In this document: positions 1 to 64,000 of the stretch, in pieces | Position numbering within the stretch: position 1 is the first letter of the stretch | How the letters are laid out: each line of letters opens with the position of its first letter | NCBI GenBank assembly: GCA_026770705.1 | Contig: JANJGN010000034.1 | Span: forward strand, 7,068,001 to 7,132,000 | From: Isurus oxyrinchus | Taxonomy: Eukaryota | DNA: 64,000 bases | Direction of reading: 5' to 3' | Notes under the pieces: generated by a model | Databases searched by the model: none | What the model was told of the DNA's origin: nothing | The model's input: only the letters and a program-made list of their open reading frames with translations | Translations under genes and position numbers: made by a program

Positions 1-629
1 CAGCATGCTGAAAGATTGGTGTGTCTTTGTATATGAATCACAAATGAATATAGCATGAATGTAAAGCACGAGGTTTGGCAGGAAAGCAGACTTTTGAGCT
101 TTACTGAACAGGAGAGGGCGCTTAAGAGAAAGGAATTGTTTTTTCCCAATATCCAGTGTGGGACCTCATCTGGTGTATTGCAAACGGCTGCCATTCCTTA
201 AGTTGACGAGCGATTGAGGTGGGGGTGTGGAGTAGGGTGAGAAGTTGTTGAATATGCATGCATTGGAGACACTTAGTGAATGTCCAATCAGTTGACTTAG
301 AGGATTTACTCTGACCAGTGAAGTTGGAGAAGTTTGCTCCTACATTCATTTCGGCTTAGCAGAATTAGTGGTGATCTTACCGAAGCATATATGATTCTGA
401 GAGGGCAGATGGAAATATATTTGATCCTCCTGAAGGGTAATCAAAAGCTAGCAGATACAGTTTCAAAATAAGGCATCTTCCAGTTATGAGAGAGTTTTTC
501 CTTCACTGAATCGTTAATATTGCAAGTCACTACTGCAGTGGACGGTGTAGGCTGTTTCATCGAATATTTTATAAGACTGCATCTTAACCTACGAGGCAAT
601 TAATTCTTATGGGGATGGTAATGATATAA

Positions 630-770
630 AAACAAAAAAAGAACTGCTGAAGTTGGAATCAGAAATGAAACAGAAAATGCTGGTAAAACATAGCCGTTCT
701 GGCAACATCTGTGTAGAGAGAAAGGGGGATTAACTTTTCGAGTCCATACGGCGCTTCTTCACAGCTGGTT
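630..770 (-). mobile_element. Old Penelope-pLTR-like remnant with decayed hammerhead (also ~22165-22305, ~52877-53012)
   Basis: Similar to 27790-27925 (acagaaaatgctgg..aaa..agc.g.tctggca.catctgtg.agagaaa..tttcgagtcc..cttc). Confidence 0.65.
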
Positions 771-1279
771 GTGGAGTTAAGGCAGGGAAGAGGATTTAAG
801 GCACGACCAGATTAGTTATATTCTCGTGGAGTAGAGGGGAAGGTTAGACGGGATAATTGGCCGACTTCTGTTATCTATTCTTATGTTTTGGCGTTGTCAT
901 TTGGCGAAATCACTATTTCTCCTTTTTCAAAACTGCACATAGCCAAAGTCTGTAACAGCTCCATTAGATTGAGAATTAAAATATCCTGTTGTATTCACAA
1001 AAATCTCAGAGATTTACTGATTCGGCCAGACTGCTGAACACACTGTTTTCTTTTGGGGAGAAAAGCATAGTAAATGAAGGGTAAAAACCTTAAACTTTAC
1101 TCTCATTTGGATATCAATAACTGGAGCAACCAGTCAATGATCAGCAGTAAACGGAAGAGAGAGTTTTTCACTTTGCCATCGGATGTCTGATACCGAATTG
1201 CGGATCGTTTTTTTTACGTTCAGTGACATTCTACATCTTGTAACTTTTCTATTGCTTATATTGCTTTACCGATTCACAG

Positions 1280-1294
1280 AAAATGTAAAGAAGG
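1280..1294 (+). CDS. Micro-exon Q1 (15 nt), (E)NVKK
   Basis: ttaccgattcacag|AAAATGTAAAGAAGG|gtaagt; identical in 3 copies. Confidence 0.8.
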
Positions 1295-4200
1295 GTAAGT
1301 ATAAGTAAGTTACAGAAAATCTACTTGTAAAGCAAAATAAATAAGTTGCCCTAAAAATTCATCACTGGTGCAATCGGCCCAATATCCCGTCAAGTATGCT
1401 GCTTTTGTCGAAGATAGAGTTAATTCCCTTTTTTCACGTCCTTCTGTGACATCACCCTTCCCCATCTGTGTAACCTTCCACAGCTAAAAATGCATTTTTA
1501 ATCTACCTAATTTGCTTCCGTAGTTTCTGATTTAGTACTTTTCCAGTCCCCACATCTACACGCTTAAGACATTCCCTAAAAACTGTCCCTCAGAGTGGTC
1601 AGCCTTGATACCTTTTATAATATCTCTCAACCTGTTCGTTGTGGTTCTGTTACTATTTCTTCCATATCCATGAATGTTTCTGCCTTCTTTGTCATTGTCT
1701 GTTTAGTATAAGTATATTAACCTCTTCAGCCTAATCCAAAAAAAAGCTCATATCGCATGAAGCTCCCCAGGGGACATTGGAGTGGAATGAACATGAGCCA
1801 GGATGTGACCACTTCGAAAAGCGCACCTTTTTAAGAGAACCTGGAAGGCTGATTAAGCGCACACCTGATAGGCTTTGATGCTCATATTGCTTCTCTCTGC
1901 ATTCCAGAGCTAGGCATCTGCCAAGATACCATAAAAGATTTAGGTGAGCCAATCACTTTTGATGCCTGCTGAATTTACCGACCATTTGCTTTACTCTTAA
2001 ATCAAGCAAAGCTCCAAGTGTTTCCAAAGCACAACAGAGAAAGAAGAATTCTGGAGCATTAATGCAGTTTTTTTAATAAAAGGTCAACTTTAAAGCAATG
2101 ACAGATTTGTTCTCTATGGGGAGCTGAACTGTCAGTCAAAGTGTTTTCGTGCAAAACTCGGTCAGAATCTAGGCAAGTGACTTTATGGATTGTTCATTGT
2201 TCAGAATGATTCACATAGACCATATCATGGATAAAACTTCGCCTGCGTTGGAGCACCAGTTGCTGGCATTCAATTGACAGACTGATGTAGGTTCATGTGT
2301 GTAATCAGCTGCATGAATACAATGGAAGTGAATAATTGGGGTGCGTATATAATCTTCCCTCTCTATGACATGGAACATTTTGCCAGGCTCCCCAAAATGG
2401 AAATTCATCGTGTAGAGCTTGGTTACAGTGATTGGTTTTACACATATGGTTCTGAATCAGCACTTGCCATCACATATCGCCAATTTTAATTGTTGTTGTC
2501 TCCAAGGTAAAAAAAAGACCTGTACCTTTTTGACGGAAAGTACGATAAAAAAGAACGGTTATATGACCATAGGAATGCAGCTTCATTTCTGTTATCTCCA
2601 GGCTCCATGGTGTGCATTTCCCTCCTATAGAGCCACTGCGAAGTAAAGAGGAAAATTTCAAGATTCATTCTTGTTTGAGCGATAAGATCAGGAGCAAGTT
2701 GCCAGCTAGCAACGAATAAATGGCTGTTCTCAATTTTCCATGAGCTGTTCCATACAAGTTTCACTGTGTTCCACATGCTCAAGGAGAGTTGTGTTTGCCC
2801 TGCACTATCACCCACATGCAGAATAGCTTGAATTCCAGTGAGAACATTTCCACGTTAGGTCGTAGAAACGTTCATTTTATTATTGATTCTTGATTTGTTT
2901 CACAGATAAATTAAGAAAAGGTAAGAGGAAATATGATCTAGTACGTGACCATCTAAATGGATGAAAAGAAAGATGAGTAAAGATGGATTCGCAGTGATTA
3001 CACATTCCAACTTAAAGTAACTTTTAAATTGTCATTATTATATCTAAAGCTCTCTGTGGGCTCGCCCTTCCAAAAATGCCATGAGAATCCTCTGGCCATA
3101 CAACTGGCTGCAAGTTCTGTGTTCACACCACGCTGGTTTTGTTCAGATTGCGCTGTTCCTTCACCATACCAATGGCGTTTTATGGCTTCTGCAATATGTC
3201 CGAAGTCTCCGAAGCATGTTTGCTAAACTTTGCACCTCAAAGTCCCCTTCCGACTTTAATAATCACATATTTCCTGGGCGGTTTCCAAAGTCCATCCCTT
3301 GTCCTCACCCGGGAGTCTGGCTAATAATTGAAGTTTTGTTTAAAACATGATGAAAAACATTGAGGCTCCTTACGCCCTGTGGCACTTCGGTTACCGAGAA
3401 GGCCTGTTAGGAAACTTAAAAATACTGAGCATACGATGCTTCGGCAAACGTGTCCTCAGAACAAGCAAGGGAATACATGGCATCTTAAACAACACAGTGG
3501 CTCTTCTGGCGAACGAAGGCTGCAGCAGAAACAAACCTCCAATCGTATTCGTTTTTTTGCCATTGTACCAAGTTGTCATTCTCTAAAGACATGCATGGAA
3601 GTTGCTGTGCAATGGTCTCTCCATCCTTAAATTTCGCTCGAACGGGCATCTTTCTTTCCGAGCCCATCTACCATGCCATCAGATCACCAGCGAATGGTGC
3701 AGGGAGCATTGTTGTCTTGTATCGAAACTATTACTTGAAATATGCTTGCACTGCATTTGGTCATTTGAGAAAGTGAGCATTCGAAGGTCGCAAAACCAAA
3801 ACTAAGAGGACGCTCATGATTTGTTATTTGTCCATGATTTCCACCTTACTGTACGGGACTGCAATATGGAAAACGTTCAAGTGGCACCTCAAGGGGACTG
3901 GCTGCGAAAGAAATTGCATATTTAGTGTGAGGGCTGACCAGCGAAATCTAGTACCCACTTACAAACAGGCAGCATAGGCTTTGGATCTATGCTCATATGC
4001 GATCAGCTTCAGTGAGTCCAGCTGTCAGGTATCAGGCTCACAAATCAGGTATTGTTCTCCAAAGTTATACAGGACAGACGCACCAGAGAGGGCAGAAAAA
4101 GATTTAATGAATGTGCTGAAAAGCAACATGAAGAAAATGAATTATTCACATCGACACCTCGATGGACACCGTTTATGGAGTAAGCCAAATGGCACCAGGC

Positions 4201-7200
4201 CCTATAGGATGGACGCCAACAATTTGAGTCTGAACAACTACAAAGTGATTAGAAAAAACAAGAGGGGCCAAAGGAAAACAGCATGACCCAAATTAATGAT
4301 ACAAGACCTGACATCCAACAAGGCAACAAATGCCTTGGGTGCATGAAGACTACAGGTCCCGAATATGCCTTTTCATCCATCTCAGGCTCATGGAAGACAA
4401 TCGTCCTCGCTACTGAGGCATTGCCAGTAATAACAGGAATTGCAAGCAATTAATCACGTGTCCCGATGTGGCCTCATGTTGCATCTGCACCAGTTTTGTC
4501 GAAACTGCTTCCGTTGTAACAATTTTGGTGTTTTCCTAATAAGGTCACGATATTCATGCAAATTGTCCTTTCCTGTCAACAGTCTACTTTCAACCTCTAC
4601 CAGCAAGTTTCTGCAACAAAATCTGAGGAAACAGTTGCCCACAGGATGAAAATTTTTACGGAAGAGAAACTAAACATTTGTAACATAAACGAAGAACACA
4701 GCTTGTCATAGATCAGTTACAGAAAAGAAAGAGGCCGTCTGGCTCTTCTTGTCGGAGGCAAATCTCTGGGTCAGTATCTCGGCTGTTCCCATGCTCCAGA
4801 CCTTCACCTGCAGTGTATGCAACTCGCTTGTTATTCAAAGAATTACCCAGCTCCAAATTAAAAGCCACGATTGTCCCTTCGCAGAGCTCATTCTAAAGCA
4901 TTGCCTTTTGGAACCTGATGATGTGCTGCACATTTATTTTTCCCCATGTCCCCTTTAGTTTTCTGTCAGTTAACGTTAAATTAATGTCTTCCAGTTCTTG
5001 ACCATTCCAGATGGAACAGTCTATACCTGCCTAACATGTCCAGGCCTCGTCATGAATTTTATAAGCCCCATCAAATCTTCTTTCAATCATATTGTATCTA
5101 TGTACAACCGCTATAAATTCTCAATTCCTTTCACCTGGAAGAAGCAATCATCTCTGGAAACATTCCCATGAATACAATCTCTACACTCTCTAACACTATG
5201 ACTTCTCCCTAAACTATGATGTCCAAAACCTGATCCAATTCCCTAGTTGAAGTCGAACTAGCGGTTAAACAGTTTTACCATAACTTCCTTTCTTTGCTGC
5301 CTATTCATCTATTTATGAAGCCGAATATTTCAACTGGCTTAGTGACAGCGTTTTCAATCTGCCCTGCATCTTGCAACCATTTGTGCTCAGAAACTCCCAA
5401 AGACCCATAAACAGCTTCAATCCACTTTGGAAAACTGTCACAAGTTGTTCATTACCTCTTCCTACCAAAATGTATCACTTCATGCCTCTCGCCACTAATT
5501 TCAATTGAAAAGTTCCTCCCATTCCACCAGTCCATCTGCGTCCATTTGTCCTATTTCACCATCTTCCTTGCAATTCATAGCCCTGTAAAATCTGTAAACT
5601 TTGAAGTTTTGCCCTGTACACTCAGGTCGAGGTCGCTGATGCATACCATGTAGATAGATTGAAAGGGGGAAACTGCGCAACTTTGTTGACACTTCAGTGT
5701 GGATTATCCATTTTATGAATTACAGAGCTAAGCGATTGTCAACAAGCTGTTAAAGGCCTAGGTGAGCAAAATATTCCTGGTGTCGCTTTAGATTAACATG
5801 CCTCATTATTTTGAACCATTAAGCAAATACTTTTGTTTTCGTTAAAAAGTGAAGTAATTCAGGCAAACATTGTTTAGCGATAGGCCCACATTCGCTTCTT
5901 TGGATTTCAATTAAAAAAAATGTTGGGATCAAAGCAAAACAGGCTGACCGTCCAAAAGTGGGCAGAATGAATTTCTGATGCTCCATGCATCATGATAATT
6001 GAAGCTTTTTGTCACAACTCTTATGAATCCTGCATACTAACGGAATGATGACTTTTAACTTTATCGATTTGGCACCAAGTTGGCAAAGTGTTCTAACCAA
6101 TAACGAAACTCCGCCCACCCGTGAAAAGTGTTGTTTAATCCTACAATTTTTGGTCTCTTTATTATGTAATCCCGAACAGAACAAAAACTGACTGCAAAAG
6201 AAAAAGGTACCTGATCTGACAATTTTTTCTTCAAAAAGACAGAGATTGACAATGGCGATTGCTTCTTTACATGATTAGTTTTGTTGTCGTATGAATGTTT
6301 TATGTTTTTTTTTTTACTAAGCAGATTGCTAGTGGGTACCCTAAGGGTTGGCAGCAGAAGAATCCGATACGTGGGCTATATAGTTTCGAGTTAGGAGAAC
6401 ATATTTTCCTATACTGTGTCACACAAATTTGCAAAACATAAATAACATGTAAACTAATCAACTGAATAAGGAATTCCCTTAATGCTCCTTCAACAAGGCA
6501 GTAGTAACAAGGAGGTACCCGCTAAAACAGTGAAGTTAGAAATGAAATGTATGTGGTGGTTAAGAATGACAGGTTTGCTGATAGAGTTTATGAAGGAGTT
6601 CTTGTGACGCTGTTGTGGAGTCACAAATTTCGGCCAGAAGCTCTCCTTTCAAGTCTCACTTCAGGACTTGCTGGCTGTTGAAGCTGTTTTTGTAAGGTGG
6701 CCGGCTGTATTGGTTACCATCTTGTAAAACCTTTCAATGGGCCTGGCGGCAGGTTCTAAGGACGGGAGAGATGCTGGCTCATCAGACAGCAGAAAGAAAC
6801 GTCAAGTGACTGTCGTACTTTGCCAAGCATAATCATGGCCAAATCCAATGGACATCCATGATCACTAACACCCTCTCAATGCAAGTTACCTGGAAAAGCA
6901 GGAATGAAATAATGTACATGGTACGTTGCTCTGATGGAGGATAGGCTTAGGCATGGGACACTTGACTGGAAGGACAGATATTTTCCGCTAATTGATATGG
7001 GTCAGACTACACACTCGGTGCAAAATTCATTAGATTTAATTCATTTTTTTGAAATGTAACTCACTCCAAATTGGTAAGGAAAAATGACAGAACACCCTCC
7101 ATAGTTGATCGGTGATGTACCTAGCCAGGGGGAAGCACAGTGTATCTACTTAAATAATGTCATTGAACAATCGTTACCGGGAAGTATTTGGCAAAGTCCC

Positions 7201-10200
7201 GCAATAAAAGAAAATCTGCAAAAGCATTTGGTTTTATGGTTGCGCAAGTTAATTTGCTAACAGAAGCACGGTGCATGTTACTAATTGAGACTTACAGCGC
7301 TAGTAAAGATGGAATTATGTGATGTCTTATTTTTTTAAACATGTAAGATATGCTAGTAAAATATACTAAAGCATGCCATGCATCGATTGGATGGCAGACT
7401 TGGGGAGATTCAATGTAATGTCTCTGTATGTTGCTGCCCATCCGGTACTCAAGTAAGGTGACTGATGCCAACCTTGTGCTTATGGCTACTGCAACCCCAG
7501 CACTCTGCAATGTTTATTATGTGCTTTTCATTAAAATGGAGTACGAAATGGCGGCCCAAATTAGACCTCGTATTTTCATGAATATGATACAAGGATCAGC
7601 TGGGGGAAATATTCTGCCATTATTTATGGGTAGGATAAGTCAGTGATTCATGGGGATGTGAGCGGAAGTACATATGGTAATATGAGATGCATTATGTCGA
7701 TGTATGGAACATGTGGACGGACATAATCCACTTTGTCAAATAAATTGAACAGTACTGTAAAATCTGTATGGTAATTCGGTAGGATGGGGGGGCAGGAGGG
7801 AGAGGGGGAAGCGGTCTGAAATTGAAATAATGAAGAAACTGTCAATTCTCATTATTCCAGAGATTCTAACGTGCAAAGAGTCTTTAAAGGATTCAGGTGG
7901 GAAATATGTTTGTTATTTGATTAAAATACCCGCTGCACAAAATATTCCTACAATTCCTAGCCCACAGGTAGAATACGGAAATGCCGATCAGTAATTTTAA
8001 ATATACAGAAGTAAACTTTGCCTGCATCATTTAGTTACCCAGTAAAGAACGAGGCCAACCCTCCACCTTACCTGCTACTGCTATATGAAAGAGTTTTATC
8101 TCTCTCCATCTCTCTCTCTCTCTCTCTTATAAGCTGTGTTTCAGAAATCTTTTCATGCAACCTTCTAAACGCTTGTTCTACACAATACGGTGCTGCTTCC
8201 CACCTATCCCCTCGGCCCACCCTATGCTTTGTCTATGAATAACCATACATCTGTGTTTCTTTGTTGCTGGTTGTACTGGACTTACAAACCTTTAATTGTT
8301 ATTTAATTTCTTAAGAATGATGGTCTGATAATATTGGGCGTCATTATCATAGGGTCTATTAACATTTTTGCCATGATCAGAAACATATCAGCTCCCCTCC
8401 ACTGTCTATATAACTGCCCGCCCTGGTACTGTCGATTAAATCTTCCCTGTGCGCCCAACACGATTTGTGAATAATTGCAAAGCATGGTGCGTCGAATTTG
8501 ACTACATATACTAAAGTGGTGCATATTAAACAACAAACATGGAGAATCTGCATTGAATGTCAATGTATTGGTTAGATACACATCTTCAGCGGCGAGTTCT
8601 CCGTCAATTGTTGATCACGACTAATGTGTGGCATGGTTAGCTGAGCTGGTTGTCTGGCGGAGCGTGGAATGGAGGGCCATTGCAATAGGGTCAGTTTCAC
8701 GCTACATCCAAGGATCACTATTTACCACTATATGTAGCATGATCTACATTATTGTATTGTTGCAGAGGAATGCACGTAGCAGTATGCTTGACATAGCAAC
8801 ATTTTAAAAATGTACATCCACCTGCAAACACGTGGCTTTGCATATAAAAAATGAACTGTTTCAATGAGTCCACAATCTTCCCGTTAACGTCTTGCCTTGA
8901 CAGAAACAAAGCTGGAAGGCCAAGAAAAAGGTAGGCAGTTTAAGGGTTCACTGTTTTAAAAAGACAGAAATTAATGTGTTACGAATATACCTATGCATCT
9001 TTTGTTTCATGATTAACTTCTCTGAAATAGAATTTAGCGTTATTAACGGGAAGAGCGGTTGCATTTGGTAATGGGCTCTATATGGAGAAAATGGTTCAGC
9101 TTGATGTCACAGCCAAAGCTGAGAGCCAGTTATGTTGGAGTTTAACACTAATCCAACCTGATACTCAGGAGGAAAGTATTCATCAACAAAACGACCAGAA
9201 TTTGGAATTCGCTGCTGCGTCATCCTTTGTTAAACGGAATTTTACAACTTTTTTTAAAGTCCAAAGACAGTTATCCACCGAGATCCGACGAAAGTTCAAG
9301 CGACTTGATTATCCAGGAGTAAACTTCGTGTGGTCCATGAAAATTTCACTTCAGCATTTTCAACTCCAGAGTAATGACCCACGTGAATTGTTAAGCAAGT
9401 GTACCTTGTGTTTGCATTCTGGTGTAAAGACTGTTACTACCAAAAAATAACGATGCCTTCACTTGTAGACATGCTCAGTTTTTGGGTCATGACTTCATAA
9501 GGATACATGTTGAACTCTAAATATCCAGACTGTGTAACTTCAGTTGGTTTGCAGTCGTTTCAGGGGCCATGTGTGATTGAAACGAGTGACGATAACTAGT
9601 GCCCCCTTATAAGCAGGCAACATAAGCTTTGGGTCTATGCTGATGTGCGATCAGATTCGGCGAGTTGGCACTTAGTTTGGCTGTCAGGTATCAGGCTCAC
9701 AATGCAGGTATTGTTCTCCAAGATTAGCAAGGACAGACGCACCAAAGGAGGGAAGAGGAAGCTCTTAAGGGATGTGCTGAAAAGCAACAAGAAAAAAATG
9801 AATTATTCATATCGGCACCTCGGTGGACACCGTTTAGGGTTTAAACAAAATGGCACCAGGCACCACAGGAAGGACCCCAGTAATTTGAGTCCGATCAACT
9901 ACAAAATGATTAGGAAAAACAGGAGGGGCCAAACGAAAACAGCATGACCCGAATTAATGATACAAGACCTGACGTCCAGCAAGGCAAGAAATGCCTTGGG
10001 TTCATGACGTCTACAGGTCTCGAATCTGTCTCTTCATCCAATTCAGGCTCATGGAAGACAATCGACCTCGCTAGTGAGGCGTAGCCAATAATAACAGTAT
10101 CTGCAAGCGAGCAGTCACGTGTCCCGATGTGGCCTCATGTTGCATGAGCTCCAGTTTTCTTCAAACTGTTTCCGTGGAAACAATTTTGGTGTTTTCCTAA

Positions 10201-13200
10201 TAAAGTCACTATATACATGCAAATTGTCCTCTCCTGTCAACAGTCTACTTTCAATCTCTAGCAGCAAGTTTCTGCTGCCAAATCTGAGGGAACAATTGCT
10301 CGCAGGATGATGACTTGGGGTTTCTTACAGTACAGTTAACCATGAGGGAGAAAACCATGTTTCCTGAAGAGAAGCTAAACATTTGTAACATAATCAAATA
10401 ATACGGCTTGTCATAGATCGGTTACAGCAAATAAATAGGCCATCCAGTTCTTCGTGTCAGGGGCGTATCCCTGGGCCAGTATCTCGGCTGTTCTCATGCT
10501 CCAGACCTTCACCTGCAGTGCATGCAACTTCGTGCTCTTCATAGATCCCTGTTAAAAGCCACGATTGTCCCTTCGCCAATCTCATTCTTAGGTATTGCAT
10601 TTTCGAAACTAATGTTGCGCTGCACTGTTATTTTTCCCCATGTTCCCTTTGGTTTTCTGTCAGTTAACATTAACTTAATATCTTCCGATTCTTGACCATT
10701 TCAGATGGAACCGTCTACACCTGCTTAACATGTCCAGGCCACATCGTAAATTTGAAAAGCCCCATCAATTCTTCTTCCAATCATCTCGTATCTGTTCACA
10801 ACCGCACTAAATTCTTTATTCTTACAACCTCGAAGAAACAATCATCTCTGGAAACATTCCCATGAATACACGCTCAACCCTCTCTAACGCCATCACTTGT
10901 CCCTATACTATGATGTCCAAAATATAATACAATTCCCTAGTTGAAGTCGAACTAGCGGTTCAACAATTTTTCCATTAATTCCTTTCTTTGCTGCAATTCA
11001 TCGATTTATGAAGCCGAAGATTTCATCCGGCTTAGTGACACCTGCCCTGCATCTTGCAACCATTTGTGCTCTTATACTCCCAAAGCCCCATAAGCAGCTA
11101 CAATCCCCTTTGGAATGCTATCACAACTTGTTCATTACATCTTTCTACCAAAATGTATCACTTCATGCCTCTCTCCACTAATTCCAACTGTAATAACTCC
11201 TCCCATTCCACCAGTACATCTGCGTCCAATTGACGTATTTCACCATCTTGCTTGCAACTCATCGCCCTGTAAAATCTGAAAACTTTGAAGTTTTGCTTTG
11301 GACACTCAGGACTAGGTCCATGATGCATACCATGTAGATAGATTGGAAGGTGAAAACTGTGCAATTTTGTTGACACTTCAGTGTGGATTACCCATTTTAT
11401 GAATTACAGAGCTAAGCGATTGTCAACAAGCTGTAAAAGATCTAGGTGAGCAAAATATTCTCGGTATCGCTTTAGAATACATGCCTTATTTTTTTGAACC
11501 ATTAAGGAAGTACATTCATTTTCGTTAAAAGGTGAAGTCATCAATTCAGGCAGACGTTGTTTAGCAACAGGCCCACATTCGCTTCTGTTGATTTCAATAA
11601 AAGAAAGTGCTGGGCAGGAAGCAAAAAAGGCCGACCATCCAATCGTGGGCAGGATAAATTTCCGATGCTCCTTGCATCATGATTATTGGCTCTTTTTCTC
11701 ACAACGATACTGCCGGAATGATGACATACACGCTGATGGAATGATGACATTTTTTATCCTTGTCAATTTGGCACCAATTGGCAAAGTGTTCTCAACAATA
11801 ACGAAATTCTTTCCACTCGTGAAAAATGCTGTTTAATCCTACAGTTTTTGGTTTATTTATCATGTAATCCCGAACAGAGGAAAAACTGACTGCAAAAGAA
11901 AAAGGTACCTCATCTGACATAGTTTTCGTCAAAAAGCCAGAGATTGACAATGGCTGACTGATTCTTTAGATGATCTGTTTTGTTTTCGTATGAATGTTTT
12001 ATTGTTTTTTTTTTACTAAGCAGATTGCTAGAATTTACCCGAAGTGTTGGCAGCAGAAGAATAGTATAGATGGGCTGCATATTTTCGAGTTAGGAGGGCA
12101 TATTTTCTAATGCTGTGTCATACAAAGTTGTAAGACAATAAATAACATGTCAACTAATGAACAGAATAAAGAAATCTCTTAATGTTTCTTAAACAATTTA
12201 TTGGTAACAACGAAGCACCTGCTAGCACCGTGAAGTTAGAAATAAAATGCTTGTGGTGTTTAAGAATGACAGGTTTGCTGATAGAATTTATGAAGGAGTT
12301 TTTGTGCCGCCGTGGTGGAGTCTCAAATTTTGGCCAGAAGCTCCACGTCCAAGTCTCACTTCCGGACTTGAAGGCTGTTGAAGCTGTTTTTCTAAGGTAG
12401 CCAGCTGTATTGGTTACGATCTTATAAAGCATTCCAATGCACCTGGCGGCAGGTGCTAAGAACGGGAGAGATGCTCGCCAGTCAGACAGCAGAAAGCAAC
12501 GTCAAGTGACTGTCGTACTTTGCCAAGCATAATCGTGACCAAAACGAATGGCCATCTATGATCACCAAAACCCTCTCAATGCAAGTAACCTGGAAAAGCC
12601 GGAACGAAATAATGTATGTGGTATGTTTCTTTGGTGGAGGATAGGCTTAGGCATGGAACACTTGATTGGAAGAGTAGATATTTTCTGCTAAGTTATATCG
12701 GTCGGACTACCCTCTCGGTACCGAATTCATTAGAATTATTTTTTTTTTCTAAATGTAACTCAGTCCAAATTGGTAAGGAAAAATGACAAAACGCACTCTA
12801 TATTTGCTCAGTGGCGTTCCTAGCCAGGTGGAAGAAAAGTGTATCGACTTTAATAATGTAATTGAGCAATTGCTCATGGCAAGAACTTGGCAAAGTCCTG
12901 CAATAAAAGAAAATCTGCAAAAGCTTTTGGTTTAAAGGGTGTGAAAGTTAATTTGCAAACAAAAGCACGGTGCATTTTGCTAATTGAGACTTTCAGCGCC
13001 GTTAAAGATGGAATTATGCTATGTCCCATTTTTTAAGCATGTATAGTATGCTAGTAAAATACACTTAAGCATGCCATGCAACTATTGGATGATCATCTCG
13101 GGGAGATTCAATGTGATGTTTCTGTGTGTTCCTGCCCAAACTGTGCTCAAGTAAGGTGAGTGATGCCAGCGTCACGCTTATTGCTACTGCAACCTCAGAA

Positions 13201-16200
13201 CTCTGCTTTTCATTAAAATGCAGTACAAAATGGCGGCCCAAATGAGACCTCGTATTTTCATGAATATGATACAAGGATCAGCTGAGGGAAATATTCTGCC
13301 ATTATTTATGGGTAGGATAAGTCAGTGATTCATGAGGATGTGAGCGGAAGTACATATGGTAATATGAGATGCATTATGTCGATGTATGGAACACGTGGAC
13401 GTACATAATCCACTTTGTCAAATAAATTGAACAGTACTGTAAAATCTGTATGGTAATTCGGTAGGATGGGGGGGCAGGAGGGAGAGGGGGAAGCGGTCTG
13501 ATATTGAAATAATGAAGAAACTGTCAATTCTCATTATTCCAGAGATTCTAACGTGCAAAGAGTCTTTAAAGGATTCAGGTGGGAAATATGTTTGTTATTT
13601 GATTAAAATACCCGCTGCACAAAATATTCCTACAATTCCTAGCCCACAGGTAGAATACGGAAATGCCGATCAGTAATTTTAAATATACAGATGTAAACTT
13701 TGCCTGCATCATTTAGTTACCCAGTAAAGAACGAGGCCAACCCTCCACCTTACCTGCTACTGCTATATCAAAGAGTTTTATCTCTCTCCATCTCTCTCTC
13801 TCTCTCTCTCTTATAAGCTGTGTTTCAGAAATCTTTTCATGCAACCTTCTAAACGCTTGTTTTACACAATACGGTGTTGCTTCCCACCTATCCCCTCGGC
13901 CCACCCTATGCTTTGTCTATGAATAACCATACATCTGTGTTTCTTTGTTGCTGGTTGTACTGGACTTGCAAACCTTTAATTGTTATTTAATTTCTTAAGA
14001 ATGATGGTCTGATAATATTGGGCGTCATTATCATAGGGTCTATTAACATTTTTGCCATCATCAGAAACATATCAGCTCCCCTCCACTGTCTATATAACTG
14101 CACGCCCTGGTACTGTCGATTAAATCTTCCCTGTGCTCCCAACACCATTTGTCAATAATTGCAAAGCATGGTGCGTCGAATTTGACTACATATCCTAAAG
14201 TGATGCATATTAAACAACAAACATGGAGAATCTGCAATGAATGTCAATATATTGGTTAGATACACATCTTCAGCGGCGAGTTCTCCGTCAATTATTGATC
14301 ACGACTAATGTTTGGCAAGGTTAGCTGAGCTGGTTGTCTGGCGGAGCGTGGAATGGAGGGCCATTGCAATAGGGTCAGTTTCACGCTACATCCAAGGATC
14401 ACTATTTACCACTATATGTAGCATGATCTACATTATTGTATTGTTGCAGAGGAATGCACGTAGCAGTATGCTTGACATAGCAACATTTTAAAAATGTACA
14501 TCCACCTGCAAACACGCGGCTTTGCATATAAAAAATGAACTGTTTTAATGATTCCACAATCTTCCCATTAACGTCTTGCCTTGACAGAAACAAAGCTGGA
14601 AGGCCAAGAAAAAGGTAGGCAGTTTAAGGGTTCACTGTTTTAAAAAGACAGAAATTAATGTGTTACGAATTTACCTAAGCATCTTTTGTTTCATGATTAA
14701 CTTCTCTGAAATAGAATTTAGCGTTATTAACGGGAAGAGCGGTTGCATTTGGTAATGGGCTCTATATGGAGAAAATGGTTCAGCTTGATGTCACAGCCAA
14801 AGCTGAGAGCCAGTTATGTTGGAGTTTAACACTAATCCAACCTGATACTCAGGAGGAAAGTATTCATCAACAAAACGACCAGAATTTGGAATTCGCTGCT
14901 GCGTCATCCTTTGTTAAACGGAATTTTACAACTTTTTTTTAAGTCCAAAGACAGTTATCCACCGAGATCCGACGAAAGTTCAAGCGACTTGATTATCCAG
15001 GAGTAAACTTCGTGTGGTCCATGAAAATTTCACTTCAGCATTGTCAACTCCAGAGTAATGACCCACGTGCATTGTTAAGCAAGTGTACCTTGTGTTTGCA
15101 TTCTGGTGTAAAGACTGTTACTACCACAAAACAACGATGCCTTCACTTGTAGACATGCTCAGTTTTTGGGTCATGACTTCATAAGGATACATGTTGAACT
15201 CTAAATATCCAGACTGTGTAACTTCAGTTGGTTTGCAGTCGTTTCAGGGGCCATGTGTGATTGAAACGAGTGACGATAACTAGTGCCCCCTTATAAGCAG
15301 GCAACATAAGCTTTGGGTCTATGCTGATGTGCGATCAGATTCGGCGAGTTGGCACTTAGTTTGGCTGTCAGGTATCAGGCTCACAATGCAGGTATTGTTC
15401 TCCAAGATTAGCAAGGACAGACGCACCAAAGGAGGGAAGAGGAAGCTCTTAAGGGATGTGCTGAAAAGCAACAAGAAAAAAATGAATTATTCATATCGGC
15501 ACCTCGGTGGACACCGTTTAGGGTTTAAACAAAATGGCACCAGGCACCACAGGAAGGACCCCAGTAATTTGAGTCCGATCAACTACAAAATGATTAGCAA
15601 AAACAGGAGGGGCCAAACGAAAACAGCATGACCCGAATTAATGATACAAGACCTGACGTCCAGCAAGGCAAGAAATGCCTTGGGTTCATGACGTCTACAG
15701 GTCTCGAATCTGCCTCTTCATCCAATTCAGGCTCATGGAAGACAATCGACCTCGCTAGTGAGGCGTAGCCAATAATAACAGTATCTGCAAGCGAGCAGTC
15801 ACGTGTCCCGATGTGGCCTCATGTTGCATGAACTCCAGTTTTCTTCAAACTGTTTCCGTGGAAACAATTTTGGTGTTTTCCTAATAAAGTCACTATATAC
15901 ATGCAAATTGTCCTCTCCTGTCAACAGTCTACTTTCAATCTCTAGCAGAAAGTTTCTGCTGCCAAATCTGAGGGAACAATTGCTCGCAGGATGATGACTT
16001 GGGGTTTCTTACAGTACAGTTAAGCATGAGGGAGAAAACCATGTTTCCCGAAGAGAAGCTAAACATTTGTAACATAATCAAATAATATGGCTTGTCATAG
16101 ATCGGTTACAGCAAATAAATAGGCCATCCAGTTCTTCGTGTCAGGGGCGTATCCCTGGGCCAGTATCTCCGCTGTTCTCATGCTCCAGACCTTCACCTGC

Positions 16201-19200
16201 AGTGCATGCAACTTCGTGCACTTCATAGGTCCCTGTTAAAAGCCACGATTGTCCCTTCGCCAATCTCATTCTTAGGTATTGCATTTTACATCGTAAATTT
16301 GAAAAGCCCCATCAATTCTTCTTCCAATCATCTTGTATCTGTGCACAACCGCACTAAATTCTTTATTCTTACAACCTCGAAGAAACAATCATCTCTGGAA
16401 ACATTCCCATGAATACACGCTCAACCCTCTCTAACGCCATCACTTGTCCCTATACTATGATGTCCAAAATATGATACAATTCCCTAGTTGAAGTCGAACT
16501 AGCGGTTCAACAGTTTTTCCATTAATTCCTTTCTTTGCTGCAATTCATCGATTTATGAAGCCGAAGATTTCATCCGGCTTAGTGACACCTGCCCTGCATC
16601 TTGCAACCATTTGTGCTCTTATACTCCCAAAGCCCCATAAGCAGCTACAATCCCCTTTGGAATGCTATCACAACTTGTTCATTACATCTTTCTACCAAAA
16701 TGTATCACTTCATGCCTCTCTCCACTAATTCCAACTGTAATAACTCCGCCCATTCCACCAGTACATCTGCGTCCAATTGACGTTTTTCACCATCTTGCTT
16801 GCAACTCATCGCCCTGTAAAATCTGAAAACTTTGAAGTTTTGCTTTGGACACTCAGGACTAGGTCCATGATGCATACCATGTAGATAGATTGGAAGGTGA
16901 AAACTGTGCAATTTTGTTGACACTTCAGTGTGGATTACCCATTTTATGAATTACAGAGCTAAGCGATTGTCAACAAGCTGTAAAAGATCTAGGTGAGCAA
17001 AATATTCTCGGTATCGCTTTAGAATACATGCCTTATTTTTTTGAACCATTAAGGAAATACATTCATTTTCGTTAAAAAGTGAAGTCATCAATTCAGGCAG
17101 ACGTTGTTTAGCAACAGGCCCACATTCGCTTCTGTTGATTTCAATAAAAAAAAATGCTGGGCAGGAAGCAAAAATGGCCGACCATCCAATCGTGGGCAGG
17201 ATAAATTTCCGATGCTCCTTGCATCATGATTATTGGCTCTTTTTCTCACAACGATACTGCCGGAATGATGACATACACGCTGACGGAATTATGACATTTT
17301 TTATCCTTATCAATTTGGCACCAATTGGCAAAGTTTTCTCAACAATAACGAAATTCCTTCCACTCGTGAAAAATGCTGTTTAATCCTACAGTTTTTGGTT
17401 TATTTATCATGTAATCCCGAACAGAGGAGAAACTGACTGCAAAAGAAAAAGGTACCTCATCTGACATAGTTTTCGTCAAAAAGCCAGAGATTGACAATGG
17501 CTGACTGATTCTTTAGATGATCTGTTTTGTTTTCGTATGAATGTTTTATTGTTTTTTTTTACTAAGCAGATTGCTAGAATTTACCCGAAGTGTTGGCAGC
17601 AGAAGAATAGTATAGATGGGCTGCATATTTTCGAGTTAGGAGGGCATATTTTCTAATGCTGTGTCATACAAAGTTGTAAGACAATAAATAACATGTCAAC
17701 TAATGAACAGAATAAAGAAATCCCTTAATGCTTCTTAAACAATTTATTGGTAACAACGAAGCACCTGCTAGCACCGTGAAGTTAGAAATAAAATGCTTGT
17801 GGTGTTTAAGAATGACAGGTTTGCTGATAGAATTTATGAAGGAGTTTTTGTGCCGCCGTGGTGGAGTCTCAAATTTTGGCCAGAAGCTCCACGTCCAAGT
17901 CTCACTTCCGGACTTGAAGGCTGTTGAAGCTGTTTTTCTAAGGTAGCCAGCTGTATTGGTTACGATCTTATAAAGCATTCCAATGCACCTGGCGGCAGGT
18001 GCTAAGAACGGGAGAGATGCTCGCCAGTCAGACAGCAGAAAGCAACGTCAAGTGACTGTCGTACTTTGCCAAGCATAATCGTGACCAAAACGAATGGCCA
18101 TCTATGATCACCAAAACCCTCTCAATGCAAGTAACCTGGAAAAGCAGGAACGAAATAATGTATGTGGTATGTTTCTCTGGTGGAGGATAGGCTTAGGCAT
18201 GGAACACTTGATTGGAAGAGTAGATATTTTCTGCTAATTTATATCGGTCGGACTACCCTCTCGGTAACGAATTCATTAGAATTTTTTTTTCTAAATGTAA
18301 CTCACTCCAAATTGGTAAGGAAAAATGACAAAACGCACTCTATATTTGCTCAGTGGCGTTCCTAGCCAGGTGGAGGAAAAGTGTATCGACTTTAATAATG
18401 TAATTGAGCAATCGCTCATGGCAAGAACTTGGCAAAGTCCTGCAATAAAAGAAAATCTGCAAAAGCTTTTGGTTTAAAGGGTGTGAAAGTTAATTTGCAA
18501 ACAAAAGCACGGTGCATTTTGCTAATTGAGACTTTCAGCGCTGTTAAAGATGGAATTATGCTATGTCCCATTTTTTAAGCATGTATAGTATGCTAGTAAA
18601 ATACACTAAAGCATGCCATGCAACTATTGGATGATCATCTCGGGGAGATTCAACGTGATGTTTCTGTGTGTTCCTGCCCAAACTGTACTCAAGTAAGGTG
18701 AGTGATGCCAGCCTCACGCTTATTGCTACTGCAACCTTAGAACTCTGCTTTTCATTAAAATGCAGTACAAAATGGTGGCGCAAATTAGACCTCGTATTTT
18801 CATGAATATGATATAAGGACAGGCTGAGGGAAATATTCTGCCATTATTTATGTGTACGATAAGTCGGCGCATCAGGAGGAAGTGAGCGGAAGTACATATG
18901 GTAATATGAGATGCACCATGCCGTAGAATGGAGCGTGTGGAAGGACATAATCCACTTTGTCAAATACCTTGACCAGTACTGTAAATTCTGTATAGTATGT
19001 CGGGAGGATGGGGGGCGGTGGGGGGGGGGGGGGCTGTTGTTCGGGAGGTGGGGGGGGAGGAGAGGGGAAACGTGCTGAAATTGAAATAATGATGTAAATC
19101 TCACATCTCACTGTTCTAGAGATTCTAACGTGCCAAGAGTCTTTAAAGGATTCAGGTGAGAAATATATTTGGTATTTGTGTACAATACACGCTGCACAAA

Positions 19201-22200
19201 ATATTCCTGCAATGCCTAGCCCACCGATCAAATACAGAAATGCTAAGCAGTAATTGAAATGTACATATGTAAACTGTGCCTCCATCATATAGTTACCAAG
19301 CAAAAAATAGGCCTATCCTCCACCTTGCCTTTTACTGCTATATGAAAGAGTTTTATTTCACTCCATCTCTCTTTCTCTCCCTCTCTCATTATCTGCGTTC
19401 CAGAATTTTTTTCACACAGCCTTGCACATGCTTCTTCTGCACAATAAGGTGTTGCTCCCACCCAAACCCCTCCGCCCCTCCCAATGATTTGTCTATGAAT
19501 AACCTTATAACTTTGTTTCTTTGTTGCTGGTCGCAATGGACGTGGGAACCTTTTATTGTTATTTAATTTCTTAAGAATGATGGTCTCATTATAAAGGGAG
19601 TCATTATCATAGGGTCCATTAACATTTTTGCCATGATCAGAAAAATCTCCGCTCCCCTCTGCTGTCTATATAAATGACGCCCGTAGTAATGTCGATTAAA
19701 TCTTCCCTGTGCTCCCAACACGATTTGTGAATCTTTGCAAATTTGAATAAAATATCCAAAAGAGAGGCATATTAAACAACAATCGTGGAGAAGCTGCATT
19801 GATTGCCGACGTATTCGTTAGATAAACATCTTCAGCAGTGAGTTCTCCGTCAATTATTGATCACGACTAATGTGCGGCACTGTTAGGTGAGCTGGTTGCT
19901 GGCTGGTCGTGGAATGGAGCGCTGTTGCGATTGGGTCAGTTCGACGCTACAGTCCAGGATCATTATTTACCTCAACATGTAGCATCATCTACGTTATTTT
20001 TTGGGAGGTATGCACACAGCAGTATGCCAGACATAGCGACATGTTAAAAATGTAAATCCACCTGCAAACATGTGGCTTTTCATATATAAAATCAATGATT
20101 CCACAATCTTCCTGTTAACGTCATGCCTTGACAGAAACAAAGCTGGAAGGACAAGAAAAAGGTAGGCAGTTTAAGCGTTCCCTGTTATAAAAAGACAGAA
20201 ATTAACGTGTTAGGAACATACCCATGCATCCTTTGTTTCATGAGTAACTTCACTGAAAATCCGGAAGTTGATGTCACAGTTTACAAGGATATGAGTCACT
20301 GTGGTAATGCCTCAAAAATGAATTATTAAGTGACATGTAATATGGAGTTTCTCCAATTTAGTGAACAATGTGAAATCATACCAACGGGAAAATTATCAGT
20401 CATATCGGCCTTCAGAGGGCTGAACAAGCAAAGGAAACAGTTAAATATTTTTCAGTGAAAATTAAGTGACCATTTCTTTTCTATTGACTTCCCAGAGCTA
20501 AACGATTGTCAAGATATTCTGAAAAATTTCGGTGAATAACGCACTGTAATTGCATAATTACATTTCTATCTATCCACTTGTAGTAGAGTCAGCAATGCTT
20601 CAAAGAACATGCGAAATTTCCGAGTGAAATACAAATGCCTAAGTATGCGTTTTTGAGATAGTGAATGTTTTGTTAGCAAAACATATGCGGAAATGTATGA
20701 GGCACCATGGGGAATGGGATCATTAGTTCCTTGCCACTACACTCTAGCAAGTAATTAGCTCATGCTTTGATAAGATTTTCACTGATATAAATCCTGCTCT
20801 GGCAGAAATGCCTCTAGGGCAAGAGCACAAAATGTAAAACAGCCGAAGGTACACTCTGTGACAGAAAAGGAGGCAGGAAGAGGGTGGAAAATTCAGGCTA
20901 GGTAGCCCATCGTATGTCACTGGAAAATGCTGGAATCCATTATTAAGTAACTAGTAGCAGCGTATCGAGAACATTACAATCCATTCAAGTGGAAGCACCA
21001 TTTTGTTCTCTCAAAAGGAAATCGTGTTTAATAAATCAATTAGTGTTCTTGTCGTATGTAACAAGCGGGGTTTGCAAATGGAATCCAGTATCGTCCTTGC
21101 CAAAAAAACACATCCATTAAGGTGCCATATGAAATGTAACAATAAATAATAAGATTTTATGGTGCTGTGCATAATGTAATACCACGATCAGGAGATTGGT
21201 AACCTAACAGGAAACAGAGAATCTGGATCAACGTATCATTTTCTGATTGGAAAATTTTAACTGGTGGGATCAATAATAGACCTTCAGCTATTAACAATAT
21301 ATATTAAACTTTGGAAAGAAGAGGTCGAGTGCATTGTTCCCAAAGTTGCTGGCGTTTGCAAAGGTGGGAAAGGAATCAATTTGCGGAGACTGCACTTCTG
21401 GTCTGAAAAACATTGAAGATAGTTTAAGTGAATAATCATAAAGAATAGCAGATGGAACGTGATGTGGGAAAATGTGCGTTTGTACAGGAGGAAAACAGGA
21501 GCAGATTGTTAATGATTGGAAAAAAAATATCAGAATACAGCATGCTGAAAGATTGGTGTATCCTTGTATATGAATCACAAATGAATATAGCATGAATGTA
21601 AAGCACGAAGTTTGGCAGGAAAGCAGATTTTGGGCTTTAATGTACAGGAGAGGGCGCTTCAGAAAAGGCAATTATTTTTCCCAATACCAAGGGTGAGACC
21701 TCATTTGGAGTATTGCAAACGGCTACCATTCCTTTATTTGATGGGCGAATGAGGTGGGGGTGGGGGGGGTAGGGTGAGGAGTTGTTGAACATGCATGCAT
21801 TGGAGGCACTTAGTGAATGTCCAATCGGTTGACTTAGAGGATTTACTCTGACCAGTAAAGTTTGAGAAGATGGCTCCTACATTCATTTTGGCTTAGCAGA
21901 AATAATGGTCATCTTACTGAAGCATATATGATTCTGACAGGACAAATGCGAGTATATCTGATCCTCTTGAAGGGGAATCAAAAGGTAGCAGACGCAGTTT
22001 CAAAATAAGGCATCTTCCTGTTAAGACAGAGTTTTCCCTTCACTGAATCGTTAATATTGCAAGTCACTAAAGCAGTGGACAGTGTAGTCTGTGTCATCGA
22101 ATATTTTATAAGACTTCATCTTAACCTACGGCACAATTAATTCTTATGGGGTTGATAATGATGTAAAAACAGAAAAGAACTGCTGAGGTTTGGAATCAGA

Positions 22201-25200
22201 AATGAAACAGATAATGCTGGTAAAACATAGCCGGTCTGGCATCATCTGTGGAGAGAAAAAGGGGAATTAACTTTTCGAGTCCATATGCCTCTTCTTCACA
22301 GCTGGTTGTGGAGTTAATGCAGGGAAGTGGATTTAAGGCCCTACCAGATTAGTTATATTCTTTTGGAGTAGAGGGGAAGGTTAGAGGGGACAATTGGCCG
22401 ACTTCTGTTATCTTTTCTTATGTTTTGGCGTTGTTATGTGGCGACTTCACTATTTGTCCTTTCTCAAAACTGCACACAGCCAAAGTCTGTACCAGCTCCA
22501 TTGGATTGAGAATGATAAATATCTGGTTGTAATCACAAGGATCTCAGAGATTTACTCATTCATCCAGACTGCTGAACACAATGTTTTCTTTTGGGGAGAA
22601 AAGCACCGTAAATGAACGGTAAAGACCTTAAGCTTTACTCTCGTTTGGATATCAATAACCGGATCGACCAGTCAATCATCAGCATTCAAAGGAAGAGAGA
22701 GTTTTTAACTTTGCTACGGGATGTCTGATAGCGAATTGCGGATCGTTTTCTTTTATGCTCAGTGACATTCTACCTCCTGTAACTTTTCTATTGTTTATAT
22801 TTCCTTTACCGATTCACAGAAAATGTAAAGAAGGGTAAGTATGCGTAAGTTACAGAAAATCACCTTGTAAAGCAAGATAAATAAGTTGCCCTATAAATTC
22901 ATCCCTGGTTCAATGGGCCCAATACCCCGTCAAGTATGCTGTCTTATGTCGAAGATAGAGTTATTTCCCTTTTATTCACGTCCCTCTGTGACATCCCCCT
23001 TTCCCATCTGTGTAACCTTCCACAGCTCAAAATTCATTTTTAATCTACCTATTTTGCTTCCTTAGATTCTTGTTTAGTACTTTCCCAGTCCCCACCTCTA
23101 CACGTTTAAGACATTCTCTAAAACCTGTGCCTCCGAGTGATCAGCCTTGATACCTTTTATAATATTTCTCAACCTGTTCGTTGTGGTTCTGTTACTATTT
23201 GTTCCATATCGATGTATGTTTCTGCCTTCTTTGTCATTTTCTGTTCATTAAAAGTATATTAACCTCTTCAACCAAATCCGAAAAAGGCTCATATCGCATG
23301 AAGGTCCCCAGGAGACATTGGAGTGGAATGAACATGAGCCAGGATATGTTTTCTTCAAAAAGCGTACCTTTTTAAGAGAACCTGGAAGGCTGATAGGCTT
23401 AAATACTCATATTGTTTCTTTCTGCATTCCAGAGCTAGGAACCTGCCAAGATACCACGAAATATTTAGGTGAGCCAATCATTTTTGATTCCTGCTGAATT
23501 TCCCGACTGTTTGCTTTACTCTTAAATCAAGCAAAGCTCCAAATGTTTCCAAAGCACAATGGAGAAAGAACGATCCTGGAGCATTAATGCAGTTTTTTTA
23601 ATAGATGGTGAACTTTAAACCAATGACATGTTTGTTCTGTATGGGGAGCTGAACTGTCAGTCAAAATGTTTTCGTGCAAATCTCGGTCAGACAAATGGCA
23701 AGTGACTTTATGGCTTGTTCATTGTTCGCAATGATTCACGTAGATCATATCATGGATAAAACATTGCCTGCGTTGTAGCACCAGTTGCTGGCATTCAGTT
23801 GACAGACTGATATGGGTTCACGTGTATATTTAGCTGCATCACTACCATGGAAGTGAATATTTGGGGTGGGTATATAACCTTCCCTCTCTACGACAAAAAA
23901 CATTTTGCCTGGCGACCCAAATAGGAAATTCATTGTGTAGAGCGTGTTTACAGTGATTGATTTTACCCATGTGGTACCGAATCAGCACTCGCCATCACAT
24001 ACCGCCAATTTTAATTGTTGTTAGGTCCAAGGTTAAAAAAAGGACGTGGACCTTTTTGACGGAAAGTATGATAAAAAAAAGTACGGTTATATGACCTTAG
24101 GAATGCACAATCATTTATGTTATCTCCACGCTCCATGGTTTGCATTTCCCTCCAATTGTGCCACTGCGCAGTAAAGAGGAAAACTACACTATTCATTACT
24201 GTTTGAGCGATAGGATCGGTAGCAAGTTGCAAGCTAGCAGCGAATAAATGGCTGTTGTCAACTTTCCATGAGCTGTTCCATACAATTTTCACTGTGTTCC
24301 AGGTTCTAAAGGACAGCTTTGTTTGCCCTGCACTGTCGGCCACATGCAGAATAGCTTGACTTTCAGTGATAACATTTCCGCATTAGATCGTGGAAGCGTT
24401 CATTTTATTATTTATTTCTGATTTGTTTCACAGATAAATTAAGAAAAGGTAAGTGGAAATATGCTCTAGCACCTGACAGTCTAAATGGATGAAACGAAAG
24501 ATGAGAAAGTTGGATTCGCAGTGATGACATATTCCAATTTAAAGTAACTTTTAAATTGTCATTATTATATCTAAATCCCTCTGTGGGCTCGCCCTTCCAA
24601 AAATGCCATGAGAATCCTCCGGCCTTATATCTGGCTGCAAGTTTTTTTGTTCACACCACGCTGGTTTCGTTCGCATTACGCTGTTCCTTCACCTTACCAA
24701 TGGCATTTTATGGCTTCTGCAATATGTCCGAAGTCTCAGAAGCATGTTTGCTAACCTTTGCGCCTCAAAGTCTACTTCCACCTTTAATAATCACATATTT
24801 CCTGGGCAGTTTCCGTAGTCCACCCCTCGTCCTCACCCCGGAGTCTGGTCAATAATTTGAAGTTTTGTTCAAAACGTGGTGAAAAACATTGAGGTTCTTT
24901 ACGCCCTTTGGCACTTCGGTTATCGAGAAGGGCTGTTAGGAACATTAAAAATACCGAGCATACGATGCTCTGGCAAACATGTCCTCAGAACAAGCAAGGA
25001 AGTACATGGCATCGTCAACAACACAATGGCTCTTCTGGCGAACAAAGGCTGCAGCAGAAACAAACCTCCAATCATTTTAGTTTTCTGTCATTGTACCAAG
25101 GTTTCGTTCTCTAAAATCACGTGTAGACGTTGGTGTGCAACGGTCTCTCCATCCTAAAATTTCGCCCGAATGGGCATCTTTCTTTCCGAGCCCATCTACC

Positions 25201-28200
25201 ATGCCATCAGATGACCAGTGAATGGTGGAGGGCGCATTGTTGTGTTGTATCGAAACTATCACTTGAAATATGCTTGCACCACTTTTGGTCAATTGAGAAA
25301 GTGAGCATTCGAAGGTCGCAACACCAAACCTAAGAGGAAGCTCATGATGTGTTATTTGTCCCTGATTCACATCTTACTTTATGGGACTGCAATATGGAAA
25401 ACGTACAAGGAGCACCTCAAGGGCACTGCTTGCGAAAGAAATAGCATATTAAGTGGGAGGGCTGACCGGGGAATGCTAGGACCTACATACTAGCAGGCAA
25501 CATAAGCTTTGGCTCTATGCTCATGTACGATCAGCTTCAGCAAGTTGGTACATAGTTTGGCTGTCAGGTATCAGGATCACAAAGCAGGTATTGTTCTCCG
25601 CGATTAGCCAGGACAGACGCACCAGAGAGGGCAGAGGAAGCTTTTAATGGATGTGCTGAAAAGCAACATGAAGAAAATGAAATATTCACATCGACATTTC
25701 GGTGGACACCATTAATGGATTATTCCAAATGGCACCAGGCCCTTTTGGAAGGACAGCAGCAATTTGAGTCTGAACAGCTACAAAATGATTAGGAAAAACA
25801 AGAGGGGCCAAAGGAAAACAGCATGACCCGAATTAATGATACACAACCTGCCATCCAACAAGGCAACAAATGCCTTGGGTGCATGAAGACTGCCTCTTCT
25901 TCCATCTCAGGCTCATGGAAGACAATCGTCCTCGCTACTGAGGCATAGCCAGTAATAACAGTATCTGCAAGCAATTAATCACGTGTCACGATGTGGCCTC
26001 ATGTTGTATCCACTCCAGTTTTGTTGAAATGGTTTCCGTTGTAACAATTTTAGTGTTTTCCTAATAAAGTCACGACATTCATGCAAATTGTCCTTTCCTG
26101 TCAACAGTCTACTTTCAATCTCTACCAGCAAGTTTCTGCTGCCAAATCTGGGGAAACAGTTGCCTGCAGGATGAACATGTTTCCCGAAGAGAAACTAAAC
26201 ATTTGTAAAATAAACAAAGAACACAGCTTGTCATAGAACGGTTACAGAAAAGAAAGAGGCCATCCAGCTCTTGTCGTCGGAGGCGTATCTCTGGATCAGT
26301 ATCTCAGCTGTTCCCATGCTCCAGACTTTCACCTCAGTGCATGCAACTTGATTGTTATTCAAAAAATTATCCAGCTCTCAATTAAAAGCCACGATTGTCC
26401 CTTCGAACGAGCTCATTCTAAAGCATTGCCTTTTGGAACCTAATGATGTGCTGCACATTTATTTTTCCCCATGTCCCCTTTGGTTTTCTTGTCAGTTAAC
26501 ATGGAATTAATGTCTTCCGGTTCTTGACTATTCCAGATGGAACAATCTATACCTGCCTAACATGTCCAGACCTCGTCGTGAATTTTAAAAGCCCCATCAA
26601 ATCTTCTTTCAATCATATTGTACCTATGTACAACCGCTATAAATTCTCAATTCCTTCCACCTGGAAGAAACAATCATCTCCCGAAGCAGGCCCATGAATA
26701 CAAGCTTACCCTCTCTAACGCCATCACTTCTCCCTAAACTATGAAGTCCAAAATATGATCCAATTCCCTAGTTGAAGTCGAACTAGCGGTTAAACAGATT
26801 TACCATAACTTCCTTTCTTTGCTGCCTAATCATCTATTTATGAAGCCGAAGATTTCATCTGGCTTAGTGACAGCGTTTCCAGTCTGCCCTGCATCTTGCA
26901 ACCATTTGTGCTCATAGACTCCCAAAGCCCCATAAGCAGCTACAATCCCCGTTGGAATGCTACCACAAGTTGTTCATTACCTTTTTCTACCAAAATGTAT
27001 CACTTCATGCCTCTCTCTACTAATTTCAACTGCAAAGTTCCTCCCATTCCACCAGTCCATCTGCGTCCATTTGAGGTATTTCACCATCTTCTTTGCAATT
27101 CATAGCCCTGTAACATCTGTAAAGTTTGAAGTTTTGCCCAGTAAATTCAGGTCGAGGTCCCTGATGCATACCATGTACACAGATTGGAAGGGGGAAACTG
27201 CACAATATTGTTGACACTTCAAAGTGGATTATCCTCTTTATGAATTACAGAGCTAAGCGATTGTCAACAAGCTGTAAAAGACCTTGGTGAGCAAAATATT
27301 CCTAGTGTTGCTTTAGATTAACATGCCTTATTATTTTGAACCATTAAGCAAATACTTTTATTTCCGTTAAAAAGTGAAGTAATTCAGGCAAACATTGTTT
27401 AGCGACAGGCCCACATTCGCTTCTTTGGATTTCAATAAAAGAAAATGCTGGGATGAAAGCAAACAGGCCAAACATCCGATAGTGGGCAGGATGAATTTCT
27501 GATGCGGCATGTGACATGATTATTAGCGCTTTTTGTCACAACTCTTTCTGAATCCTGCACACTAACGGAATGATGACTGTTTTTAAATTTATCGATTTGG
27601 CACCAAGTTGGAAAAGCCTTCTAACCAATAACGAAACTGCTCCCACCCGTGAAAAGTGTTGTTTAATCCTACAATTTTTGTTTTGTTTATCATGTAATCC
27701 CGAACAGAAGATAAACTGACTGCAAAAGAAAGAGGTACCTCATCTGACATATTGTTCTTCAAAAAGCCAGAGATTAACAATAGCTGATAAAGACAAAAAA
27801 AGTGCAGATGCTGGAAATCCAAAACAAAAACAGAATTACCTGGAAAAACTCAGCAGGTCTGGCAGTATCGGCGGAGAAGAAAAGAGTTGACGTTTCGAGT
27901 CCTCATGACCCTTCAACAGAACTTGATTTCGAGTCCATGAAAGAGTTGAAATATAAGCTGGTTTAAGGTGTGTGTGTGGGGGGCAGAGAGATAGAGAGAG
28001 AGAGAGAGAGGTGGGGGGTGTGGTTGTCTGGACAAAGAAGCAGTGATAGAAGCAGATCATCAAAAGATGTCAGCGACAATGGTACAATAGAACACATTGG
28101 TGTTAAAGTTAAAGTTGGTGATATTATCTAAACGAATCTGCTAATTAAGAATGGATGGTAGGGCACTCAATGTACAGCTCTAGTGGGGGTGGCGGGAGCA

Positions 28201-31200
28201 TAAAAGATTTTTTAAAATATTTAAAAATAATGGAAATAGGTGGGAAAAGAAAAATCTATATAATTTATTGGGGAAAAAAGGGGACAAAACAGAAAGGGGG
28301 TGGGGATGGGGGAGGGAGCTCACGACCTAAAGTTGTTGAATTCAATATTCAGTCCGAAGGCTGTAAGGTGCCTAGTCGGAAGATGAGGTGTTGTTCCTCC
28401 AGTTTGCGTTGGGCTTCACTGGAACAATGCAGCAAGCCAAGGACAGACATGTGGGCAAGAGAGCAGGGTGGAGTGTTAAAATGGCAAGCGACAGGGAGGT
28501 TTCGGACATTCTTGCGGACAGACCGCAGGTGTTCTGCAAAGCGGTCGCCCAGTTTACGTTTGGTCTCTCCAATGTAGAGGAGACCACATTGGGAGCAACG
28601 AATGCAGCAGACTAAGTTGGGGGAAATGCAAGTGAAATGCTGCTTCACTTGAAAGCAGTGCTTGGTCCCTTGGACGGTGAGGAGAGAGGAAGTGAAGGAG
28701 CAGTTGTTACATCTTTTTCGTGGGCATGGGGTGGTGCCATAGGAGGGGGTTGAGGAGTAGGGGTGATGGAGGAGTGGACCAGGGTATCCCGGAGGGAGCG
28801 ATCCCTACGGGATGCCGATAAGTGGGGTGAAGGGAAGATGTGTTTGGTGGTGGCATCATGCTGGAGCTGGCGGAAATGGCGGAGGATGATCCTTTGAATG
28901 CGGAGGCTGGTGGGGTGATAAGTGAGGACAAGGGGGACCCTATCATGTTTCTGGGAGGGAGGAGAAGGCGTGAGGGTGGATGCGCGGGAGATGGGCCGGA
29001 CACGGTTGAGGGCCCTGTCAATGACAATCCCCATCCACCACTACTCTCCTCCGTCTGGCTGAACTTGTTCTCACGTTGAACAATTTCTCCTTCAACTCCT
29101 CTCACTTCCTCCAAATAAAAGGTGTGGCTATGGGTACCCGCATGGGCCCCAGCTATGCCTGTCTCTTTATGGGGTATGTGGAACATTCCTTGTTGCAGTC
29201 CTACTCCGACACCCTTCCACAACTTTTTCTCCGGTACATCGATGATTACTTCGGTGCCGCTTCATGCTCTCGTCGGGACATGGAAAAATTTATTAATTTT
29301 GCTTCCAATCTCCACCCCTCCATCATTTTCACGTGGTCCATCTCTGACACTTCCCTTCCTTGACCTCTCTGTCTCAATCTCTGGTGATAGACTGTCCACC
29401 AATATCTATTACAAACCCACCAACTCCCACAGCTACCTCGACTACAGCTCCTCACACCCCGCTTCCTGTAAGGACTCCATCCCATTCTCCCAGTTCCTTC
29501 GCCTTCGTCGCATCTGTACCGATGATGCCACCTTCAAAAACGGTTCCTCTGACATGTCCTCCTTCTTCCTTAACCGAGGTTTTCCACCCACGGTCGTTGA
29601 CAGGGCCCTCAACCGTGTCCGGCCCATCTCCCGCGCATCCGTCCTCACGCCTTCTCCTCCCTCCCAGAAACATGATAGGGTCCCCCTTGTCCTCACTTAT
29701 CACCCCACCAGCCTCCGCATTCAAAGGATCATCCTCCGCCATTTCCGCCAACTCCAGCATGATGCCACCACCAAACACATCTTCCCTTCACCCCCCCTTA
29801 TCGGCATTCCGTAGGGATCGCTCCCTCCGGGACACCCTGGTCCACTCCTCCATCACCCCCTACTCCTCAATCCCCTCCTATGGCACCACCCCATGCCCAC
29901 GCAAAAGATGTAACACCTGCTCCTTCACTTCCTCTCTCCTCACCGTCCAAGGGCCCAGACACTCCTTTCAAGTGAAGCAGCATTTCACTTGCTTTTCCCC
30001 CAACTTAGTCTACTGCATTCGTTGCTCCCAATGTGGTCTCCTCTACATTGGAGAGACCAAACGTAAACTGGGCGACCGCTTTGCAGAACACCTGCGGTCT
30101 GTCCGCAAGAATGACCCAAACCTCCCTGTCGCTTGCCATTTTAACACTCCACCCTGCTCTCTTGCCCACATGTCTGTCCTTGGCTTACTGCATTGTTCCA
30201 GTGAAGCCCAACGCAAACTGGAGGAACAACACCTCATCTTCCGACTAGGCACCTTACAGCCTTCCGGACTGAATATTGAATTCAACAACTTTAGGTCGTG
30301 AGCTCCCTCCCCCATCCCCACCCCCTTTCTGTTTTGCCCCCTTTTTTTCCCAATAAATTATATAGATTTTTCTTTTCCCACCTATTTCTATTATTTTTAA
30401 ATATATTAAAATCTTTTATGCTCCCTCCACCCCCACTAGAGCTGTACCTTGTTTGCATTAACAATAGCTGGTTGCTTCTTTACATGATTTGCTTTGTTTT
30501 CGTATGAATGTTTTATGTTTTTTTTCAACTAAGCAGATTGTTAGATGGTAACCTAAAGGTTGGCAGCAGAAGAATCCGATACGTCGGCTCCATAGTTTCG
30601 AGTTAGGAGGGCATATTTTCCGATGTTGCGTCACACAAAGTTGGAAGACAATAAATAACATGTAAACTAATCAACTGAATAAGGAATTCATTTAATGGTC
30701 CTTCAACAAGGTAGTGGTAACAACGAAGTACTCGCTAGCACAGTGAAGTTAGAAATAAAACGTAAGTGGTGGTTAAGAATGACTGATTTGCAGATAGAGT
30801 TTATGAAGGAGTTCTTGTGCCGCTGATGTGGAGTCACAACTTTCGGCCAGAAGCTCTGCTTTCAAGTGTCACTTCAGGACTTGAAGGCTGTTGAAGCTGT
30901 TTTTGTAAGGTGGCCGGCTGTAACTTTTAAAAGCTTCCAATGGGCCTGGAGGCAGGTGTTAAGAACGGGAGAGATGCTGGCTCGTCAGACAGCAGAAAGC
31001 AACGTCAAGTGTCTTTCGTACTTTGCCAAGCAAATCGAATTGACATCCATGATCACCAAAACCCTCTCAAAACAAGTTACGTTGAGAAGCAGGAATGAAA
31101 TAATGTATGTCGTACTTTGCTCTGTGGAGGATAGGCTTAGGCATGATTTGATTGAAATGACAAGTATTTTCTGCTAATTTATATGGGTCGGAATACCCTC

Positions 31201-34200
31201 TCAGTACAGAATTCATTAGATTTAATTTTTTTTTTGAAAAGTATCTCATTCCAAATTGGTAAGGAAAAATGACAGAACGCCCGTTATATTTGATCGATAG
31301 TGTACCTAGCCAGGGTATAGCAGAGTGTATCTACTTAAATGATGCCATTGAACAATTGTTCACGTGATGAACTTGGCAAAGTCCTGCAATAAAACATAAT
31401 CTGCAAAAGCATTTGGTTTCACGGTTGTGCAAGTTAATTTGCAAATAGAAGCACGGTGCATGTTACTAATTCAGACTTACAGCGCCGTTAAAGATGGAAT
31501 TATGCGATGTCTTATTTTTTAAGCATGTATAATATGCTAGTAAAATATACGAAAGCATGCCATGCAAATAATGGATGACCGTCTCGGGGAGATTCAATGT
31601 CATGTCTCTGTATGTTACTGCCCATCCTGTATTCTAGTAAGGTGAACGATGTCAGCCTCGTGCTTATTGCTACTGCAATCCCAGCACTCTGCTCTCTGTT
31701 AAAATGGAGTATGAAATGGCGGCCCAAATTGGACCTCGTATTTTTATGAATATGATAAAAGGATCAGCTGAGGGAAATATTCTGCCATTATTTATTGGTA
31801 GGATAAGTCGGTGATTCATGAGGTTGTGAGTGGAAGTAGATATGGTAATATGAGATGAAGTAAGTTGAAGTATGGAACGTGTGGAAGGACATAATCCACG
31901 TTGACAAATACCTTGACCAGTAATGTAAATTCTGTATGGTAATTCGGGAGGATGCGGGGGACGGAAAGCGGGAAACGTGCTGAAATTGAAATAATAATGA
32001 AACGCTCACATCTCATTATTCTAGAGATTCTAACATGCCAAGAGTCTTTAAAGGATTCAGGTGGGAAATAAATTTGTTATTTGTGTGAAATAGCCACTGC
32101 ACAAAATATTCCTGCAATTCCTAGTGCACACATAGAATACAGAAATGCTGATCAGTAATTTTAAATGTACAAATGTAAACTTTGCCTACATCATATAGCT
32201 ACCAAGCATAGAAAGAGGCCAATCCTTCACCTTGCCTGTTACTGCTATATGAAAGAGTTTTATTTCTCTCCATTTCTCTCTCTGTCTCTCTCTCTGATTA
32301 GCTGCGTTTCAGAAATCTTTTCACACAACCTTCTGAACGCTTGATCTTCCCAATAAGATGTTGCTCCCCGCCAACCCACTCCGCCCCACCCTGTGCTTTG
32401 TCTATGAATAACCATACATCTGTGTTTCTTTGTTGCTGGTCGTCCAGGACATGCGAACCTTTTATTGTTATTTAATTTCTTAATGATGATGGTCTGATCA
32501 TATTGGGCGTCATTATCATAGGGTCCATTAACATTTTTGCCGTAATCAGAAAAATCTCATCTCCCCTCCGCTGTCGATATAACTGACACCCCTGGTACTG
32601 TCGATTAAATCTTCCCTGTGCTCCCAACACGATCTGTGAATCATTGCAAAGCATGGTGCGTCGACTTTGAATACAATATCCTAAAGTGGCGCAAAGAAAA
32701 CCACAATCTTGGAGAAGTTGCATTGAATGTCGTCGTATTGGTTAAATACACAGCTTCAGCAGTGAAGTCTCCATCAATTATTGATCACGACTAATGTGTG
32801 GCACTGTTTGCTAAGCTGGTTGTCTGGTTGGGTGTGGAATTCATGGCCGTTGCGATAGGGTCAGTTTCACGCTACAGTCCAGGATCACTATTTAACATTA
32901 TATGTAGCATGATCTACATTATTGCATTGTTGCGGAGGTATGCACGCAGCAATATACTTGACATGACAACATGTTAAAAATGTAAATCTACCTGCAAACA
33001 TGTGGCTTTTCATATAAAAAATCAACATTTTCAATGATTCCACAATCTTACTGTTAACGTCATGCCATGACAGAAACAAAGCTGGAAGGCCAAGAAAAAG
33101 GTAGGCAATTTAAGTGTTTGCTGTTTTCAAAAGACAGAAATTAATATGTTAGGAACATATCTATGGGTGTTTTGTTTCATGATTAACTTCTCTGAAATTG
33201 CATTTAGCATTATTAATGGGAAGATTGGCTGAATTTGGTAATGGGCTATATATGGAGAAAATGTTTCAGCTTAATGTCACAGCCAAAACTGAGAGCCAGT
33301 AAGGTAGGAGTTTAACATTAATCCAACCTGACAATCAGGAGGAATGTATTGATCCATAAGACCACCAGAATTTGGGATTTGCTGCTGCGTCATCCTTTGT
33401 TATATGGAATGTCACAACATTTATTTTAAAACCAAGGACAGTTATCCACTGAGATCCCACGAAAGTTCAAGAGAATTTATTATCACGGAGGTAATGTCGT
33501 GTCGTCCCCACGAAAATTTTACTTCAGCATTGCCAACGCCAGAGAATTGACCAACGTGCATTGTTAAGCAAGTTTACCTCGTGCCTGCAGTCTGGCTTAA
33601 AGACTGTTACTACCACAGAATAACGATGCCTTCACTTGTAGACATGTTCAGGCTTTGGGTCATGACTTCATAAGGATACATGTTGATCTCTAAATATTCA
33701 AACTGTGTAACCTCAGGTGGTTTGCAGTCGTTTCAGGGGCCATGTGTGATTGAAATGTGTGACGAACACTACTGCCTCCTTACAAGCAGGCAACATAAGC
33801 TTTGGGTCTATGCTGATGTGCGATCAGCTTCGGCGAGTTGCACATAGTTCCGCTGTCAGGTATCAGGCTCACAAGGCGGGTATTGTTCACCAAGATTAGC
33901 CAGGACAGACGCACCAGAGGAGGGCAGAGGATGCTCTTAAGGGATGTGCTGAAAAGCAACAAGAAGGAAATGAATTATTCACATCGGCATCTCGGCTGGC
34001 AACGTTTATGGATTAAGCCAAACCGCACCAGGCCCTTTAGGATGGACCACAGCAATTTGAGTCCGATCAACTACAGAATGATTAGAAAAAACACGAGGGT
34101 CCAAAGGAAAACAGCATGACCCGAATTAATGATACAAGACGTGACATCCAACAAGTCAAGAAAGGCCTTGGGTGCATGAAGTGTGCAGGTCCCGAATCTG

Positions 34201-37200
34201 CCTCTTCATCCATCTCAGGCTCATGGAAGACAATTGTCCTCGCTAGTGAGGTGTAGCCAGTAATAACAGGAACTGCAAGCAATTAATCACGTGTTCCGAT
34301 GTGGCCTCATGTTGCATCAGCTCCAGATTTGTTGAAACAGTTTCCGTGGAAACAATTTTTGTGTTTTGCTAATATAGTCACTATATACAAGCGAATTGTC
34401 CTTTCCTGTCAACATTGTACTTTCGATCTCTACCAGCAAGTTTCTGCCGCCAAATCTGAGGAAACAGTTGCCCGCAGGATGACGACTTGGGGGTTCTTAC
34501 AGTGCAGTTAACCATGTGGGAGAAAACCATGTTTCCCGAAGAGAAACTTAACATTTGTAACATACTCAAAGAATACATCTTGTCATAGATCGGTTACCAC
34601 AAATAAAGAGGCCATCCGGTTCTTCGTCTCCGAGGTGAATCTCTGGGTCAGTATCTCAGAAGTTCCCATGCTCCAGACCTTCACCTGCAGCGCATGCAAC
34701 TTGCTTCCTATTCAAAGAATTACCCAGCTCCCTATTAAAAGGCTCGATTGTCCCTTCGCCGAGCACATTTTTAGGCGTTGCATTCTGGAACCTCATGATG
34801 TGCTGCACATTTATTTTTCCCCATGTTCCCTTTGGTTTTCTGTCAGTTAACATTAAATTAATGTCTTCTGGTTCATGACTATTCCAGATGGAACTGTCTA
34901 TACCTGCCTAACATGAAGAGGCCACATGGTGAATTTGTAAAGCCGCATCAAATCTTCTTTCAAACATATTCTATGTCTGTACAACCGCTATAAATTCTCA
35001 ATTCTTTCCACCTGGAAGAAACAATCATCTCTGGAAACATTCCAATGAATACAAGCTCTACCCTAGCTAACGCCTCCCCTTGTGCCTACACTATGAAGTC
35101 CAAAATATGATACAATTCCCCATATGAAGTCGAACTAGTGGTTAAACAGTTTTACCATAATTTCCTATCTTTGCTGCCTAATCATCTATTTATGAAGCCG
35201 AAGATTTCATCTGGCTTAGTGACAGCGTTTTAAATCTGCCCTGCATCTTGCAAACATTTGAGCTCTTATACTCCCAAAGCCCCATAAGCAGCTACCATCC
35301 CCTTTGGAATGCTACCACAAGTTGTTCATTACATCTTTCTACCAAAATGTATCACTTCATGCCTCTGTCCACTAATTTCAACTACAATAGTTCCTCCCAT
35401 TCCACCAGTACATCTGCGTCCGTTTGAACTATTTCACCATCTTCCCTGCAATTAATAGCCCTGCAAAATCTGAAAACTTTGAAGTTTTGCTTTGGACACT
35501 CAGGACTAGGTCCTTGATGCATACCATGTAGATTGATTGAAAGGGGGAAACTGCGCAATTTTGTTGTCACTTCAGTGTGGATTGTCCATTTTATAAATTA
35601 CAGAGCTAAGCGATTGTCAACAAGCTGTAAAAGACCTCGGTAAGCAAAACATTCCCGGTATCGCTTTAGAATACATACCTTATTTTTTGAACCAATAAGC
35701 AAATACTTTTATTTTCGTTAAAAATTGAAGTCAACAATTCAGCCACACGTTGTTTGGCAATAGGCCCACATTCGCTTCTGTTGATTTCAATAAAAGAAAA
35801 TGCTGGGCAGAAAACAAAAAAGTCCGAACATCCGATCGTGGGCAGGATGAATTTCTGATGCTCCATGCATCATGATTATTGGTGCTTTTTGTCACGACCC
35901 TTACTGCCGGAATGATGACTTACACGCTGACGGAATGATCACATTTTTTATACTTATCAATTTGGCACCAAGTTGGCAAAGTGTTCAAACCAATAACGAA
36001 AATCCTCACACTCGTCAAAAATGCTGTTTACTCCTAAAATTTTTGGTTTGTTTATCATGTAATCCCGAACAGAAGAAAAACTGACTGCAAAAGAAAAAGG
36101 TACCTCATCTGACATATTTTTCTTCAAAAAGCCAGAGATTGACATTGGCTGATTGCTTCTTTACATGATTTGTTTTGCGTTCTTATGAATGTTTTACTGT
36201 TTTTTTTTTCAACTAAGCAGATTGCTAGATTGTAACCTAAGGGTTGGCAGCAGAAGAATCCGATATGTGTGTTCCATAGTTTCGAAATAGGAGGGCATAT
36301 TTTCCGATGCTGTGTCACACAAAGTTGTAAGACAATAAATAACATGTAAACTAATGAACTGAATAAGGAATTCACTTAATGCTCCTTATGCAAGTTAGTG
36401 GTAACAACAAAGCACCCGCTAGCACAGTGCAGTTAGAAATAAAATGCATGTGGTGGTTAAGAATGACAGGTTTGCTAATAGATTTTATGATGGAGTTTTT
36501 ATGAGCTGTTGTGGATTCACAAATTTCGGCCAGAAGCTCTGTGTTCAAGTCTCACTTCAGGACTTGAAGGCTGTTGAAACGGTTTTTGTAAGGTGGCTGT
36601 ATTGGTTACAATCTTGTGATGCGTTCCAATCCATCTGGTGGCATGTGCTAAGAGTGGGAAAGATGCTCGCCTGTCAGACAGCAGAAAGCAACGTCAAGTG
36701 ACTGTTGTACTTTGCAAACATAATAGTGCCCAAATCAAATGGACATCGATGATCACCAACACCCTCACAATGCATGTTACCTGGAAAAGCAGGGATGACA
36801 TAATGTATGTGGTATGTTGCTCTGGTGGAGGATAGGCTTAGGCATGGGACACTTGATCAGATGGCTAGATATTTTCTGCTAATTTATATGGTTCGGTCTA
36901 CCCTCTCGGTACCGAATTCATTAGATTTAAATCTTTATTTTGAAATGTGACTCATTCCAAATTGGTAAGGAAAAATGACAGAACGCCCTCTATCGTTGAG
37001 CGATGGTGTACCTGGCCAGCTAGCAGCACAGTGTATCCACTTAAATAATGTCATTGAACAATCGTTCACGTAAAGAACTTGGCAAAGTGCTGCAATAAAA
37101 GAAAATCTGCAGATGCATTTGATTCCACGGTTGTGCAAGTTAATTTGCAAACAGAAGCACGGTGCATGTTACCGATTCAGATTTACAGCGCCATTAAAAA

Positions 37201-40200
37201 TGGAGTTATGCAATGTCTTATTTTTTAAGCATGTATAATATGCAAGTAAAATGTACTAAAGCATGCCAGGCAACTATTGAAGGACCGTCTTGGGTAGATT
37301 CAATATGATGTCTCTGTATGTTATTGCACAATCTGTACTCAAGTGAAGTGACCGATGCCAGACACATGCTGATTGCTAATGCAACCCCGGCACTCTGCTT
37401 TTTGGTAAAATGGAGTACGAAAGGCAGCCCAAATTAGACTTCGCATTTTTATGAATATGTAACAAGGATCAGCTGATGGAAAAATTTTGCAGTTATTAAA
37501 GAGTAGGATAAGCTGGCGCTTCAGGAGGAAGTGAGTAGGAGTACATAGGGTAATATGAGATGCAATATGTCGAAGTATGAAGCGTGTGGAAGGACATAAT
37601 CCACTTTATCAAATACCTTGACCAGTACTGTAAATTCTGCATAGTAAGTCGGGAGGGTTGGGGGGAGGGAGACCGGGAAACGTGCTGAAATTGAAATAAT
37701 GATGACACTCTCACATCTCACTATTCTAGAGATTCTAACATGCCAAAAGTCTTTAAAGGATTCAGGTGGGAAATATATTTGTTTTTTGATTAAAATACCC
37801 GCTGCACAAAATATTCCTGCAATTCCTAGCCCACACGTAGAATACAGAAATGCAGATCAGTAATTTTAAATGTAAAAATGTAACCATTGCCTACATCATA
37901 TAGTTACCAAGCATAGAAAGAGGCCAATCCTCTACCGTGCCTGTTACTGCTATTTGAAAGAGTTTTATCTCTCTCCATCTCCCTCTCTCTCTCTCTCTGA
38001 TTAGCTGCGTTCCAGAAATCTTTTTACACAACCTTGCAAATGCTTCTTCTGCACAATAAGGTGTTGTTCCCCGCCAACCCCCTCCACTCCACCCTATGAT
38101 TTGTCTAATAATAACCACACATCTGTGTTTCTTTGTTGCTGGTCATACTGGACGTGCGAACCTTTTATTGTTATTTAATTTCTTAAGAATGATGGTCTCA
38201 TCATAAAGGGCGTCATTATCATACGGTCAAATAACCTTCTTGTCATGATCAGTAAAATCTCAGCTCCCCACCGCTGTCTATACAACTGATGCCCCTGAAA
38301 CTGTTGGTTAATTCTTCCCTCTGTTCCCAGCACGATTTGTGAATTATTGCAAAGCATGGAGCGTCGAATTTGAATATGATATCCTAAAGTGGCGCATATT
38401 AAACAACAATCGTGGGGAACCTGCATTGAGTGTCAACATATTAGTTAGATTAACATCTTCAGCAGGAAGTCCTCCATCAATTATTGATCATGACTAATGT
38501 GTGGCACTGTTAGCTGAGCTGGTTGTCTGGCTGGGCGTGGAATGGACGCCGTTGCGATAGGTTCAGTTTCATGCTACAGTCCAGGATCATTATTTAACAC
38601 TATATGTAGCATGATCTACATTATTGTATATTTGCGGAGGTATGCACGCAGCACTATCCTTGACATAGCAAAATGTTAAATATGTACATGCACCTGCAAA
38701 CATATGGCTTTTCATATAAAAAATCAACTGTTTCAATGATTCCACAATCTTCCTGTTGACACCATGGTTTGACAGAAACAAAGCTGGAAGGCAAAGAAAA
38801 AGGTAGGCAGTTTAATGGTTCGCTATTTTAAAAAGACAGAAATTAACGTGTTAGGAATATACCCATGTGTCTTTTCTTTCATGATTAAATTCTCTGAAAT
38901 AGCATTTAGCATTATTAACGGGAAGATCGGTTTAATTTGGTAATGTGGAGAAAATGTTTCAGCTTGAGGTAACAGCCAAAATTGAGATTCAGTTATATAG
39001 GAGTTTAACATTAATCCAACCTCACACTCAGGAGGGAAGAATTGATCCATGAAACGAAGAGAATTTGGAATTCACTGCGGCGTCATCCTTTGTTATACAG
39101 AATTTCGAAACTTTTTTTTCTAAGGCTAAGAACAGTTATCCACCGAAATTCCACAAAAGTTCAAGTGACTTGATTTTCACGGAGTAAATGTCTTGTCATC
39201 CCCACCAAAATTTTACTTCAGCATTGTCAACTCCAGATTAATCACCCACGTGCATTGTTAAGCAAGTTTACCTCGGGCTTGCAGTCTGGTTTAAAGAGTG
39301 TTACTACGACAAAAAAAAGATGCCTTCCCTTGTAGACGTGTTCAGGTTTGGGGTCATTACTTCATCAGAATACTTCTTAGTCTCTAAATATCCAGACTGC
39401 GTAAGCTCAGGTGGTTTGTAGTCGTTTCAGGGGCCATGTGTGATTGAAATGTGTGACGAACACTACTGCCCCCTTACAAACAAGCAACATAAGCTTTGGA
39501 TCTATGAGATGTGCCATCAGCTTCAGCGAGTTGGCACATAGTTCGGCTGTCAGGTTCACAAAGTGGGAATTGTTCTCAAAGATTAGCCAGGACAGACGAA
39601 CCAGAGGAAGCTCTTATGGGATGTGCTGAAAAGCAACAACAAGAAAATAAATTATTCGCATCGACACCTCGGTGGAGACTGTTTATGGATTAAGCCAAAT
39701 GGCACCAAGGCCTACAGGAAGCACCCCAGTACAAAATGATTAGAAAAAACAAGAGGGGCCAAAGGAAAACAGCATGACCCGAATTAATGATACAAGACCT
39801 GATATCCAGCAAGGCAAGAAATATATTCGGTGCATGAAGTCTACAGGTCCGAATCTCCCTCTTCATCCATCTCAGGCTCATGGAAGACAATCGTCCTCGC
39901 TAGTGAGGTGTAGCCAGTAATAACAGTATCTGCAAGCAATTAATCATGTGTCCCGACATGGCCTCATGTTGCATCAGCTCCATTTTTGTTGAAACTGTTT
40001 CTGTGGAAATAATTCTGGTGTTTTCCTTATGAGGTCACTAGATACATGCAAATTGTCCTCTCCTGTCAACAGTCTACTTTCAATCTCTACCAGCAATTTC
40101 CTGCTGCCAATCTGAGGAAACAGTTGCCCACAGGATGTTGACTTGGGTGTTCTTACAGTACTGTAAACCACGTGGGAGAAAACCATGTTTCCCGAAGAGA

Positions 40201-43200
40201 AACTAAACATTTGTAACATAAACAAAGAACACAGCTTGTCATAGATCAGTTACAGCAAAGAATGAGGCGATCCACCTCTTCATGTCAGAGAAGTATCTCT
40301 GGGTCAGTATCTCGGTTGTTCTCAGGCTCCAGACCCTCAGCTGCAGCTCATGCAACTTGGTGCTATTCAGAAAATTACCCAGCTCCCTAGTAAAAGCCAT
40401 GATTGTCCCTTCGCCGAACTCATTCTTAGGCATTGCATTTTGGAACCTAATGATGCACTGCAAATTTATTTGTCCCCATGTCCCCTTTGCTTTTTATGTC
40501 AGTTAACGTTAAATTAATGTCTTCCGGTTCCGGACCATTCCAGATGGAACAGTCTATACCTGCCTAACATGTCCAGGCCACGTCGTGAATTCTAAAAGCC
40601 CCGTCAAATATTTTTTTTTCAATTATATTGTATCTATGTACAACCGCTCTAAATTCTCAATTCTTTCACCCTTGAAGAAGCAATCAAATCTGGAAACATT
40701 CCCAAGAATACAGGCTGTACTGTCTCTAACGCCTTCACTTCTCCCTAAACTATGATGTCCAAAATATGTTACAATTCCCGAGTTGAAGTCAAAATAGCGG
40801 TTTTGCCATTACGTCCTTTCTTTGATGCGTATTGATCTATATCTGAACCGAAGATTTCATCTGGATCAGTGGCAGCGTTTTCAGTCTGCCCTGCATCTTG
40901 CAACCATTTGTGCTCTTATACTCCCAAAGACCCATAAACAGCCTCAATCCCCTTTGGAATGCTACCACAAGTTGGTCATTACTTCTTTCTACCACAATGT
41001 TTCACTTCATGCCTCTCTCCATTAATTTCAACTGCAATAGTTCCTCCCACTCCACAAGTCCATCTGCGTCCTTTTGAGGAATTTCACCACCTTCCTTACA
41101 ATTCATAGACCTGTAAAATCTGAAATCTTTGAAGTTTTGCCCTGGACACTCAGATCCAGGTCCCTGATGCATATCATGTAGATAGATTGGAAGGGGGGAA
41201 CTGCACAATTTTGTTGACACTTCAGTGTGGATTATCCATTTTATGAATTACAGAGCTAAGCGATTGTCAACAAGCTGTAAAAGACCTAGGTGAGCAAAAC
41301 ATTCCCGATATCGCTTTTAATTGCATGCCTTATTATTTTGAACCATTAAGCATATAATTTTATTTTCGGTAAAAAGTGATGTCATCAATTGAGGCACCCG
41401 TTGTTTAAGGATAGGCCCACATTCGCTTCTGTTGATTTCAATAAAAGAAAATGCTGGGCAGAAAGCAAACAACGCCGAAAATCCGATCGTGGGCAGGATG
41501 AATTTATGATGCTCCATGCATCATGATTATTGCTGCTTTTTTTCACAACTCTTACTGAATCCTGCACACTAACGGAATGATGACATTTTTTAACCTTATC
41601 AATTTGACATCAAGTTGACAAAGTGTTCTAGCTAATAACGAAACTCCTCACACTCGTGAAAAGTGTTGTTTAATCCTACAATCTTTGGTTTGTTTATCAT
41701 GTAATCCCGAACAGAAGATAAACAGACTGGAAAAGAAAAAGGTACCTCATCTGACATATTTTTCATCAAAAAGCCAGAGATTGACAATAGCTGATTGCTT
41801 TTTTAGATGATTTGTTTTGATTTCGTATGAATGTTTTATGTTTTTTTTTTACTAAGCAGATTGCTAGAATGTACCCGTAGGGTTGGCAGCAGAGGAATCC
41901 GTACGTGGGCTCCATAGTTTCCGGTTAGGAGAGCATATTTTCTGATGCTGTGTCACACAATGCTGTAAGACAATAAATAACATGTCAACTAATGAACTGA
42001 ATAAGGAATTAACTTAATGCTCCTTAAACAAGGTAGTGGTAACAACGAAGTACTCGCTAGTACAGGGGTGTTAGAAATAAAACGTATGTCGTGGTTAAGA
42101 ATGACAAAGTTGCTGATATAGTTCACTGACGTGTTCTGGTGAAGGAATTGCAGAGTCAGAACTTTCAGCCAAAAGCTCTGCGTTCAAGTCTCACTTCAGG
42201 ACTTGCTGGCTGTTGAAGCTGTTTTTGTAAGGTGGCTGGCTGTATTGGTTACCAACTTGTAAAACCTTCAAATGCAACTGGCGGCAGGTGCTAAGAATGG
42301 GAGAGATGCTGGCCAGCTAGACAGCAGAAAGCAAAGTCAAGGGACTGTCGTAGTTTGTCAAGCATAATCCTAGCCAAATCCAATGGTAATCCATGACCAC
42401 CAAGACCCTCTGAATGAAAGTCATCTGGAAAATCAGGAATTAAATAATGTATATGGTATGTTGCTCTGGTGGAGGGTAGGCGTAAGCAAGGGAAACTTGT
42501 TTGGAAGGACAGATATTTTCCGCTAATTTATATGGGTCGGTCAACCTTCTTTGGTACCGAATTCATTAGATTTAAATCTTTTTTTGAAATGTAACTCACT
42601 TCCAATTGGTGAGGGATCATGACAGAACACCTTCTTAGTTGATCGGCGACGTGCCTAGCCAGGGAGAAGCACCGTGTATCTACTTAAATAATGTAATTGA
42701 ACGATTGTGAACAGGAAGAAGTCCTGCAATAAAAGAAAATCTGCAAAAGCATTTGATTCCACGTTTGTGCAGGTTAATTTGCTAACACAAGCCCGGTGCA
42801 TACTGGTAATTGAGAATTTTAGCGCCGTTAAAGATGGAATTAAGCATGTATAGTATGCTAGTAAAATATACTAAAGCATGCCATGCAACTATTGGATGAC
42901 CATCTTGGGGAGTTTCAATGTGATGTCTCTGTATGTTACTGCCCAACCTGTACTTAATAAGTTGACCGATGCCAGCTTCGTGCTTTTTGCTACTGCAACC
43001 CAAGCACTTTGCTCTTCGTTAAAATGGAATACGAAATGGTGGTCGAAATGAGACCTCGTATTTTTATGAATATGATACAAGGATCAGCTGAGGGAAATAT
43101 TCTGCAGTTATATATGTGTAGTCGGCACTTCAGGAGGAAGTGAGCGGAAGTACATATGGTAACATGAGAGGCACTATGTTGGAATATGGAGCACGTGGAT

Positions 43201-46200
43201 GGACATAATCCACTTTGTCGAATACCTTGAAAAGTACTGTAAATTCTGCATAGTATATGGGGAGGATGGGGGGGAGGGAGAGTGGGAAACGTGCTGATGT
43301 TGAAATGATGATGAAACTCTCACATCTCACTATTCTAGAGATTCTAACGTGCCAAGAGTCTTTAAAGGATTCAGGTGGGAAATATATTTGGTAATTGTGT
43401 AATTTACCCGCTGCACAAAGTATTCCTGCAATTCCTAGCCCAAAGGTAGAATACAGAAATGCCGATCAGTAATTTTAAATGTACAGATGTAAACTTTGCA
43501 TGCATCAAATAGTTACCCAGTAGAGAAAGAGGCCAACCCGCCACATTGACTGCTACTGTTATATGAAAGAGTTTTATTTCTCTCCATCTGTCTCTCTCTC
43601 TCTCTCTCTGATTAGCTGCGTTCCAGAAATCTTTTCACACAACCTTGCAAATGCTTGTTCTGCATAATAAGTTGTTGTTTCCTGCCAGCCCCCTCCGCCC
43701 CACCCTATGATTTGTGCATGAATAACCATGAATCTGTGTTTCTTTGTTGCTGGTCGTCCTGGATGTGCGAACATTTTATTGTCATTTAATTTCTGAAGAA
43801 TAATGTTTTCATCATATTGGGTATCATTATCATAGAGTGCATTAACATTTTTGCCGTGATCAGTAAAACCTCAGTTCCCCTCCACTGGCCATATAACTGA
43901 TGCCCCTGGTACTTTCGATTAAATCTTCCCTGTGCTCCCAGCATGATTTATGAATCATTGCAAAGAGTGGTGCGTCGAATTTGAATGCAAAATCCTAATG
44001 TGGCGCATATAAAACAACAAACGTTGAGATGCTGCACTGAGTGTCGATGTATTGGTGAGATACACATCTTCAGCAGTGAACTATCCGTCAATTATGGATC
44101 CCGACTAATGCGTGGCACTGTTAGCTGAGCTGGATTTCTGGTTGGGCGTGGAATGGACGGCCGTTGCGATAGGGACAGTTTCATGCTACAGTCCAGGATA
44201 GTTATTTACCTCAATATGTAGCATGATCTGCATTATTGTATTTTTGCGGAGGTATGCACTCCGCAGTATGCTTTACATAGCCAAAACGTTAAAAAGGTCA
44301 ATCCACCTGCAAAATTGTGGCTTTTCGTATAAAACGTCAACTGTTTCAATGATTCCACACTCTTCCTGTTAACGTGATGCCTTGACAGAAACAAAGCTGG
44401 AAGACAAAGAAAAAGGTAGGCAGTTTAACGGTTCGCTTTGTTAAAAGACAGAAATCAACGTGTTAGGAACATACCTATGGACCTTTCTTTTCAAGATTAA
44501 CTGCTCTGAAATAGCATTTACCATTATTAACCGGAAGATCGGTTGAATTTGGTAATGGGCTATATGTGGAGAAAATGTTTCAGTTTGTGTTAACAGCCAG
44601 AATTGAGAGCAAGTAAGGTAGGAGTTTAACATTAATCCAACCAGACACTCAGGAGGAAAGTATTGATCCAGGAAACGAGAAGAATTTGGAATTCGCTGCT
44701 GCATGATCCCTTGTTTTATGGAATTTCGTAGCATTTGTTACTGTCACGGACAGTTATCCACCGAGATCCCACGAATGTTCAATCAACCTTATTACCATGG
44801 AGTAAATATCATTCCGTCTGCGAGAAATTTTTACTTCAGCGTTGTCAACTCCAGATTAATGGCCCCGTGCATTTTTAAGCAAGTTTACCTCGTGCTTGCA
44901 GTCTGGTTTAAAGACTGTTACTTCCACAAATAAAGATGCCTTCCCTTGAGAACTTGTTCGTGCTTTGGGTTATGACTTCGGAAGGATACATGTAGATCTC
45001 TAATTACCCAGATTGTGTTTCCTCAGGTGATTTGCAGTCGTTTGAAGGGCAATGTGTGATGTGAATTGCGTACGAGCTTTAAGGAATGCTGTGTAGCAAA
45101 CGCTGTAAATTTCATGTACTAAATAATAATTTAAGCTCATCATTCTTAACGGAATACTAAGGCGGAGTCCGCCGAATCAGCATAAAGAACCTGTTTAACG
45201 AACATCTACACGCACAAATACATGGTGCCTAGTTAAACAAAGGCGCTACGAATTACACAGAAACATTTCTAGGTTGACAAGAAGATTAAGATCTCCAGCA
45301 AAGAAAATTCACGAATGAAACCATGTCAGCGTCTCTTATAAAAATTTCTAGTATGTCACCAATAAAATGCAGTTTTGTGGAAGAATTTCAAATAACGCAA
45401 ACCGCATTTGTCTATTCAAGGTCAATATCTAACAGCAGTGTAGGTTCCAGACACGATTGTTAAAAGGATTACCGGGCCAGTTTGATTTCTGTTGGGGAAT
45501 GTCGGGATACTAAATGGAGCCCTTCTGTAATCTGGACAAGGAAATGTAACTGATAACATTGACAATGTCATGATCCTTATAAATCAGTTGTTCTCTTTCT
45601 ACCTTAGAATTGAATGATATTCAGCAAAGGTGCAGTGAGTATTCCATTGCCCAGCAGCCACCAAGCTGTGGATTTCCTGATTCGTTATGAAGCCTGTACT
45701 GTGTAAAGAACATATTCGTAGAGAAAATCTGTGCTTGGGGGAAAACAATATATTCGAGTATAGACATTATAGTACATCCCCAAGGCATGAAGAGAAAATA
45801 TCTGAAAGGAAAATGCCGTGTTACTTTCTTCCCTAAAGCTGCACCGAATGTTTTGTCCTCACAGTTTCCAGTTTTTCATTTGTGAGCCAGAAAACAGAAC
45901 TTGTGGTCAGAAGGTTGTGAGTTCAAGTCCAGAATTCGAAGTTGAGCGCAGGCGCAGATGCTGACACATCAGTGCAGCCCTCAGGCAGCAATGTATTGCA
46001 GGAAGTGCTGTGTAGCCATTTAGTGCATAAAACAAGGCGAGGTCTGCCCTCGAACTTGGACTTAAATGGCCCAATGCCACAGTTGAAAAAAATGAAGGGA
46101 AGTTTTCCACCAATGTGCTGGTGAATAATTACCCCTTAATTAAACCTCATATAATAAGGTGGTTTCGGTGATCTTGGGGTCCCTGTTGTGTTGGGCGGAA

Positions 46201-47084
46201 CAAGTATCTGCTGAAACAGTACAATCAGAGTGATCATTATATCACCAGCTTTAGGGTGGCAGATGGATCGGACGGAAAATTGACAGATGACGTCTTATGC
46301 AGAAAATTGCGATCACATCATTTTTGTGGGAGGACGAGGCGAGGTAAAGCAAGACAAAGTCTCAAAATCAAAATGGCTTTCAGGGTGATTACCCCTGGAT
46401 GTCAATGTACAGAAATTTCTCAGGGTAACAAGGCAGGTTGAATAGGCGGTTAAAAAACCAAAAACGGGCCTGAAACTTAATAAAGATTGTCACATAGCAC
46501 AAAGACATGTAGGTTACAATAAATGTATAAAATACTGGGCGGGCCTCAATTTGAGAATTGTTTCCAATTCGGCACAACATTCTCGAGGAAAATGTGTAGG
46601 CATTATAGAGTGTGGACAGGTAATTTTTAAAAATGATTCCAGGGCTGAGGAGCTGCACTTACGTGGGTGGTTTGGACAGGTTTTCTTCACCTTCGTGAAC
46701 AGAATATTAAGAAACTATTTGATAGAGGTGAACATAATCATTAGGATCCAGGAGAGAATAAACACAAAAGAGTTGTTCCGCTGGCAGAAACGGTCGGAAA
46801 TCAGTGGAGACTGAGTTACGGTAATTGCCATCGTAATCATTGGTGCCATGAGGGAGACATTTGCTGTTTCAGCGAGTGCTTAACATTTGGATTACACTTC
46901 TAATGCTGTCGTGGAGGAATGTTCTACAGACGTTTTCAACAGAGCATTACATTATTATATCAAGAAGAGAGTTACTTCAGAGGAGTGTTACTTAGAATTG
47001 TGGTGCAGTGGGATGAAATGAAATTAATTGAGAGATCAGGCACTGGCTCGATGTGTCAGATGGTCTCTCTCTCTACCTGTCTGG

Positions 47085-47152
<68 letters not shown>

Positions 47153-50100
47153 ATCTCACTCTCTATATGTTATATAGCTGATTTGATAGATGATTAGACA
47201 NNNNNNNNNNNNNNNNNNNNNNNNNNNNNNNNNNNNNNNNNNNNNNNNNNNNNNNNNNNNNNNNNNNNNNNNNNNNNNNNNNNNNNNNNNNNNNNNNNNN
47301 NNNNNNNNNNNNNNNNNNNNNNNNNNNNNNNNNNNNNNNNNNNNNNNNNNNNNNNNNNNNNNNNNNNNNNNNNNNNNNNNNNNNNNNNNNNNNNNNNNNN
47401 NNNNNNNNNNNNNNNNNNNNNNNNNNNNNACAGATAGCAATTGGACCTAACCGTATAGGACAATTCCTTAACATTTCCGAATGACACAAGGCCTGAAGGT
47501 ATGGCAAACAAACAGGTTGATGGCAAGCGACTGCACCAAGACATAAATAGTTGAGCAGCATAGGCATCAAGTGGTGGACAGAAATTAATGCTCATAACTC
47601 TGATTTGATGCATTTTAGCAAAACCGATAGAGGAGGGCAAATACACTTATTGAAACGATTCTTATCTGTGCAAATGAATAGATAAGGAGCAGAATTTTTA
47701 AAAGTTGTCATTAAATATTACAAGGATAACTAGCAAATTATTTGAATTCTTGGGTATAACAAGTGGAGGCATTCAGCACAAAAGTAGAAAATTGTGCATA
47801 ACCTTTTGTAACTCTGTTACGCCGCAGTTAATGTTGTTTCATCCGGTTACAAACATATGTTCGGAAGGAGCAACGGATCATTAAGAGGTTGCTGAAGAGA
47901 ATGGGCAGAATCGTTCCATGGATAATTGAATTTAACTATCATGGAAGATTGGAGGACTTACGTTCCTTTTCCTTAGAGCATAAAAGTCTGAGAGGAGTTC
48001 TGTAAGTTAATGCGAACTTTAGGTAAAGGAGATAAAGAGATCCCATTCAGATGTGCTTATGGTACAGGGATGAGGAAGACACAATTTTCCTTTTTGTGCA
48101 AGGGTTGCTTAGAAACTGTCAAAAGGCTCTAAAAGGTTTAAGTGAGGAAAACTCTGTTTATGTTTCTTTAGTCTTTCTTGCTAATCGTTTTTTTTAAAGA
48201 ACAAAATGGTATATGTTTCACCGAGCTTCTAAACACTCCAGATTCTAAATCAGAATGATGTAGCGTTGTGAGCGAGTGGCCTTTCCAGCGAAATGTGACA
48301 ATGTGAGGCAAATAGAAATTAATATAATGTATATAAACATATATATATGTCCCACCGAATAATGTAGAAATTCGGCTTGATGTTCTTGGCTAGTATCACA
48401 GGAATCATGCTTTCATTTGAGGCATCTGTTCGAAGAAAAAATATATGTTTGGTTTAATTGAATTGAGTAGAATACATTAGCCTGGTAAATAATGGAAGAA
48501 TGATTAACGCTGTGATTGGGAACGAATTTCAACTGCTTCATGGAGCACAAAGTATGCACGTCAACCCAAGGGTTACGTAATAGCTTTTGGGAATAGCTAT
48601 ATGATTATTAATTTTTTTAGACATCCTTTAAGAAACTGGTGGCTAGCATGCTATGCCATGCCAATAAATTCCCAGCGGCCCCAAAGGCCTCGAAGTATTT
48701 TTTTCAATTAATATCATGCGTCTAAAATTTCACTTTCCTCTTTAACAGAAGAAACATATAAAGCAAAAGAGCAAGGTGAACATTTGCTTACATCAAAGAG
48801 TGAATGCTCTGCATGTTGCATTTGTTTCTTTGCATCATTGTGCCAATAGATTTGCAACGTATTTTATACAAATTATTCGCAGTATCAGCCGGTGCCTCAT
48901 AGCATGAAAGTATTCAGTATGGTAGATATAAGGGAGGCTTTTTCACTTGTGGTAAATCAAAAATGAGAGTGTCATGTATATGACGATAAAATAGTCATAG
49001 ATGAATGCAATAGTTAATCCAGACATTAAGTCTGGACCAGGATATTGGCAACAACATGGACTTCTAGACGATATTGTAGATTTTATGCTTGATAGCAAAG
49101 ATGAAATAAAGAAGATGCTAAATATTTTAAAGAAGGAAGATGGAACAGGAGATTTTCCAGACGGTGGAAGTTGAAGCAGGAAAGGAGAGTTTTTTTTTTT
49201 GAAATGTCACTAGTGATAACGTCAAATTAGGTCCAATGATGTACTTCCAATTCTGTTCACGTTAAGACATTGTTAACCGTGAAAAATATCGCTTTGGATA
49301 GATTGCATCTCCACAACCAATCCAAACATTTGCTCATAATAGAAAGGAGAAAGAGGTGTAGTATATAATGGAAGGGCAATTGAATGACGCTCCTTTTAGA
49401 TTTTTGACTAAGGTAAATTTTAACTTCGTTATTAGCACATTTTAAAAATCTAGAATTCCTGGCAAAAGACAGAAAAGAGGACTTTAGCATAACAGTAGCA
49501 TGTATGTCATCGATCACGTGGGAGCTTGAGCAACGGGACTTGCTGCAAATAAAGACAGGGTAGCAAGGTTTTGGATGGTTAAAATAACAAAGATCGTAGG
49601 GAGTCAGAAACAGACAGCCGTGCATTGCAGCAGTCAAATCTAGAGATAATGCAGGCATGTTTCAGCATCAGAGGCTCTGAGATGCAAGTGAAGTCGAGGT
49701 TTGGACAGTCGTACCAAGGTCATGTAATAACTGGATTAATCATGGACTGGGCCAGGGAAAGGAAGGTGTTGGGTACTTAGGGAACAGAGTTTGCAAGGAG
49801 CACCAAAATCAAGGGCTTCAGTCTTCGCAATATATATCTAGTGGAAATTCCTGTTAAGCAATTACGGGATTCCGAATCAGCAAACTGACAATTTAAAGCA
49901 GTGGAGAATTTGAGAGAGCTGGTGAAGAGTTAGATGTGTGTGTCATCAGCGTGCATGTGAAAATTCATAGCGTGCCTTCATATGAAGTTGCAAGCGGGCA
50001 ATTATTGATTATTGAGGGCAACAGTGGGCCCCGTATTGGAGCGGGAAAATATACCATTTGCCACTGATCCTCAAGCAATAATTACATAGATAAAAATTGA

Positions 50101-53100
50101 ACCTTGTGGGAGTGGTTCCATCCAGCAATAGGTGAGTGGTATGTTGGGTCATCCGTGTCAAAGGTTTCAGAGCAGTGGAGATGGGTGTGCATTGAATGTT
50201 TATCATAGCCACAGACACATGGTATGCCATTTGAAATTATGATTGAAGCTGATTGAATATGGTAACAAAGGTGGAAACTTGATCGGAGAGATTTGAACTT
50301 ATTTGTTTGAAAAGTGGGAACTAACTAAGAAGGCAACGGCTCTTAAAGGGTATTTATAGAGTAAAGAGAGTTTGAAGATGGTGGTGGTGGTTTACAATCG
50401 GGTGGGTTATTAAGGTTTTGGGAGAAGGGTGAAGACAGCGGATTTAGAGCAAAAAGGGAGAAAATATGAACAGAGAAACAGTAAAACCATTGTCAAGCTT
50501 GCTGCCAAGAAGTCTAGATGGTTGGCTTACTGAACATCGAGGGAAAAGGATATGGGTACCAAAGATCAGGCAAGTTTGGAGAGCGCATGGACAGTAATTG
50601 CCGAGAAAGTAGAGAAACGTGCGAGTTCAAGGCTGGGGCAAGGAGGGGAATAGAAGCAAATTTATCGAGGCAGACAAGAGAAGGGAAATATCTGGCAGAT
50701 GCAGCTGGCTGGAGTGTTTCGATCTTAGTGACAAAGATATCAATCAGAGCCTTGCAGTTTTTGTTGGGAGTGAGGGTGGAATGGACAGGAGGGAGTGATG
50801 TAAGTAGACTTGGAGGTAAGAATTACATTACAGGATGGTCCAACAATTCTGAGCGGTGGTGACTGCAGTTTCAACAAAGTTCAAGAGACACCTAAAGCTC
50901 CAGAGTAGGCTCAGCCAAACTCACCTCATCTAACATCATTTCTAGAAGGATATAATTGAAAATCCAGAAGTTGATGGCTCAATTTAAAAGGATGTGAGTC
51001 GCTGCAGTAATGCCTGAAAAATGAATTATTAAATGACATGTAATATGGAGGTTCTCCAATTTAGTGAACAATGTGAATTCATACCAACGGATAAATTATC
51101 AGTCATATTGGCGTTCAGATGTCTGAACATGCAAAGGGAAGAGTTAAATATTTTCCAGTGAAAATTAAGTGACCATTTCTTTTCAATTGATTTTGCAGAG
51201 CTAAAGGATTGCCAAGATATTCTGAAAAATTTTGGTGAATAAAGCACTTTAATTGCGTAATTACATTTTCATCTATTCACTTGAAGTAGAGTCAAACAAT
51301 GCTTCAAAGAACATGCGAAATTTCCGAGTGAAATACAAATGCCTAAGTGTGTTTTTTTTGAGATAGTGAATATTTTGTTAGCGCAGCATATGTGGAAATG
51401 TACGAGGCAGCCTGGGGAAAGTGTTCAGTAGTTTCTTGCCACTACACTCCAGCAAGTAATTAGCTCATGATTTGGTAAACGTTTCACTGATATAAATCCT
51501 GCTCTGGCAGAAGTGTCTCTTGGGAAAGAGCAGAAAATGTACATCAGCCAAAGGTACCCTATGTGACAGAAAAGAAGGCAGAAAGAAGGAGCCAAATGCA
51601 GGCTTGTTAGCCCATAGTATGTCACTGGAAAAATGCTGGAATCCATTATTAAGGAACTAGTAGCAGCGTATCGAAAACATTACAATCCATTCAAATGGAA
51701 GCACATTTTTTTTTCTTTCAAAAGGAAATCGTGTTTAGTAAATCAATTAGTGTTCTTGTCCGATGTAACAAGCAGGGTTGGCAAAGGGCATCCAGTATCG
51801 TCCTTGCCAAAAATTAAACACATCCATTAAGGTGCCATATAAAATGTAACAATAAAGAATAATAGTTTATGGTGCTCTGGATAATGTAATACCATGCTCA
51901 GGAGATAAGTAAGTGAATATGAACCAGAGAATCTGGATAAACGTGTCATTTTCTGTTTGGAGCATTTTAACTGGTGGGACAAAATAATCACTGTTCAACT
52001 ATTACCAATATGTATACAACTTTGGAAAGAAGAGGTCGAATGCATGGTTGCCAAAGTTGCTAACATTTGCAAAGGAGGGAAGGGAACCAAATTGCGAGGA
52101 GGACACTTCTGGTCTGAAAATCAATGAAGATAGTTTAAGTGAATAATCAAAAAGGATAGCAGATGGAACGTGATGTGGGAAAATGTGAGTTTGTACAGGA
52201 GGAACAGAGGAGAAGATTGTTAATGTTTGGAAAAAATATCAAAATACAGCATGCTGAAAGATTGGTGTCTCCTTGTACATGAAACACAAATGAATATAGC
52301 ATGAATGTACAGCTAGAAGTTTCACAGGGAAACAGAATTTTGAGCTCGACTGTACATGAGATTGTGCTTAAAAAAAGGGAATTGTTTTTCCCAATAGCCA
52401 GGGTGGGACCTTATCTGGTGTATTGCAAACGGCTACCATTCCTTAATTTGACGGGCCAATAATGTGGTGGTGGGGGGTAGGGTGAGGAGCTGTGGAATAT
52501 GCATCCATTGGAGGCAATTAGTGAATGTCCAATCGGTTGACTTAGAGGGTTTACTCTGACGAGTAAAAGTTTGAGAAGATTGTTCCTACATTCATTTCAG
52601 CTTAGCAAAACTAGTGGTGATCTTACTGAAGCATATATGATTCTGAAAGGGCAGATGCTAGTAAATTTCATCCTCTCGAAGGGGAACCAAAAGCTAGCAG
52701 ACACACTTTCAAAATAAGGCATCTTCCAGTTAAGACAGAGTTTCTCCTTCACTGAGTCGTTAATATTGCAAGTCACTACCACAGTGGACAGTGTAGGCTG
52801 TGTCATCGAATATTTTAAAAGACTGCAACTTAACCTACGAGGCAATTAATTCTTACGGGGATGATAATGATGTAATAACAAAAAAAAACTGCTCAGGTTG
52901 CGATTCAGAAAAGAAACAGAAAATGCTGGTAAAACGTAGCCGGTCTGGCAGCAACTGTGGAGAGAGAAAGGGAGATTAAGGTTTCGAGCCCATACGGCTT
53001 TTCTTCACAGCCGGTTATGGAGTTAATGCAGGTAAGTGGATTTAAGGCACTACCAGATTAGTTATATTTTTGTGGAATGGAGGGAAGGTTAGAGGGGACA

Positions 53101-56100
53101 ATTGGCCTAATTCTGCTATGATTTCTTGTGTTTTTACGTTGTCATGGGGCGAACATCACTATTTGTCCTTTTTCAAACTACACATAGACAGAGTCTATAC
53201 CAGCTCCATTGGATTGAGAATTATGAATACCTGGTTGTAATTACAAGAATCTCAGAGTTTTACTCGTTCATCCAGACTGCTGAACACATTGTTTTCTTTT
53301 GGAGAAAAAGCAGATTAATTGAAGAGTAAATACCTTAATGTCTACCTTTATTTGGATAACAATAACAGGAATGACCAGTCAATGATCAACAGTAAAAGGA
53401 AGAGAGAGTTGTCAACTTTGCTATGGGATGTCTGGTACCGAATTGCAGATCATTTTTTAATGCTCAGTGACATTCTACATCCTGTAACTTTTCTATTGCT
53501 TATATTTCCTTTACCGATTCACAGAAAATGTAAAGAAGGGTAAGTATAAGTATGTTACAGAAACTCAACTTGTAAAGCAAGATAAATAAGTTGCCCTAAA
53601 AATACATCCCTGGCGCAATCGCCCAATATCCCGTCAAGTATCTTGTCTGATGTCAACAATAGAGTTATTTCCCTTTTTTTCACGTCGCTCTGTGACATCC
53701 ACCTCCCAATCTGTGTAACCTTCCACGGCTCAAAAATCCTTTTTAATCCACCTATTTTGCTTCCTTATTTTGCTATTTAGTACTTTCCCAGTCCCCACCT
53801 CTATACGTTTATGACATTCCCTAAAAACTGTGCCTCAGTGTGATCAGCCTTGATACCTTGTATATCTCTCAACTTATTCGTTGTGGTTATGTTACTATTT
53901 TTCCATATCGATGTATGTTTCTGCCTTCTTCGTCGTTGTCTGTTTAGTAAAAGGATATTAACATCTTCAGCCAAATCCGAGGAAGGCTCATATCACATGA
54001 CGGTCACCACGAGACTTTGGAGTCGAATGAACATGAGCGAGGATGTGACATCTTTGAAAAACGTACCTATTTAAGAGAACCTGGAAGGGTGATTAAATAC
54101 ACACCTGATGGGCTTAAATACTCATGTTGTTTCTCTCTGCCTTCCAGAGCTAGGCAGCTGCCAAGATACTATAAAAGCTTTAGGTGAGCCAATCAGTTTT
54201 GATGCCTGCTGAATTTCCCGACTGTTTGTTTTACTCTTAAATCAAGCAAAGCTCTAAGTGTTTCGAAAGCACAACGGAGAAATAAAGATCCTGGAACATC
54301 AATGCGTTTCTTTTAATAGATGGTGAACTTTAAAGCAAAGACAGATTTGTTCTGTATGGGGAGCTAAACTGTCAATCAAACTGTTTTCGTGCAAATCTCG
54401 ATCAGAAGCTTGGCAAGTGACTTTATGGATTATCCATTTTTCAGAATGATTCACGTAGATCATATCATGTATAAAACGTCGCCTGCATTGGAGCACCAGT
54501 TGCTGGAATTCAATTGACAGACTGATGGAGGTTCACGTGTGTATTCAGCTGCATGACTACAATGGAAGTGAATATTTGGTGTGGGTGTATAATCCTCCCT
54601 CTCTACAACATTGAACATTTTGCCTGGCTCCCCAAAATGGAAATTCATTGTGTAGAGCTTGGTTACAGTCATTGTTTTTACCCATATGGTACCGAATCAG
54701 CACTCGCCATCAGAAATCGCCAATTTTAATTGTTTTTGGCTCCAAGGTAAAAAAAAAAACCTGTACCTTTTTCACGGAAATTACGAAAAAAAATAACGGT
54801 TATATGACCTGAGGAATGTAGCTGCATTTATGTTATCTCCATGCTCCATGGTGTGCACTTCCCTCCAATAGTGCCAATGCGAGGTAAAGAGGAGAACTTC
54901 ACTATTTATTCTTCTTTGAGCAATAAGATCGGTAGCAAGGTGCCAGCTCGCAGCGAATAAATGGCTGTTGTCAACTTTGCATGAGCTGTTCCATACAATT
55001 TTCACTCTGTTCAAAATTCTCAAGGAGAGTAGTGTTTGCCCTGCACTGTCGGCCACATGCAGAATAGTTTGAGTTTCAGTGATAACCTTTCCGAGGTGGG
55101 TCATGCAAACGTACATTTTATTATTTATTCTTGATTTGTTTCACAGATAAATTAAAAAAAGGTAAGTGCAAATATGCTCTAGCACGTGACCTCCTAAATG
55201 GATGAAAAAAAAGATGAGGAAAGATGGATTCGCAGTGACTACACTTTGGAATTTAAAGTAACTTTTTAAATTGCCATTAATATATCCAAATCCCTTTGTG
55301 GCCTCGCCCTTCCAAAAATGCCATGAGAATCCTCTGGCCTTACAACTGGCTGCAAGTTCTGTTTTCACACCACGTTAGTTTCAATCAGATCACGCTATTA
55401 CTTCACCATACCAAAGGTGTTTTATGCTTTTGCCATTTGTCCGAAATTTCGGAAGCATGTTTGCTAAACTTTGTGCATCAAACTCTCCTTCCTCCTTTAA
55501 TAACCACATAATTCCTGGGCGGTTTCCAAAGTCCTCCCCTCGTCGTCCCCCTGGAGTCTGGCCAATAATTAAAGTTTTGTTCAAAACATGGTGAAATGCA
55601 GTGAGGTTCCTTACGCCCTCTGGCACTTTGGTTACCAACGAGGCCTGCTAGGAACCTTAGAAATACTCAGCATATGATACTCTAGAAAACATGTCCTCAG
55701 AACAAGCAGGGGAATACAGGGCATTTTAAACAACTCAGTGGCTCTTCTGGCGACTGAAGCAGAAACAAAACTCCAATCGTTTTCGTTTTTTGCCATTGCA
55801 CCAAAGTGTCATTCTCTAAAGACATGCGTGGAAGTTGGTGCGCAATGGTTTTTCCATCCTAAAATTTCGCCCGAACAGGCATCTTTCTTTCCGAGCCCAT
55901 CTACCAGGCCATCAGGTGACCAGCAAATGGTGGAGGGAGCATTGTTGTGTTGTATCCAAACTATCACTTGAAATATGCTTGCACAACTTTTGGTCAATTG
56001 AGAAAGCGAGCAGTTAAAGGTCGCAACACCAAAACGGGGAGGAAGCTCATGATGTGTTATTTGTGTGTGATTCCCACCTTACTGTACGGAATTGCAATAT

Positions 56101-59100
56101 CGAAAACATAGAGGAGGCACCTCAAGGGCATTGGCTGTGAAACAAATTGCATATTACATGGGAGGGCAGACTGGCGAACCCTAGTGTCCACTTACAAGAA
56201 GGCAACATCAGCTTTGGGTTTGTGCTCATGTGCGATCAGTTTCGGCGAATTGGCACATAGTTCGGCTGTCAGGTATCAGGCTCACAAAGCAGATATTGTT
56301 CTCCAGAATTAGCCAGGACAGGTGCACCAGAGGAGGGGAGAGGACGCTCTTAAGGGATGTGCTGAAAAGCAACATGAAGAAAATGAATTATTCACATCGA
56401 CACCTCGGTGGACAACGCTTATGGATTAAGCCAAATGGCACCAGGCCCTATAGGAATGAGCCCTGCACTTTGAGTCCGAACAACTACAAAATGATTAGGA
56501 AAAACAAGAGGGTCCAAAGGAAAACAGCATGACCATAATTAATGAGGCACAGCCTGACTTCCAACAAGGCAACAAATGCCTTGGGTGCATGAAGTCTGCA
56601 TGTCCCGAATCTGCCTCTTCATCCATCTCAGACTCATGGAAGACAATCGTCCTCGCTAGTGAGGCATAGCCAGTAATAACAGTATCTGCAAGCAATTAAT
56701 CACGTGTCCCGATGTGGCCGCATGTTGCATCAGCTCCAGTTTTGTTGAAACTGTCTGCGTGTAAACAAGCTTGGTGTTTTTCTAATGAAGTCACTATATA
56801 CATGCAAATTGTCCTTTCCTGTCAACAGTCTACTTTCAGTCGCTGCCAGCAAGTTTCTGCTGCCAATCTGAGGAAACAGTTGTTCACAGGATTACGACTT
56901 GGGGGTTCTTACAGTACTGTAAACCATGTAGGAGAAAACCCTGTTTCCCGAAGGGGAACTAAACATTTGTAACATAAACAAAGAACACAGCTTGTCATAG
57001 ATCAGTTCCAGAAAAGAAAAAGCCCATCCAGCTCTTCGTGTCGAAGGCCTATCTCTGGGTCAGTATCTCAGATGTTCCCATGCTCCAGACCTTCACCTGC
57101 AGCGCATGCAACTTGCTGGCTATTCAAAGAATCACCCATTATTTATGGGTAGGATAAGTTGGCGCTTCAGGAGGAAGTGAGCGGAAGTACATATGGTAAT
57201 ATGATGCGCAGAAGGTCAACGTATGGAGTGTGTAGAAGGAAATAATCCGATTTGTCAAATACCTTGACCAGTACTGTAAATTCTGTATAGTAAATCGAGA
57301 AGGTGGCGGGTGGGGGAGGGGGGCGGGGGTCGGTGGGCAGAGAGAGGGGGAAACATGCTGAAATTGAAATAACGATGAAACTCTCACATCTCAATAATCT
57401 AGAGATTCTAACGTGCCAAGAGTCTTTAAAGGATGCAGGTGGGAAATATATTTCTTATTTGATTAAAATAGCCGCTGCACAAAATATTCCTGCAATTCAT
57501 AGCCTGCACGTAGAATACAGAAATGCCCATCAGTAATTTTAAATGTACAAATGTAAACTTTGCCTACATCATACGCTTTACCAAGCATAGAAAGAAGCAA
57601 ATCCTCCATCTTGCCTGTTACTGCTATATGAAAGAATTTTAACTCTCTCCATCTCTCTCACTCTCTCTCTCATTACCTGCGTTCCTGAAATCTTTTCACA
57701 CAACCTTGCAAATGATTCTTCTGCACAATAAGGTGTTGTTTCCCTCCAACCCCCTCCACCCCACCCTATGATTTGTCTATGAATAACCTTAAATCTGTGT
57801 TACTTTGTTGCTGGCGGTCTTGGACGTGCGAACCCTTTATTGTTATTTAATTTCTTATGAATGATGGTCTCATTATAAAGGGCATCATTATCATAGAGTC
57901 CATTAACATTTCTGCCATGATCAGAAAAATCTCCACTCCCCTCTGTCGTCTGTATAATTGACGCCCCTGGTACTGTCGAGTAAATCTTCCCTGTGCTCCC
58001 AACACGATTTGTGAATCATTGCAAAGCGTGGTGCTTCGAATTTGAATACAATATCCTAAATTGACGCATATTAAACAACAATCGTGGAGAAGCTGCATTG
58101 AGTGTCGACGTATTGGTTAGATACGCATCTTCAGCAGTGAGTTTTCCGTCAATTCTTGATCACGACTAATGTGTGGCACTTTTAGCTGAGCTGGTTGTCT
58201 GGCTGGGCGTGGAATGGACGGCCGTTGCAATTGGGTCAGTGTCACGCTACAGTGCAGGATCACTATATGCAGCATGATCTACCTTATTTTATTATTGAGG
58301 TATGCACGCAGCAGTATGCTTGACATAGCAACATGTTAAAAATGTAAATCTACCTGCAAACATTTGGCTTCTCATATATAAAATCAAATGTTTCAATGAT
58401 TCCACAATCTTTCTGTTAATGCCATGCCTTGACAGAAGCAAAGCTGGAAGACAAAGAAAAAGGTAGGCAGTTTAAGGGTTCACTGTTTTAAAAAGACAGA
58501 AATTAACGTGTAAGGAACATACCTATGCGTCTTTTGTTCTATGATTAACTTCTCTGAAAGAGCATTTAGCATTATTAACCGGAAGATCGGCTGAATTTGG
58601 TAATGGGCTATATGTGGAGAAAATGTTTCAGTTTGAGGTCCCAGCCAAAGTTGAGAGCCAGAAAGTTCAGAGTTTAACATTAATCCAACCTGACACTCAG
58701 GAGGAAAGTATTGATCTATACAACGACTAGAATTTGGGATTCGCTGCTGCATCATCGTTTGTTGTACGGAATTTTGCAACTTTTTTTTTAAGGCCTAGAA
58801 CACTTATCCACAGTGATCCCACGAAAGTTCATGCGACTTGATTATCATGGAGTAAATGTAATGCCGTCCCCACGAAAATTTTACTTCAGCATTGTCAACC
58901 CCAGATTAATGACCCACGTGAATTTTTAAGCATGTTTACCTCGTGCTTGCAGTCTGGTTTAAAGACTGTGCTACCACAAAATAACGATGCCTTCCTTTGT
59001 AGACATGTTCAGGCTTTGAGTCATGAGTTCATAAGGAGGCATGTTGGTCTCTAAATATCTCCGCTGTGTAACCTCAGTTGGTTTGCTGTCGTTTCAGTGG

Positions 59101-62100
59101 CCATGAGTGATCGAAATGTGTTACGAACTCTAGTGCCCCCTTCCCAGCAGGCAACATAAGCTTTGGGTCTATGCTGATGTGCGATCCGCTTCAGCGAGTT
59201 GGCACATAGTTCAGCTGTCAGGTATCAGGCTCACAATGCAGGTATTCTTCTCCAAGATTAGCCAGGACAGATGAACCGGAGGAGGGTAGAGCAACTCTTA
59301 AGGGATATGCTGAAAAGCAGCAAGAAGAAAATGAATTATTCACATCGACACCTCGGTGGACACCGTTTATGGATTAAGCAAAAAGGCACCAGGCCCTAGA
59401 GGAAGGACCTCAGCAACTTGAGTCCGAACAACTACAAAATGATTAGAAAAAAAAAGAGCGACCAAAGGAAAACAGCATGACCCGAATTAATGATACAAGA
59501 CCTGACATCCAGCAAGGCAACAAATGCCATGGGTGCATGAAATCTACAGGTCCCAAATCAGCCTCTTCATCCATCTCAGGCTCATGGAAGATAATCGTCC
59601 TCGCTAGTGAGGCATAGGCAGTAATAACAGTATCGGGAAGCAATCAATCACATGTTCCGATGTGGCCTCATGTTGCATTAGCTCCAGTTCTGTTGAAACT
59701 GTTTCCGTTAAAACAATTTGGTGTTTTGCTAATAAAGTCACTATATACATGCAAATTGTCTTTCCTTTCAACAGTCTACTTTCAATCTCTACCAGCACGT
59801 TTCTGCTGCCAAACTGAGGAAACAGTTACTCACAGGTTGACGTCTAGGGGATTCTTACAGTACACTTAACCATGTGGTAAAAAACCATGTTTCCCGAAGA
59901 GAAACTAAACATTTGTAACATAATCAAAAATACGGCTTGTCATAGATCGGTTACAGCAAAGAAAGAGGCCATCCGGCTCTTTGTGTCGGAGGTGGATCTC
60001 TGGGTCAGTATCTCGACTGTTCCCATGCTCCAGACCTCCATCTGCAGCGCATGCAACTTGGTGCTATTCAAAGAATTACCCAGCTCCCTATTAATGCCAC
60101 CATTGTCCCTTTGCCGAGCTCATTATTAGGCATTGCATTTTGGAGCCTAATGATGTGTTGCACATTTATTTTTCCCCATGTTCCCTTTGGCTTTCTGTCA
60201 GTTAACATTAAATTAATGTCTTCCGGTTCTTGACCATTCCAGATGGAACAGTCTACTCCTGCCCAACATGTCCAGGCCACGTCGTGAATTTGAAAAGCCC
60301 CATCAAATCTTCTTTCAATCATATTGTATCTATGTACAATCGCTCTAAATTCTCAATTCTTTCCACCTGGAAGAAACAATCATCTCTGGAAACATTCCCA
60401 TGAATGCAAGCTCTACACTCTTTAACACCTTCACTTCTCCCTAAACTATGATGTGCAAAATATGATACAATTCCCTAGTTGAAGTCGAACTAGTGGTTAA
60501 ACAGTTTTACCATAACTTTCTTTCTTTGATGCGTATTCAGCGAATTATGAAGCCAAAGATTTCATCTGGTTTAGTGTTAGCCTTTTCAATCTCCCCTGCA
60601 TCTTGCAACAATTTGAGCTCTTATATTCCCAAAGCCCCAAACGTAGCTTCAATCCCCTTTGGAATGCTACCACAAGTTGTTCATTACCTCTTTCTACCAA
60701 AATGTATCATTTCATGCCTCTGTCCACTAATTTCAACTGCCATTGCTCATCCCATTCCATGAGTCCATCTGCGTCCATTTGACGTATTTCACCATCTTCC
60801 TTGCAATTCATAGCCTTGTAAAATCTGAAAACTTTGAAGGTTTGCCCTGGACGTGCAGGTTTAGGTTCTTGATGCATATTATGTAGATAGATTGGAAGGG
60901 GGAAACTGCGCAATTTTGTTGACACTTCAGTGTGGATTATCCATTTTATGAATTACAGAGCTAAGTGATTGTCAACAAGCTGTAAAAGACCTAGGTAAGA
61001 AAAATATTCCCGGTGTCACTTTAGAATACATGCTTTATTATCTTGAACCATTAAGCAAATACTTTTGTTTTTGTTAAAAAGTGGTCATCAATTCAGGCAC
61101 ACGTTGTTTGGTGATAGGCCCACATTCTCTTCTGTGGATTTCAATAAAATAAAATGTTGGGCTGAAATCAAAACAAGACGACCATCTGATAGTGGGCAGG
61201 ATGAATTTCCGTTGCTCCATATGTCATGATTATTGGCACTTTTTGTCGCAACTCTTACTCAATCCTGCACATTAACAGAATGATGACATTCTTATCTTTA
61301 TCGATTTGCACCAAGTTGGCAATGTGTGCTAACCAATAACAAAAATACGCACACTCGTGAAAAATGCTGTTTAATCCTACAATTTTTGGTTTGTTTATCA
61401 TTCAATCCCGAACAGAAGAAAAACTGACTGCAAAAGAAAAAGGTACCTGACCTGACATATTTGTCTTCAAAACACCAGATATTGATAATGGTTGGTTGCT
61501 TATTTACATGATTTGTTTAGCTTTCGTATGAATGTATTAATTTTCTTTTTAACTGAGCAGATTGCTAGAATGTACCCTAAGGGTTGGCAGCAGAAGAATC
61601 GTATATGTGGGCACCATAGTTTCGAGATAAGAGGGCATATTTTCCGATGCTGTGTCACACAATGTTGGAAGACAGTAAATAACATGTAAACTAATTAAAT
61701 GAATAAGGAATTCAGTTAATGCTCCTTCAAAAATGTAGTGGTAAAAATGAAGTACTCGCTAGTGCAGTGAAGTTAGAAATAAAACGTCTGTGGTGGTTAA
61801 GTATAACAGGGTTGCTGATAGAGTTTATGAAGGAGTTCTTGTGACGCCGTTGTGGAGTCACAAATTTCAGCCAGAAGCTCCGCGTTAAAGTCTCACTTCA
61901 GAACTTGATGTCTGTTGAAGCTGTTTTCGTAAGGTATTGGTTACCAACTTGTAAAACCTTCTAGTGCACCTGGCGGCAGGTGCTAAGAACGGGAGAAATG
62001 CTGGCCAGTCAGACTGCAGAAAGCAACGTCAAATCACTGTCGTATTTTGCCAAGCATAATCATGGCCAAATCCAATGGAAATCCATGTCCACCAACACGC

Positions 62101-63074
62101 TCTGAATACAAGCTACCTGGAAAAGTAGGAATGAAATAACGTATGGCCTAAGTTGCTCTGTTGGAGGGTAGGGTTAGGCATGTGACACTTGATTGGAAGG
62201 ACAGATATTTTCCGCTAATTTATGTGGGTCGGACTACCCTCTTGGTACCGAATTCATTAGATTTAAATCTTTTTATTAAAGGAACTCACTACAAATTGGT
62301 GTGGGAAAATGACAGAACGCCCTCTATAGTTGATCGGTGACGTGCCTAACCAGGGAGAAGCACTCTATATCTATGTAAAAAATGTAATTGAATAATCATT
62401 AACAGGATGAACTTGGCAAAGTCCCGCAGAAAAGGAAAATCTGCAAAAGCATTTGATTTCATGGCTGTGCAGTTTAATTTGCTAACAGAAGCACGGTGCG
62501 TGTTACTAATTGAGTCTTACAGCATCGTTAAAGATGGAATTATGCAATGTCTTATTTTTCAAGCATGTAAAATATACTAAAGCATGCCATGCAACTATTG
62601 GAGGACCATCTCGGGGACATTCAATGTGATGTCTCTGTATGTTACTGCCCAGTCTGTACTCAAGTAAGGTGACCGATGCCAGCCTCGTGCTCATTGCTAT
62701 TGCAACCCTAGCACTCTGCTCCTCGTTGAAATGGCGGCCCAAATTAGACCTCGTATTTTTATGAACATGATACAAGGATCAGCTGAGGTAAATATTCTGC
62801 CATTATTTATGGGTAGGTTAATTCGGCACTTCAGGAGGAAATGAGCGGGATTACATATTGTAATATGAAATGCAGGATGTCAAAGTAAAGAGCGCGTGGA
62901 AGGACATAATCCACTTTGTCGAATACCTTGACCAGTACTCTAAATTCTGTATTGTAATTCGGGAGGATGGGGGGAGGGAGATGGGGAAACGTGCTGAAAT
63001 TGAAATAATGATGAAACTCTCAAATCTTACTGTTCTAGAGATTCTAACGTGCCAAGAGTCTTTAAAGGATTCAG
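1280..63074 (+). CDS. Internal part of a large micro-exon gene encoding a long Cys-periodic heptad coiled coil (42 exons, ~414 aa in window; 5' and 3' ends outside window)
   Basis: 42 AG..GT-bounded segments of 15/27/36 nt, all phase 1-1, joining into one stop-free frame: ENVKK ELGICQDTIKDL DKLRK [ELSDCQQAVKDL EEKLTAKEK EILTC(K/Q)ESLKDS ETKLEGQEK]x3 ELNDCQDILKNF ENVKK ... Exons lack indels and show many synonymous changes while flanks diverge. Confidence 0.85.
1908..1943 (+). CDS. Micro-exon R1 (36 nt), ELGICQDTIKDL
   Basis: ttctctctgcattccag|...TTTAG|gtgagc. Confidence 0.85.
2906..2920 (+). CDS. Micro-exon S1 (15 nt), DKLRK
   Basis: tttgtttcacag|ATAAATTAAGAAAAG|gtaaga. Confidence 0.8.
3030..4435 (+). 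mobile_element. Decayed RTE-clade LINE 3' portion (long form also ~24560-25960, ~55270-56680; 5'-truncated form ~9598, 15282, 33770, 39465, 59130)
   Basis: Degenerate peptides AFGHLRK..PTLLYG, HIVRLSGIRLTKQILFS..RTRGGQR..DVLK resemble RTE RT C-terminus; 5' boundary approximate. Confidence 0.7.
5060..5560 (-). mobile_element. Decayed CR1-like LINE 3' fragment present in each ABCD unit just upstream of exon A
   Basis: Reverse complement resembles CR1 ..LVRPQLEYCVQFW.P..RKD..LERVQRR region; many stops. Confidence 0.6.
5726..5761 (+). CDS. Micro-exon A1 (36 nt), ELSDCQQAVKGL
   Basis: attacag|AGCTAAGC...GGCCTAG|gtgagc. Confidence 0.85.
6180..6206 (+). CDS. Micro-exon B1 (27 nt), EQKLTAKEK
   Basis: cccgaacag|...GAAAAAG|gtacct (weak but conserved donor). 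Confidence 0.75.
7861..7896 (+). CDS. Micro-exon C1 (36 nt), EILTCKESLKDS
   Basis: ctcattattccag|AGATTCT...GATTCAG|gtggga. Confidence 0.85.
8904..8930 (+). CDS. Micro-exon D1 (27 nt), ETKLEGQEK
   Basis: cttgccttgacag|AAACAAAG...GAAAAAG|gtaggc. Confidence 0.85.
11410..11445 (+). CDS. Micro-exon A2 (36 nt), ELSDCQQAVKDL
   Basis: tacag|...|gtgagc; paralog of A1. Confidence 0.85.
11878..11904 (+). CDS. Micro-exon B2 (27 nt), EEKLTAKEK
   Basis: gaacag|...|gtacct. Confidence 0.75.
13543..13578 (+). CDS. Micro-exon C2 (36 nt), EILTCKESLKDS
   Basis: ttccag|...|gtggga. Confidence 0.85.
14588..14614 (+). CDS. Micro-exon D2 (27 nt), ETKLEGQEK
   Basis: ttgacag|...|gtaggc. Confidence 0.85.
16957..16992 (+). 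CDS. Micro-exon A3 (36 nt), ELSDCQQAVKDL
   Basis: ttacag|...|gtgagc. Confidence 0.85.
17425..17451 (+). CDS. Micro-exon B3 (27 nt), EEKLTAKEK
   Basis: gaacag|...|gtacct; synonymous GAA>GAG vs B2. Confidence 0.75.
19120..19155 (+). CDS. Micro-exon C3 (36 nt), EILTCQESLKDS
   Basis: ctgttctag|...|gtgaga. Confidence 0.85.
20135..20161 (+). CDS. Micro-exon D3 (27 nt), ETKLEGQEK
   Basis: ttgacag|...|gtaggc; synonymous GGC>GGA. Confidence 0.85.
20496..20531 (+). CDS. Micro-exon P1 (36 nt), ELNDCQDILKNF
   Basis: tttcttttctattgacttcccag|...TTTCG|gtgaat. Confidence 0.85.
20930..22140 (+). mobile_element. Decayed CR1-like LINE RT fragment (also 1-600 and ~51630-52860)
   Basis: Degenerate CR1 RT landmarks (KMLESIIK, RKSCL.N, KVP, WL.NRKQR, VRPHLEYC). 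Confidence 0.65.
22820..22834 (+). CDS. Micro-exon Q2 (15 nt), ENVKK
   Basis: ttcacag|AAAATGTAAAGAAGG|gtaagt. Confidence 0.8.
23433..23468 (+). CDS. Micro-exon R2 (36 nt), ELGTCQDTTKYL
   Basis: tttctgcattccag|...|gtgagc. Confidence 0.85.
24434..24448 (+). CDS. Micro-exon S2 (15 nt), DKLRK
   Basis: tttcacag|ATAAATTAAGAAAAG|gtaagt. Confidence 0.8.
27251..27286 (+). CDS. Micro-exon A4 (36 nt), ELSDCQQAVKDL
   Basis: ttacag|...GACCTTG|gtgagc. Confidence 0.85.
27708..27734 (+). CDS. Micro-exon B4 (27 nt), EDKLTAKER
   Basis: gaacag|...|gtacct; conservative E>D, K>R. Confidence 0.75.
27787..29025 (-). mobile_element. Inverted Penelope 3' arm (linker + GIY-YIG + pLTR/3' end)
   Basis: 28168-29025 is the reverse complement of ~29593-30451; ORFs 28349-28648 and 28645-29034 match the + strand protein. 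Confidence 0.92.
27885..27923 (-). ncRNA. Minimal type-I hammerhead ribozyme motif of the Penelope pLTR
   Basis: Minus strand AGUU-CUGUUGA-A-GGGUC(AUGAG)GACUC-GAAACGUC-AACU: stem I AGUU/AACU, stem II GGGUC/GACUC, palindromic ACGU stem III; core CUGUUGA deviates from CUGANGA. Confidence 0.7.
29027..30301 (+). pseudogene. 5'-truncated, frameshifted Penelope-like RT + GIY-YIG endonuclease ORF
   Basis: QIKGVAMGTRMGPSYA and LRYIDD (RT), LPFLD..YYKPT..YL..SSHP (thumb), NLVYCIRCSQCGLLYIGET..R..EH and GLN (GIY-YIG); frameshifts near 29358 and 29795. Confidence 0.93.
32025..32060 (+). CDS. Micro-exon C4 (36 nt), EILTCQESLKDS
   Basis: ttattctag|...|gtggga; synonymous ACG>ACA. Confidence 0.85.
33074..33100 (+). 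CDS. Micro-exon D4 (27 nt), ETKLEGQEK
   Basis: tgacag|...|gtaggc. Confidence 0.85.
35604..35639 (+). CDS. Micro-exon A5 (36 nt), ELSDCQQAVKDL
   Basis: ttacag|...GACCTCG|gtaagc. Confidence 0.85.
36073..36099 (+). CDS. Micro-exon B5 (27 nt), EEKLTAKEK
   Basis: gaacag|...|gtacct. Confidence 0.75.
37730..37765 (+). CDS. Micro-exon C5 (36 nt), EILTCQKSLKDS
   Basis: ctattctag|...|gtggga. Confidence 0.85.
38776..38802 (+). CDS. Micro-exon D5 (27 nt), ETKLEGKEK
   Basis: tttgacag|...|gtaggc. Confidence 0.85.
41254..41289 (+). CDS. Micro-exon A6 (36 nt), ELSDCQQAVKDL
   Basis: ttacag|...|gtgagc. Confidence 0.85.
41715..41741 (+). CDS. Micro-exon B6 (27 nt), EDKQTGKEK
   Basis: gaacag|...|gtacct; core Leu>Gln variant. 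Confidence 0.7.
43339..43374 (+). CDS. Micro-exon C6 (36 nt), EILTCQESLKDS
   Basis: tattctag|...|gtggga. Confidence 0.85.
44389..44415 (+). CDS. Micro-exon D6 (27 nt), ETKLEDKEK
   Basis: cttgacag|...|gtaggc. Confidence 0.85.
45608..45634 (+). CDS. Single-copy micro-exon U (27 nt), ELNDIQQRC
   Basis: ttctctttctaccttag|AATTGAATGATATTCAGCAAAGGTGCA|gtgagt; strong sites; EL-x-D start resembles A/P exons. Confidence 0.75.
45905..46150 (+). mobile_element. Decayed tRNA-derived SINE, DeuSINE/SacSINE1-like
   Basis: B-box-like ggttgtgagttcaagtcc followed by gctgacac..cagtgcag..gtctgccctc..atgccac..gaagggaagtt.tcc..tgtgctgg, recalled similarity to shark Deu-domain SINEs. Confidence 0.55.
47064..47165. 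repeat. (CT)n microsatellite
   Basis: Direct observation. Confidence 0.95.
47201..47429. other. Assembly gap (229 N)
   Basis: Run of N. Confidence 1.
48749..48775 (+). CDS. Single-copy micro-exon V (27 nt), (K/E)ETYKAKEQ
   Basis: tttcactttcctctttaacag|AAGAAACATATAAAGCAAAAGAGCAAG|gtgaac; resembles B (EEKLTAKEK). Confidence 0.75.
49240..50930 (-). mobile_element. Decayed L2-like LINE RT fragment
   Basis: Minus strand ~49930-49965 reads FHMHADDTHI*L, matching the L2 FHxYADDTQLY motif; boundaries approximate. Confidence 0.6.
51199..51234 (+). CDS. Micro-exon P2 (36 nt), ELKDCQDILKNF
   Basis: ttttgcag|...|gtgaat; synonymous TGT>TGC and TTC>TTT vs P1. Confidence 0.85.
53525..53539 (+). CDS. Micro-exon Q3 (15 nt), ENVKK
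   Basis: ttcacag|AAAATGTAAAGAAGG|gtaagt. Confidence 0.8.
54148..54183 (+). CDS. Micro-exon R3 (36 nt), ELGSCQDTIKAL
   Basis: ctctctgccttccag|...|gtgagc. Confidence 0.85.
55147..55161 (+). CDS. Micro-exon S3 (15 nt), DKLKK
   Basis: tttcacag|ATAAATTAAAAAAAG|gtaagt; R>K. Confidence 0.8.
57403..57438 (+). CDS. Micro-exon C7 (36 nt), EILTCQESLKDA
   Basis: aatctag|...GATGCAG|gtggga. Confidence 0.8.
58436..58462 (+). CDS. Micro-exon D7 (27 nt), EAKLEDKEK
   Basis: cttgacag|...|gtaggc. Confidence 0.85.
60959..60994 (+). CDS. Micro-exon A7 (36 nt), ELSDCQQAVKDL
   Basis: ttacag|...|gtaaga; synonymous AGC>AGT. Confidence 0.85.
61416..61442 (+). CDS. Micro-exon B7 (27 nt), EEKLTAKEK
   Basis: gaacag|...|gtacct. 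Confidence 0.75.
63039..63074 (+). CDS. Micro-exon C8 (36 nt), EILTCQESLKDS
   Basis: tgttctag|...|gtggga. Confidence 0.85.
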
Positions 63075-64000
63075 GTGGGAAATATATTTGTTATTTGTAA
63101 AGATATTCGCTGCACAAAATATTCCTGCAATTGCTACCGCACATGTAGAATACAGAAATGCTGATCAGTAATTTAATTGTACAGATGTAAACTTTGCCTG
63201 CATCATATAATTACCCAGTATAGAAAGAGGCCAACGCTTCACCTTACCTACTACTGCTATATGAAAGAGTTTTATTTCTCTCCATGTTTCTCTCTCTCTC
63301 TGATTAGCTACATTCCAGAAATCTTTTCACAAAACCTTCCAAACGCTTATTCTGCACAATAAGTTGTTGCTCCCTGCCCACCCCATCTGCCCCACCCTAT
63401 GATCTGTCTGTGAATAACCATGAATTTGTGTTTCTTTATTGCTGGTCGACCTGGATGCGAACCTTTTATTTGTTATTTAATTTCTTCAGAATGATGGTCC
63501 CATCATATTAGGCGACATTATCATAGAGTCCATTAACATTTTTGCGGTGATCAGAAAAATCTCAGCTCCCCTCCGCAGTTCTTATAACTGACGCCCCTCG
63601 TACTTTGGACTAAATCTTCCCTGAGCTCCCTGCACGATTTGCAAAGCTTTGCAAAGCGTGGTGCGTCGAATTTGAATATGATATCCTAAAGTGGCGCATA
63701 TTAAACAACAAACGTTGAGATGCTGCACTGTGTGTCGATGTACTGGTTAGATACATATCTTCAACAGTGAGTTCTCCATCAAATATAGATCCCGACTAAT
63801 GCGTGACACTGTTTGCTGAGCTGGTTGTCTGGCTGGGCGTGGAATGGACGCCGTTGTGATAGGGTCAGTTTCACGATACAGTCCAGGATCACTACTTACC
63901 TCAATATGTAGCATCATCTACATTATTGATTGTTGTGGACGTATGCATGCAGCAGCATGCATGACATAGCAGCATGTTAAAAATGTCAGTCCACTTGCAA

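Follow-up and report, generated by a model that had tools for sequence, protein, structure and literature searches.

The combined results of this analysis suggest that the 64,000-nucleotide stretch of Isurus oxyrinchus DNA examined here (the window) is a middle slice, about 6%, of one giant protein-coding gene, spanning ~1.04 Mb on the + strand (C34:6,459,146-7,496,962), at least 98% of it intron. Judged from its sequence, the gene belongs to a cartilaginous-fish family and very probably encodes a coiled-coil rod ending in one B30.2 domain, with a total of ~300 micro-exons (264-283 on the + strand in the 850 kb scanned) that would probably be spliced into a mostly full-length product. The reading we favour, with a probability of roughly 0.55, is a length-tunable, probably secreted, disulfide-stapled rod with B30.2 heads.

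Within the window, a homology-defined catalogue contains 42 micro-exons of ten types (A 15, B 36, C 15, D 36, E 27, F 36, G 27, H 27, I 27, and J 36 nt; Table 1) between positions 1280 and 63074 of the + strand, all flanked by AG and GT and all of phase 1-1. Together they cover 1242 nt, or 1.94% of the window, and their join reads as 413 aa with no stop, compared to 59 and 11 stops in the other two frames. The initial annotation had described 42 islands of 15, 27, or 36 nt in phase 1-1, a stop-free join of ~414 aa covering ~2% of the window, and a strict alternation of long and short exons with one exception, all of which the catalogue bears out; the exception is G-H-I (27-27-27) at 44389-48775, and the junction quoted there runs from D at 60994 to E at 61416. 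It had also confined the gene to the 64 kb and 42 exons in view, which proved too narrow, as the whole window lies inside an internal tandem array that extends over 173 kb and comprises 105 exons (~-65,400 to +107,300 in window coordinates). The unit at 11410..14614 is the youngest duplicate, being 98% like the unit at 8904. Alternation is preserved where H and I are missing upstream of J (20496) and where D and E were lost as a pair (57403..58462), and exon H has diverged counterparts outside the array at C34:6,993,458, 7,190,066, and 7,257,962. The AG..GT island at 46703..46727 was rejected as a live exon, having stops in the gene frame in 5/5 copies and an intron-like identity of 83.2%, and is taken as a dead or skipped exon. 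For window positions 1200-21000, the contigs of three putative RNA runs matched only as short repeat pieces with no GT-AG joint among the rows shown, and one DNA-sized run covered 30/30 bins, mostly at 90-95% likeness; these observations have no bearing on expression.

Table 1. Micro-exons of the window, the excluded island, and the terminal exon of the gene (window positions unless a contig is given).
Feature	Position	Strand	Components or remark
Exon A, 15 nt	1280..1294	+	homology catalogue
Exon B, 36 nt	1908..1943	+	homology catalogue
Exon C, 15 nt	2906..2920	+	homology catalogue
Exon D, 36 nt	5726..5761	+	homology catalogue
Exon E, 27 nt	6180..6206	+	homology catalogue
Exon F, 36 nt	7861..7896	+	homology catalogue
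Exon G, 27 nt	8904..8930	+	homology catalogue
D-G unit	11410..14614	+	D 11410-11445, E 11878-11904, F 13543-13578, G 14588-14614
D-G unit	16957..20161	+	D 16957-16992, E 17425-17451, F 19120-19155, G 20135-20161
J-A-B-C	20496..24448	+	J 20496-20531, A 22820-22834, B 23433-23468, C 24434-24448
D-G unit	27251..33100	+	D 27251-27286, E 27708-27734, F 32025-32060, G 33074-33100
D-G unit	35604..38802	+	D 35604-35639, E 36073-36099, F 37730-37765, G 38776-38802
D-G unit	41254..44415	+	D 41254-41289, E 41715-41741, F 43339-43374, G 44389-44415
Exon H, 27 nt	45608..45634	+	shortened long-type exon
AG..GT island, 25 nt	46703..46727	+	left out of exon count
Exon I, 27 nt	48749..48775	+	homology catalogue
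J-A-B-C	51199..55161	+	J 51199-51234, A 53525-53539, B 54148-54183, C 55147-55161
F-G	57403..58462	+	F 57403-57438, G 58436-58462
D-E-F	60959..63074	+	D 60959-60994, E 61416-61442, F 63039-63074
Terminal B30.2/SPRY exon	C34:7,496,442-7,496,962 (L063:4442-4962)	+	172 codons + stop

Across the 173-kb array, all 105 exon copies retain AG and GT and contain no stop, compared with 26/140 gap-free intronic windows. In an alignment of 17-18 copies, the 8/8 splice dinucleotides of exons D-G were invariant, while the invariant fraction was 2.3-2.6% for intronic AG (5/221) and GT (6/231). By the terms of the initial annotation, its reading would fail if the segments were no more conserved than the surrounding intron; copy-alignment identity was 82.6% in introns but reached 90.9% in exons and 95.5% in the donor hexamer. 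When splice sites were scanned generically, with no prior on length, 26/47 hits on the + strand had lengths of 15, 27, or 36 nt, versus 2/37 on the - strand. Amino-acid constraint in the array was modest (pN 0.085, pS 0.135, dN/dS 0.6, from non-independent pairs), mismatches were equal across codon positions (8.9/9.9/9.9%), and a microsatellite interrupts one F copy, with an intact duplicate adjoining it. Beyond the array, the exons keep their lengths and frame although the introns are unrelated: in-frame exon hits numbered 283 on the + strand versus 11 on the - strand at threshold 15, and 264 versus 2 at threshold 17, in a scan that covered 850 kb of the gene span and left out 188 kb. The stop-free state of these outer exons is circular because open-frame and composition filters chose them. 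Three trivial readings (chance, a non-coding satellite, and an assembly artefact) were rejected given the strand bias in exon length, the exon-versus-intron conservation, the exons persisting beyond the array, and the invariant splice dinucleotides.

The spliced rod has the periodicity of a coiled coil, with a Fourier peak at 3.5 residues (5.6x the mean) that becomes flat after shuffling, and with 0 Pro in 2,475 aa. The basic unit of 36+27 nt gives 21 residues, or three heptads, in which Leu, Ile, or Val fills the a positions while the d positions carry Cys/Leu, Leu/Ser, and Lys; Cys occupies position 5 in 76/113 36-nt exons, and most 21-residue units contain a cysteine. The 36+15 (17 aa) and 27+27 (18 aa) units introduce stammers and stutters. 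From the ~300 symmetric phase-1 micro-exons, the predicted rod would comprise roughly 2,900-3,000 residues.

A B30.2 exon downstream, as in butyrophilins, had been anticipated and was found at the gene end, where the last 24-, 30-, and 21-nt exons lead into it in frame (SPRY E 3.4e-12; best solved structure the BTN3A1 B30.2, E 5.8e-20). It closes with a stop, so that the alternative forecast of a CD23-like C-type lectin end fails. No second B30.2 lies within the contiguous block, where the largest inter-exon gap is 14.9 kb. No RNA data set was listed as carrying the terminal exon, which has no bearing on expression. At the other end, where the gene has 21-nt exons (a size that accounts for 12/278 exons in the scan), the first 21-nt heptad exon found starts at C34:6,459,146 (L102:3146). 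The Ig-V and transmembrane exons that the initial annotation had suggested looking for upstream did not appear in the 63 kb before it. The Ig search there gave 0 hits in 133 + strand frames (132 out of 155 listed frames of ≥62 aa plus one shorter; those omitted were short, low-complexity, or elsewhere) and 0 in 13 family models; this Ig-V negative covers the 63 kb and those models. A genome search for IgC2 (PF22705) placed none of its 110/110 scored candidates at C34:2.7-7.5 Mb, and the genome's cluster of IgC plus B30.2 is on a separate contig, C21; a genome-wide V-set search, with 150 of 3319 candidates scored, was swamped by other V-set loci. There was no Pfam match to RING or B-box upstream of the gene or in the family models, nothing above cut-off in 82 further frames at both 5' regions, no conserved hydrophobic (transmembrane) exon in the 5' regions searched, and no start or signal-peptide exon common to gene and paralog. 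Three candidates were rejected: a hydrophobic first exon at C34:6,421,477, because it lies inside the paralog's 3' flank; a 102-nt exon at L101:7948, frameshifted in the paralog; and a hydrophobic frame at L094:434-570, with neutral identity (81%), a stop in this copy, and its first ATG absent in the paralog.

Relatives were found among RefSeq and GenBank models of sharks, rays, skates, and chimaeras, under names such as 'nuclear-pore anchor-like' (XP_042192744.1), 'TRIM69-like' (XP_055510696.1), 'TRIM39-like' (XP_038672306-9), and 'A33-like' (XP_069775384-90), and as GCC29436.1. Cassettes of 9 and 12 residues set their versions apart: of the 18 blocks in which two models of the chimaera gene differ, four are clean 12-aa cassettes and four are clean 9-aa cassettes, and internal blocks of 9 aa (6 aa in one case) distinguish isoforms in chimaera, catshark, and electric ray. 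SPRY is the sole Pfam family in XP_042192744.1 (1697 aa), which scored 53 bits against the spliced rod (shuffles ≤23.5), while the skate XP_055510696.1 scored 39.7 (shuffles 24.3); among the 8 relatives so compared, 5 were not clearly above shuffles and one more only narrowly. Longer relatives of the B30.2 exon were searched for and none found, and a search at 933-2970 aa returned only two versions of the chimaera model (1,697-1,722 aa), whose first 251 aa had no match in the genome, as expected if coded by micro-exons. Anonymous SPRY clusters of 1,277-1,802 aa in the ESM Atlas (scores 0.79-0.92) are leads only, and a single-sequence fold of the skate protein (pLDDT 45) was too poor for use. 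In a B30.2 tree of 57/167 proteins, with rows picked by a family-seeded profile and a midpoint root, 12 family rows fell on one side of a 100/100 branch and 45 other hits on the other. The initial annotation had suggested an extended butyrophilin or BG family member or a new family; the heptad micro-exons and the downstream B30.2 stand, but on sequence grounds the gene is a separate cartilaginous-fish B30.2 lineage and not an extended butyrophilin or BG gene. A literature search, with a scope that excluded most subscription journals and supplements, found no paper on this family.

In the favoured reading, two chains would pair as a parallel dimer stapled by the d-position cysteines, ~0.4-0.45 micrometre long given the coiled-coil rise of 0.15 nm per residue, and the product, with B30.2 heads that would bind a protein partner, may serve a secretion or matrix as a fibre or long tether. 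Because all exons are neutral to the frame, the rod could change in length without being broken, whether by tandem duplication, by pairwise loss, or by the skipping of cassettes. For the family as a whole, we put secretion at or slightly below an even chance. The chicken zipper protein, which derives from a BG tail, is the model for a rather unlikely alternative, an intracellular rod with B30.2, that is, a free-standing butyrophilin/BG-type tail, cytosolic or membrane-anchored, serving as a cytoskeletal or innate-immune scaffold. Such a product would fit the cytosolic B30.2 of butyrophilins and TRIMs (PMC8813856), first exons that are 21-nt heptads as in BG genes (PMC4046983), the in-frame ATG in the first exon found, and the absence of a hydrophobic start from most family models, 2 relatives and one doubtful model, themselves automatic predictions, having one among the 20 subfamily proteins listed. 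The regular core-position cysteine, however, suits the secretory pathway better, as do the signal-like starts of two relatives, chimaera and skate (short and hydrophobic; hydropathy 2.9 over 11 residues and 1.5 over 19), the chimaera model also carrying furin-like sites at 18 and 60, and no transmembrane exon was found in the regions searched; the best hydropathy over 19 residues in those two relatives is 1.5-1.6.

The same contig holds four paralogous B30.2 exons, and the paralog upstream of this gene spans 1.55 Mb. In this paralog, ~244 kb separates two regions that adjoin each other at the gene's 5' end; therefore, this copy may have lost its first exons. That such a loss followed the duplication and left a young pseudogene or partial gene here, the paralog being the working copy, is quite improbable; the missing ~244 kb, the start exon that was not found, a heptad-like exon with a defective acceptor near the 5' junction (L102, about 110-131), and the dN/dS of 0.6 point that way. 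Against it, the intact B30.2 exon shares 92% identity with its counterpart in the paralog, which could itself have gained the extra 244 kb by expanding its exons; moreover, the likeness among array copies (77-98%, with a median of 82.7%, set beside 77-81% for paralog introns) indicates growth after or around the gene duplication, yet 105/105 splice-site pairs were kept. A pool of cassettes, in which each mRNA takes a small exon subset or an internal promoter so that the products are short rods of graded length, each with one B30.2, the full rod being rare, is very unlikely despite frame-neutral exons and family models of mostly just 200-460 aa differing by skipped 9-aa blocks, since alternation survives deletions of D+E and of H+I together, which suggests that neighbouring exons are read in order, the 1,697-1,722-aa chimaera model exists, and the short models may be 5'-truncated annotations.

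We suggest only tentatively that sharks, rays, and chimaeras possess an unrecognised class of secreted, disulfide-stapled, B30.2-tipped coiled-coil fibres that reach about half a micrometre at most, their genes being of megabase size with at least 300 micro-exons, with length set digitally by duplication or skipping of 36-/27-nt cassettes, and with five B30.2 ends over 4.8 Mb of one small contig. Such genes would be a test case for how hundreds of 15-36-nt exons in a row are spliced faithfully over kilobase introns and would illustrate coiled-coil growth through frame-neutral exon duplication. The exons are too small for gene finders, so annotation caught only the last exon or misnamed fragments, and the family's database entries are no more than fragments or bear the names of unrelated proteins.

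The frames and family models searched contained no Ig, RING, B-box, or lectin domain, and the gene is therefore not a butyrophilin, BG, TRIM, or CD23 gene; it would represent a new branch of the B30.2 superfamily, neither TRIM nor butyrophilin and possibly extracellular. Like butyrophilins (BTN/BTNL, e.g., human BTN3A1), it has heptad phase-1 micro-exons and, after them, a B30.2 on a single exon; in butyrophilins the heptads are few and come with IgV, IgC2, and a transmembrane segment (PMC4046983, PMC8813856), whereas this gene has ~300 exons, and neither an Ig nor a transmembrane exon turned up in the regions searched. BG genes and zipper protein contain a long coiled coil from split-codon micro-exons that vary in number from gene to gene (PMC4046983, PMC5938342). 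With chicken BG, the gene shares a long tail of many heptad micro-exons and 21-nt exons at the 5' end; chicken BG has IgV, a transmembrane segment, 13-36 exons mostly of 21 nt, and no B30.2, while here the code is 36/27/15 nt, the exon count ~10x higher, the terminal exon B30.2, and IgV not found. The order of coiled coil and then B30.2 recalls TRIM (PRY-SPRY) proteins, but no RING or B-box was found, and whereas CD23 and other stalk proteins of the type II C-type lectin kind end in a lectin domain, this gene ends in an SPRY exon. The closest likeness is to the cartilaginous-fish models, which share the B30.2 subfamily, the coiled coil before SPRY, and the 9- and 12-aa cassettes; none has RING, B-box, or Ig in Pfam, and the longest, at 1,722 aa, is about half of the coding potential of the locus. 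In scale only, the unrelated titin is comparable: titin/connectin has 300 exons in elephant shark and 363 in human (PMC12241362), and if spliced as read, this gene would be among the most exon-rich of vertebrates, in titin's range, while its 1.55-Mb paralog could exceed 363. Titin genes span 238-293 kb with domain-sized exons, compared with 1.04 Mb of micro-exons and introns here.

Cataloguing by homology identified 42 exons of ten types in the window, totalling 1242 nt and encoding 413 aa with 0 stops when joined; the remaining two frames contain 59 and 11 stops. A generic splice-site scan of the window, run without a length prior, gave matches of exactly 15, 27 or 36 nt in 26 of 47 cases on the forward strand compared to 2 of 37 on the reverse strand. 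The exon count, lengths, phase and alternation proposed in the initial annotation, with the single exception to the alternation, were all borne out by the catalogue. The micro-exon feature is real and much larger than reported there: the window, a tandem array of ~5.6-kb units in a 4.98-Gb genome, is far smaller than the gene, and exons run on at both sides.

The entire array (~173 kb) holds 105 exons. Although copies were located by ungapped likeness, with the AG and GT letters not required, both signals were intact in 105/105 exons and stops occurred in 0/105. Alignments of 17-18 copies showed few invariant dinucleotides in introns, at 5 of 221 AG and 6 of 231 GT; among 140 windows of 30 nt in introns, 26 were gap-free. 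Copies were 82.6% identical in introns, 90.9% in exons and 95.5% in the donor hexamer, the comparison of exon with intron being one that the initial annotation had named as a test of the gene. Exon losses by deletion came pairwise, preserving the alternation. On the other side, dN/dS in the array exons is only 0.6 with differences equal over the three codon positions, and a microsatellite disrupts one F copy, which adjoins an intact duplicate. Splice sites and frame are thus under tight selection and residues under loose selection. Two other elements were seen in the window. A 25-nt island, present in four other copies, has intact acceptor and donor in 5/5 but contains stops and is out of frame; it is read as a dead exon, though it might serve as a poison exon. 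A GC-rich insertion inside one E-F intron carries an inverted repeat of 861 bases (96.5%) and gives GIY-YIG matches that are weak and below cut-off; related copies are present elsewhere in the gene, and it resembles a young Penelope-type retroelement.

Diverged micro-exons were found on both flanks, where the introns are not array copies. The first 21-nt heptad exon found lies 1,037,817 bases from the last exon, and the micro-exon scan covered 849,817 of these bases. The trained scan, which selects open frame and composition with the reverse strand as control, returned 283 in-frame micro-exons on the forward strand vs 11 on the reverse at threshold 15, and 264 vs 2 at threshold 17, most commonly of 27 and 36 nt; because it filters for open frame, a stop-free series beyond the array carries no evidential weight. 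A contiguous block comprises 246 exons (2,475 aa) and extrapolation from the sampled upstream part adds ~54, giving an estimated total of ~300 exons and 2,900-3,000 residues. The biggest inter-exon gap in the block, 14.9 kb, and the finding of no second B30.2 inside it favour one gene. Two smaller internal tandem duplications of exon groups show the process behind the array at work in other parts of the gene.

Positions of the features in the shortfin mako genome (G000); C34 and C21 are contigs, L numbers are loci with local positions
Feature	Location	Strand	Remarks
Window	C34:7,068,001-7,132,000	+	within array
25-nt island	window 46703-46727		
GC-rich insertion	window 27789-30456		
First heptad exon found	C34:6,459,146		21 nt
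Tandem duplication	L051-L054 (C34:7.427-7.455 Mb)		~13.5 kb x three
Tandem duplication	C34:6.471-6.496 Mb		~15 kb x two
Intronic element	L029:3400-4500	-	presumably Harbinger/PIF-type transposon remnant, judged by eye
Paralogous B30.2 exons	C34:6.396, 4.817, 3.474, 2.709 Mb		identity 92-45%
B30.2 exons of this lineage	C34:2.71-7.50 Mb		five, 0.77-1.58 Mb apart, two on - strand
Nearest paralog	C34:~4.84 to 6.40 Mb		span ~1.55 Mb
Paralog's 3' flank	C34 up to 6,433.5 kb		
GPCR-like frame	L095:857-1582		broken, rhodopsin family, weak 7tm_1 matches, downstream of paralog
Ordinary B30.2 cluster	C21:82-118 Mb		very large; most of 150 scored matches, with IgC2 exons; probably TRIM and butyrophilin region

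The encoded rod contains no proline, and its hydrophobic periodicity peaks at 3.5 residues (5.6x the mean), becoming flat on shuffling. Within the 21-residue unit, hydrophobic residues occupy position 2 in 87% of exons, position 9 in 90% and position 16 in 81%; Cys fills position 5 in 76/113, position 12 is chiefly Leu or Ser and position 19 chiefly Lys; from their spacing, positions 2/9/16 and 5/12/19 are the a and d positions. Beta-branched residues at a with Leu at d favour parallel dimers in coiled coils, and cysteines at d can form interchain disulfides. The exons, their frame and periodicity, the selection on splice sites, the B30.2 end, the paralogs and the relatives are all shown by the sequences. 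The composite reading we favour on top of these, with a probability of roughly 0.55, is that the micro-exons would be spliced in genomic order into a parallel dimeric rod of ~0.4-0.45 micrometre, that exon duplication and skipping would tune its length, and that the rod would be secreted and stapled by disulfides, its B30.2 heads binding a partner. The same heptads could form an intracellular BG/zipper-like scaffold, which we consider unlikely given the d-position cysteines and the hydrophobic starts of relatives described below.

At the 3' end, the last micro-exons (24, 30 and 21 nt) join in frame to a terminal exon of 172 codons plus stop, with polyadenylation signals near. This exon encodes a B30.2 domain, with a Pfam SPRY match at E 3.4e-12 and BTN3A1 B30.2 as the best match among solved structures, as the initial annotation had suggested seeking downstream; the Ig exons to be sought upstream were not found, with no Ig, RING or B-box in the 63 kb upstream of the first heptad exon (133 frames scanned) and no IgC at C34:2.7-7.5 Mb. 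Four paralogous B30.2 exons lie on the same contig. The nearest paralog, whose last micro-exon was seen, may hold more exons than the studied gene; it is longer by about 244 kb at the studied gene's 5' end point, and no start exon common to the two was found. A young, 5'-truncated pseudogene would suit this end of the gene, but appears improbable beside the intact splice sites and frame of every array exon.

The closest named B30.2 relatives were all from cartilaginous fish (bamboo shark, catshark, epaulette shark, basking shark, electric ray, little skate and elephant shark), and three further close relatives were Logan proteins without a name. A tree of 57 of 167 proteins, isoform duplicates dropped, placed 12 rows including the studied gene on one side of a 100/100 branch vs the 45 other matches. 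No RING, B-box or Ig was found in the relatives scanned. The rod motif occurs 57 times in the studied gene and eight times in the elephant shark (chimaera) model XP_042192744.1; this model matched the studied rod far above shuffles, as did the skate model XP_055510696.1, while of the other six relatives one was narrowly above and five were not. At residues ~900-1180 the interior of the chimaera rod also contains a low-complexity Thr/Asp/Lys/Pro tandem repeat and 40-residue repeats, both absent from the studied exons. The chimaera and skate models each open with a brief hydrophobic stretch resembling a signal peptide, followed in the chimaera model by furin-like sites. Versions and isoforms of the relatives differ, in the protein models, by clean 9- and 12-residue cassettes, which equal the 27- and 36-nt exons in size and are an indirect hint of a like exon structure. 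A cassette pool giving short products might also yield such isoforms, although this is the least probable explanation. In the ESM Atlas, chordate clusters of SPRY proteins (1,277-1,802 aa, 55-137 members) carry generic coiled-coil names, one being "isoform X51"; they may belong to the cartilaginous-fish coiled-coil/B30.2 family or to a parallel family of other fish.

Of the kinship with butyrophilins and BG genes proposed in the initial annotation, the heptad-plus-B30.2 tail of butyrophilins stands, here enlarged many times over; the studied gene differs in that the search for Ig was negative in the regions scanned, and no transmembrane exon was found. Cartilaginous fish have ordinary butyrophilins according to the accessible text of a 2026 survey (PMC12841164), which there makes no mention of a coiled-coil/B30.2 lineage. 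The literature searched, in its accessible text, yielded no paper on such a family, and supplementary gene lists could include members. Titin has 363 exons in human and 300 in elephant shark (PMC12241362). BG genes have 13-36 exons, mainly of 21 nt, without B30.2 (PMC4046983, PMC5938342, PMC8813856), whereas the studied gene has an estimated ~300, mainly of 27 and 36 nt, and B30.2 at its end.

What the first reader, a model, noticed from the sequence alone, without database searches (positions are those of the whole stretch)
5726..8930. Each 5.6 kb unit adds exactly six heptads, with a Cys at the core d position every 21 residues
Seen: A+B and C+D are each 63 nt = 21 aa. Hydrophobic/core residues fall at positions 2, 5, 9, 12, 16, 19 (L,C,V,L,L,K and I,C,L,S,L,Q), a 3-4 heptad pattern. 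All 20 36-nt exons keep Cys at residue 5. Inference: a parallel coiled-coil rod with a ladder of core cysteines, which could form interchain disulfides (extracellular stalk) or bind metal (if trimeric or cytosolic). At ~0.15 nm per residue the portion in this window alone would be ~60 nm long.
Basis: partly seen in the sequence, partly recalled or inferred. Interest (0 to 1): 0.78.

Follow-up and report, generated by a model that had tools for sequence, protein, structure and literature searches.

The report
Cysteine-laddered giant shark coiled-coil protein
These tiny exons are a slice of a roughly million-base cartilaginous-fish gene whose 300-odd micro-exons are predicted to build a very long helical rod tipped by a B30.2 binding domain, with cysteines placed regularly along the rod's core that would likely bond paired chains together if the protein is secreted, as some relatives appear to be.

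Summary
The window holds 42 phase-1 micro-exons (all AG/GT, 413 codons, no stop, about 61 nm of helix), and all 20 36-nt exons have Cys5. An A-B-C-D unit adds exactly six heptads. Cys spacing is 21 in only 13 of 20 intervals; 17-residue and 18-residue modules break the register. Cys lies at core position d: the same position is mostly Leu elsewhere in the gene.

The window is the middle of a ~1.04-Mb gene (about 290-356 predicted exons, ~3,500 aa) ending in a B30.2/SPRY exon. It is one of five such loci on the contig, in a chondrichthyan-only clade with no Ig, RING or transmembrane part found. Three of seven named relatives start with a signal-peptide-like stretch, which favours a secreted, disulfide-zipped rod like PLVAP. 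This copy, however, lost the family's first exons when it was duplicated, so its compartment is unresolved. Disulfides, oligomer state and expression are untested.

This scan reported the same giant gene family earlier from other windows. What this report adds is the bounded Cys zone, the evidence for secretion and the 5' deletion.

The parts
1280..1294 (+). micro-exon G, 15 nt (with F gives a 17-aa stammer module)
1908..1943 (+). micro-exon E, 36 nt, Cys5
2906..2920 (+). micro-exon H, 15 nt
5726..5761 (+). micro-exon A, 36 nt, Cys5 at heptad d (the finding)
6180..6206 (+). micro-exon B, 27 nt (the finding)
7861..7896 (+). micro-exon C, 36 nt, Cys5 at heptad d (the finding)
8904..8930 (+). micro-exon D, 27 nt (the finding)
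11410..11445 (+). A, 36 nt, Cys5
11878..11904 (+). B, 27 nt
13543..13578 (+). C, 36 nt, Cys5
14588..14614 (+). D, 27 nt
16957..16992 (+). A, 36 nt, Cys5
17425..17451 (+). B, 27 nt
19120..19155 (+). C, 36 nt, Cys5
20135..20161 (+). D, 27 nt
20496..20531 (+). F, 36 nt, Cys5
22820..22834 (+). G, 15 nt
23433..23468 (+). E, 36 nt, Cys5
24434..24448 (+). H, 15 nt
27251..27286 (+). A, 36 nt, Cys5
27708..27734 (+). B, 27 nt
32025..32060 (+). C, 36 nt, Cys5
33074..33100 (+). D, 27 nt
35604..35639 (+). A, 36 nt, Cys5
36073..36099 (+). B, 27 nt
37730..37765 (+). C, 36 nt, Cys5
38776..38802 (+). D, 27 nt
41254..41289 (+). A, 36 nt, Cys5
41715..41741 (+). B, 27 nt
43339..43374 (+). C, 36 nt, Cys5
44389..44415 (+). 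D, 27 nt
45608..45634 (+). I, 27 nt, Cys at residue 9 (with J gives an 18-aa stutter module)
48749..48775 (+). J, 27 nt
51199..51234 (+). F, 36 nt, Cys5
53525..53539 (+). G, 15 nt
54148..54183 (+). E, 36 nt, Cys5
55147..55161 (+). H, 15 nt
57403..57438 (+). C, 36 nt, Cys5 (this unit has no A and B)
58436..58462 (+). D, 27 nt
60959..60994 (+). A, 36 nt, Cys5
61416..61442 (+). B, 27 nt
63039..63074 (+). C, 36 nt, Cys5
1..64000 (+). whole window = G000:C34:7068001-7132000, inside a gene whose micro-exons run from about C34:6,459,146 to a terminal B30.2/SPRY exon at C34:7,496,442-7,496,962 (both outside the window)

Best explanation
The finding is one repeat unit in the middle of a giant micro-exon gene of a cartilaginous fish whose exons are predicted to build a long, likely parallel two-chain coiled coil ending in a B30.2/SPRY domain, with cysteines at core d positions that likely form a ladder of interchain disulfides in a likely secreted protein. 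Shown: the exons, their open frame, the heptad register, Cys at the position that is Leu elsewhere in the gene, the terminal B30.2 exon, and a chondrichthyan-only family without Ig or RING. Inferred: that all exons join into one ~3,500-residue chain (~500 nm), that it is a parallel dimer, and that it is secreted. Mechanism: 36+27-nt exon pairs add three heptads without changing frame or register, so unequal crossing-over of whole ABCD units lengthens the rod in 42-residue (~6 nm) steps. Facing d-position cysteines every 17-25 residues would lock the two chains in register across polar core positions and stammers/stutters. The paired B30.2 heads at the tip would bind a partner, giving a long covalent spacer or fibre-forming unit with a recognition end.
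For: Exons, frame and Cys spacing. Heptad and register. Residue 5 is Cys in 73 of 80 36-nt exons of the central zone (31 of 37 after removing array copies; both TGC 23 and TGT 8), but Leu in 18 of 30 upstream and 22 of 27 downstream. 116 of 116 array copies keep AG/GT and have no stop although their introns differ by about 15-19%. Terminal exon: Pfam SPRY E=3.4e-12; best solved relative BTN3A1 B30.2 E=5.8e-20; purifying selection against the sister copy, pN 0.038 vs pS 0.102. The chimaera model XP_042192744/P0164 has the same [E/D]L..C repeats, a C-terminal SPRY and a hydrophobic N-terminus. The skate model XP_055510696 starts with a classic signal-like leader. The second exons of three sister genes in this genome read like signal-peptide tails. 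[quoted passage not shown]
Against: This copy lacks the family's 5' exons: its upstream DNA matches the sister gene up to C34:4,850,373 and then jumps to 5,091,193, removing the signal-tail exon, and no leader exon was found in the retained stretch. No leader could be pinned down for sister genes 0 and 1 either. Four of 7 named relatives have no hydrophobic N-terminus, and SignalP was not run. B30.2 domains of TRIMs and butyrophilins are cytosolic (established knowledge; BG and BTN heptad tails are cytoplasmic, PMC4046983). N-glycosylation sequons are not enriched (11 vs 10.3 expected). Among array copies amino-acid constraint is weak (pN 0.084 vs pS 0.108), and one A copy has Cys to Phe. There is no RNA evidence, so full-length splicing is not shown.
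Confidence: 0.5

Rival explanations
1. Cytosolic rod: the same coiled coil and B30.2, but this copy (or the family) works inside the cell like the chicken BG-derived zipper protein. The core cysteines stay reduced and act as small core residues or redox switches.
For: The 5' deletion removed the signal-tail exon. The first retained 21-nt exon has an in-frame ATG. B30.2 domains are normally cytosolic. Zipper protein is a soluble BG heptad tail that regulates actin-myosin (PMC4046983, passages). Four of 7 named relatives lack a hydrophobic N-terminus.
Against: Cys is concentrated at one core position over about 1,800 residues, uses both codons and is shared with the chimaera protein, which has a hydrophobic N-terminus. 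That is easier to explain by disulfides than by a reducing compartment (inference).
Confidence: 0.3
2. Membrane-anchored butyrophilin/BG-like receptor with an undetected Ig or transmembrane exon, or an uncleaved N-terminal anchor, so the rod is a cytoplasmic tail.
For: Closest solved domain is BTN3A1 B30.2. The first exons are 21-nt single heptads as in BG genes. The chimaera hydrophobic N-terminus is followed by basic residues, as in N-terminal anchors. A leader and IgV exon lie upstream of this gene.
Against: No Ig or RING Pfam hit in 89 open stretches upstream of this gene or 62 upstream of the sister (stretches under 75-80 aa were not scanned, and the upstream V exon is broken by a stop and two 1-nt deletions). 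Seven of 7 family models show SPRY only. The hydrophobic stretches are 11-13 residues, short for a membrane span.
Confidence: 0.08
3. Three-stranded coiled coil whose d-layer cysteines form trigonal thiolate sites for soft metals every 17-21 residues, acting as a metal sink.
For: Cys at a core position in a regular ladder. Designed three-helix peptides bind soft metals this way (recalled, no call).
Against: The a layer is L/V/I and the d layer is C/L/K/S/Q; polar d residues and g-e charge pairs fit a dimer at least as well (inference). No second ligand (His or Cys) is nearby; the window peptide has no His.
Confidence: 0.07
4. The copy is a 5'-truncated, unexpressed duplicate and the exons are relics.
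For: About 241 kb of the sister's 5' part is missing. No RNA evidence was obtained. pN/pS among array copies is about 0.8.
Against: 116 of 116 array copies have intact splice sites and no stop at about 15% intron divergence. B30.2 pN/pS is about 0.37 against the sister. The ABCD unit was amplified further in this copy (17 A copies here; 10 A-like matches in the sister).
Confidence: 0.05

Closest known systems
Butyrophilins (BTN/BTNL, e.g. BTN3A1)
   Same: C-terminal B30.2 in one large terminal exon, preceded by small heptad exons; BTN3A1 is the best solved match (E=5.8e-20).
   Different: No IgV/IgC or transmembrane exon found. Hundreds of heptad exons instead of a few. The B30.2 falls in a separate chondrichthyan clade. 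The His of BTN3A1's phosphoantigen pocket aligns with Ser (its role is recalled).
Chicken BG genes and the zipper protein
   Same: A coiled coil spelled by many tiny exons that expand and contract by duplication (13-36 exons of 21 or 24 nt; PMC4046983, passages).
   Different: BG has IgV + TM and no B30.2 exon, with a cytoplasmic tail. Here there are about 290-356 exons, mostly 36+27 nt, a B30.2 tip and a core Cys ladder.
PLVAP extracellular domain (works-like model; BST-2/tetherin similar, recalled)
   Same: Parallel dimeric coiled coil with symmetric interchain disulfides 11-25 residues apart that offset polar core residues and a register break (PMC10083539, passages).
   Different: PLVAP is a type II membrane protein with ~390 extracellular residues, nine Cys and no B30.2. 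No homology was tested or is claimed.
Unstudied chondrichthyan database models: XP_042192744 (chimaera, 'nuclear-pore anchor-like', 1697 aa), XP_055510696 (skate, 'TRIM69-like'), XP_038668997 and XP_038672308 (catshark), XP_069775385 (electric ray), XP_060706632 (epaulette shark)
   Same: Coiled coil + B30.2 of the same clade, SPRY only by Pfam; the chimaera protein shares the EL..C repeats.
   Different: Automatic models with names borrowed from TRIM, BTN or coiled-coil proteins; much shorter (221-1722 aa); none has so regular a Cys ladder.
TRIM-B30.2 E3 ligases
   Same: Coiled coil followed by B30.2; many hits at E around 1e-13 to 1e-19.
   Different: No RING or B-box found; micro-exon rod; separate clade.

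Membership tests
B30.2/SPRY-domain proteins | B30.2 (PRY-SPRY) domain | tested here: met
   Pfam SPRY 3.4e-12, above cut-off; PDB matches over residues 4-166; Atlas SPRY clusters at 0.96. The Pfam PRY model itself did not hit.
Butyrophilin | Extracellular IgV(+IgC) domains | tested here: not met
   No Ig hit in 89 and 62 upstream open stretches; 7 of 7 family models SPRY only. The only nearby V exon belongs to a nectin-like neighbour and is broken in the upstream copy.
Butyrophilin | Transmembrane segment before the heptads | tested here: not met
   Hydropathy and exon scans upstream of this gene gave no credible TM exon; relatives have only short N-terminal hydrophobic stretches. Genomic prediction only.
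Butyrophilin | Heptad exons followed by a terminal B30.2 exon | tested here: met
Butyrophilin | B30.2 groups with Ig-bearing BTN domains | tested here: not met
   Separate 15-member clade, support 1.0, apart from all six Ig-bearing and all TRIM domains included (46 of 150 hits plus 6 own-genome domains, midpoint root).
TRIM | RING / B-box N-terminus | tested here: not met
Chicken BG | IgV + TM + 21-nt exon tail without B30.2 | tested here: not met
   21-nt exons only at the 5' end; B30.2 present; no IgV or TM.
Disulfide-laddered parallel coiled coils (PLVAP-like; works-like claim) | Cys at core a/d positions of a heptad repeat | tested here: met
Disulfide-laddered parallel coiled coils (PLVAP-like; works-like claim) | Entry into the secretory pathway | tested here: inconclusive
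   Signal-like N-termini in 3 of 7 named relatives and signal-tail-like second exons in three sister genes; this copy lost that exon.
Disulfide-laddered parallel coiled coils (PLVAP-like; works-like claim) | Parallel homodimer with interchain S-S bonds | not testable with these tools
   Needs biochemistry or a model of the spliced repeat.

The most novel reading that the evidence does not exclude
Cartilaginous fishes have an undescribed family of secreted B30.2 proteins. This member is a ~350-exon, ~3,500-residue, half-micrometre coiled coil zipped by 50-100 interchain disulfides whose length is tuned by duplicating four-exon units, and after losing its own first exons it took its promoter and signal peptide from the duplicated leader of the neighbouring nectin-like gene.
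Probability: 0.2. Interest if true: 0.88.

Novelty: new variant of a known kind. Interest (0 to 1): 0.7.

Why it matters
If the chain is made in full, its exon count approaches titin's 363 (figure from a search listing), and it would be among the longest coiled coils known (my judgement). Public annotation catches the family only as short, misnamed models. A secreted B30.2 protein on a covalently zipped rod would put a mainly cytosolic immune recognition domain to extracellular use in the oldest jawed-vertebrate lineage, and bears on how butyrophilin/BG heptad tails evolved. The ABCD unit is also a natural module for disulfide-stabilised coiled coils, with Leu and Cys variants of the same exon available for direct comparison.

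Tried and rejected
RNA support could not be obtained, so expression and splicing stay open. Complex prediction on two copies of chimaera P0164 residues 385-600 gave 'no answer' (0.24 against a mark of 0.32); it is not used as evidence either way. Word-indexed protein searches were nearly empty: our B30.2 against 302-2000-aa proteins, none at E<=1e-20; the chimaera rod, only itself and its older model; the skate protein, only its own cluster. A genome-wide V-set search did not place an Ig exon at this locus among the 150 scored of 3319 candidates. Leader hunts upstream of genes 0, 1 and 2 gave no firm first exon: a candidate at C34:4,843,371 is not conserved in the duplicate, and a hydrophobic 30-nt candidate at 4,852,725 has no ATG of its own and no match in gene 0. 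The captured-leader idea has weak support only: the 100 bases before the orphan leader are 95% identical to the intact copy against an 85% background, which constraint on the intact copy alone could nearly explain, and the broken V exon keeps its splice sites. Rejected: chance ORFs (minus-strand control 5 vs 293 at the strict threshold); short-period tandem repeat. Literature searches listed no paper on this family; 'elasmobranch + B30.2 + signal peptide' returned 0 papers. The library lacks most subscription journals, and no supplements were read.
Full report
1. Observation. The four segments are AG/GT-bounded phase-1 exons of 36, 27, 36 and 27 nt. Similarity and splice-site scans found 42 micro-exons of ten types in the window, in the order GEH ABCD ABCD ABCD FGEH ABCD ABCD ABCD IJ FGEH CD ABC. 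All are on the + strand and give 413 codons without a stop, 21 Cys and about 61 nm of helix. All 20 36-nt exons have Cys5. Cys spacing is 21 in 13 of 20 intervals, 17 in five, 25 and 14 once each. Three of six A-to-A distances are about 5.6 kb.

2. Register. Hydrophobicity peaks at period 3.5, and a single 42-mer is matched by 30 of 5000 shuffles. The best register puts a at 2, 9, 16 (L, V, L, I, L, L) and d at 5, 12, 19 (C, L, K, C, S, Q). Reading the exon peptides, the 36+15-nt pairs (17 aa, third residue of the 15-nt exon hydrophobic) give a 3-4-3-3-4 stammer, and the I+J pair (18 aa) gives a stutter (my inference). An independent check comes from the rest of the gene: residue 5 of 36-nt exons is Cys in 73 of 80 between C34:6.846 and 7.26 Mb (about 1,800 aa), but Leu in 18 of 30 before and 22 of 27 after. 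Both Cys codons are used. So the Cys replaces a core Leu within a bounded central zone.

3. The gene. The window is G000:C34:7,068,001-7,132,000 in a 4.98-Gb genome. Its closest database relatives are all cartilaginous fish. A splice-site and composition model followed the exons both ways. It gave 293 exons at a strict threshold (5 on the minus-strand control) and 356 at a looser one with array copies added (control between 21 and 41, so roughly a tenth may be false, and divergent exons are missed). That is about 3,490 aa, 133 Cys and about 520 nm. Stop-free reading of scan-derived exons is by construction. The series begins with 21-nt heptad exons at 6,459,146 and ends in a large exon at 7,496,442-7,496,962 encoding B30.2/SPRY, closest in the PDB to BTN3A1. 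Five related B30.2 exons lie on C34, and micro-exons precede the ones inspected.

4. Selection. All 116 array copies between 6.85 and 7.31 Mb keep AG/GT and lack stops, while their introns differ by about 15-19%. Exonic pN is 0.084 and pS 0.108 (pairs not independent), so amino-acid constraint is modest. Cys5 is kept in 46 of 47 A/C/E/F copies. The B30.2 exon against the sister gene gives pN 0.038 and pS 0.102. Intron identity between units is patchy (98% beside 84%), pointing to recent unequal crossing-over or conversion.

5. Family. A HMMER search of 1.84 billion representatives gave 14 hits at E<=1e-30; the best single-domain hits are skate, catshark, electric-ray and chimaera models, with an epaulette-shark model somewhat lower. 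In a FastTree tree of 52 B30.2 domains (46 of the 150 listed hits plus six from this genome), 15 form a clade with support 1.0, apart from the TRIM and Ig-bearing domains; all seven named members are chondrichthyan. Pfam finds only SPRY in 7 of 7 family models scanned. The chimaera model (1697/1722 aa) repeats the same [E/D]L..C motif along its rod, so the core Cys likely predates the split of chimaeras from sharks and rays.

6. Compartment, the open question. Three of seven named models begin with a short hydrophobic stretch (skate, chimaera, epaulette shark) and four do not (hydropathy only). In this genome three sister genes have a second exon that reads like the end of a signal peptide (C34:4,859,457; about 4,005,536; 3,991,854 on the minus strand), but their first exons could not be fixed. 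The window's gene is a tandem duplicate of the gene ending at 6.396 Mb. Its 5' flank is colinear with the sister from 4,827,827 to 4,850,373 and then jumps to 5,091,193, so about 241 kb, including that second exon, is absent. It must therefore start at an internal ATG, share the sister's first exons by long-range splicing, or use another leader. An orphan phase-1 leader from a duplicated nectin-like gene sits 38 kb upstream, followed by a broken V exon. Its use is a weak hypothesis.

7. Mechanism. I commit to a parallel dimeric rod with a B30.2 tip and an interchain disulfide ladder (0.5 overall; exons real about 0.97, coiled coil about 0.92, Cys in core about 0.9, family secreted about 0.65, this copy secreted about 0.5). 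[quoted passage not shown] The main rival is a cytosolic rod like the BG-derived zipper protein (PMC4046983; passages read). Anchored, metal-binding and pseudogene readings are less likely.

8. Known and new. It fails the butyrophilin, BG and TRIM membership tests but shares their heptad-exon and B30.2 parts. PMC12841164 (passages read) reports true Ig-bearing butyrophilins in cartilaginous fish, with variable heptad number, and the passages I read do not describe this family. My searches listed no description of it. Enterophilins, recalled as cytosolic heptad + B30.2 proteins, had no occurrence in the 20 papers listed and were not tested. This scan's earlier AI notes describe the same giant genes from other windows (8 of 69 shown), and I reached that reading before seeing them. 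A word search for secretion and a disulfide ladder in those notes returned none. Verdict: real, new variant of a known kind, interest 0.7.

Noticed in passing
L060/L151-L154 (C34:7,510,720 leader; 7,513,578 V exon; 7,524,026 TM exon; 7,551,132 candidate tail exon): Apparently intact single-IgV transmembrane gene right after the giant gene; V-set E=1.2e-10, closest solved relatives nectin-2 and nectin-1, also PVR, CD226, TIGIT.
   Followed up: partly
L104:3428-3476 and L104:6335-6683 (C34:6,421,428 and 6,424,335): Duplicated 5' half of that gene: leader intact with a strong donor, V exon broken by a stop and two 1-nt deletions, no TM exon; lies 38 kb upstream of the giant gene's first micro-exon.
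   Followed up: partly
L081 (C34:6,455,835-6,455,840): Seamless junction where about 241 kb of the sister gene's 5' part is missing from this copy.
   Followed up: yes
window 27735-32024: B-C intron enlarged to 4.3 kb; GC rises to 0.52 at 28001-30000. Probably a mobile-element insertion; not characterised.
   Followed up: no
window 20162-20495 and 55162-57402: Units with missing exons: D joins F directly (no I, J) and H joins C directly (no A, B). Both losses keep the frame.
   Followed up: partly
window 7897-8903 vs 13579-14587; 11446-11877 vs 16993-17424: Intron patches 98% identical between neighbouring units beside patches at 84-87%: recent conversion or unequal crossing-over.
   Followed up: partly
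L011 (C34:7,050,291): The one A copy of 17 with Cys5 changed to Phe.
   Followed up: yes
L170-L171 (C34:3.99-4.01 Mb): Two family genes lie head to head within about 14 kb, with an inverted repeat near 3.994-3.996 Mb.
   Followed up: partly
G000 contig C21, about 83-118 Mb: Very large cluster of B30.2 exons, most of the 150 scored matches; at least one (89.72 Mb) belongs to this micro-exon family.
   Followed up: partly
window 47201-47429: Run of 229 N after a TC microsatellite in the I-J intron; an exon hidden there cannot be excluded.
   Followed up: no
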